A stretch of DNA of 44,382 nucleotides from Chrysochromulina tobinii. Lineage: Eukaryota. Made by a program: the position numbers and the translations under genes. The notes under the pieces were generated by a model. That model had not been told where the DNA came from. It saw nothing but the letters and a program-made list of their open reading frames with translations, and did not search any database. Positions within the stretch are counted from its first letter, which is position 1. Each line of letters opens with the position of its first letter. Shown piece by piece: positions 1 through 44,382 of the stretch. The stretch covers positions 1-44,382 of the forward strand of contig JWZX01003360.1 of assembly GCA_001275005.1 (NCBI GenBank), given 5' to 3'.

Positions 1-839
1 CAATGATAGCATCAAGATATATGATGATATATAATGATATCTTGTATCGAAAATTCCCTTTTCTTGTATCGAAAACTCCCCCAATCCCCGCTGCCCAAGG
101 ATTATACCCACCACTTTGGGAACTATGATGCGAAGTTTATGAGCTTCTGGGAGGCAATCCGCTGCCCAAGGATTACACCCCCCACCTTGGGAACTATGTT
201 CCCTCGCATGCCCTGTTCGTTTGAAGTCAGCGATTGAGTGAGCACTGCATGTCAAGAACAAGTGATGGCTTGATGGGCGTGCAAGGCTCCGGATTCGTTC
301 GCGGTTGGTCTTTTGATTGTCCATAGCGGGAGGGAGCAACTAAGCCCCCACACAGCATATTCAAGAAGATGTACTTGCTCTTGCATCCTCGTGAAGTAAA
401 TAAGTACTCGTCGTTCAGGCCGTGCCCCAGCCTGGGCTGTGCGTGATGGTGACGTCCGCCGAGACGTCTTCTACCGTTCCCAATCTGCGAGACGATTTAG
501 GGCATAGTGTAGGCGGGATGTGGCACACAAGAGGCTCTGGAAGAGGTGGCGGTGGACGCGCAGCGCCCGGCCGGCGGCCGCCCCGCGCAGCAGAGCGGTC
601 CGTGCTTAATATGTTAGGTGCGTTGTAGGTCTGCATGAACCTTTTGCCAATGCCTTTTGCTGCTCCTCTGTCGACTCACACCTCTGTCCGGGAGGGACGT
701 GACCTCAGACCTGGGCAGGACCGCGCACCAGCAGCCCTAATCGCTCCAAAAACTTATCTACGTCCCTAGAATCGAACTAGAATCGTGTATAAACAGCGTC
801 AAACGTCAAGACGATTCTATCATTCACACGTGTGTGCGC

Positions 840-1489
840 TCACGCGCGGCGGCGCCTCCGGTCGATGTACTCCTCGAGCCACTTGCCCGTTAAGTGGAAG
901 CACTCGCGCGACACGTAGTCCTGCAGCGTGGCGGAGGCGGAGTACATCGAGATGAGGAAGAGCAGGAAGAGGAAGAAGTAGAGCATCTGCAGCTGCATGA
1001 AGTGCTTGAGGCGTGTTGAGAGCGGCAGCTGCCCGGCGCGCGCAAGCTTGCGATGACGCAAGTTGTCGCTTGGGTGGCCTAGGCACCAGAGCATGTGGAA
1101 GGGGATAATGAAGAGCGCGAGCGTGAGCGCAATCACGTCATCCCACTGCGCATTGATGAACTCGGAGAGCGCCATTGTGGTCACTCCGTACCTGAGTAGG
1201 GAGGCGATCAGTGGTCATCAGAGGGCTACAGAGGGCAGGCCATCGGAGGCAATCAGAGGCCATCAGAGGTCATCAGAGACCACACGGAGGGCGTCGACGT
1301 GGGCACTGCGTACAGCAGAAGGATCGAGAACGCGTTGATCGGCAGCGTGTACAAGAAGATGATCACGTTGGCGTAGAGCACGCGGGACAGCGCCGGCGGA
1401 CCGCGCGGCGGCGGCTTTCGTGTACTGGCGCCCCCGCGGAGGCTCTCCTCATCGTCCTCGTCCTCGTCCTCGTCCAAATCCATCTCCAA

Positions 1490-1521
<32 letters not shown>

Positions 1522-2850
1522 GGGAAAGCTGTCGGCCCACGGCGACCTTGCCGGCGACCTTGCCGGCGACCTTGGGCTTCTTCCCCTTCGCTTTCTTGGG
1601 CTTCTTGCCTTTTTTGGTCGTCGGCTCGGTGATCGGCTGCATCTCCTCGCCATCTCCCGAGTCGAGCCCAAGCAGCTTCGCCTCCGACGGCGGCTGCAGA
1701 TTGAACGCCTCGACGAGAGAGAGTGCGAAGATGAGAAAGATGAAGCCCTGGGTGGAGAAGTACACGGTGAGCACCCAGCTCGCGCCGACGTTGTAGCCGT
1801 AGATGGCGGCACCGACTAAGAAGAAGCTGACGCACAGCTCGCGCGGGAACACGTCGAGCTTCTTCATGATCTTCTCGAGGTCGCAAAAATTCTCCTCGCG
1901 CTTGCCTAGCTTCTGCGTCACCGTCCAGACCATGGCGCCTTTGAGGCCGAGGAGCCCCTCGAGTGATGCGCCTAGCTTGAGGATCGACATCGCGTTCTCG
2001 TACATGACGTACCTGACGAGGGGGGGCATCAGAGGATCATCAGAGGGCCATTAGAGGCTCATCAGAGGCTCATCAGTGGCCATCAGAGGCCATCATGGCT
2101 CATCAGTGGCCATCAGTGGCCATCAGAGGCCATCAGAGGCTCATCAGAGGCCATCAGTGGCCATCAGAGGCCATCATGGCTCATCAGTGGCCATCAGTGG
2201 CCATCAGAGGCCATCAGAGGCTCATCAGAGGCCATCAGTGGCCATCAGAGGCCATCATGGCTCATCAGTGACCGACGTACAGGATCATGTAGTGGAATGA
2301 GCCAGGCGAGAAGGCCATGGTCGTCATGGTCACGAGCATGGGCAGCCACACGATCGCCCACCAGGGCATGAAACGATGGTGCACAGCGCTCTCCGGGTCT
2401 TCGGTCGCGTACACAAGCAAGATCATCGGAACCAGCACGGAATAGAAGGTGAACGAGATCACATTGGTCGCGAGCATGCGCACCTGATGAGGAGGGCCAT
2501 CAGCGGTCAGAGGGCCATCAGAGGGCCATCAGAGGGCCATCAGAGGGCCATCAGAGGGCCATCAGAGGGCCATCAGAGGGCCATCAGCGAGTACTCAGTG
2601 AGCATGCGCACCCCGAAGAAGAGATGTAATCAGAGGCTGACAGAGAGTGCTCAGTGAGTACTCAGTGAGCATGCGCACCCCGAAGAAGAAGATGTTGAGA
2701 TAGGCCTTGTGCAGCGGCGGCAGCGTGGACTCCGACACTGACTGTCGCGCGGCTGCCCACAGCTGCATCGGGCCGCACGACCAGCGCCGCTGCTGCTTGC
2801 GGTACGCGCCGTAGTCGGACGGGATCTCGTTGGGGCAGATCATGTCATAC
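840..2850 (-). CDS. C-terminal half of a cellulose-synthase-like (CslA/CslC-type) GT2 glycan synthase with extra C-terminal TM extension; exons approx. 2850-2679, 2483-2281, 2012-1314, 1191-840; 5' part absent
   Basis: Spliced translation NEIPSDYGAYRKQQRRWSCGPMQLW (QxxRW), FFFGVRMLATNVISFTFYSVLVP, MPWWAIVWLP, YENAMS, WTVTQKLG follows plant CslA/CslC motif order; GT-AG boundaries keep frame. Upstream D, DxD and ED catalytic motifs are not seen in the window. Confidence 0.85.
2013..2280 (-). repeat. Intron filled with about 10-nt tandem repeats (CTGATGGCCT/CTGATGGCCA on the sense strand); representative of many similar arrays across 1192-8536
   Basis: Plus strand shows (catcagaggc/catcagtggc)n; intron starts GTACGTC, which duplicates the start of the next exon. 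Confidence 0.9.
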
Positions 2851-3128
2851 CTGCAATCAGAGACCATCAGAGGCACTCAGCGACCATCAGAGAGGTCATC
2901 ATGGAGGCCATCAGAGAGGTCATCAGGAGGCCATCAGGAGGTCATCAGGGAGGTCATCAGGAGGCCATCAGGAGGTCATCAGGGAGGCCATCAAGGAGGC
3001 CATCAGGAGGTCATCAGGAGGTCATCAGGAGGCTATCAGGAGGTTATCAGGGAGGCCATCAGGGAGGTCATCAGGGAGGTCATCAGGGAGGCAGTCAGGG
3101 AGGTCATCAGGAGGCCATCAGCCTGTAC

Positions 3129-6100
3129 CTCCGGTGAGTCGTAGTGCTTCTGAGCAGCCTTGATGAGGGTTTCAATCCCCCCCGCGTTCCCCATATCGAG
3201 AGCCAGCTCCTCGCATAAGCAACAGTCGCGCACCGAGGCCGCGTACTGCACCTGCACGGCGAGTGAGTCCAGATTCCCGATGAGGGAGGCAATCAGAGGC
3301 AATCAGTGGCAATCAGGGCAATGACGTCATCACCTGCACGGCGAGTGAGTCCAGATTCCCGATGAGGGAGGCAATCAGAGGCAATCAGTGGCAATCAGGG
3401 CAATGACGTCATCACCTGCACGGCGAGTGAGTCCAGGTTCCCTTTTGCGAGCGAAACCACCCTCTCGATCCCGCCCGCAGCTTTGACCGCCCTGAGCAAC
3501 GACGCGTCGTCCGTCGCCCCACTCGCAAGTTTCGTCGCGAGATCTCCGAGCACCTGCCGCCAAGGGGACATGGCGCCGAGGTGAGCACTTGCATGCTTGT
3601 CGCAAGTTTCGTCGCGAGATCTCCGAGCACCTGCCGCCAGGGGACATGGCGCCGAGGTGAGCACTTGCATGCTTGTCGCAAGTTTCGTCGCGAGATCTCC
3701 GAGCACCTGCCGCCAAGGGGGGTGACAGTGTGTGTGATGGACACACGACACACAGAGGACCAGTGTCGTCACGAGATTTGTCACGAGATCTCCGCGCACC
3801 TTGGTGGCGCGTGCCTCCGCCTCGGAGGGCCCCGAGTTGATCGCCACCTGTGGGGAAGGGGACATGGCGCCGTGGTGAGCACCTGCATGCTTGTCGAGGG
3901 CCCCGAGTTGATCGCCACCTGTATCGCGGCCGCGGCCACAATCTAAAGGGAGCAATCTCGGATCAATCTCGGATCAATCTCGGAGCAATCTCCGCGCCCA
4001 CAATCTGCTGCTCAACGGCCGCTGTCTTGTGATGAGGGAGGCAATCAGTGGCAATCAGTGGCAATCAGTGGCAATCAGTGGCAATCAGCGCCATCACCTG
4101 TATCGCGGCCGCGGCCACTATCTGCTGCTCAACGGCCGCTGTCTTGGCCTCCATGGCGACGACAGCGGCCTCGTGCATCACCACGGCCGCCTCCTGTTGC
4201 GAGACCGCTCCTGCTGCAAGGGCGGCTTGCATCTCCTTCGCTTTGGCCGCCGCCGCCGCCGCACCCGCCGCCGCCGCCGCCGCGCCCGCCACGGCGCGCT
4301 CCTTGGATGCCGCGGCCTCGATGGCGGCCGCCTCGGCCGCCGCCTTGGCCGCCTCCTCTGCAGCTCGCCTGATGAAGGGAGCAATCAAGAGGTCATCAGA
4401 GGTCATCAGAGCTCATCAGAGGTCATCAGTGGCCGCCTCCACTGCAGCTCGCCTGATGAAGGGAGCAATCAAGAGGTCATCAGAGGTCATCAGAGGTCAT
4501 CAGAGGTCATCAGTGGCCGCCTCCACTGCAGCTCGCCTGATGAAGGGAGCAATCGTGCACGCTGCAGCAGGCGCCATCGCGAGCGCCATCGGCGCAATCA
4601 CGAATCGCGAGCGCCGTCGCGAGCGCCATCGGCGATGGCCAACAGAAAGGTCGCCCAACGCAATCACAGGAGGACACGGCATTCACAGGAAGGCCATCGC
4701 TGCTGCTGCGTGGCCATCCTTTGGCAGCGGGCCACGCAGCAGCAGCAGCAGCAGCAGCAGGAGAGGCGCCGTCGTGAGCAGCAGCAGCAGCAGCAGCAGC
4801 AGCACACACCTCTCCTCCTGCTCACGACGGCGCCTCTCCTCCTCCTCCTTCTTGCGCGCCTCTTCCATGTGCCTCGCATACGCCTTCTCCGCCTTCTCCT
4901 TGCTTGCATGCTGCTCCTTCCTAATTTGGGGGAGCAGCGCCTCGTAACGGCGCCGATGTAACCACATCGCGACCGTCTTCTCCATCATGGGTTTGGCCCT
5001 GATGAGGGATGTCATCAGAGCTCATCAGCGGGCCATCAGCGGGTCATCCGAGGTCATCCGAGGTCATCCGAGGCACTCACCGGCGCTTGGCCTCAAAGAG
5101 GGCGAACATCTCCATCAGCTTGGGCTTCATCTCCTCGGGATCTGCCTCGGCGAGCTCCTCGAGGAAGGCAGCTGCCCCCATCTTGAAGAACATGCGCGTC
5201 GTGCCGAGCGAGTACTCGTCCTTGTTCACACCGCACGCCTCCGCGATCGCCTCACAGAACTCGGCTGGAGTGAGGGACTTCATGTCGACACCGGGCACGT
5301 CCGAGAGCAGCTTCGCATACCTGTGGGGAGAGCATGGCGCCGTGGTGAGCATATGCATGCAGCGTCGATCCCGAGGAGGGTCCCGAAAGCCGTTGGGCAT
5401 AGCCGAGAGGATGGCGCCGTGGTGAGCATATGCATGCAGCGTCGGTCCCGAGAGCCGTTAGGCATAGCCGTTGGGCAAAGCCGTTGGGCATAGCCGTTGG
5501 GCATAGCCGTTGGGCATAGCCGTTGGGCATAGCCGTTGGGCAAAGCCGTTTGGCATAGCCGTTGGGCATAGCCGTTGGGCATCGCCGCTCGTAAGGAAAG
5601 CGTACCGTGAGTGGACTGCCTCGTAAGGAATGCGTGTCGGGTATCCGCCCTGGATCAATCGCACCGCGTCGAGCGTCCCGCTCATGCGCAGCTGGTCGAT
5701 CACCGACTAAGGAGGCATGCAACCAGCGACCATCAGTGGCAACCAGTGGCCATCAGTGACCATCAGTGACCATCATAGGCCATCAGTGACAATCAGAGGC
5801 CATCGGAGGCCATCAGAAGCCTGTTGGTGCATTCGGAGGCACTCTAAGCCCCATCAGGCGCGATCACCTAATGAGGGAGGCAATCAAGAGATCCTCAGAG
5901 GCACTCCGAGTCCCAACAGGCGCGCTCACCTCTCCGTTCATAAGCAGAGGCTTCAGTTGGGGATTCGACTTGATGCAGCGCACAAACCACGCCTGCGACG
6001 ACTGCAGCTCGGTCATCAGGTCGCGAAGCGACTTGACAAACTTGTTCGCCGACGGACGCAAACGAGGACTGTGCCTTCTGCTTGCCACCGCCACCTTCCT

Positions 6101-9100
6101 TTTCGGGCTCGGGCTTGCACAGGTCTCGTACCTGTGGGGAAATAGCGCCGTGGTGAGCACTGGAGGCACCCTCCTTGTCGGGGTTCGAGGGTGCACAGGC
6201 TGCGTACGATAGGCTTGTTGGATTCGAGTAGGTGCGCCTCGACCTCTTTGGCGAGAGAGTCATTGTTCTTCTCGAGGAAGCCTGAGAAGGGAGGTCATCA
6301 GAGGTCATCAGAGGTCATCAGAGGTCATCAGAGGTCATCAGAGATAATCAGAGGTCATCAGAGGTCATCAGAGGTCATCAGAGGAAGCCTGAGGAGGCAT
6401 GCGCTTTGTGACGCTCGATGGCAATCAATTCAACGTACCCGATGTTGATTGCCATCGGGTACGAGGAGCAATCAACTCAACGTACCCGATTGCAATCAAC
6501 TCAAATCAAATCAACGTACCCGGCTCCTTCTCATCGCCCGCAAAGTAGATGACTTCGCCCGCGAAGTGCTTGACGAGAAAGTGGTCCTCCTTCCCGCGCT
6601 TCTCCGCCTTGCCCATCTTAGGAGCACCGAAGACCGCTGCGGACTTCTTACCGTGTGCCTCGTGCAGGCCAGAGCAAAAGGCCTTACCGGTAGCATTGGG
6701 TGCCTTGCAGGCGGAATCGAGCAGCTTGAAGATGCCACCCGTGGCGTTCTCGCACAGGTCGATGATCTGCTTGTTGTCGAACGCACGTGATTGTTGTTGT
6801 CAGTGGCAATCAGTGGCAATCAGTGGCAATCAGTGGCAATCAGTGGCAATCAGTGGCAGTCAGTGGCAATCAACGTACCTGCTTGTTGTCCTGGTATGCG
6901 ATTGGCGTCCATGCGATGCCCTGTGTGCCGACGAGAGGCGATCAAAGGCGATCAGAGGCGATCAGGGGCGATCAGAGGCGATCAGAGGCGATCAGAACCA
7001 CTCGCACCTCCTCCTTGTACGCCTTGCCTTCGTTCTCAAAGACGGTCGAGAGGAAGAATTGCTGAAGCTTCTCGTTCGCAAAGTTGATGCACAGCTGCTC
7101 GAACGAGTTCACTTCGAAGAACTCGAAGCCGTATCTGTGGGGAAGAGGGCGGGCGCCGGGATGAGCTCTTGCATGCAGCGAACGAGTTCACTTCGAAGAA
7201 CTCGAAGCCGTACACGTCGAGCAGCCCGATGTAGTGCTTGGCACGCTTGACGTCATCGACAGTCTGGTTGATGCGCACCACGAGCCACGAGAAGAGGCGC
7301 GCGTACCTAATTAGGGAGGGGTCGGGCGCCGTGGTGAGCACTTGCATGCCGCGGTCCGCCTTGAGTCCGCCGAGCCACAAAGAGGCGCGCGTACATGATC
7401 TTGACGAGCGCGTCGCGTGCGGCGCATGCATTGGGTACCTGATGAGGGTGGCCATCAGAGGTCACTCATTGGAGGTCCTCAGAGGTCCTCCGAGGCAATC
7501 GGAGGCAATCAAGAGGCGATCGGAGGTCATTCGAGGTCATTTAAGGTCATCCGAGCTCATTTGAGGTCATCCAAGGTCACTGGATGCCATCAGATGTCCA
7601 TCAGATGTCCATCAGAGGTCCTCAGAGGTCATTTGAGGTCATTTGAGGTCATCCAAGGTCACTGGAGGCCATCGGAGGTCCTTCGAGGCACTCAGTGTCC
7701 CTTGCACCGAGTGCTTCGCAAAGGTAACCTCGCCGTTGACGGTGATCGCTCGTGTGGTCAGGAGCTTCTCCATGTCACCCACGCCCAGGAGTTTCTCCGC
7801 GACACGGATTGGGTCATCGGCTCCTTTGGCGTTGACGGTCGCCGTGTCGGCAGTGCCGAAGTCTATGTTGCCCAGCCACATCATACCCGCGAGGCCGGCC
7901 CACCTGATGAAGGATGAAGTTAGAGGCGCTCAGAGGCGCTCAGAGGCAATGGCATGCATGCATGCAATCATGGCCATCGGGCGCAATTCTACCCACATTG
8001 GCATGCATGCAATCATGGCCATCGGGCGCAATCCTACCCATATTGGCATGCATGCAATCATGGCCATCGGGCACAATCCTGCCTACATTTGATCGGCTTC
8101 GTCGGCCGACAGCCCAACGCCCGACAGCAGCGCCGAGGCCGTGTTTCGGTACTCATCTGCGTCGTCGCGCCCAGGGGAGGGAGGGAGGGCGCCGTGGTGA
8201 GCACTTGCATGCAAAGCAGGTCCTCAGTGTCAATCAGTGTCAATCAGTGTCAATCAGTGTCAATCAGTGGCAATCAACGTACCTGCGTCGTTGCGCCCAG
8301 GGCAATCCATCGTGCCCGACAGGTTGATGTAGTAGAAGCTCTCGGGTGGGAGCGCTTTCGTGTGCTTCGTCTTACCCGCGACGAGCTCGTACCTGAGGAG
8401 GGAGGCCATCATAGGTCATCATAGGTCATCAGGGGCCATCATAGGCCATCAGAGGTCATCAGAGGCCATCAGAGGCCATCAGAGGCCATCAGAGGCCATC
8501 AGAGGCAATGGTGGTTCCTCAGCGCCTCCCTCGTACATGACGTGATACGCGCGCTCCTTGGCCTTGGAGGTGGAGGTGACGCGTGAGCGCTCGAGCAAGA
8601 AGACGCGCACCTGTGCGCCCACCACGTCGCACGTGTCCCCGAAACGCACCAAGCAGTACCTACCGAATCGCGACGAGTTGTTGTTGCGCGTCGTCTTGGC
8701 GTTCCCGAACGCCTCGAGGATAGGGTTGGTGTCCATAATCTTCTGGGTGAGAGTGTCCTCAGCGTTCGTCTTGTCGCGGTTGCCGCGCCAGATCAAGTAG
8801 CGCATCAGCTGCCGGTTCGTCTCCGTCTTGCCCGCGCCCGACTCGCCCGAGACGACGATGCATTGGTTGTTCCGCTGCTTCTTCATCGCGGCGTACGACT
8901 GCTCGGCCATTGCAAACTTGTGCGGCCCGCAGCCCGCATTGTAGAGCTTCTTGTTGATGCACTGCAGCATCATAGCCTCGTCGTAGATGCCCGGGATGCG
9001 CCGGAACGGGTTGACGACCACGAGGATGGAGCCTACGAGCGTGTGGATCTTGTCCTCCATGTAGCGCGCGCGCGTGTTCTCGAGCAGCGTCGGCGGTGAG

Positions 9101-9339
9101 AGGAACATGAGCTGGCAGTGGTCGGGCACGTTCTCGCCTGGATGCGGCTGGTGGCACTCTTCGAACGGCAGCACGAGCTCCTGCGTCTTCTCGCCGTTCG
9201 ACGTGACCACTGTCACCTGCTGCTTCTCGTCGATCGACTGCACCTCCGCCTTGCCGTAGAGATCCGTGCCGTAGATGGCCTTATCCTTGACCCACACCTG
9301 TACGCCTGGCCCGATTCCCTTCTTCTTCTTCGGCGCCAT
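3129..9339 (-). CDS. Myosin heavy chain (motor, IQ-like, coiled coil, ARM-like tail), about 18 exons: 9339-8537, 8392-8283, 8156-8087, 7903-7708, 7438-7395, 7306-7214, 7134-7008, 6920-6879, 6766-6520, 6281-6208, 6131-5930, 5706-5606, 5320-5081, 4998-4810, 4368-4098, 3847-3800, 3553-3416, 3251-3129; no stop codon found; apparent 1-nt frameshift near 6050
   Basis: [10 protein letters not shown]-loop, [85 protein letters not shown], all recovered in order by GT-AG splicing; tail [11 protein letters not shown] and [12 protein letters not shown] resemble ARM repeats. Confidence 0.93.
5453..5582. repeat. 13-bp tandem repeat (gccgttgggcata)n inside a myosin intron
   Basis: About 10 near-identical units read directly. 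Confidence 0.9.
7950..8090. repeat. About 45-bp tandem repeat x3 inside a myosin intron
   Basis: ggcatgcatgcaatcatggccatcgggcgcaatcctacccacatt-like unit repeated three times. Confidence 0.85.
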
Positions 9340-9619
9340 GGCCGCCGGCCCAGGCCTTCGCAAGGCGAGGGCTGCTCGGCCCAAAGACTACTTTGAGTCG
9401 GAAACTTGGCAAATCACACTTCGCGCATGGAAACCCTAGCAAGGGGGTCGCATCGCATGAACTCGCACCGAAACAGCGCCTTGTTTGTCGCGCAACCGAG
9501 CGCTCGTGAAGTTGGAGTATGCGCCTCGATTTGCGAGCAGGGCTGCACCCGCGCGTGCGTCCTACTCGTCTCGCCGCTCGACTCTCGCCTGTCTCTGCTC
9601 CGCAGCCACCGCGCACACC
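9340..9619. promoter_or_regulatory. Short divergent intergenic region shared by myosin and VTA1 (probable bidirectional promoter)
   Basis: Head-to-head ATGs 280 bp apart; no specific motif identified. Confidence 0.4.
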
Positions 9620-10555
9620 ATGGCAGCCGCCCCCCCTCAGTCGCTGAGAGGGAAGATCGTCGCGTACCTGAACCAGGCCAAGGAGCGGTCGGACGCGGGA
9701 GAAGCGCTGATTGCGTACTACTGCAAGGTCCACGCGCTCTCGGAGGCGATGGCCGTGCGCTCCCAGATCCCCAAGGCGGACATGGGCTACGTGATCGGGC
9801 TCATGGACCAGGTCGAGGCGGAGAAGAAGCGGGTGGGCAACCTCGATGACGCGCAGATGCTGATCGAGATGAAGGCGAGCGAGCTCTTCGACCGCGCCGA
9901 CACTGCCGACCGCGCCACGCCGACCGTGCCCAGGCTGCAGACCGCCAAGGACTTTTACGCGGCTGCGACGCTGTTCGAGGTGTGCAAAGAGTTTGGGGAG
10001 CTACCGGACGACTTATCGGAGAAGGTGAAATATGGCAAGTGGCGGTACATCGAGATCTGCAAGGCCGCGAAGGAGAAGCGCGCGCCCGAGCCGCCGCGCG
10101 GCCTCGATCTTGGCGAGGACGGTGCCGATGGCGGCGCGCCAGAGGGCGACCCGCCGCCGGCCGCGACATCGTCGTCCGCCCAGTACGACGCGCCTGGCCA
10201 CTCGGCAGGGGCTGCGTACTACGATGGGGGCGCGTCGTACCTCGACCTTCCGTCCGCGGCGCCCGCGCCCGCGCACGCGCAGCCTTCTACGGCGGCGGGT
10301 TTTAGCTCGAGCTCCTTTCAAGCTCCGGCACCTCCTTCACACGCGCCGCCCGTCAGAGGCCCCTCGTTCACACCGCCTTCACACCCGGGGTTCAAGCCTG
10401 ACCGGAACGCGATCGTGGAGGCCGCCGGCCTCGCCAAGTCGGCGGTCTCGAGTCTCCAGTTCCAGAATATCGACACTGCGGTTGCGAACCTGCAAAAGGC
10501 GATCACGCTCCTCACGATGCCGCAGGCGCCGACGGACGACGACGCGACGCCTTGA
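9620..10555 (+). CDS. VTA1: Vta1/LIP5 ESCRT-associated Vps4 regulator
   Basis: N-terminal MIT-like IAYYCKVHAL and FYAAATLFEV..FGEL..KVKYGKW; Pro-rich linker; C-terminal VSL AKSAVSSLQFQNIDTAVANLQKAITLL; intronless. Confidence 0.9.
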   Translation: MAAAPPQSLRGKIVAYLNQAKERSDAGEALIAYYCKVHALSEAMAVRSQIPKADMGYVIGLMDQVEAEKKRVGNLDDAQMLIEMKASELFDRADTADRATPTVPRLQTAKDFYAAATLFEVCKEFGELPDDLSEKVKYGKWRYIEICKAAKEKRAPEPPRGLDLGEDGADGGAPEGDPPPAATSSSAQYDAPGHSAGAAYYDGGASYLDLPSAAPAPAHAQPSTAAGFSSSSFQAPAPPSHAPPVRGPSFTPPSHPGFKPDRNAIVEAAGLAKSAVSSLQFQNIDTAVANLQKAITLLTMPQAPTDDDATP

Positions 10556-12281
10556 GCCGAGGAGGAAAACTCTTCACACCTACTTCACAGCTCCTTCACA
10601 CGCCTTGAGCGAGGATGAGCACGATGCGCGCCAAGAAGCGACGCGTGGCTCGGTCGACGGGCTGGCTCGTGGGGGGCAGAGGAGTAGAGCGGGCTCACAA
10701 GTCGTGCAGGATCGGGTCGAGGTTGCACCCAGCGAGAACGGCACGGGCCCAGCCCCACAGCTCAGTACGGTGCTCGGGCGGAGCTCGGACCTTGCACATT
10801 AAATGATGATTGCATGTTGGAAATCGGAGTGAAACAGTATGATGAATTTGCGACTTGGAATATGTTTGTTGCAATTCGGGATCTTCGCCCCGCCCGCGCG
10901 ACGGGACCCGCGGGGCGCGGATTCCGGATCGACCGTTACACAGATCTCGGGGATGCGCGGTCGTACCACGTACGCGCCCGGCGATTGCCATGGCGATTGC
11001 CCGCCCGACGTTAAGTTGCCGTATAGCTTTCGAGTATAGCTTCGACGAATTTTCGGGGTATGCGGTATCGCGGTACCGGGGTACAATGATACCGCGAAGC
11101 TACAGCGCCCCCGGGGCCACGAGCCCGCATACGCGACCACGCATCATGCGCGACCAAGAGTCACCACAAAACAGCTCCACTTAACAACGACACCATGACG
11201 ACAGTACGCGGTGGACGCCACCTCTCTTGACTCTTCGAGAACATCGGCGATTCCGCGTGCTGGAAATTCTCTGTAGACGATACCGGAATAATCGCGTACG
11301 CAATGATCGCTCTTGTTATTCATTGAAAGAGTCCCGGCCTCCCCTCACGTCTCTGAAGCAGAGAGCTCCACGCCTCTCACAATTAATGTCGACAGATGTA
11401 AAAACAGGTTGGTTTGTTTTTTTCTAGTGAGTCGTCCGATGCGTTGGCGGCGAGGGAGGTCTGGTGACGGAGGGAGTCGAACGAGCTCTATCTCGACGGC
11501 GGCGGTGGGTGTTTGCGTTTGGGTTTTTGCTGTGACCAACCTGAAAAGGGGTGCCAGGAGCTGCCTCAAATAGATTTCTGGCCCTTTTGCGCGCTCGGCA
11601 AAAGGCAAGCTCTTGCGACTCTTGCGAGCTTTGTGTGGCGAGCGAAATCAGACCCATGATCACGTTGCTCAGCGCGCAGATGGCGCAGAGCAGCGAGAAG
11701 GTGTCGGTCACCGGCCACTCGTCGGGCTGATCCGTAAAGCGCGCGCGAGGCAACGACGCTCAAAGAATCCCGGCGTGCGCACAAAGGGCCGGAGGAGCAT
11801 GGCCAGCACGAGCCACGCGTGGTCACACATCGAGAGAGCGCAGTCTCGCACGCCCAACCTGGACGCCGCAGGACGGCAGTGAGGGCATCCACAACGAACT
11901 GCCACGACCTCCAGAAGTGATCCACAGTCTCGTGGGCGAGTATTAGCAAACGGTGGACGTCGTCCTCGTCGTGCTCGTGCTCGCAGCGGTAGCCATCGTC
12001 GTCAGCGTCTGCTGCGGCACCACAGCGCTCATCGGCGCCACCAGTCACACTTGAATCTGAAGGTGGATATCTTACACTGGATTTAAAAGCTGCCTCGGAA
12101 AAAAACAATATGTTCTTCGCGGGGGCGAAGCGCGTGCCGTTACCCGTTTGCAGTTAGGGTTAGCGTACCGTAGTTTGAAAGGCGGCGCCGCAATCGCATA
12201 GCTACGGTAACGCCTAGTACCCCTATATACCCGGACTCGCACGGCCCGTCTGGCTGAAATGGACCTCAGTCTAATTGCCAT

Positions 12282-14186
12282 CTAGCACAGCATTTGGACT
12301 CCCGGCTGCATGGCGGTGCGTGCCATCAGACGGCGCTCGCCTTCAACGGCCGCGTACCCCTTGGCGCCGCCGTACGCGTGGGTGGGCGTCACCGAATGCA
12401 TCGTGCTCAGGTTGTCGAAGAGCACCACGTCGCCGGGCTGCCACGCGAGGACCACGAGGTGGGGGGGGCGGGCGGCCGGTGCGAGCAACGCCTCGAGGAA
12501 CGCCTGCGAGTCTGCCCACGACAGGGGGACGCGACGCTCAACACGGCGCCCGTCAGACCTGGTTTCGTCGACCGTTACGGTTTCGTCGACCGTTACGGTT
12601 TCGTCGGCCGTTACGGTTTCGTCGGCCGTTACGGTTTCGTCGACCACCTCCTGCTCCTCGAGGTGGTCGAGGCACACGCAGTGCACGACACAGAACTCGC
12701 GTGCGCTTGTGTCACGCTGCACGAGCGCATGACGAAAGAAGCCGTCGCCGCCGGGTTGAGCGCCGCGATGAGCGCCGTGTTCACCGGAGGCAGTCGCGGT
12801 GCTCGAGCGCTCATCATGGCGCTCAGCGCTTCCGAAAGCGAGCTCCTCGAAGGGTGTGAATTCGAAGGGTGTGAATTCGGTGATGCTCCGGTGCTTGGGT
12901 GCGCCCGCCACGGCGCCTGTGGGGAGTTCCTCGGGCGGCGGCGGCGGGTAGAGCGGAGTGATCCAAGAGGGGGCCATGGACGGGTACTGCCCGTCGACTA
13001 CCCGACCGAAGCCTTCCTTGTAGCAGGCGACCATCCGGCGTGCGCGTGTGCGCAGGGCCGGTGAGGCGAGTTTCAGGGGAAGACGCGTGCTGAAGAAGAG
13101 CGTCGCACCCGCTGGGCAGACCAGCCTGGGTTCGTCGGCCGTTACAGTTTCGTCGGCCGTCACGGTTTCGTCGGCCGTTACGAAACCCGCTGGGCAGACC
13201 AGCCTCGACTCCTCCTGCTCACGACGGCGCCTCGACTCCTCCTGCTCACGACGGCGCCTCGACTCCTCCTGCTCACGACGGCGCCTCGACGCCTCCTCCT
13301 CCGCCGCCGCCGCTGCCGTCGTGAGCGGAACGGACGCGCTGTAGCGGGCGGGCGCTTGGATCGGCGACGGCGCGGAAGCTCGAGCCGTTGATAACGGCTG
13401 CCATCGAAGCGTCATCTCGGGCGATCGGGACGGCGCCTCCTCACAATACATGGACACCACCGCGGGGGGTGGCGGTGCTGTCGCGCTGAAGCCGCCGTCA
13501 TGGTGGAACTGGCACCCAATCTTCTCCCACCTGATGAGGGAGGCCATCCGAGATGGGCATCAGACGTCATCAGTCATGATGAGCAGTCGCAATCAGTGGC
13601 ACCCAATCTTCTCCCACCATGCGGTAGGCTCGAGGCGGCCGCGGAGCCCATGCCACGAAACGTCCTCCGCAAACCCGAGCACATTGGTCTCGGGGAAGTC
13701 CGAGAAGGTCTCCCCGCGGAGATTGCGCCGCGCCCGAGGGTCGGAGCCGCTGTGGTGGGCACTTGCATGCACCCGTTGGTCGGACCCCTCCGCCGCCATC
13801 GCTGCCATCGATGCCATCGGGCTCGTCGCTGTCGTGGCGTTCGCCCTGGGCTTAGGTAAGACGAGCGGGACTGAGGGGTGACACGCGCGGTGCACCTTGG
13901 TATACACATCGCGCAGCTGCTGTGGAGTCAGAGGTGGCTCGGTAGCATCCACACGACGCAGCCGAAGCAACGAGTGCTCACGCAACGCCTCGCCGAGCTC
14001 CCAGAGCCGAGGGTCATCCTCGGAGAGTCCGGCGACAGTCGACGGGCTCAGCTCGCATGCTTGCACTCCCAAACTTGGGCCTAAGGGTACCCACTTGAGC
14101 CGTGCCGCGCGCCGCCGAAGGCTGAGCAGCCGGCGGCCAAGGTAGCCGACGGCCAGAGCGATCAAGGCGCGGGAGAGCCAAAGCAT
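12282..14186 (-). CDS. TauD/TfdA-family Fe(II)/2-oxoglutarate dioxygenase with N-terminal hydrophobic segment; intron 13531-13617
   Basis: LGPSLGVQ, FHHDG (HxD), GATLFFST, WQPGDVVLFDNLSTMHS, RRLMARTAM; intron removal joins ORFs 13593-14399 and 12282-13547 in frame. Confidence 0.85.
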
Positions 14187-14600
14187 GAAGCGCCCGTGGC
14201 AGCGCGGTTCCGTCGAAAAGCCTTCCCATGTCAAGCCCAACCATCCCCTTAGCCACTCCCTCGCACGACGCCCCCACCACGGTCCACGCGGTCCCCTCAC
14301 GATGAAACTCGTCAATCCCCCACATCCATCGCACGCCCCAGCTGCGAAAGGCCCAACTGGAAATAGGCCGGTAGGCGCAAGTACCTTACAAGTACTCAAG
14401 GACCATTCACACTCGCAGTACTCCAGTGCGCCTCTATTACATGTACATTGTATTATCGTTCCATTTTCCCTTGATTAGTGGACGGATTGAGGTTTTTTTT
14501 CCGTCGAGCTCTTCCGAGAAATGATTGCGGATTTCGTTGGGGTGCGTCCGAAAAAAAGGGTGTAACGTGACACGCGGCCGCTTTGGCGGCGCATCCCAAC

Positions 14601-16853
14601 ATGGAAGATGACAGGCAAATGTCAACCGACAGTGTGATAGAAAGCCTCTTCGAGTCGTTGGGCCAGCTCGAGGGCGCCCAGGACTCCAACGGCAAGTCGG
14701 AGCAGAGGAGTATGAGCGCCTTCTTGGCCATGGAGGTGGTGTGCTCATCAGACGTGATGATGGCTGTCGAAGCCGAGCGATCATCCCCCTATAGCTCCAA
14801 CACGGAACGCTCGAGCTTTGATCAAGGCTCGAACGATGCAGGGTCGATGGAATGGCGACTCGCGCCCGCGCCTGCTTCGAACCTTCCATCGCCGCCTGCT
14901 TGGAACGAGATTGAGCACGTGCTGTATACAGCGGGGCAGGCTCCAGCAGCAGCAGCAGCAGTGTTCCCCCACCCGGCGATGGCGCCGGCGATGGCGCCGG
15001 CGATGGCGCAGGCGATGGCGCAGTCGCCTGCGATTTCGCCGGCGATGGCACCGACGCCGACGCCGTTGCACCCATTTCCCCCAACGGGCACGTGGGCCTC
15101 GGCGCCGGCGTGCTCCAGCGCGCCCTTGATGCGGTCACTACAGCCGCTGCACCAAACGTCTCATCAGAAAATGCAGCAACTGCCGCAACAGCCGCTGCAA
15201 CCGCAGCAGCCACCGCAGCCGCAGCAGCCGCAGCAGCCGCCGCAGCCGCAGCCGCGCGCGCACCACTGGGTGATGAGTGATCGGACCGCTCCGGCGAGTC
15301 TTTCCGGTGCGCCAGCCTTTCGCACGATGCTCAACGGCATGCTGCAACCTCCGGGGCTCTCCTCGCATGCAACGGCATGCAATGGCATGCAACCTCCGGG
15401 GCTCTCCTCGCATGCAACGGCATGCAATGGCATGCAACCTCCGGGGCTCTCCTCGCATGCAACGGCATGCAATGGCATGCAACCTCCGGGGCTCTCCTCG
15501 CATCCTATCCGACCGGGCAGCAGCATGCCTGCAAACGCGCCGGGCAGCAGCATGCATGCAACGGCGCCGGGCAATAGCATGCAAGCATACATGCCGTCGC
15601 ATTCAGGCTCGTGGACTGTGCATGATGGACAGTCGTTTGCGACGCAGATGCGCGAGAAGCGCCCTCGTGAGCATCCCCAGCCCCAGCTACAGCGCTACAA
15701 CAGCCTCCCGGCCACCGAGCCTGGCACCCATGCTCCGAGTCAGTCTCCGCTCCAGCGCTACCAATCCATGCCAAGCCAATCCATGTCAAGCCAATCCATG
15801 CCGCTAAGCTCCGCGGCGCTGCAAACGATGCCCACGGTCACCCAAGCGCACGGCGGCTCATACTTTGGCTCCTCTGGGGGGGGAGTGGGGGGAGTGGGGG
15901 GGGGCGGTGCGCCGGGTGCGCCGGGTGCGCCGGGTGCGGCATGGGGCGGGGCTGGGGCCGGGAATCCGTTGCCCCGTGCGCAAAGCGTGATAGACGCTAT
16001 GGCGTACCTAGCGGCCAATGGAGCCGTTGGGGCCGTTTCGACGGGTGGAGCGGCCGCTCCCACGAACCCGAACGGCAGCACGCACGGCGGCCGTCTGTTC
16101 AACCACGTCGCAGCCGGAGGCACAGCTGGCAACAACGGCGCCCAGAACGGCGCCCAGAACGGCGCCCAGAACGGCGCCAGCGGCAGCGGAGTTGTCGGCG
16201 CCCAGGTCGGCGCTTCGGCCGCTGCGGAGGCCGTGGCGGCGGGCTTGTCTCCGGCCTTGGGGACCCTAATGACTGACGGCTTTCAGATCGTGGGCGGAGG
16301 CCTCCAGATGTATAAGTGCTTGCTCGACCTGATACCAAGCCCGATCTTCGTGCGCTCAGGTACGTTGATTGCCACTGATGACCTGCCTGGCATGCAAGTG
16401 CTCACCACAGCGCTCCCCTGCTCTCCGATCTTCGTGCGCTCAGCCGATGGCAAGATCCTGTACACGAACCGATGCGGCTTCGTGACGCTCGGCGAGGCGT
16501 CGAGCGCCCTGCCCGCTGCATGGCAAGTCACGCCCCAGCTCGCCCCTACGACCCACTCGTCGCGCCGTGCAGGGGACAAGGAGGGTGAGGTCGACCTTCC
16601 ACGCGACCCCGTACCGGCCGCCACCGCCACCAACGAGCCGTTGCCGCCGTTGCCCGCGGCTTCGCACGGCTTCTCGGTGCTGATCCAGGGGCGCTCGACT
16701 CCCATCCGGGCTGTGCTCCTGATGCATCGCATCCCATTCTGGCTCGCGAGTGCCGATGGGAGTGCGCACTCGGCGGTGTGCATGTACGTGGCCCCTGTCG
16801 CGGGCTCCGTGTCGCACACCTTCTACCCCACGCACCACAACCCCGAGGTGTAG
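14601..16853 (+). CDS. Low-complexity (P/Q/G-rich) protein with C-terminal PAS-like domain; in-frame intron 16360-16443
   Basis: Long ORF; after removing the intron it reads LLDLIPSPIFVRSADGKILYTN, a typical PAS N-terminus. Confidence 0.65.
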   Translation: MEDDRQMSTDSVIESLFESLGQLEGAQDSNGKSEQRSMSAFLAMEVVCSSDVMMAVEAERSSPYSSNTERSSFDQGSNDAGSMEWRLAPAPASNLPSPPAWNEIEHVLYTAGQAPAAAAAVFPHPAMAPAMAPAMAQAMAQSPAISPAMAPTPTPLHPFPPTGTWASAPACSSAPLMRSLQPLHQTSHQKMQQLPQQPLQPQQPPQPQQPQQPPQPQPRAHHWVMSDRTAPASLSGAPAFRTMLNGMLQPPGLSSHATACNGMQPPGLSSHATACNGMQPPGLSSHATACNGMQPPGLSSHPIRPGSSMPANAPGSSMHATAPGNSMQAYMPSHSGSWTVHDGQSFATQMREKRPREHPQPQLQRYNSLPATEPGTHAPSQSPLQRYQSMPSQSMSSQSMPLSSAALQTMPTVTQAHGGSYFGSSGGGVGGVGGGGAPGAPGAPGAAWGGAGAGNPLPRAQSVIDAMAYLAANGAVGAVSTGGAAAPTNPNGSTHGGRLFNHVAAGGTAGNNGAQNGAQNGAQNGASGSGVVGAQVGASAAAEAVAAGLSPALGTLMTDGFQIVGGGLQMYKCLLDLIPSPIFVRSGTLIATDDLPGMQVLTTALPCSPIFVRSADGKILYTNRCGFVTLGEASSALPAAWQVTPQLAPTTHSSRRAGDKEGEVDLPRDPVPAATATNEPLPPLPAASHGFSVLIQGRSTPIRAVLLMHRIPFWLASADGSAHSAVCMYVAPVAGSVSHTFYPTHHNPEV
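15335..15503 (+). repeat. Coding 45-bp tandem repeat (GMQPPGLSSHATACN) x3-4
   Basis: Visible in DNA and in translation. Confidence 0.85.
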
Positions 16854-17204
16854 CGAGAGGTGGGATAGAGATCAAGTGCGCCGCATTGCGTTCCATGTCC
16901 GTTCCATGAGATGTCAGATGTGCATGTTGCAAGCCGTCCTGTTGCTGCTGCTTCTGCTGCTTCTGCTGCCGACCTGACGGCGCGCTGTGGCAGCCGCATG
17001 TACTATTCTCCCCCGTGCAGTCTACACGCGTGTTCACGCGTGCAATTCATGTCGGATACGGATGGAAAAACGGCACGCATAAAATACACCATTTATGATT
17101 TAAACGACGCACTAACGCTCTTGGCCGGCTTTTTGGCCGCGGGGCAAAGATGATGGACCCCTGAAACGCGTCCACGTCTGAGGCCTGACACTAACTCCTT
17201 GTCG

Positions 17205-20024
17205 TCAATGGAATTTCATTCGGGGTTTGATGGACCGAGAGGTGAGATGGTCCGTGAGCTCACGCGAGCTGATCCGTGAGCGTGCCGACTGCGAGCCATG
17301 CGAACGCTCTGTGCTGTTTCCAGACGTGGCGCCCGTTGGAAACGTGTTTAGTAGGGCCGCTGGCTTCTCCTGGTGCCACACGCTGGGCACATGTCCTTTC
17401 GCCTGTGAGCTTGGTGACATGATTTCTGGTGACACGCTGATGGTTGGTGCCTCGGACGATTCTGCCGCGGCAGCGACGGCCTCAGCCGTTGCCGCTTCGG
17501 CAGCTACGGCCACTACGGCCCCATCTGCTGCCGCCGCTGCCATCTGGACCGCTATAGCCGCTATGGCCTCAGCCGCGGCCGCCTCGACCGCTGCCGCCTC
17601 AGCCGCTAATACCTCGGCCGCTGCCTCCTCAGCCTGTGGGCTAGCTACGTGAAGGGCCACGTACGTCGGCTGCCGCCTCAGCTCCAGCGCACGATTGGGC
17701 ATCCCTTCGGCCACATCGGTCACTGCTGCCTCAGCTGGCGCGGCCTCGGCCTCTGCCGCCTCTGCCGCCTCTGCCGCCTCCGCCTCTGCTGCCTCTGCTG
17801 CCTCTGCTGCTGCTACCTCGGCGGCGGCTGCCTCTGCTGCTGCTACTTCGGCCGCTGCTGCCTCAACCGCAGCCTCGGCCGCTGCGCTTGCGGCCTCAGC
17901 CGCTGCAGCAGATGGCGTTGACACTCGCCGACCGCTCGCTCGGGTCCCATCTCGAGCGTCGTCGGCATTGGGCATGGCGGCTTCGATGCTGGCTAGCGTC
18001 TCAGGCATGGTGCTGGCTGGTGCCTCGGTCAGTTCTGCGGCTGGTGTAGACGGTGATGCGATCCGCTGCTCGTTGGCTTGGATCTGCGCTCGTGTGTGCG
18101 CCTGGAGCTCCGCCAGCTGCCTGATCATCTCCCATTCTTTGGCAACGAGCTTTGCACGCGCATCGTGGACTTGTCGGCTCATCTCCTCCTGCAGCTCAGC
18201 TAGCTGGCGCTGCAGCTCCTCCTCGCGCGCCTCGTGCGAAGCATGCTGATCCTGCCTATCCCTTTCTTGGTCGGCGAGCTGTACGCGCAGCTGCGCCTGA
18301 ACGTCAGCTGACTCGTTCATCTGCGCCTGGAACTCAGCCTCACGTGCGACTGCCTGCGCGCGCATCTTGGCATCTTTAGCCGCAAGGGCCGCGCCTACCT
18401 CCTCCTCCTTATCCGCCAGCATGAAACGCATCGCTTCGATCTGCTGTTGGGCTTCTTCCTCCTTGAGGGCCATCAGCTTGCACACCTCCTCATCTTTCGC
18501 TACTAGCGTCTCCTCCATCTCAGTCTCCTGTGCTGCCAGGCGCGCGTGCAAACTCTCGAGTTCCTTTTTCTTCTCTGCAAGCTGCATGTGGAGCTCATCG
18601 CGCTCGACGCGCCATGCCTCTTCCCGCATCGCAAGCATCTCTTGCATCGCGAGCGCCTTCTGTTGCCAGCTCAAGTGTGTGTCGCCCATGATTTGAGCTA
18701 CGCCTCCTGAATCGTGATCGCCGCATGCTGCCGAAGCGATCGCACAGGCGTCGAACGCTTGCATCGCGGCCGCGGCCTCGAGCAGTGCGGCACACTCTGC
18801 ATGGCCTCGTTGCCAGGCGGTTTGTAGCGGCGTCTGGCCATGCCATTCATGCTCCAAGTCCGCGCCGGCGTCAATGAGAATGCGGGCGCATTCGGTCCGC
18901 CCGTACGCGCAGCAGGCAACGAGTGGTGTGCGGCCGTCGCTGGCAGACATCGAGGGGTTCGCCGACGCGGCGATGAGCAGCGTCACGCAATGGACGTGAT
19001 CCGCCCAGCAGGCGACGTACAGCGGCGACGCCCCATCATTGTCCGCGCGGTCGACGGTCGCTCCGGCGTCGATCAGCAGGCGCAAACAGGGTTCAGAGCC
19101 GCGCACGCATGCCTTGTAGAGCGCGGTGCCTCCGTCATCGTCTGCAGCGTCGACGTCAGCTCGAGCGTCGAGGAGCAGTTGCGCGCACTCTGCGTTGCCA
19201 TTGTAGCAGCTAATGAGCAGAGGCGTGTGCCCATCGCCCGTCGCTCGCGCGACGTCGGCATTGTGGCGAAGCAGGAACGCGACGCACCCGACGTGCCCGC
19301 GCAGGCAACTCAGAAAGAGCGCCGTTCTGCCCTCGTCATCAGCCCCGTCCAAGTCTGCTCCGGCTTCGAGAAGGAGCTCTATGCATCGCTCGTGGCCCTC
19401 TGATGCGGCCTTGTGCAATGCGCTGGAGCCCCCTTCGTCTACTTTGCTCAGATCGGCGCCTCCTTCTAGCAAGACCTCGAGACACTCCGCATGGCCGAGC
19501 TCACAGCTCGCCATTAAAGCGTTGCGGCCCTCGCCATCGGTCATGTTGGGGTCCACATGCTCAGCTAGGAGCTGGCGGAGCTCTGAAATCGCGTTGTGCT
19601 CCGCTGCACTCAGCACGTTGTGGCGCCCCACGTTGACCGGCGGGATGAAGGACGGGATCACCACTTTGATGCTAGGCACTAGAGGCAGTCTCCCACTCCG
19701 CAGCTCGCGGCTGCTGCTGAGGGCGGAGCCTTGGAGGCTCAACGTGTCGGTGCCCGTTCTATCGGTGCCGGACTCCTCCTCAAGAGCATATCCGTCGCAC
19801 GCAGCAGGTAGCCCTGCACCAACTGCATCAAGCTCAGCGACCTCAGCTTCCTTGGCATAGCTGACGGGCTGGCCTTCACATAATAAAGGTCCCTTGAAGG
19901 AAAGTGAATTGGAATCTTCCTCCTCCTCATCGTCGCTGGACTCGCCAACAAACTGAGGTCTGCTCAGCATGGGACCTCTTGGTGTTGGCAGGTTGAGCAG
20001 GGGCACCTTGACAGCCTTGGCCAT
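17205..20024 (-). CDS. Ankyrin-repeat protein with coiled-coil and Ala/Glu-rich C-terminus
   Basis: About 8 ANK repeats (GRNALMAS, GSSALHKA, GRTALFLS, GHTPLLIS, GGTALYKA, GASPLYVA, GRTPLVAC, GQTPLQTA); intronless; start codon uncertain. Confidence 0.88.
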   Translation of the reverse strand: MAKAVKVPLLNLPTPRGPMLSRPQFVGESSDDEEEEDSNSLSFKGPLLCEGQPVSYAKEAEVAELDAVGAGLPAACDGYALEEESGTDRTGTDTLSLQGSALSSSRELRSGRLPLVPSIKVVIPSFIPPVNVGRHNVLSAAEHNAISELRQLLAEHVDPNMTDGEGRNALMASCELGHAECLEVLLEGGADLSKVDEGGSSALHKAASEGHERCIELLLEAGADLDGADDEGRTALFLSCLRGHVGCVAFLLRHNADVARATGDGHTPLLISCYNGNAECAQLLLDARADVDAADDDGGTALYKACVRGSEPCLRLLIDAGATVDRADNDGASPLYVACWADHVHCVTLLIAASANPSMSASDGRTPLVACCAYGRTECARILIDAGADLEHEWHGQTPLQTAWQRGHAECAALLEAAAAMQAFDACAIASAACGDHDSGGVAQIMGDTHLSWQQKALAMQEMLAMREEAWRVERDELHMQLAEKKKELESLHARLAAQETEMEETLVAKDEEVCKLMALKEEEAQQQIEAMRFMLADKEEEVGAALAAKDAKMRAQAVAREAEFQAQMNESADVQAQLRVQLADQERDRQDQHASHEAREEELQRQLAELQEEMSRQVHDARAKLVAKEWEMIRQLAELQAHTRAQIQANEQRIASPSTPAAELTEAPASTMPETLASIEAAMPNADDARDGTRASGRRVSTPSAAAAEAASAAAEAAVEAAAAEVAAAEAAAAEVAAAEAAEAAEAEAAEAAEAAEAEAAPAEAAVTDVAEGMPNRALELRRQPTYVALHVASPQAEEAAAEVLAAEAAAVEAAAAEAIAAIAVQMAAAAADGAVVAVAAEAATAEAVAAAAESSEAPTISVSPEIMSPSSQAKGHVPSVWHQEKPAALLNTFPTGATSGNSTERSHGSQSARSRISSRELTDHLTSRSIKPRMKFH

Positions 20025-20222
20025 CTTGGCTGGACGGCTGACACCGGGTGCACGGGCCGTGCTATTTGTGATCCAAGGGGACCGCACGAAAAAAGTCAGG
20101 TGGCGACCGACTGTGTGAGCAGCGGGCCGGGCCCAATATGACCTTCATAATCGTTTCGACGTCATTGACAAATTAATGAAATCTATCGATGAGAAGCTAC
20201 CGGTACCCGCGCGGCGATCTAT

Positions 20223-21134
20223 CTAATCTACGCACTCATCGAGGCCATCGCACACCCTGGCGGACGCGTGAAGCGGATGTGTAAAGCGTCCCGCCCAACC
20301 CTGATCCTGCAGGTAATAGACGGATTCCAGAGTCAAGCCGTGCGCAGGCGCGGGCGGGGGCAGCAGGTCCCGGTCCCGCGAGGCAACCAAGCCGGGTACG
20401 TCCGCCGGTCCGATCTTGTGCGTGCCGACCGCGAGAAGGAGGCCAACCATGTTGCGCACCATCTTAAACAGTGCTGACTGCACATGGAAGTCCGCGCGCA
20501 AGTTCCCACAGCCCTCGTCGACCACGCGCAAGTCGCGTATGATGCGCGTGGTGAGAACGCGATCGAGCTCCCGCGGCGGCGGTTCACCGGCTCGCCGGTT
20601 GGCAAAGGCGGCACAGTCCAGCTTGCCGAGCAAGTGACCAGCGGCGGCGTTCATCGCGTCGAGATCGAGGGGGAGATGATGAGCATGGTGCCGAGATCGA
20701 ACATCGAGGGGGTCCCAGTGCGGGCCGGTGCTCAGTCGGTAACTGTACAGCTTGCCCGTCGCCCACAAGCGTGCGTGCCACAAGCGACCGGCCTCGTCGG
20801 TCTCCAGCGCCTCCTCCACGTTGGAGACACGCAGCTCGGGAGGACACAGCGCGTTGAGGCTACGGGCAAGCGCCTCGCCGCTCGGAAAGTTGCCGTTTCG
20901 GCCCTGCGCAAGGTCGAAATGGATGGCTTGGCCACGGGCGTGCACGCCTGCATCGGTACGGCTCGCGCCGTTCACGCTGACTTGCTGCCGCGTGCACTGG
21001 GCGAGCGCCACCTGGAGCACGTCTGCGACGGCGCGCTTGTTGGGCTGTGTTTGGAAGCCTGTGAACGCGGAGCCGTCATAGAGCACGCGAGCTCGATAGC
21101 GGCGCAGGGAAGACGAAGCATCGAGAAATAGCAT
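20223..21134 (-). CDS. truA: tRNA pseudouridine synthase A family; 5' end uncertain
   Basis: YDGSAFTGFQ, ASRTDAGVHARGQ, KLYSY, FKMVRNMVG, APAHGLTL. Confidence 0.92.
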   Translation of the reverse strand: MLFLDASSSLRRYRARVLYDGSAFTGFQTQPNKRAVADVLQVALAQCTRQQVSVNGASRTDAGVHARGQAIHFDLAQGRNGNFPSGEALARSLNALCPPELRVSNVEEALETDEAGRLWHARLWATGKLYSYRLSTGPHWDPLDVRSRHHAHHLPLDLDAMNAAAGHLLGKLDCAAFANRRAGEPPPRELDRVLTTRIIRDLRVVDEGCGNLRADFHVQSALFKMVRNMVGLLLAVGTHKIGPADVPGLVASRDRDLLPPPAPAHGLTLESVYYLQDQGWAGRFTHPLHASARVCDGLDECVD

Positions 21135-21666
21135 CGATGGATTCGCGACGATCGCGCAGGAGCAGCGTTGAACGCAGGGAGCATTTCAAGGGAGAAGAAT
21201 GCGTAACCTCCGCTGGTGTGAACGCATCCGTGCTGCTGCTGTTCAACACAACGCGCGCACACACTCCGGACCCCCAAGCACGAGGGCCACGATCGCTATG
21301 TATGTACCGGTCCGGTGTCTTGGGTGTCGAATTCTAAACATTGGCTGTGAACGTACCGGTAAAAAGACACCGGGGGGAGCCGGGACACACACGAGAACTT
21401 ACCGGCAGAGTTGTGCAGTGTGAACTGGCTGTTAGAATGATTTGTGCTTTTGTGCAGACCTAGTGCAGACCACCCGACTCTTGCTTGTTGCTGTGAGAGC
21501 TCCCTGTCCGGTCCGACTCGCACACTCACTCACTCACTCACTCTGCAGTGCACTCGCACCGCAACGAACACACACCGCCCTCGCGCCTCGCCTCTCCACG
21601 CCAGCCACGGCCACGCGCGCGCTCTGGAGCGACCCTCGTTCCCTCTCTGTCGCTCCAGTGACTCTC

Positions 21667-23470
21667 TCAGCTCGGAAACAGAGTCTCCCAGAACGCGCAG
21701 TGGGCCTGGTGCGGCGCGTGCACCGGGCCAAGCTCTCCCTCCGCGTCGGGCACGACGAGCATTTGGGTCATCCCCGCCGCGCCACCAATGCTCCGAGGCC
21801 AAGGAGGGCACGGTTGGCCTCCGTGGCCTCCGTGGCCTCCGTGGCCTGCGTGGCCGGCGCACCCCGCATTCGGGTCGGCGTTGGCCGCAAAGGCTGCCCA
21901 GTACCCGAGCATCACTTGCGAGAGAGTGCGTTCCTCCGTGGTGAAGTCGCAGATGGTCCAATTATTGGGCGGCCCGAGGTTGTCTGGAGCCGCCTCGGAC
22001 CCGAACACGTACCGAACCTCCGCGCCGTGCGTCGCCCAACGAAGTGTAGTCGGGAGTGGCTCAGGCGAGACTACGTCCAATTCCGGCCCGTTGTCGCAGC
22101 CCCAGCCCGGCGTCGTCGTGGCGGTCTCACCGCCCGAGACGGCGCCGCGGACACTGGCCGGCTGCGGCCCACTCCGCTGAGGCTGGAAGTGCGCAAACTC
22201 ATAGCTCCATACCCGGCGACCCGCGCTCGCCGCAAAGCCAGCCAGCCGGTACGACGGGCAGATGACGTATGCGTCGGCATCGGCCTGCAAGAAGGCCGCC
22301 TGCGGCGAGCCTCCATAAATGGAGAGCGGGTACTGCGCCTCAATTTGCGGCGCGTTGGCACCCCAAGCGGCCTTGAGTGCCTCGCGGTAGGCCGCCGCAT
22401 CCGTCTGGACGGGGTCTCCGGGGGTCAAGCCCAAGGTGGGTGCGGTGCCATAGAAGGCCGAGGTGCCGTCCTTTGACGTGTGCCCGATCAGCAACACGTC
22501 CGGGTTGATGTGCCCTTGCTTCCATGCGGCGTCCGTCGTGGTGGCCCCCATCACAAAGCTATCGGCGAAGTAGCCCGTAAAGTACGGCGCGACGGCCAGG
22601 TCGCTCATCAGCTCGTCCGGCCACTGTACCAACTCGGCCGAGACGGAGCGAAGCTCGGCGAGGGTCGAGACGTTAAGGTCGGCCATCACGCGCTGGCTCA
22701 CGTTGTGCGCGAGCGCGAGGCTCGATGGACCCCATCCGCGACCAGTGCTGGTCGGTGGGCCGCCTGCACACGGGCCCGACTGCAGCGCGGCACGCGTGAA
22801 GAGGCCGCGGGCTGCGGGCGCGACGCTGAGCACACACGAGAGGTAACCTCCCGACGACTCACCGAAGAGCGTGATGTCCGTCGCCCGCCCCCCGAAGGCC
22901 CCGATGTGCCTTCGGACCCAGTGCAGGCCTACGATGACGTCATTCATCCCGTTCATGCCACCTGAGCCGCCGCCGTCAAAGTCAAAGCCTGGCAGCGCGC
23001 CGATCGGCAGGAAGCCGAGCGCGCCCAGCCGATAGCTGACGGTCACGACGATCACGCCCTGCTGCAAGGCGAGCTGCGAACCGTTGAATTGGGCGTTGCC
23101 GGAGTAGCCGCTGCACAGTCCGCCACCATACACCCATACCATCACCGGGAGCTTTGCACCGGGCGCCGCGCTCGCAGGCCGGTAGACGTTGAGCGTCAGG
23201 CAGTCCTCATTTGGCGGCGGGCCCTCCTCGTAGCCCGGCGGCCGCGGGTCGCCGTCCGGGTTTTGCATGCATGGCGCGCCCATTCGGCTCGCATTGAACA
23301 CGCCACCCGCGTATGGCACCCGGCTCTCCACGGACGCGTGTAAAGCGCCGATTGCCCACGGGCGGCAGCGCAAAGGGAATGCCCGCGAAGCGATGGACGC
23401 CGGCAACGGCAGCGGTGCCCAAGATCACGCCGAGGTCAATGCGGACCGATGGCACAAGTCCTGACGCCAT
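21667..23470 (-). CDS. Type-B carboxylesterase/lipase (para-nitrobenzyl esterase-like); apparent frameshift near 23340
   Basis: FAGIPFALPPVGNRRF (ORF 23207-23512 frame), then EDCLTLNV, VWVYGGG, YRLGALGF, FGESSGG, HGAEV (ORF 21667-23406 frame). Confidence 0.88.
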
Positions 23471-23957
23471 CGCGGACGGATGCCCCGATCGACGGTGTGA
23501 ACTGTGAAGCAACTTGTGAAGCCTCGCTGTTCAACACAACGAGCAGCGCCCCACTCGGCGCGGTTTCGCAGCACAAGCGGCGTCGTGCGGTGATGATAGG
23601 AGATAGGAGTTGACTTGTGTGACCTTTTTTTCCTCACGAACAGGATAGGGGTCGTCGCACTCTTCCGGAGCAGTGGCGTTTGTCCTAAATTTCCATTTTT
23701 CCGAAAGCTAAGGTCCGCATGCGTAAGGACGAGCCCTTTTCCCCTCTGTGGATTCCGAACAGGAGAGGGGGTCGGGTACCGACCGGGTATGATGAATAGA
23801 TCATCTCCCTAACGGTATGTCGTATGATGAATGATCATCTCCCTAACATCTCCCCACAAAAGAGAAGACCTCAGGCATACCCCCAGCCCTGCGAACTGTC
23901 TGTTGGGCGCCCGCCAGAGCATATCCCCATAGCCTGTGAGAGACGGTCACCTTTATA

Positions 23958-25277
23958 TTAACGCCAGCACTTGGCGTGTTTGACGAGGGCAATCTCCCTA
24001 AGAAAGTTAGTGGCCACCCTTGACTCGCTGGCCGTCCACAGCAGATCGGGAAGGTGCGCGAGCATGATTGAGCGTCGACGCAGCCTTTCCTCGGCAGACA
24101 GGGCTGCTGCAGCCTCAGCGACGGCCCGCGTTGGGTCTCTCTCAAATGCGGCCTGAGGCACGATCTGGATGATCTCCCGCCATGGGATCGCGTGCGGGAA
24201 GGGCAGCCAATACACGTTCTTCTCGCCGACGATCAGTGGTATCTGCAGCATGCTGAACGCGTTCTGGATGCGGTCCGACGATTCGTCATCGCCGCGCATG
24301 AACAGGGTAAACTCGGATCGCTTGCGGAGGCGGAGCATGTCGGTGGGAGAGAGCTCGCGGCGGCAATAGTGCAGCGAGTCGCCGTGACACCGGGGCAGCT
24401 CGCTACGATTGAACAAGACAGGTCCGGCGCGCAGCGAGACGAGCGGCATGATCGTCATGGTGACCACGATGCTACGGTTGTCGAGGTGCGTGGACGCGTA
24501 TAGAAAGCGCTGCCTGTCTCTGTAAGGATGGCCCGGGCGGCAGCCAAGGCTGAACTCGATCTCAAACGGTCGTGGCGACGTCACAGAGGGCGTCAGAAAG
24601 TGACGCGGTGGCAGCCCCGTTGATGCCCTGGCACGGCGCCAGGGCGCGAGTGGATTCGCCAGGTCGGCGTCCGCCACGAAGCCGATGCCAACATGGCATG
24701 GAGGCTCGTGCCGAAAGTGCGCTTGCAGTATGCCGGGAAGCAAGCGATGGAGGCAGGATGCGGCGGTGCGGTTGCCGTAGCGCCACACTTGCGGCCAGCT
24801 GGCCGCGAGAAATATGTGGCGGCCGCGGTGCAGGTGTGGCCGCACAATGCTCGCAACAAGCTTGAGATGCTCGTCATCAGAGATGGACGCACACAAGCCC
24901 TCGGCCATCCAGTCCACCAATGCGGGCACGACAAAGACGCACGCCGAAGACATATCGTGCACCCGCCAAGGGTGCTGCTCGAGCGCATCTACGAGTAGCA
25001 ACGAGGATGAATACTTGCCCAGATGCTCGCTGCGGTTGCAAGCGCTGAATGACGGCATGGACGAGGTGTCATACATGAAGAAAGGCACCGACGAGATGTT
25101 GCCCTTAGGTCCCACAACTCCGGCGCAAAACGCAGGTGCAGAGGGCGGCGGCACTGGCGACGACGAGGCAGCGGCGCATTGTGTCACGCAGTGCACCGTC
25201 GCGCGCTTCGCGGGGCCGCATACCGACATACGTTCACGCAGCGCGAGCGGGTTCCATAAAAAGTTCAAGTTGTTCAT
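23958..25277 (-). CDS. Exostosin-family glycosyltransferase (GT47)
   Basis: WRVHDMSSACVFVVP, SEFTLFMRGDDESSDRIQNAF..IPLIV..LPFPHAIPW. Confidence 0.75.
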   Translation of the reverse strand: MNNLNFLWNPLALRERMSVCGPAKRATVHCVTQCAAASSSPVPPPSAPAFCAGVVGPKGNISSVPFFMYDTSSMPSFSACNRSEHLGKYSSSLLLVDALEQHPWRVHDMSSACVFVVPALVDWMAEGLCASISDDEHLKLVASIVRPHLHRGRHIFLAASWPQVWRYGNRTAASCLHRLLPGILQAHFRHEPPCHVGIGFVADADLANPLAPWRRARASTGLPPRHFLTPSVTSPRPFEIEFSLGCRPGHPYRDRQRFLYASTHLDNRSIVVTMTIMPLVSLRAGPVLFNRSELPRCHGDSLHYCRRELSPTDMLRLRKRSEFTLFMRGDDESSDRIQNAFSMLQIPLIVGEKNVYWLPFPHAIPWREIIQIVPQAAFERDPTRAVAEAAAALSAEERLRRRSIMLAHLPDLLWTASESRVATNFLREIALVKHAKCWR

Positions 25278-25460
25278 CCAGATAAGGTTGAAAACTCAGA
25301 ACCACGACCAAAGCAGCACTTCAAGGGATTCAGAAACGAGGAATCAATATTTGGATTTTGTCGTCGTCGCGGAATTCGTCAAATCGCGTGTCGGGGCAAT
25401 AGGCTCCCAGCCCCGGGGAACGGTCGGCTTTTCGCTCGAGGCAGTCGGGGAACCGAACGA

Positions 25461-26243
25461 ATGCCCTTCGACCTCACGGGCAAGTCGGCAGTGGTGACAG
25501 GCGCGGGCTCCGGGATCGGCCTGGAGGTTGCCAAGGCGCTCAGCAAAGCGGGTGCACAGGTGCACATCCTTGACCTCACTCTCGACATTTCACAGAAGGC
25601 GGTGGACGGCATCAATGCTACACGCCCGAAGCAGATGTGCGTCGCACACGCATGCGATGTGACGGATGAGAAATCCGTCGAAGCGACGTTCGACCTCGTG
25701 TGCAGTAAAGCGGCTCGCATCGACATCCTGATCAACAACGCCGGCATAGGAGCGGTCGGCACAGTGGAGCAGGCCACAAAGGATGAGATGGACAAGGTGT
25801 ACAAGGTCAATGTGCTCGGCGTGTTCTACTGCCTCAAGTACGGTGTGAAGAAGATGCTCGCTGACGGCAAAGGCGGGTCTATTGTCAATCTCGCTTCGAT
25901 CGCGTCGCTCATCGGCCTGGCCGACCGCTTTGCCTATTCTGCGTCAAAGGGCGCCGTCCTCACGATGACCAGATCTGTCGCCATCGACTACGTCAAGAAG
26001 GGCATCCGGTGCAACTGCGTGTGCCCGGGGCGTGTGCATACGCCCTTTGTGGACGCCTACCTGAAGAAGAACTACCCCGGCAAGGAGAAGGAAGTCTTCA
26101 ACACCCTCGCCGCGTGGCACCCGATGGGACGGATGGGGAAGCCGGAGGAAGTGGCGGCCCTCATCTTGTACTTGTGCTCGGACGAGGCCGGATTTGTCAC
26201 TGGCGCCGCCTACCCGATCGATGGCGGACGTAGCAGCCTATGA
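25461..26243 (+). CDS. Classical short-chain dehydrogenase/reductase (2-keto-3-deoxy-L-fuconate dehydrogenase/DHRS6-like)
   Basis: TGAGSGIG, NNAG, YSASK, PGRVHTPFV; intronless. Confidence 0.9.
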   Translation: MPFDLTGKSAVVTGAGSGIGLEVAKALSKAGAQVHILDLTLDISQKAVDGINATRPKQMCVAHACDVTDEKSVEATFDLVCSKAARIDILINNAGIGAVGTVEQATKDEMDKVYKVNVLGVFYCLKYGVKKMLADGKGGSIVNLASIASLIGLADRFAYSASKGAVLTMTRSVAIDYVKKGIRCNCVCPGRVHTPFVDAYLKKNYPGKEKEVFNTLAAWHPMGRMGKPEEVAALILYLCSDEAGFVTGAAYPIDGGRSSL

Positions 26244-26469
26244 GGAACGGATGCCGGGACAGGATGCGAGTGAGCGTGCAATGACCTGGTCCATGTTGAC
26301 GAGGCCGCTGCGGTGTTATGGATTGCTGGAATCGGCCCGCGTGCCCGTGTCGCAGTGTCGGGACCGTTTGGGGGTGAGTGATCGAACCAGAATCTCGCGG
26401 AATCGCTGTCCAGGTCTCGCAAAAGCGAGATTCGCACCGTTTTTGGAAAGGTGTGAGGTGGGAGACACG

Positions 26470-29400
26470 ATGCCTCCGTCTTTCGAAGCCACCACTGACG
26501 CCGACGCGTCCAACGACGCAAAGCGCTTCAAGGCGCACCCGGTTGTGAGCACGTCTGCATCGTTGATCTCACAGCCATCGCTGACGTCCACATCGCCAAT
26601 AAATGAGCCCGAGAGCCGCAATGAGTGGGCTGCAAAGATGGCAGGGGGTGTCGTCGACTTGTCCAGCGAGGGCTTTCTGACGCCGCTCCGCTTCGGTGGC
26701 ATTGTGCACATTTTGTCTAGCCCGGAATGCTGCACCACGGACTTGGACTTGCATCACCTCAGTCTGGGCCCCGTGTGTTCCAAGCTGCTGGCCGGTGCCG
26801 TCGCGTCGAACTCATCGTTGAAGCGGCTGAACATCGAACGAACTGGGCTCGGGATCGCGGGCGGCGTTGCTCTGGGCGAAGCGCTGAGGTGCAACACGAC
26901 TCTTGTGAGGCTCGACATGAATGTCAATGACATCGCCCCGCTTGGCGGCATGGCGATCGCCGCAGGGCTGCAGAGCCACCCGTCCCTGACAGAGCTGTCA
27001 CTCGCAAAGTGCGGTCTCGGTCCAGGCGGCGCCAAGGCGCTCGGCGCGGCGCTAGAGACGAATACGAGCATTCGCACCCTCGATATGACCCAGAACGACG
27101 TGGGTATCGAGGGCGGCGTCGCCTTTGGCAGGGCGCTCGCACTGAACGCGACGCTCCGCTCGCTTAGCCTGCGTTGCAATCGCATCTCGACAGGCCTGAG
27201 CACGGAGCGCGCGACGGCCTTTGCCGACGCGCTCGAGGTCAACGCCACCCTGACGTTCCTCGACTTTGCCCAGAACGAGCTTGGCCCGCTCGGTGGCGTC
27301 GCGTTCGCCAAGGCCATCGAGAGGAACAAGTCGCTCACCACGCTCGACTTGCAGGTGCGCCTCCACTGATGAGCTCTGATGAGCTCTGATGACATCTGAT
27401 GACATCTGATGACATCTGATTGCCTCGACTTGCAGCGCAACGAGCTCGGCGCGACGGGCAGCGCCGCTCTGTGCACAGCCGTCGGGCGGAATGCATGCTT
27501 GCGCACCCTGAATCTCAAGGAGAACGAGATGGGCGTCGAGGGGGCGCGCGCGCTCTCGAGCGCTCTCGCGCTCAATACGGCGCTCACGAGCCTCAACGTG
27601 GCCTTGAACGGCTTTGGGTCCGAAGGCGGTGCCGCCTGGGCCGCCGCCTTGGTGCTCAACACGACGCTACTCAGCCTGTCGATCGATTCGAACGGGCTCG
27701 GCGAGGAGGGCGGCGAGGCGCTCGCGACGGCGCTCGTGCACAAGCACCCCGCTCTCACGTTCCTCAGGTTCGTCACGTGATTACCACTGAGTGCCACTGA
27801 GTGCCACTGAGTGCCACTGAGTGCCACTGATTGCCACTGAGTGCCACTGATTGCCACCGACTCATCATCAAGACGCTCTCACGTTCCTCAGGTTCGTCAC
27901 GTGATTGCCACTGAGTGCCACTGTGTGCCACTGACTGATCATCACGACGCTCTCACGTTCCTCAGCGCGTCCTCTAACGGGTTCGGCTCGTCGGGCGCGT
28001 CGCTGGGCCGTGCCGTTCACGCTTGCCCGGCGCTGCGCAAGCTGGCCCTCGAGGACAACAAGATCGACGACGAGGGCGGCGTGGCGCTGTGCGATGCCTT
28101 CGCAGCTCAGGCGGAGCTCGTCGATCTCAATCTCGCCTTCAACGAGATCAGCGCACTGCCCATCGAGTGCCAATTACGTCTCGCCCAAAAGATGTCCTCA
28201 CCAACGGCCCTCCTCGACCTCAGCGGCAACATGCTCTCCTCACCGCCCCTGGCACACCGCGCTGCGCCCCAGATGCTCAGCGACTACCTGCGGCTGCTCG
28301 CCGCGGAGCCACATCCTCTCGAGCGCCTTCGCCTGATGGTCGTGGGCTTCGGTGGCGTGGGCAAGACGACCTTCTGCGGCGCCGTCACGTGCCCGTCGGA
28401 CGAGCGTGGCACGTACCACGCGTCGCTCTCTCACTGCTCTACCTGGGACAGCCGCATGATGGCCTCGTGGGCGCGTGGCCTTGCGACCCAACGCGGCCAC
28501 GCGTGGGCTGAGAAAGTCGCCGCCGTGCTCACGGAGCACTCAATCTGCGGTGCCGATCTGCCCTCGTTGCTGCAGTCGACTGAGCCGGGAGGAGGCGGCG
28601 GAGGAATCGGAGGCGGCCTCGAGCTCCGACCGGTCGCTGAGGGGCTCGGTGCACTGCTCGGGACGGCCGAATGTCCTTGCACCGACTTCGGCCCATCGCC
28701 CAGGCTCGACGCCCTTGGGAGTGCTGGTAGGCTCGACCCTCGCGAGGACCTGCCTCGCATGCAAGTGCTCCGCACGGCGCCCCGTTCCCCTCTTCACAGG
28801 TGGACTCGACCCGCGCATGCAAGTGCTCACCACGGCGCCCCATCCCCCTCTTCACAGGTGGACTCGACCCGCGCGAGTGCCAGCAGCTCGCCCTCGCGAT
28901 CGGCTCGCTGCTTCGGAAGGGCTACTTCTCGACTGTCGGTGCGGTCAAAGTCGAGGGCTCGCTGCAGCTCCCGATGCCGGACTACGGCGGCCCTATCAGC
29001 ACACGCGAGTGCTCGCTCGTCGACTTCGCAGGCCAGATGGAGTATCTCGTCTCTCACCAGCTACTGCTCGCTTCGATGCACACGCTGTGCGTCCTCATCC
29101 AGCCGCTCGGCTCGTTTGCCGATGCGACCAACCGCCGGCACGGCAGCTGGCGGTACTGGCTGCAGTTCTTAAGAGCCCTCGGTGACCGACGTGGCAATTC
29201 GATGGTGCTCAGCGTCTCTCAACTCGACAAGGTGCCGACGGAGGAGATGAGCGCGGCACGCGCCGCCGTAACGGCCGAGTTCGCCGCGCTCCGCGCCCAG
29301 GTGGGCGCCGGGTTGGGCGAATCTCCCCTCGAGCTCGATTACCGACCCGACGAGATCGAGAGCTCGCTGCTGGAGGCGCGGCGCCGGCTGAGCGAGGCCG

Positions 29401-30872
29401 CGGAGGCGGTCTCAAAGGACTGGTGGGTACCCATGAGCTATGATTGCCTCTGATGAGCTATGATTGCCTCCCTCATCAGAGGCGGTCTCAAAGGACTGGT
29501 GGGTGCCCATGAGCCATGAGCGGCTCGCGGACCTGCCTTGCATGCATGGGCTCACCACGGCGCCTCACCTCCCTCCCTTCCCCACAGGTGGGTGCCCAAG
29601 AGCTATGAGCGGCTCGCGGAGGTGGTGCGCGCCATAGGCCACTCGAAGGCACAGCAGCGCGCCCTACCCATCCTGACTCGGGCAGAGCTGCAGGCGGCGG
29701 TCGAGGCCGCGGGGCAGGAGAGCCTTGTGCGGATGTGCTCCGACCCGTTGCTCCTGCAGCGCGGAGTCGATTACCTCGAGGCCGTCGGCGATGTGATGAG
29801 CGACCCTCGGCTGGATGTGCTTCTCCTCGATCCTGTGGGCTGGTTCGCGGCGTTCCTAGCGCACTTCATTCGTGACGACGGCAATCCGCCGGCGGAGATT
29901 GTGAGGGGGATCGTGACGCTCTCGGATGTGGTCAGGGCGCTGCGCCATGAGTACACCGCGCCCGAGCAGCAAGTGCCCGAGGTGATGAGCCTCGTGTGCA
30001 ACCTCGAGCTCTGCATTGAGCTGTGTGCTCTCGAGAGGACGGGGGAGGCCGGCGCGGGCTCCTACCTCTTTCCGTGCCTCCTGCCCGCCGCCACGCCTGC
30101 CGAGGTGGCGGCTCATTGGCCGGTAGGCAGCTGCCCAGTCCCCCACCCCGTCCTGGGCGCGGCGGCATGCGCTCAGGACGGCGCCGCGCTCGTCGTCCGC
30201 GGCCACCGCTTCCGTGCGCGGGAGGGCTTCGTGCCCCCTGGGCTCTTCCCCACACTGGTCGCGCGCCTCGCGAGGCTGCCGGAGCGCTGCGTGCACTCGT
30301 CGCGCCTGTGGAAAGACAAGGCCGTCGTGCGCTTCCGCGAGGCGTCCGCGCTCCTCCGTGTCGACCTGTCGGCCGCGACACTCGACATCGTCGTGGCCGC
30401 TCCAACCGATGCTCTCCACTTTGTAGGGGCCGCCAAGGGCCAAGCCAGCGCGCTCCGTTGGCTGGCGCACCTCGTTCGCCAGATGCTCGCTCGTGCGTAC
30501 TCACAGATCGTCTTTGACGAAACCTGGCTGTGCCCTTCGCCGAGCTGCCACGGACTGCCAATGACGAAACCTGGCACTGGCCAGCCATTGACGAAACCTG
30601 GCACTGGCCAGCCATTGACGAAACCTGGCCCTGGCCAGCCAGTGGTGCCAGCTGCCGAGGTCGGCCCTGGATTCGGGGTGTATCGCGGCACCGAGTTCGA
30701 GCTCCAGCCGATCAAGATGAGAGCCGGCCACGTGTGCGAGGACGAGGGCTGCTGGCACTTTCTCGGAACTGGCCACTCGAAGGAGCGACTCGACTTGTGC
30801 ACCCCTTGCGAGTCGAGCCTGTGCACGGGCTGTGGCCAGACGCCCTACTTTCGTCTCGAGGCTGGGAGGTGA
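26470..30872 (+). CDS. Roco-type protein: RNI-like LRRs, Roc GTPase with SAM-like insert, COR; introns approx. 27355-27435, 27768-27965, 28727-28857, 29423-29587; start and end uncertain
   Basis: LRR units NxTLxxLDL; LMVVGFGGVGKTT (G1), STVG, DFAGQMEYLVSHQ (G3), SQLDK (G4), VPKSY, YLFPCLLP, VPPGLFPTL. Confidence 0.85.
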
Positions 30873-31212
30873 GCTCTCTACTGTTTCGTCTCGAGGCTGG
30901 GAGGTGAGCTCTCTACTGTTTTGTCTCGAGGCTGGGAGGTGAACTCTCTACTGTTTTCGTCTCGAGGCTGGGAGGTGAGCTCTCTACTGTTTCGTCTTGA
31001 GGCTGGGAGGTGAGCTCTCTACTGTTTTGTCTCGAGGCTGGGAGCAGGTGAACTCTCTACTGTTTTGTCTTGAGGCTGGGAGGTGAGCTCTCTACTGTTT
31101 TCGTCTCGAGGCTGGGAGGTGAACTCTCTACTGTTTTGTCTTGAGGCTGGGAGGTGAGCTCTCTACTGTTTTCGTCTCGAGGCTGGGAGGTGAACTCTCT
31201 ACTGTTTTGTCT
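30849..31212. repeat. Minisatellite, about 35-37 bp x10 (tcgtctcgaggctgggaggtgagctctctactgtt)
   Basis: Ten near-identical contiguous units with no spacers; first unit overlaps the Roco 3' end. Confidence 0.92.
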
Positions 31213-31517
31213 ACAAGTCCTGAGTGACGAGCTGCGACGATACCGAGTGCATGCGGGCTGGTGTGAGCCTGGCGAAACACTTCGCCCTGGCGTTTCGATG
31301 AGCATGAGGCAGATGGACTGGAGTTTAAGCTTTACAAAAAAACCCGCCCTAGTTCACACCCCCATTGTTCAGTTCAGTATGTTCACGGAGGCGGAGCATC
31401 CAAGTTCTACAGCCATGCAGCACAAAGCCTAGCACGACGGGCTCCGCGACTTCTTCGGGCGTTTGGCGCGAGGCCGCGGCGCGAATCCGCGCCAAGCCCG
31501 TGACCCCGCGGCCGTTG

Positions 31518-32630
31518 ATGGCCGTGGCACAGCAGGTGAGAGCCGAGTTCGACTCGATCCCGGAGCACATGGCGTCGCAGCCTTTGCCTTCCACGCTTAA
31601 AGTGTGGCAAGCTTGGCCAGGCCGACACACCTTCTGCTGCGACGGACGCGTGATGGTTGGCCCCGACTTTGGCGTCACCGTCTTCGCCGCGACGCTCACG
31701 ACCGGCACATGCGTCACCTTCTGGGTGTTCGTCTGCACGTCGCTGCCCGTGCCCGCCTTCGTGGTTGGCGCGGTCCTGTTCCTGATGACGATGGGGTTCC
31801 TCGTGCTGACCGCCACCACCGACCCGGGCATCGTGCCGAGCAACCGTGGCATGGAGCAAGCCGAGATCGATGCGTGCGCGCAGGCGCAGCGCACCGTCGA
31901 GATCAACGGAGTGACGATTCAGCTTAAGTGGTGTCGTACCTGCCACATCTTCCGGCCACCGCGCGCGGCGCACTGCTCCGAGTGCAATGTGTGCGTCGAG
32001 CGCTTCGACCACCATTGCCCGTGGATGGGTCAGTGCATCGGCCGGCGCAACTACCGCTTCTTTCTCGGGTTCGTCAACTCGTGCTGCCTCCTGTGCTCCT
32101 ACACGCTCGGCCTCACGTGCGTCTTCATCTACCGAGTGGCGACGATGGACGGCGTCAAGCACGGCGACTTCTTTAGCCACGCGATGGCGCGCGCGCCCGC
32201 GGGCGTCGCAATCGTCGCCTTCTGCGCCCTCATCTTGCTCTGCGTCGGCCCGCTTGCATGCTACCACTACTCGCTCGTGTGCTCCAACAAGACGACGTCG
32301 GAGGAAATCAAGGAGTTATACACACAGAGCAATCCCTTCGACCGCGGAGTGTGCGGCAACTGCAACGAGGCGTGCTGCGTGGCCATAGAGGCGCCGCGGC
32401 TCCAGCCGCGCGCCCTCGTCACCGAGCCCTTGGAGACGGGCCGCGAAGGGCTCATCGACGCGTCCCTCCGCGATGCCAATGCTGGCTTCACGTCCACGTC
32501 GGAAAGCTACGACGGCAGTCCGGACGGGCTTGAGGCCTGTAGCCCGGAGCCGGACGAGGAGCGCGACGACGCGCCCGCTCGGCATGCGTTCACACGGGTC
32601 GTGCCGAGCGAGAGCAAAGGTATCAATTGA
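31518..32630 (+). CDS. DHHC palmitoyltransferase (ERF2/ZDHHC9-14-18-like)
   Basis: WPGRHTFCCDGR, DPG, KWCRTCHIFRPPRAAHCSECNVCVERFDHHCPWMGQCIGRRNYRFF, TTSEE; ATG could alternatively be 31569. Confidence 0.93.
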   Translation: MAVAQQVRAEFDSIPEHMASQPLPSTLKVWQAWPGRHTFCCDGRVMVGPDFGVTVFAATLTTGTCVTFWVFVCTSLPVPAFVVGAVLFLMTMGFLVLTATTDPGIVPSNRGMEQAEIDACAQAQRTVEINGVTIQLKWCRTCHIFRPPRAAHCSECNVCVERFDHHCPWMGQCIGRRNYRFFLGFVNSCCLLCSYTLGLTCVFIYRVATMDGVKHGDFFSHAMARAPAGVAIVAFCALILLCVGPLACYHYSLVCSNKTTSEEIKELYTQSNPFDRGVCGNCNEACCVAIEAPRLQPRALVTEPLETGREGLIDASLRDANAGFTSTSESYDGSPDGLEACSPEPDEERDDAPARHAFTRVVPSESKGIN

Positions 32631-32824
32631 CGTCGTTGGCGTCGCGGTCCGAGCTCACATACGAAAATCCATCGCGCTTTCCTTTTTCCTGCGAAACCAC
32701 GACGACGCGCGGTCATACCGGAGCGCGGGGGGGGTCCGCGACGAAACTGATTGACTGACTGATCACTGAATGGCGGCCCATAACGCCACAATCTTCGTCG
32801 AAAGGCCTCCCGAGGCGCGCGAGG

Positions 32825-33622
32825 ATGTCATCAGCGTCGACGAGTCATCTTGATGCCTTGGCACAACCTCCTCAGTTCCACTCTCATCGTGCTGACCCGC
32901 ACTGTGAGCCACAGTTCACGGTGGTCACATTCATGTCAGACAATCGGCCGCAGCATACCAACCTGCTCGTGCAGAGCGCTGGCATACACTCACAGCGCCT
33001 CGTGATTCTGCCATGGAACCGATCCGACAATTACCTGCAGAAGGTAACCAGCCTGCGCGACTGGGCGCAGCACCAGTGTCCGCAGAGCATCGTGATGCTG
33101 ACGGACGCCTACGACACGTTCATGTCCTGCAACGCAGCAAGAATACTGCGGACCTTCCGCGCACTGAGGACGGGAGTGCTCTTTTCTGTCGAACAGCTTT
33201 GGTCATGGCAGCAGGACGAAGACAAGCCGTACTACGACGGCATCGCCCGAGGACCTTACAGGTACCTGAACGCGGGCGGTTTCATCGGCTATGTGAGCGC
33301 GCTGCTTCCCCTGCTGCGCGAGACGAAGTTCGTGCGCTTCTACAAGGGCGCGGACCAGGTCGCCTACAGCCACTTACTTGCAACGCGCAGCAACGAGTTC
33401 AATGTGTCCTTCGACTACGATTCCAAGGTCTTCTATGTCGTGTCTGGGCCCGACTGGTCGAGCAGCGGGCTGAGAGAAGCTCGCATAAACCACAGCCGCC
33501 CGTGCGTCATGCACGTGCCTTGGGTGTTGCTCCCGCGGAACAACGCCACGCTCCATACCCTCTTCCTGAAGTACTCGCTCGGCACGGGCGACCACCACGT
33601 TGCGGTTGGGAGTAGGCAGTAG
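32825..33622 (+). CDS. PLOD (procollagen lysyl hydroxylase)-type glycosyltransferase domain protein
   Basis: MLTDAYD, YRYLNAGGFIG, DQ motifs. Confidence 0.7.
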   Translation: MSSASTSHLDALAQPPQFHSHRADPHCEPQFTVVTFMSDNRPQHTNLLVQSAGIHSQRLVILPWNRSDNYLQKVTSLRDWAQHQCPQSIVMLTDAYDTFMSCNAARILRTFRALRTGVLFSVEQLWSWQQDEDKPYYDGIARGPYRYLNAGGFIGYVSALLPLLRETKFVRFYKGADQVAYSHLLATRSNEFNVSFDYDSKVFYVVSGPDWSSSGLREARINHSRPCVMHVPWVLLPRNNATLHTLFLKYSLGTGDHHVAVGSRQ

Positions 33623-34550
33623 CCCTCCGTATAGAGCTTTTAGTGCTTTGGGGCTCGTATGGGGCTCGAGCTGGACGCCCGATGCGAGTTACGGATCGAG
33701 ACGTTTCGTGCTATTTTAAAAATCGTGAGATTCGTATGAAGGCGTACAAGGGAACGAGAACGACGGGTCACGGGAAGCCGGCGATAGCTCTCTAAACATG
33801 GTACACAGCCACTAAGTCGATGAAATTCAGTGAGGCGCCTGGCTCCTTGACTGCCAAGGGGTGAACCGTTTTTTTCTCACGAAAGCGCCTGGGTCGTCGC
33901 GTTGTCTCCGATCCCCAAGAGGGGTTCGGGTTGTCTGTCGTTTCTAGACATGTTCTGTCTGATACGTCTCCACCCTCTTCATACACCAGCCCGACGTAAC
34001 TCGAGCGACACACACATCCCGGATCTCCTTGTATAGACCGGATATGAAACCATCGTAGTTGCATGAAACAACCGCGCTTTCTAGCGCGGAGGGGCACCGA
34101 GAGGGGTACGTAGCGAACGAGATAAACAGGCCATCATCAGCTGCCCCACAGATCCGTCGTGTCAGGCCCTGCCTGACGACCAACCAGCCCAGTAACCCAG
34201 TTATAATCATGGTTCATGCTCATAAGCCGTTAAGCCCTCTAACCTCAAGCTCATCACTGTCGTGCTTCTGTCCTGTATTGCTTTCATAGTGGGCACCCTT
34301 GCGAACCTCTGTGGGGAACACGCAGCTTCTGTTAAAACAAACGTGTGAAGTTGCGTCCTGTATTATTGCTGATTACGTGAGTTGGTGACAGTGAATTAAA
34401 ACAGGACCACACAGTATACAGCTTCGGTGCTCATGCATTGGTGTGTATTCACATGAAGCTGAGCGTGTGCGCTCGATGAGTGTGCCCCTCCGTGGCATGA
34501 TGTAGCAATCAAGCGCAATCGCAAGAGGGACCCAATTACATGTAGGAGCC

Positions 34551-34577
34551 GTTCAAGTTCAAGTTCAAGTTCAAGTT
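34551..34577 (-). repeat. (TTGAAC)4 3' tail of the LINE
   Basis: gttcaa x4 + gtt on the plus strand, about 370 bp downstream of the last stop codon; short tandem tails are typical of several APE-LINE clades. Confidence 0.7.
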
Positions 34578-34947
34578 ACTTCATAAACAACAGACAACCT
34601 AACGGAAGCCTATCGAAAGTGCTCTCGAGGCTAGCAGTGGGGGTGAGAGTCGACGGAGATGGTGAGACACAGTGGAAGGATCACGAACGGGAGGGAGACC
34701 AGGAGGAGACACGCCACAGGGTGCTAGCCTGCGTGCCCTCAGAGTACAGCTAGGGATCGAAGAGTATAGATAGAGAGAAGGGGATTGGGGAAGAGAAAGC
34801 GGGGGACATAGACGCCTGCTCGACCGAGGAACTCGAAGCCGATCGGCGCCGCGTCACGCTCGTAGAGAAGACCAGTGCGAGAGAGAGGCCCGTGCTGCAG
34901 CCAACTGAATGACGCGGCAAGGATACCCTTCTCTCGTGCTACTCAAC

Positions 34948-37557
34948 TCAATTCCCGCTCGCTCCGTCCGCCGCCAGTCGTCGAACAGCCCTTGCCGCAG
35001 CCTGCCGCTGAGCACCGTTCTTCTGCTTGCCGCGCGTGCGCTTCCCCTTTTTGATGCCGCCTATCGAGCTGCTGCACCCCTCCGCGCGCTGCATCGACGC
35101 GTTCTCTTTGCCCGTCATAGCCTCGTCTTCGTCGCTGCCCTCTACCTCGCGTGCCGCCATCGACGCCCCCTTCTCGACGCCGTCGACGCCCTCGTAGCCC
35201 ATGACGCCGCCGTCATCGCCCTCGAGCGCTCGTCCGGCAACGCTGTTGCCGCCGTCCGTGCCGTCGCCGTCCGGCCTGACGCGCCCAACAGACACCCCCT
35301 CTCTCTGCTGCTCCCTCTCTGCATCCTGCGCATGCAACTCAGCTGCTACATCCATGCTACACATCAGCTCATCATGAACGTCGTCAGGCGCCATCTCACT
35401 CATGCACTCAGCCTCCACTCTCGCCGCGCTCGGCTCGCCCGTGAGCTCATCGTCCATCTCAAGCCCACGCGCCACCCATTTCGCGGCGAGGCCTCTCGGG
35501 CTCGTTGCCATCTGCGCGTCGGGCCAACCGCGCCATCGCACCGCCTCATCGTCGTCGTCCTCAACATCCTCGCCAGCCAGCGACACACCGTGTTGCTGAG
35601 TCGCTTGCAAAAAGGGGGCTCGGCGCGCCGCCTCGTCGATCTCGGACTCCTCCTCGATGTCCTCATTCGCCGTGCCATACAACTGCGTCGCCTGAAGTAG
35701 AGGCGCTGCCACATCATCAGCAATCATCTCGTCGGGATCGCCATCCATGTGAGCCGGCGCCACGCCAGCGTCGCCCTCAACAGCGCGCTCGTCTGCGCCG
35801 CCGGTAACCCGCGCTGCCCTCGTCGCCTCACCGCCATCCGGCATCAACCACGCGCGCGCGCCTACTGCCGACGCTTCGCGCATGAGCCGCGTCGCCCTTT
35901 CTCGGCCACCGTCGGCGAGCAGCGCACTCTCCTCTTCGTCCGGCTCCGATAGACCCTCGAAGCCGCGCTCGATGCGCCTCTCGAGCAGCTCGCCCAACTC
36001 CCGCTCCTGCTCGAGCCGAGCGTACTTGAACCGGCCCTCCTCAGCTCTCAGCCGCTCTCGCTCCTTGCCCTCGTCCCTCTTCTTGCGGAGCTCCTCGCGC
36101 CGCGCGTCGGCCGTGCCGTGCGTACGCACGAGCGTTTCGCCGCCCACGACGCGCACAAAACGCCCCGGCTGCAGCTCCGCCGCGATGCCCTTCTCAAAGT
36201 CGGCCTCGCTCATCGGCACGCCCGCGCTGCCATTGACCGGATAAAACGTGCCGAAGAGTTGTTCGTCGAGAACGCGCCCGCGCCCGCCGGTATAGTGCCT
36301 TTGGTAATCGCCGCCGTACGCTCCGCGCAGCCCGGCGTGCCCTCGCCTCATGCGCCCCAGCCAATCGCTGAACTCGGCTCGCAAATGATCGATCACCACC
36401 GTGTTGAGCGCGATGACCCGTGCGACGTACCATTTGTTGAACCTGCGCCGCGCCTCCGCGAGCCGCTTGTAGTCAAACTCGCTCCGCGGCCGAGCCTCCT
36501 CACACTCGAGCTCGTCCAACTCGTCGTCATCGTCGGCCGCGGCCTCCGCCGTAGACTCCTGCCGCGATGACTCGCGCTGCCAACAGTCGGCCAACGCCGC
36601 TGCTCGGACCGAAGCCGCCGAGGGCGTCGCGAACGCGCCGCACAGCGCCTTGGCCGCTAAATATCTGCGGTACCTCCCCAGCTCGCCGGGCTGTCGCTTC
36701 GCAAGCAGCGCCACTCTCGCCCATGCCAGCTCGAGGTGTAAGTCGCCCTCGCCCTCGCCGTCCTCCGCGCTCGGCACGTCGAGCATCGTCGCGTGCTGCT
36801 CGAGAGCCCTGCAGCACGCGCTCCTGGCGGCCTCGCTGATGCCGCTCGCGCACTCGAAGAAGTGGAAAAAGTCGCATCGGCACTCAGCGTGGCACGCCGG
36901 GCAGATGCAGAGGGGCAGCGTCTCACCCTCGGTCGGCGTACTCGACGCAACGCCTTCACCCAGCTCGGGTAGCACGCTCTGCGCAAAGTTCCGCAAGATG
37001 TGGCGCATGCCCACCCTCGTGAGCTCCACTTGACTACCGTAGCCACCGCCTCTCTGAATCGAGAGAGTGCCCTGGATCCGCCAATCGAACAGCTGCTGCC
37101 CCTTGGTGACGTCCAAGCCCTCGCCCTCGAAGTCAAAGAAGGGAGTGGCGAAGAGGCGCCCCTCGAGCAGCTCCGGTGAGGCCGTCCCGTCGACTGCGCA
37201 GAGAAGATCGCGCTGCGCCTGCTCAAACATTGCCCGCGCATCCCTGCCCGCTCGGCCCTCACCCGTCATTTCATCGTCGCTGACCGGCCCCTCCTTGACC
37301 AGAAAGACGAGCTCCTCGATCTCGGTCCGCGCATCGCGCCCCCGTCGAAAGATCTGCCACACCTTGACCCCCTCCCTGATGAGCAGCTGCACCGCGCAAG
37401 TGTCGGCGAGCGCGCGCACCTTCTTGGACAGCCTCGAGTCGAGCTCCGCCGCCGACCTCGCGCACTCAGCCTGATCAGAGCACGTCGATGGCGGACCCCA
37501 TGTCATACCTGCGCCGCCGCGACGAGAAGGAAACCGCCGCGTCCGCGTGCGACGCAA
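34948..37557 (-). CDS. LINE ORF2 C-terminal segment (out of frame with RT segment), with Cys/His knuckle and acidic tail
   Basis: CICPACHAECRCDFFHFFEC resembles the non-LTR C-terminal CCHC motif; overlaps the end of the RT ORF. Confidence 0.65.
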   Translation of the reverse strand: MRRTRTRRFPSRRGGAGMTWGPPSTCSDQAECARSAAELDSRLSKKVRALADTCAVQLLIREGVKVWQIFRRGRDARTEIEELVFLVKEGPVSDDEMTGEGRAGRDARAMFEQAQRDLLCAVDGTASPELLEGRLFATPFFDFEGEGLDVTKGQQLFDWRIQGTLSIQRGGGYGSQVELTRVGMRHILRNFAQSVLPELGEGVASSTPTEGETLPLCICPACHAECRCDFFHFFECASGISEAARSACCRALEQHATMLDVPSAEDGEGEGDLHLELAWARVALLAKRQPGELGRYRRYLAAKALCGAFATPSAASVRAAALADCWQRESSRQESTAEAAADDDDELDELECEEARPRSEFDYKRLAEARRRFNKWYVARVIALNTVVIDHLRAEFSDWLGRMRRGHAGLRGAYGGDYQRHYTGGRGRVLDEQLFGTFYPVNGSAGVPMSEADFEKGIAAELQPGRFVRVVGGETLVRTHGTADARREELRKKRDEGKERERLRAEEGRFKYARLEQERELGELLERRIERGFEGLSEPDEEESALLADGGRERATRLMREASAVGARAWLMPDGGEATRAARVTGGADERAVEGDAGVAPAHMDGDPDEMIADDVAAPLLQATQLYGTANEDIEEESEIDEAARRAPFLQATQQHGVSLAGEDVEDDDDEAVRWRGWPDAQMATSPRGLAAKWVARGLEMDDELTGEPSAARVEAECMSEMAPDDVHDELMCSMDVAAELHAQDAEREQQREGVSVGRVRPDGDGTDGGNSVAGRALEGDDGGVMGYEGVDGVEKGASMAAREVEGSDEDEAMTGKENASMQRAEGCSSSIGGIKKGKRTRGKQKNGAQRQAAARAVRRLAADGASGN

Positions 37558-40500
37558 GCAAGCTCGATCTTGCCAATCTCGCCCATCAGCGCCAGATTGA
37601 TGTCAGTGGCGATGAGCGCCGCCTCGTCGCGTGCAATGCGCACTTTCAGCGGCTCGCCGTACGCGTTCGCAAAGAGCGCCCCCTCGTCCGCACACTCCAC
37701 CTCGCGGTCGCGCATAAAGCTCCGTGAGACGACGCTCTCGAGCGCCATCGGAGCTCGCTCAAAGTGGGAAGGCACATGCGCCGCTGTGCGCCACCCTCGC
37801 CACAGGCAGCCGTTACTCCGCCCGTTGTTCCACGCGACTCCATCATACCGAGCCTCGACGAGTGCGTCCGTGAACTTCGCCCCGTCAGCGTCGCGTGGCG
37901 CCGGCAGCACGCGTACCGCCGCCACGCGATTTTCGAAGCCATTCGCCCGTCGTAGTTCGGCAGCGCACGTTGCTGACCACGCCGTCGTGTGCGCGCCGGC
38001 CACGTGTTTGCCGGCCTTATCCGCAGCCCTGTCCTCTCGCAGGTTGACCTCTTTGGCGCAGACGCCCTTGGCGCGTAACGCCGCGTAGTCGAGCAGCAGG
38101 AGGTCGATGAGCTCGATGCGCGCAGCAGCCGCCCGCGGCTCGATGCCAGCCGAGCGTCCGGCCGCGGCGAGGAACGCTGCAGCACTCGCTGGCCCTCGCA
38201 GCCGATGCAGGAAGCAGTTAAATGTGTTCGGCTCCCACCTCGAAACGTCCGCCTCGTCCATCCACGCGATCACCTCATCAGTCTCATTGGGCTCAACGTG
38301 TTCGGCCGACGCACCGCACGAGCTCATTGCCGCCGTCGCGTCGCGTCTCGCCGCGTCACGCCTAGCCGCGCCCTCCAACACTTGCGCCCGCGTGAGCCAG
38401 ACCGCGTCGCGCCGCCGAGCGCCGCAAAAGATCACCTCGTAAGAGCGCTCATCGAGCCGGCCACCGCCAGCGTCCTTGCACCACAGAATCCCCGCAATCC
38501 GCGAGTGCATGCTCAGCGCCCTGCGCCTGCCCACGTTGATCAGCTCAGTGAGCGCGATCTCGCCCACCATCCGCACGCCGCGCTCTCGCCAGTCACCGAG
38601 CGCAGCCTTCGCGCGCGTGTCGCCGGCAACCTCGCGCAGCAGCCGTCGCACATGCGCCTTGTCAATGTCGCTCCAGGCCCATCCAGGCCTCGCGTAGATG
38701 AGCTCGATTCGCTCGGCGCTCAGTAGCTCGCCGCAGCCCGCGTGTAGCTCGTCGAGGCTATTAATTCCGAGCCCGTGCAGACGCAGCGAGGGCGTGACGT
38801 TGGTCATGTTGATGAGCCGCACCTTGGTTGCCGCCTGCTCGCCGCGAGCAGCTGCTCGCCGTGCATCAGCCGCGCACTCTGCCACGCCGGTGCCGCGCCA
38901 ATTGAGCCCGAGCTTTGCCAGATGCAGCGCCACGCACTCGCTCGGCACGTCGAGCCGTAGTAACGGTAGCCAGCGCTCCGAGATCACGAAGTCGAAAGCC
39001 GTAGGTGCCTCGTGCGACGGGCCGTCCCAGCCGAAACTTGCCGCAAAGGCTAAGTGCGCCGCGAGCTGCACCGCGCGTGCGGGCTCGCCCCGCCGGCCGC
39101 CAAACGCGCGCGCCCGCTCGTCAATGATGCCCGCCGCCATCGTCGACTGAACTGGCCGCAGCCCGAGCCCTCCACACTTGCCCGAGATGAAGGCTCCCAC
39201 GATCTTGGAGTGCCGTAGCCGGTTGCCGTGGTAGCATAACACCTTGGTGGCCTTATTATTGAGCGCTTTGGCAGCCATCTCAGTGAACGGAATAGTCCTT
39301 GCAGGAAAGATGAAGATACCTTGCCAGACCGTATTGATTGCAAGCGACAGCTGATCGCAGCTGCCGCCGCCCAAGTTGTTGATCATGGTGACGATGGCGC
39401 TGGCCCGTGCGCGGTAAGACTCCTCCACTTTGGTCATGTCGAGCTCAGGGTCGAAGTCAATGCCCAGGTATCGATAGGAGATCGCCCGTGCCAGCTCGAT
39501 ATCCTCGCGGGAGCTGCCTAGCGGAACTTTGAACTTGTTGCCGTCGCCGCGAATGAACTCGTTGTGCGACTTGTCCCAGGTCCAGGACAGCGACGCCGAC
39601 TTGGATGCCTCGGCCGTGTCGTGCCCGACCTTGAGCCCCAGGATATCCTCCGACAGCAAAATCATTATGTCCACCGCAGTCTGGATGATGCCCTCGACGG
39701 CGTCAGCAAGTGCGCCGTCGTCGGCATACCACAACTGCAGCGCCGCGACACGCAGTTCGCGACGATCCGGCAGTGGGCTGCCCGGCACGTAGCTCTCGAG
39801 TGCGCGCTGTACGAGCGCCGCCACAGGCAGCGAGAACAGCGGCGATTCGACGCCGCCGATAGGTTCGCCCCTGAGCATCGGACATAGCTCCGTAGGGCCG
39901 CCGGCTGTTTTGAAGGCGCCCATAACCTGATCCTGAACTTCACGTAAGATCTGAACCGAGATGGTGTTGACGCCGAGCTCGTGTAGGATGAAGGCGACTA
40001 GTTGTCTCGAAATGGAGGGGAAGAAGACGCTATAGTCCTGGAAGTAGATGTGGAGGGGCTGTCGCAGCCGCATGTGCAATTCTAACCTTGCCCGCAGTGC
40101 CGCAGATTGTTCCGGGCAGCCGCGCCCGGGCTCGAAACCCGCGTTGCACCACGGCCGTGTGTGCGCGATGACCTCGGCGCACTCTGGCAAGATGGCGCCG
40201 ACCACCAGCTTCCACAGGTGTGCCTGGATCCATATTTCTCGCCAGCCGCTTAGCTTGCACCTATCCTTGCCCGGCTTCGGAATCAACGTCGCGTGCCACG
40301 TAGTCCAACTCGTCGGAAAGGAGAAAGTCGCCACCTCAGTCGCAATGGATTCAGCGAAGAGCTTGGCGAGCTCAGGCCCACCCTGCTTGACGAGCACCAC
40401 GTTGAACTCATCGAGCCCGGTCGCCAGCTTCTCCTTGACGGACTTGGACAGTTGCATCACCCGTTCAGGTGTGAGCACGCGCTGCAACAACTCGAGCACT

Positions 40501-41912
40501 CGCAGGTCGGTGCACTTCTCGCCGGTCTCATTGAACTCAAGCTGGTATTCGCCGGTCCAGTACTCATAAACCCTGTCCTTGTCGCCTTCAGACGCGTCAG
40601 TCGCGTAGATGGCCGAGCGGAGCCTGTCGCGCCATAACCGATTCTCAATGTCGCGCCGTCGCTGCGCGCGCTGCTCCTCCGACTGCACGCCCTGCAGATC
40701 CGCCGCCTCGCCGCTTACGTCGAGCTCGGTCTCCATGTCGTCGCCGTTGAGCTCCGCGTGAACCTCGGGCTTCTCCGCAGCCGTGTCAAAGACCGCAGCA
40801 CGCTCACTGATGCTCGAGCTGCGTCCACCCGTTCCGGCGCACTCCTCCACTGCTGCAATCTTGCTGTCGCCCTTCGCTGTCAATCCAGCAAGCGCGCAAT
40901 CAGCCTCGCCGTCGACGAGTGGAATGGGTGTGTCTGCATCAGCACGACGCTCATCGTCGCAACCGTAGCAATCCCCGGCCATCTTAGCCGCCTTCTCGTC
41001 GAGCCTCTTCTGCGCGCGCTTGTTGCACAGCCGCGCCACGAACCTCAGGTGGCAGCGCTTGGGCTCGCACGTGCAATCGAGCACGACCCGCTTGCCGAGC
41101 TCGACCGCGATGTTGACAAGCGAGTCGATCTCGTTGTCGATGTCGGTGGGATTGACGCGCCCGAGTCCCGGCACCACGCACTCGATCGGCAGCCCCTTCT
41201 CCACCGCCGTCTCGTACGCGTCCTTGCCCTGCTCGTACCAGATCTCGTAGCACTCGCAGACGAGATCGCGCAGAGCCTCGTCCTTGCCGTCCACGCCCAT
41301 CTTGAACGGGTTGCCCAGCAGCCCTTGCCTGGTGCCATCGTAGCGCACCCGCCCTTGATGCGCCTCGTTAGGGAACTTGCCATTACCCACAACGAAAAAC
41401 TCGCCCGCCGGAGGACGTTGACACTTTTCCACGCGCTCGCTCCTGGCAGCGAAGCGCGGACGTCTCGACAACCTGCTCTCCGCTTCTTCGACAATTTGAT
41501 GCGCTGCGCCCGCTTCGCGTGCCGTTGCGCCGCCGCGCGTCTCGCCACGCTCGATGGAGCACCTCTGCATGAGGTGCCCAGCCGCCTCCAGGCACACGAT
41601 GTTGGGCGTGTTTCCCGCGCGCACTTTGGCCGCCACAGCCTTGTCGCGCGCCGCGCCCGTGAGCATGTTGCCGGTCGCCTCGTCCTCGATGGCCACGAGC
41701 TGCCCGCCGGGGCCCCGATCCTTTTTCGACATGAGCCCAGCCCGCTCGCGCCGAATGACCTCAGCCGCCGCCCTCGCGTACCCCAGCTCCCTTTCGGCCA
41801 GGACCTGCAGCTGCTCGTTCACGTAGTTGAGGCGCACGTCGAGCCGATGCTCGTCAATCTCCTTGACGCTCGCGTCGACGCACCGGCGCACGAGCAGGAG
41901 CTCGCGCTCGCG
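37503..41912 (-). CDS. LINE ORF2 reverse transcriptase segment with N-terminal DUF4326-like insert
   Basis: LIPKPGKD..WREI, NAGFEPGRG, YFQDY, RGEPIGGVESP, WYADD (39717-39728), YRYLGI, GGLGL. Confidence 0.9.
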   Translation of the reverse strand, partial: RERELLLVRRCVDASVKEIDEHRLDVRLNYVNEQLQVLAERELGYARAAAEVIRRERAGLMSKKDRGPGGQLVAIEDEATGNMLTGAARDKAVAAKVRAGNTPNIVCLEAAGHLMQRCSIERGETRGGATAREAGAAHQIVEEAESRLSRRPRFAARSERVEKCQRPPAGEFFVVGNGKFPNEAHQGRVRYDGTRQGLLGNPFKMGVDGKDEALRDLVCECYEIWYEQGKDAYETAVEKGLPIECVVPGLGRVNPTDIDNEIDSLVNIAVELGKRVVLDCTCEPKRCHLRFVARLCNKRAQKRLDEKAAKMAGDCYGCDDERRADADTPIPLVDGEADCALAGLTAKGDSKIAAVEECAGTGGRSSSISERAAVFDTAAEKPEVHAELNGDDMETELDVSGEAADLQGVQSEEQRAQRRRDIENRLWRDRLRSAIYATDASEGDKDRVYEYWTGEYQLEFNETGEKCTDLRVLELLQRVLTPERVMQLSKSVKEKLATGLDEFNVVLVKQGGPELAKLFAESIATEVATFSFPTSWTTWHATLIPKPGKDRCKLSGWREIWIQAHLWKLVVGAILPECAEVIAHTRPWCNAGFEPGRGCPEQSAALRARLELHMRLRQPLHIYFQDYSVFFPSISRQLVAFILHELGVNTISVQILREVQDQVMGAFKTAGGPTELCPMLRGEPIGGVESPLFSLPVAALVQRALESYVPGSPLPDRRELRVAALQLWYADDGALADAVEGIIQTAVDIMILLSEDILGLKVGHDTAEASKSASLSWTWDKSHNEFIRGDGNKFKVPLGSSREDIELARAISYRYLGIDFDPELDMTKVEESYRARASAIVTMINNLGGGSCDQLSLAINTVWQGIFIFPARTIPFTEMAAKALNNKATKVLCYHGNRLRHSKIVGAFISGKCGGLGLRPVQSTMAAGIIDERARAFGGRRGEPARAVQLAAHLAFAASFGWDGPSHEAPTAFDFVISERWLPLLRLDVPSECVALHLAKLGLNWRGTGVAECAADARRAAARGEQAATKVRLINMTNVTPSLRLHGLGINSLDELHAGCGELLSAERIELIYARPGWAWSDIDKAHVRRLLREVAGDTRAKAALGDWRERGVRMVGEIALTELINVGRRRALSMHSRIAGILWCKDAGGGRLDERSYEVIFCGARRRDAVWLTRAQVLEGAARRDAARRDATAAMSSCGASAEHVEPNETDEVIAWMDEADVSRWEPNTFNCFLHRLRGPASAAAFLAAAGRSAGIEPRAAAARIELIDLLLLDYAALRAKGVCAKEVNLREDRAADKAGKHVAGAHTTAWSATCAAELRRANGFENRVAAVRVLPAPRDADGAKFTDALVEARYDGVAWNNGRSNGCLWRGWRTAAHVPSHFERAPMALESVVSRSFMRDREVECADEGALFANAYGEPLKVRIARDEAALIATDINLALMGEIGKIELACVARGRGGFLLVAAAQV

Positions 41913-42614
41913 ACGTGCGTGGTCGTGAAGACGGCGCGCAAACCCAAGCTCGCAAAGATGCCCAAGCAGCCGTTCAAGAAGTCCAAGTCGGCGAAGAAGA
42001 GCGGCGCGAGCGCGGCCAAGCAGGTGATTGCGCGAGCGCACGCGTTACCTGATCGAGGCGACGACGGGCACGGCGGGCTCGTTGACGACGCCGAGGCGGA
42101 CGTGAGCGACCGGGAGCTCGAGGAGGCGCCCGTTGCGAGCGACGAGGATTCGGAGCCGATCGGCTGGGCAGCGTATCAAGAGCAGGTCGTCGGCGAGTGC
42201 AGCAACACGATGAAGGATTGGGTTGCTGGGCGCGAGGCTGCGTGCGCCGAGGCGCTGAGGCAGCTCATCGTCAAGGAGGGGCCGCGGGCCGATGAGCGTG
42301 CCAAGGGGCTGGCGAGAGACGAGGCCGAGGCCAATTACGAGGCGACGCACGGCACGCTCGTGGATCACATGATGCAGTCGTGCATGTCGGTGGCGCGCAA
42401 GGTCATCGGCGCGCCGGCGGCGAAAAAGGGTCGGAAGCAGACGGCGAGCGAGGTGCTCCGGCGGAAGCTCGACAAGTACCTCGAGATCGAGCGGGAGATT
42501 GAGGAGGCGCGGCCGTCAGACATCGACATCGAGTTCGGCTTCTGCGGCAAGCTCCCGGCCAGATGGCTTCGCAAGGAGAGCGCGCTCACTCCCGAGCTGC
42601 GGCATCTCTTTCTA
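41913..42614 (+). other. Inverted 702-bp piece of LINE ORF2 (APE-RT linker), now reading on the plus strand
   Basis: Open plus frame TCVVVKTARK...ELRHLFL bounded by TCGCG (41908-41912) and CGCGA (42615-42619). Confidence 0.85.
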
Positions 42615-44015
42615 CGCGATTCGGGCCTCATGGCTGCACCTCTCCTCGCAGTCGGTGGTGATGATGTCGAAGCCGAGCGCGCGGTGGTACTGCTTCTGCG
42701 CCTCCGCGCCGACCTTGACCGTGAACGTCTGCCCGCCCCCGATGCGCCCGTAGCAGCCGCCGTGCAGTACGTGATCGATCACGTGCTTGCTGATCTCGCC
42801 CTCAATTACCTTGCCCTCAGAGTCGATAGACGGCGTCTTGATCACGTGCAGCAGGGTGAAGTCCTCTCGACCCAGCCGCACCGGCCGCTCCAGCTCGTCG
42901 AGCGCCGAGCCGTGCATGAGCTTGTGCAGAAAGGCCTCGCCCGGCCGCTTGCACGCGCCACCCTTGTCGAGGTCGATGCCGTGCATGCTCTTGAGCCTCT
43001 TGGCCGTTTCGGCGTTGAGGTCGCCGGCGATCACGTACGGCATATGCGCGACGAGCAGCGCCTCTTCGAGCTTGCCCCAGGCCTTGGCGTGCAGCTCCTT
43101 TGGCAGGTTCTGCTGCGGCATGTAGCACGCGTAGATCAACATCTTGGTCGAGTCGTCAATCATGCGCACCTCGACCTCGAGCAGCCGCCCGGGTACAAGC
43201 ACCTGCGTCCCGATCACTTTGAAGACGCACGGATCGTAAGCGAGCAACACGCCGGCCCACTCGCCCTTGGCCGCCGGGGCTTGGATCACGCAGGGCGTGT
43301 ACTCGGGCGCTCCTGCGCTGCAACGTTTGGACAGGTCCTGCCATCCCAGGCGCATGCCGATGTAGTCCGCCACGTCGTCGACGGCCTTGCCGTGCAGGTG
43401 CGTCTCCGACAGCATGAACATGTGCGCGTGCCTGCCTTTGACCTCGTCGATGATGGCCTCGAGCGCCTCGCAGCCCCGGAAGCGCAGTGCCGTCCCTCGG
43501 CCGACGTCGCCGCCGCCGTCCTCGGCGTCCTCGTGCTCGAGCGTCTCGGCAAGCGCGCGATCGCGCTCCTCAGTCTGTACAGCAGCGCCGCCAGTGCTCT
43601 TTCGCTTGGCCCGCCGGCCCCGATCGCTGAGCCGCCGCTCAGCTCGTGCCTCGCGAACGCTGACGCCGCCTGGATTCCAGACGAGGCAAGTTCGCCGCCT
43701 CTTGACCTCGAACACCGCTCGCGGTGCCGAGGCCGTCGTGGGCACCACGCCCTCCGCCTTCTCGATCGCGTCGCGCCGCAACTTCTCGAGCAGCTGTCCA
43801 GCGTCTCCAATCGCGCTCTCCATCTTGTGCGCCTTGGCCTCTTCCGCTAGCCTCCCAACGCCGGCCAGATTCCGACCGAGCGCCGCCTTGTGCGACGCCG
43901 CGCGTGCGCGGATCGCCTGCGCGTACTCGTACTTGCGGTCGATGATGGATTGTGCCGCCAGCGAGAGCCACCCTTCCAGCAGCGCGGCGGAGAGCATGCG
44001 ATTCTCCCGAAGCAC
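42615..44015 (-). CDS. LINE ORF2 apurinic-like endonuclease (APE/EEP) segment
   Basis: LVWNPGG, MLSETHL, ACYMP, IAGDLNA, IDHVL, YHRAL. Confidence 0.88.
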
Positions 44016-44086
44016 GTCGAGATGCAGTGGCAGCTTGCCATTGGGAGCATGGCGCAGCGCGCCGAGGAGAGCCTCGCTTGAGAAGC

Positions 44087-44382
44087 CTATGATGCCGCGC
44101 CATCTTCACTCGGCTGATCGGCCGCAGTCTGTGACTGCGTGCCAGCAGAAACGCCCAGTGATCCAGCCTGTGACTGTGAGCCCAGCGGCTCAGCGGGGGC
44201 ATCCATCTGAATCTGCATGGCATCAGAAACGCACGCGCCGTCGATGCGCAATGACACGCCCTCGATCTGGCCTGCATCGAGACCGACGCGCCTTGCAGCG
44301 GGCGCAGGCCCGTCCCATCTCGACGGCGGAGGTACTGGCGCGAAGCCAGCGAGCTCGCCCACGTATGCATGCAACACGCGCT
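44087..44382 (-). CDS. Probable 3' end of LINE ORF1
   Basis: Open frame ending at TAG 44087-44089, immediately upstream of ORF2; no diagnostic motif visible. Confidence 0.4.
   Translation of the reverse strand, partial: RVLHAYVGELAGFAPVPPPSRWDGPAPAARRVGLDAGQIEGVSLRIDGACVSDAMQIQMDAPAEPLGSQSQAGSLGVSAGTQSQTAADQPSEDGAAS

Follow-up and report, generated by a model that had tools for sequence, protein, structure and literature searches.

Introns at a Chrysochromulina tobinii locus appear to combine shared modules with exon duplications of variable length

The window considered here is the whole 44,382-nt stretch of contig JWZX01003360.1 of Chrysochromulina tobinii, which bears a GT2/mannan-synthase-like gene, a myosin region, a TauD-family gene and an LRR-Roc-like gene. 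Twenty-six introns were catalogued in the window, mainly through spliced alignment to orthologues; ends were set by hand at 6282-6519, 4369-4809, 3848-4097 and 28727-28857, and the boundaries of 13531-13617 and 16360-16443 come from the earlier note on this DNA and not from orthologue alignment. The intron at 2851-3121 was excluded from the counts because the window is misjoined there, and comparison with sequence L001 excludes the window left of 2849, which is non-homologous DNA. Two layouts are distinguished: layout 1 pairs an exon duplication starting with GT with an insert ending in AG, and layout 2 pairs a duplication ending in AG with an insert starting with GT. The last row below lies beyond the span of the earlier note and outside the counts.

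1192..1313, minus strand: intron of the GT2/mannan-synthase-like gene; layout 1, 13/15-nt duplication, 10-mer array and CTCAG acceptor
2013..2280, minus strand: intron; layout 1, 7-nt duplication, long 10-mer array
2484..2678, minus strand: intron; layout 1, 12-nt duplication, junction copied again internally
2851..3121, minus strand: 10-mer-array intron at the window misjoin, with myosin-ARM upstream and GT2 downstream
3252..3415, minus strand: myosin intron; layout 2, 26/27-nt duplication, tandem-doubled unit, insert lacking only the final AG
3554..3799, minus strand: myosin intron; layout 1, 18/20-nt duplication, more tandem units inside
3848..4097, minus strand: compound intron; layout-2 event (exon copy of about 49 nt), nested insert ending in AG with a 7-nt duplication, layout-1 event; 3' end set by hand
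4369..4809, minus strand: compound intron of two units, each with exon start, array and acceptor; the upstream exon recurs as a 23-nt inverted copy; two predicted introns joined by hand
4999..5080, minus strand: full-length module intron without junction duplication
5321..5605, minus strand: intron; doubled GCTCACCAC acceptor module, no above-threshold junction duplication
5707..5929, minus strand: module intron without junction duplication
6132..6207, minus strand: intron; decayed 16-nt layout-1 duplication, below threshold
6282..6519, minus strand: compound intron built of a GTACGTTGA donor module in three copies, an older acceptor, a repeat of the exon start (8 nt), an array and an acceptor; the hand-set donor agrees with the orthologue peptide
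6767..6878, minus strand: intron; layout 2, 12-nt duplication, GTACGTTG donor, array and patch filler
6921..7007, minus strand: intron; diverged 10-mer array, no duplication
7135..7213, minus strand: intron; layout 1, 34/35-nt duplication, then truncated acceptor module
7307..7394, minus strand: intron; layout 1, exact 15-nt duplication, codon position in common with an L011 intron
7439..7707, minus strand: array intron without duplication
7904..8086, minus strand: intron; tandem units, no above-threshold duplication
8157..8282, minus strand: intron; layout 2, 19/20-nt duplication, both modules in one insert
8393..8536, minus strand: intron; layout 1, 7-nt duplication, then inverted patch of its own acceptor
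13531..13617, minus strand: intron of the TauD-family gene; layout 1, exact 21-nt duplication, 6-nt microhomology
16360..16443, plus strand: intron; layout 2, exact 19-nt duplication, near-full-length insert with donor and acceptor
27355..27435, plus strand: intron of the LRR-Roc-like gene; layout 2, 12-nt duplication
27768..27965, plus strand: intron; layout 2, 18-nt duplication, doubled unit
28727..28857, plus strand: intron; layout 1, 17/20-nt duplication, hand-set boundaries
29423..29587, plus strand: compound intron; layout 1 and a later CATCAG-ending insert whose duplication of about 40 nt spans the donor site
30869..31205, plus strand: ten tandem units where the LRR-Roc-like gene ends, each a GTGAGC donor-like piece and exon-end copy; layout 2 amplified

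Duplications were scored as matches minus twice the mismatches, with a main threshold of at least 7. At this threshold a junction duplication is present in 16 of the 26 window introns, vs. 8 of 1056 mismatched intron/exon pairs, and at a score of at least 12 in 12/26 vs. 0/1056; the claim of the earlier note that most introns are so flanked therefore holds at about 60%. Ten of the 16 have layout 1 and six layout 2; the remaining ten introns lack a junction duplication (score below 7). The tabulation of duplication length per intron which that note had called for was done for these 26 introns, and the variability that it described is borne out, since junction duplications span 7 to 35 nt (nested copies up to about 49 nt), and the fixed short target-site duplication (TSD) of terminal inverted repeat (TIR) transposon (MITE) introners is absent. 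Instead, as in Daphnia, a direct repeat of the adjacent exon lies at the opposite intron end, above background. TIRs, which the first reading had likewise not seen, do not exceed background among 33 introns (26 from the window and seven from L001), with an inverted match of at least 7 in 1/33 vs. 3.5% under the null. All 11 introns cited at the outset have the GT..AG ends and duplications ascribed to them (matches/length of 21/21 at 13531-13617, 7/7 at 8393-8536, 19/19 at 16360-16443, 12/12 at both 27355-27435 and 6767-6878, 34/35 at 7135-7213 for a claimed length of about 34 nt, and 12/12, 7/7 and 15/15 at 2484-2678, 2013-2280 and 7307-7394); two lengths needed slight correction, to 18/18 from 17 at 27768-27965 and to 19/20 from about 21 at 8157-8282.

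The common modules (donor, 10-mer and acceptor) occur in 108 sense and 0 antisense copies; 23 of the 26 window introns carry one, and no module clusters were found outside introns. Pairs of introns similar at their 3' ends number 34 within genes and 37 between genes, a lack of same-gene bias from which it follows that their spread is not merely local. Sequence is therefore common to introns of unrelated genes, as the introner definition of PMC9860276 has it. That definition also asks for similarity up to both boundaries of both introns in at least four members; under a two-end threshold that is this analysis's own, 0 of 528 pairs among the 33 introns are similar over both terminal 20-mers, so that no unremodelled family is visible in them. 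Many layout-2 inserts amount to nearly whole introns that lack just the last bases, layout-1 inserts are 5'-truncated, and the inserts at 8157-8282 and 16360-16443 each contain donor and acceptor halves. In place of the separate donor-only and acceptor-only modules of the earlier note, the inserts thus resemble resident introns copied as a whole and then cut short at one end. In 1100-8600 no Rfam match at the gathering score was found for a tRNA-, 7SL- or 5S-derived head, only sub-threshold hairpins. Module patterns had no match in prokaryote genomes, a second pattern matched nothing, and a search of a read-through module peptide against 1.84 billion representatives returned P0050 as its sole match. 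A single viral contig matching the module pattern seems to be a chimera and is of no help. Telomerase as the source of the window 10-mers is unsupported, haptophyte telomeres being reported as TTAGGG. A candidate module remnant lies near 13760.

Intron turnover in this lineage is apparently recent. A relative at ~91% protein identity reads through two duplication-bearing window sites and itself carries three module introns absent from the window. At the protein level, at which the comparison with intron-less orthologues proposed earlier was run, site 27355 is empty in 11/15 relative proteins and site 27768-27965 in 14/15; such empty sites, with the reciprocal presence/absence, uphold the recent gain that had been claimed. 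Two lineage-restricted window introns of the LRR gene have duplications at the DNA level, and two of the relative's own three introns show theirs as repeated peptides, whereas intron 28727-28857, common to the relative (13/15 proteins), has a decayed duplication (17/20). One of three L016 introns has a window layout and the same modules; the layouts also recur, with CCCTAA-like filler, in three of four tested L011 introns, all four located by hand, spliced alignment of L011, L003, L014 and L015 being unreliable. P0079 was suspected of having a third intron at the KIM|Y site, a suspicion that did not hold.

That the introns are old, their lineage differences being losses (easy via direct repeats) and their modules conserved splice signals, is very improbable. 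Presence/absence by itself is unpolarised, an intron occupies the KIM|Y site in the window and in L011 alike, and three of the relative proteins start exactly at site 27355; nevertheless, orthologue L016 has 0/3 intron positions in common with the window's ten in the aligned span, an orthologue from a 148-kb contig continues uninterrupted across seven window intron sites, which speaks against ancient positions common to distant species, and exact duplications of 12-34 nt and module identity over 20-36 nt are too close for age. It is scarcely credible that misassembly of repeat-rich introns produced the duplications. The misjoin at 2851-3121 is real and a 1-nt indel separates window and L001 at 6045, but the same duplications are found again in L001 and allele L002, in a run X16 contig that covers 13366-14154, and on 59 contigs (the read-through peptide of intron 2013-2280); moreover, duplicate copies often differ by substitutions, and other species show the same layouts. 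The predicted introns are probably spliced at their GT/AG sites, for which the support is indirect. Contigs aligned to 800-17000, a comparison flooded by module repeats, gave no clean splice joint among the 15 joints listed (466 more exist), and intron 13531-13617 is retained in one RNA contig.

Since 16 of the 26 predicted introns are shared splice-signal pieces between two exon copies and the ~91% relative carries a different set of them, the cell likely copies resident introns into breaks. To the specific proposal that they are copied into staggered breaks via microhomology-primed template switching we would give an even chance. A staggered break or stalled end would arise in an exon, repair would copy part of an existing intron by such switching, and an exon duplication of variable length would be left on either side of the insert, one end of which would be an intact splice signal, while the other would be cut short and attached through 1-6 nt of microhomology or through patch filler. 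Only those products that splice back to a single exon copy would survive selection, and the direct repeats and 10-mer arrays would then likely cause the introns to expand, take up nested insertions and perhaps be lost precisely. Intron anatomy, common modules, sense orientation and the relatives' empty sites are what is observed; the splicing, the break, its presumed enzyme and a template that may be DNA or RNA belong to the explanation. Microhomology at the variable junctions sums to 20 vs. a null of 6.6 +/- 2.9 (P 0.001) for the nine of 18 introns that are testable, one 6-nt case weighing heavily; at the other nine junctions the filler has no template in the set. Inverted patches occur at 8393 and 4369, and a long antisense patch in 1/33 introns; patch-type outcomes of this kind are described for SD-MMEJ/TMEJ and MM-BIR (PMC7407515). 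L001:16578-16681 contains an exon copy belonging to L001:17762-17849, and an intron was therefore copied between ARM repeats. The staggered-break repair suggested at the outset is favoured by junction microhomology, patchwork and fold-back filler.

Some observations sit less easily with it. Sense-only, intron-only modules would need strong selection or transcription coupling, neither of which a plain DNA template supplies; two apparently unselected nested inserts end exactly at AG, which an RNA template fits better; and Pol theta patches of 1-25 nt (PMC7407515) are shorter than the 45-100 nt inserts of the window. Ten of the 26 introns, besides, have no duplication to explain. Duplications are also remodelled once the insert is in place: at site 8157-8282 the window has 20 nt, whereas allele L002 has another interior and an exon copy of about 44 nt, and some long copies may therefore be secondary.

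Two further origins take up these points. Rather unlikely is reverse transcription of excised, debranched intron RNA at a nick, through target-primed reverse transcription (TPRT) by a LINE reverse transcriptase or RNA-templated repair: priming at the RNA 3' AG with 5' truncation would give layout 1, and internal microhomology priming with full copying to the 5' GT would give layout 2. Non-LTR elements are typically marked by duplications of variable length and by 5' truncation, and layout-1 inserts show both, as SINEs would. The sense-only, intron-only modules and the AG-precise nested inserts, whose duplications start without GT, also agree, and the window encodes, at 34.5-44.4 kb, an L1-like reverse transcriptase whose frame is open, together with an endonuclease. 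Yet the (TTGAAC)n tail of this element, the window's only one of its kind, is not common to the modules, which have no match to it above 13 nt, no poly(A) and no Rfam match, and TPRT should also leave antisense copies and copies in neutral DNA, where none cluster. It is also unlikely that a conventional introner with short or no TSD inserts whole introns, the long duplications coming later through slippage or partial conversion with an intronless allele or cDNA across the junction. A TIR-less family of a Chrysochromulina MAG with 4-bp TSDs has 618/618 copies in genes, 10/26 window introns lack a duplication, exon-start copies stand behind older acceptors at 6282 and 4369, and remodelling is seen in L002; against this, the lineage-restricted introns have duplications and the common one is decayed, and the two-end comparison found no similar pair.

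The earlier note makes the case look more isolated than it is, as TIR-less Chrysochromulina introners with 4-bp TSDs and Daphnia break introns are published (PMC9860276; PMC4202315). Family 5 of TARA_PON_109_MAG_00232 (PMC9860276) is also haptophyte, TIR-less, about 70 nt long and in genes; Chrysochromulina introners carry the 5' site and take the 3' site from their 4-bp TSD (Fig. 2C), which corresponds to layout 2. They differ, by their published description, in that short TSD and in two-end similarity, whereas window introns have duplications of 7-35 nt, both layouts, one truncated end and no two-end matches. Staggered-break introns of Daphnia pulex have adjacent-exon direct repeats, nested events, parallel gains and allelic variation (PMC4202315); their repeats are 4-12 bp and their AT-rich inserts mostly of unknown source, whereas the window has longer repeats, and its inserts derive from a common pool of intron sequence with ready splice signals. 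The window thus combines features of TIR-less introners and of Daphnia break repair. Micromonas introner elements (no TSD/TIR) and fungal introner-like elements are also sense-only, gene-biased intron copies for which an RNA route is proposed, but their insertion is precise and leaves no duplication, and their similarity extends over the full length. In tandem genomic duplication, intron transfer and intron transposition models (PMC3443670) a duplicated exon gives a splice site, and one ARM-repeat transfer occurs here; in contrast, a foreign module between the copies gives the other site, and AG|GT stands at only 10/33 intron sites. Chlamydomonas Replitron-1 is orientation-specific with a variable TSD and one fuzzy end, and the passages of PMC10288648 consulted report no intron-making by it; C. 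tobinii is reported to have a Replitron protein, but window introns have no visible terminal direct repeat or transposase. In the literature searched, which covered few subscription papers, this layout is undescribed in haptophytes.

Where new spliceosomal introns come from has long been asked. Transposons are named as their source in recent surveys, with about 72% of introner families unclassified (PMC12130899), and break-repair gain in Daphnia came without a source for the inserted DNA. Here, a resident-intron source, a break footprint and the empty sites of close relatives all meet in one gene. Introner pipelines require two-end similarity and would therefore miss introns so built; C. tobinii is listed with 0 introner families. 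A bolder extension, tentative and on balance doubtful, is that telomere-type CCCTAA repeats (containing the CTAAC branch motif) and excised intron RNA are written into breaks of transcribed exons, the CCCTAA part concerning the L011 lineage, as a transposon-free, self-templating intron factory of haptophytes in which the break duplication would supply the missing splice site and permit later precise loss. Population metagenomes and RNA runs with this DNA exist, so the mechanism of copying resident introns into breaks is directly testable and, if true, would offer a testable route to the origin of introns.

Introns of the myosin, GT2 and LRR-Roc genes were recovered by spliced alignment to orthologues, with four boundaries set by hand and two adopted from an earlier note on this DNA. 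Junction duplications scoring at least 7 (matches minus twice the mismatches) flank 16 of the 26 window introns, against 8 of 1056 mismatched pairs, and those scoring at least 12 flank 12 of 26, against 0 of 1056. Ten of the 16 have layout 1, in which the duplication starts with GT and the insert ends in AG, and six have layout 2, in which the duplication ends in AG and the insert starts with GT. The description given in the earlier note for 11 introns agreed with the sequence in all 11; its wider statement, that most introns are so flanked, holds for 16 of 26 at a score of at least 7 and not for the other ten. Its refuting case, artefactual duplications, was checked, and the same duplications were found again in independent assemblies and alleles. 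The introns are heavily clustered, with 24 in the myosin-ARM gene, which has a named Prymnesium parvum orthologue (65% identity), and no module cluster was found in eight long open frames at 9620-33622 (VTA1, ankyrin-repeat, SDR and others). The window has 62.7% GC and is eukaryotic DNA, and the P. parvum orthologue places its host among the haptophytes.

The window contains a misjoin within the 27th intron, a repeat intron at 2851-3121: contig L001, which carries the same myosin-ARM gene, goes on into ARM repeats, as in orthologues, where the window switches to the GT2 (beta-mannan synthase-like) gene. The myosin-glycosyltransferase fusion gene welded together there is false. A single added base at window 6045 relative to L001, which shifts the myosin frame, is probably an assembly error.

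That these segments are spliced as introns is supported indirectly. Removal of 24 introns from L001 gives a 1608-residue frame; six orthologues run gap-free across 20-23 of these 24 junctions, and 13 of the 24 introns have lengths not divisible by three. The fraction of 31-mers of window 4900-9400 present in 14 RNA runs is 0.45-0.57, and 0.49 is predicted for the spliced form. Counting against splicing, intron 13531-13617 is retained in an RNA-library contig (depth 16), and contig mapping gave no clean joint among the 15 joints listed.

Shared pieces are present in 23 of the 26 introns, namely a GTACGTTG donor, 10-mer arrays with CTGAT, which we take to be a branch-like motif, and two acceptor modules ending in CATCAG or CCACAG. 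Inside introns the 10-mer gives 108 sense and 0 antisense hits (array hits, thus non-independent), with 10 scattered single matches outside; the remaining four motifs together give 34 sense hits, 0 antisense hits and 6 hits elsewhere. In two layout-2 inserts the donor module and the acceptor module sit together in a single piece that lacks just the last few bases, and layout-1 inserts finish at AG and are truncated from the 5′ side; the insert template therefore looks like a whole intron. A TIR search of the introns found none, in line with the earlier note, and similarity at both ends was seen in 0 of 528 intron pairs.

The LRR-Roc-like gene carries at its end ten tandem units, each a donor piece plus an exon-end copy (30869-31205). 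A degenerate acceptor module within the open frame of the TauD-like gene (13740-13775, minus strand) is possibly an exonised remnant. This gene (13160-13290) and the myosin coiled-coil region (4729-4850) have in common a near-identical CTCCTGCTCACGACGGCGCC repeat.

The duplication-flanked layout is real and recent, and it is likely to be informative on mechanism. In a relative about 91% identical, 15 of 17 LRR-Roc cluster members were aligned to the window's protein (86-96% identity); these are translations of unspliced DNA, because module introns are read through, and presence and absence were compared at the protein level. Site 27768 is empty (read straight through) in 14 of the 15 and site 27355 in 11; one aligned protein covers neither, and three others start exactly at 27355, by which this site may be polymorphic in the relative. 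Two module introns absent from the window occur in 13 of the 15 proteins and a third in 3, and at two of these three introns the exon peptide, as seen in protein, is repeated around the module. The single intron common to both has a decayed duplication (17/20). Seven intron sites are read through in another orthologue, P0079, on a 148-kb contig. Orthologue L016 has the same modules at 3 intron positions, none of which coincides with any of the 10 that the window has over the stretch compared. At KIM|Y, the window and orthologue L011 both have an intron with differing filler, either a parallel gain or an old intron remodelled.

We see about an even chance that the introns were made by microhomology-primed template switching, in which part of a resident intron would be copied into a new exon site. 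In the 9 introns that could be tested, the microhomology to the module at the variable junction totals 20 nt, compared with 6.6 +/- 2.9 when random exon ends are used (P 0.001), and inverted patches occur at introns 8393 and 4369. L001 intron 16578-16681 holds an exon copy native to L001 intron 17762-17849; an intron was thus copied, along with the exon copy of its donor site, from one ARM repeat of the gene to a second, and a resident intron served as template. Such switching fits all three observations (PMC7407515). Half of 18 introns have no template for the junction filler within the set. Copying from an RNA template, which we consider unlikely, would suit the sense-only module copies, the nested inserts in 3848-4097 and 29423-29587, which end at AG without evident need, and the RT of an L1-like element in the window, although the tail of this element is not common to the modules:

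L1-like element, a divergent non-LTR type on the minus strand at 34500-44382
its endonuclease, PF03372 (E 6.5e-4)
its RT, in an open frame, with E 1e-5 against L1 ORF2 and no match to Pfam RVT_1
its DUF4326 and (TTGAAC)n tail

Also unlikely, in our judgement, is a short-TSD introner inserted first and remodelled later, to which point the longer exon copy and different interior of allele L002 at 8157-8282 and the copies of exon start behind older acceptors.

In the L011 myosin (44% identity), likely from another haptophyte, duplications of both layouts flank 3 of 4 hand-located introns (11/13, 12/12 and 25/27 nt). The two layout-1 introns, within L011 3666-5396, are filled with CCCTAA-like repeats, sense only; the haptophyte telomere repeat is given as TTAGGG (PMC3622300), and a telomerase connection is a lead, not a result.

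Published introners of Chrysochromulina have a 4-bp TSD, no TIR, their own 5′ site and a co-opted 3′ site (PMC9860276), and another survey lists 0 introner families in C. tobinii (PMC12130899). Daphnia gains show 4-12 bp repeats with insert sources mostly unknown (PMC4202315; for related work see PMC3443670, PMC10288648, PMC12480563). No description of the same layout in haptophytes was found in the literature searched, where coverage of subscription papers is thin. The window introns fail MITE tests; like introners they spread shared intron sequence, but they fail the both-ends similarity test, and their duplication footprint resembles Daphnia break repair. Close precedents exist, and the window case joins two known routes, introner spread and Daphnia-type break repair.
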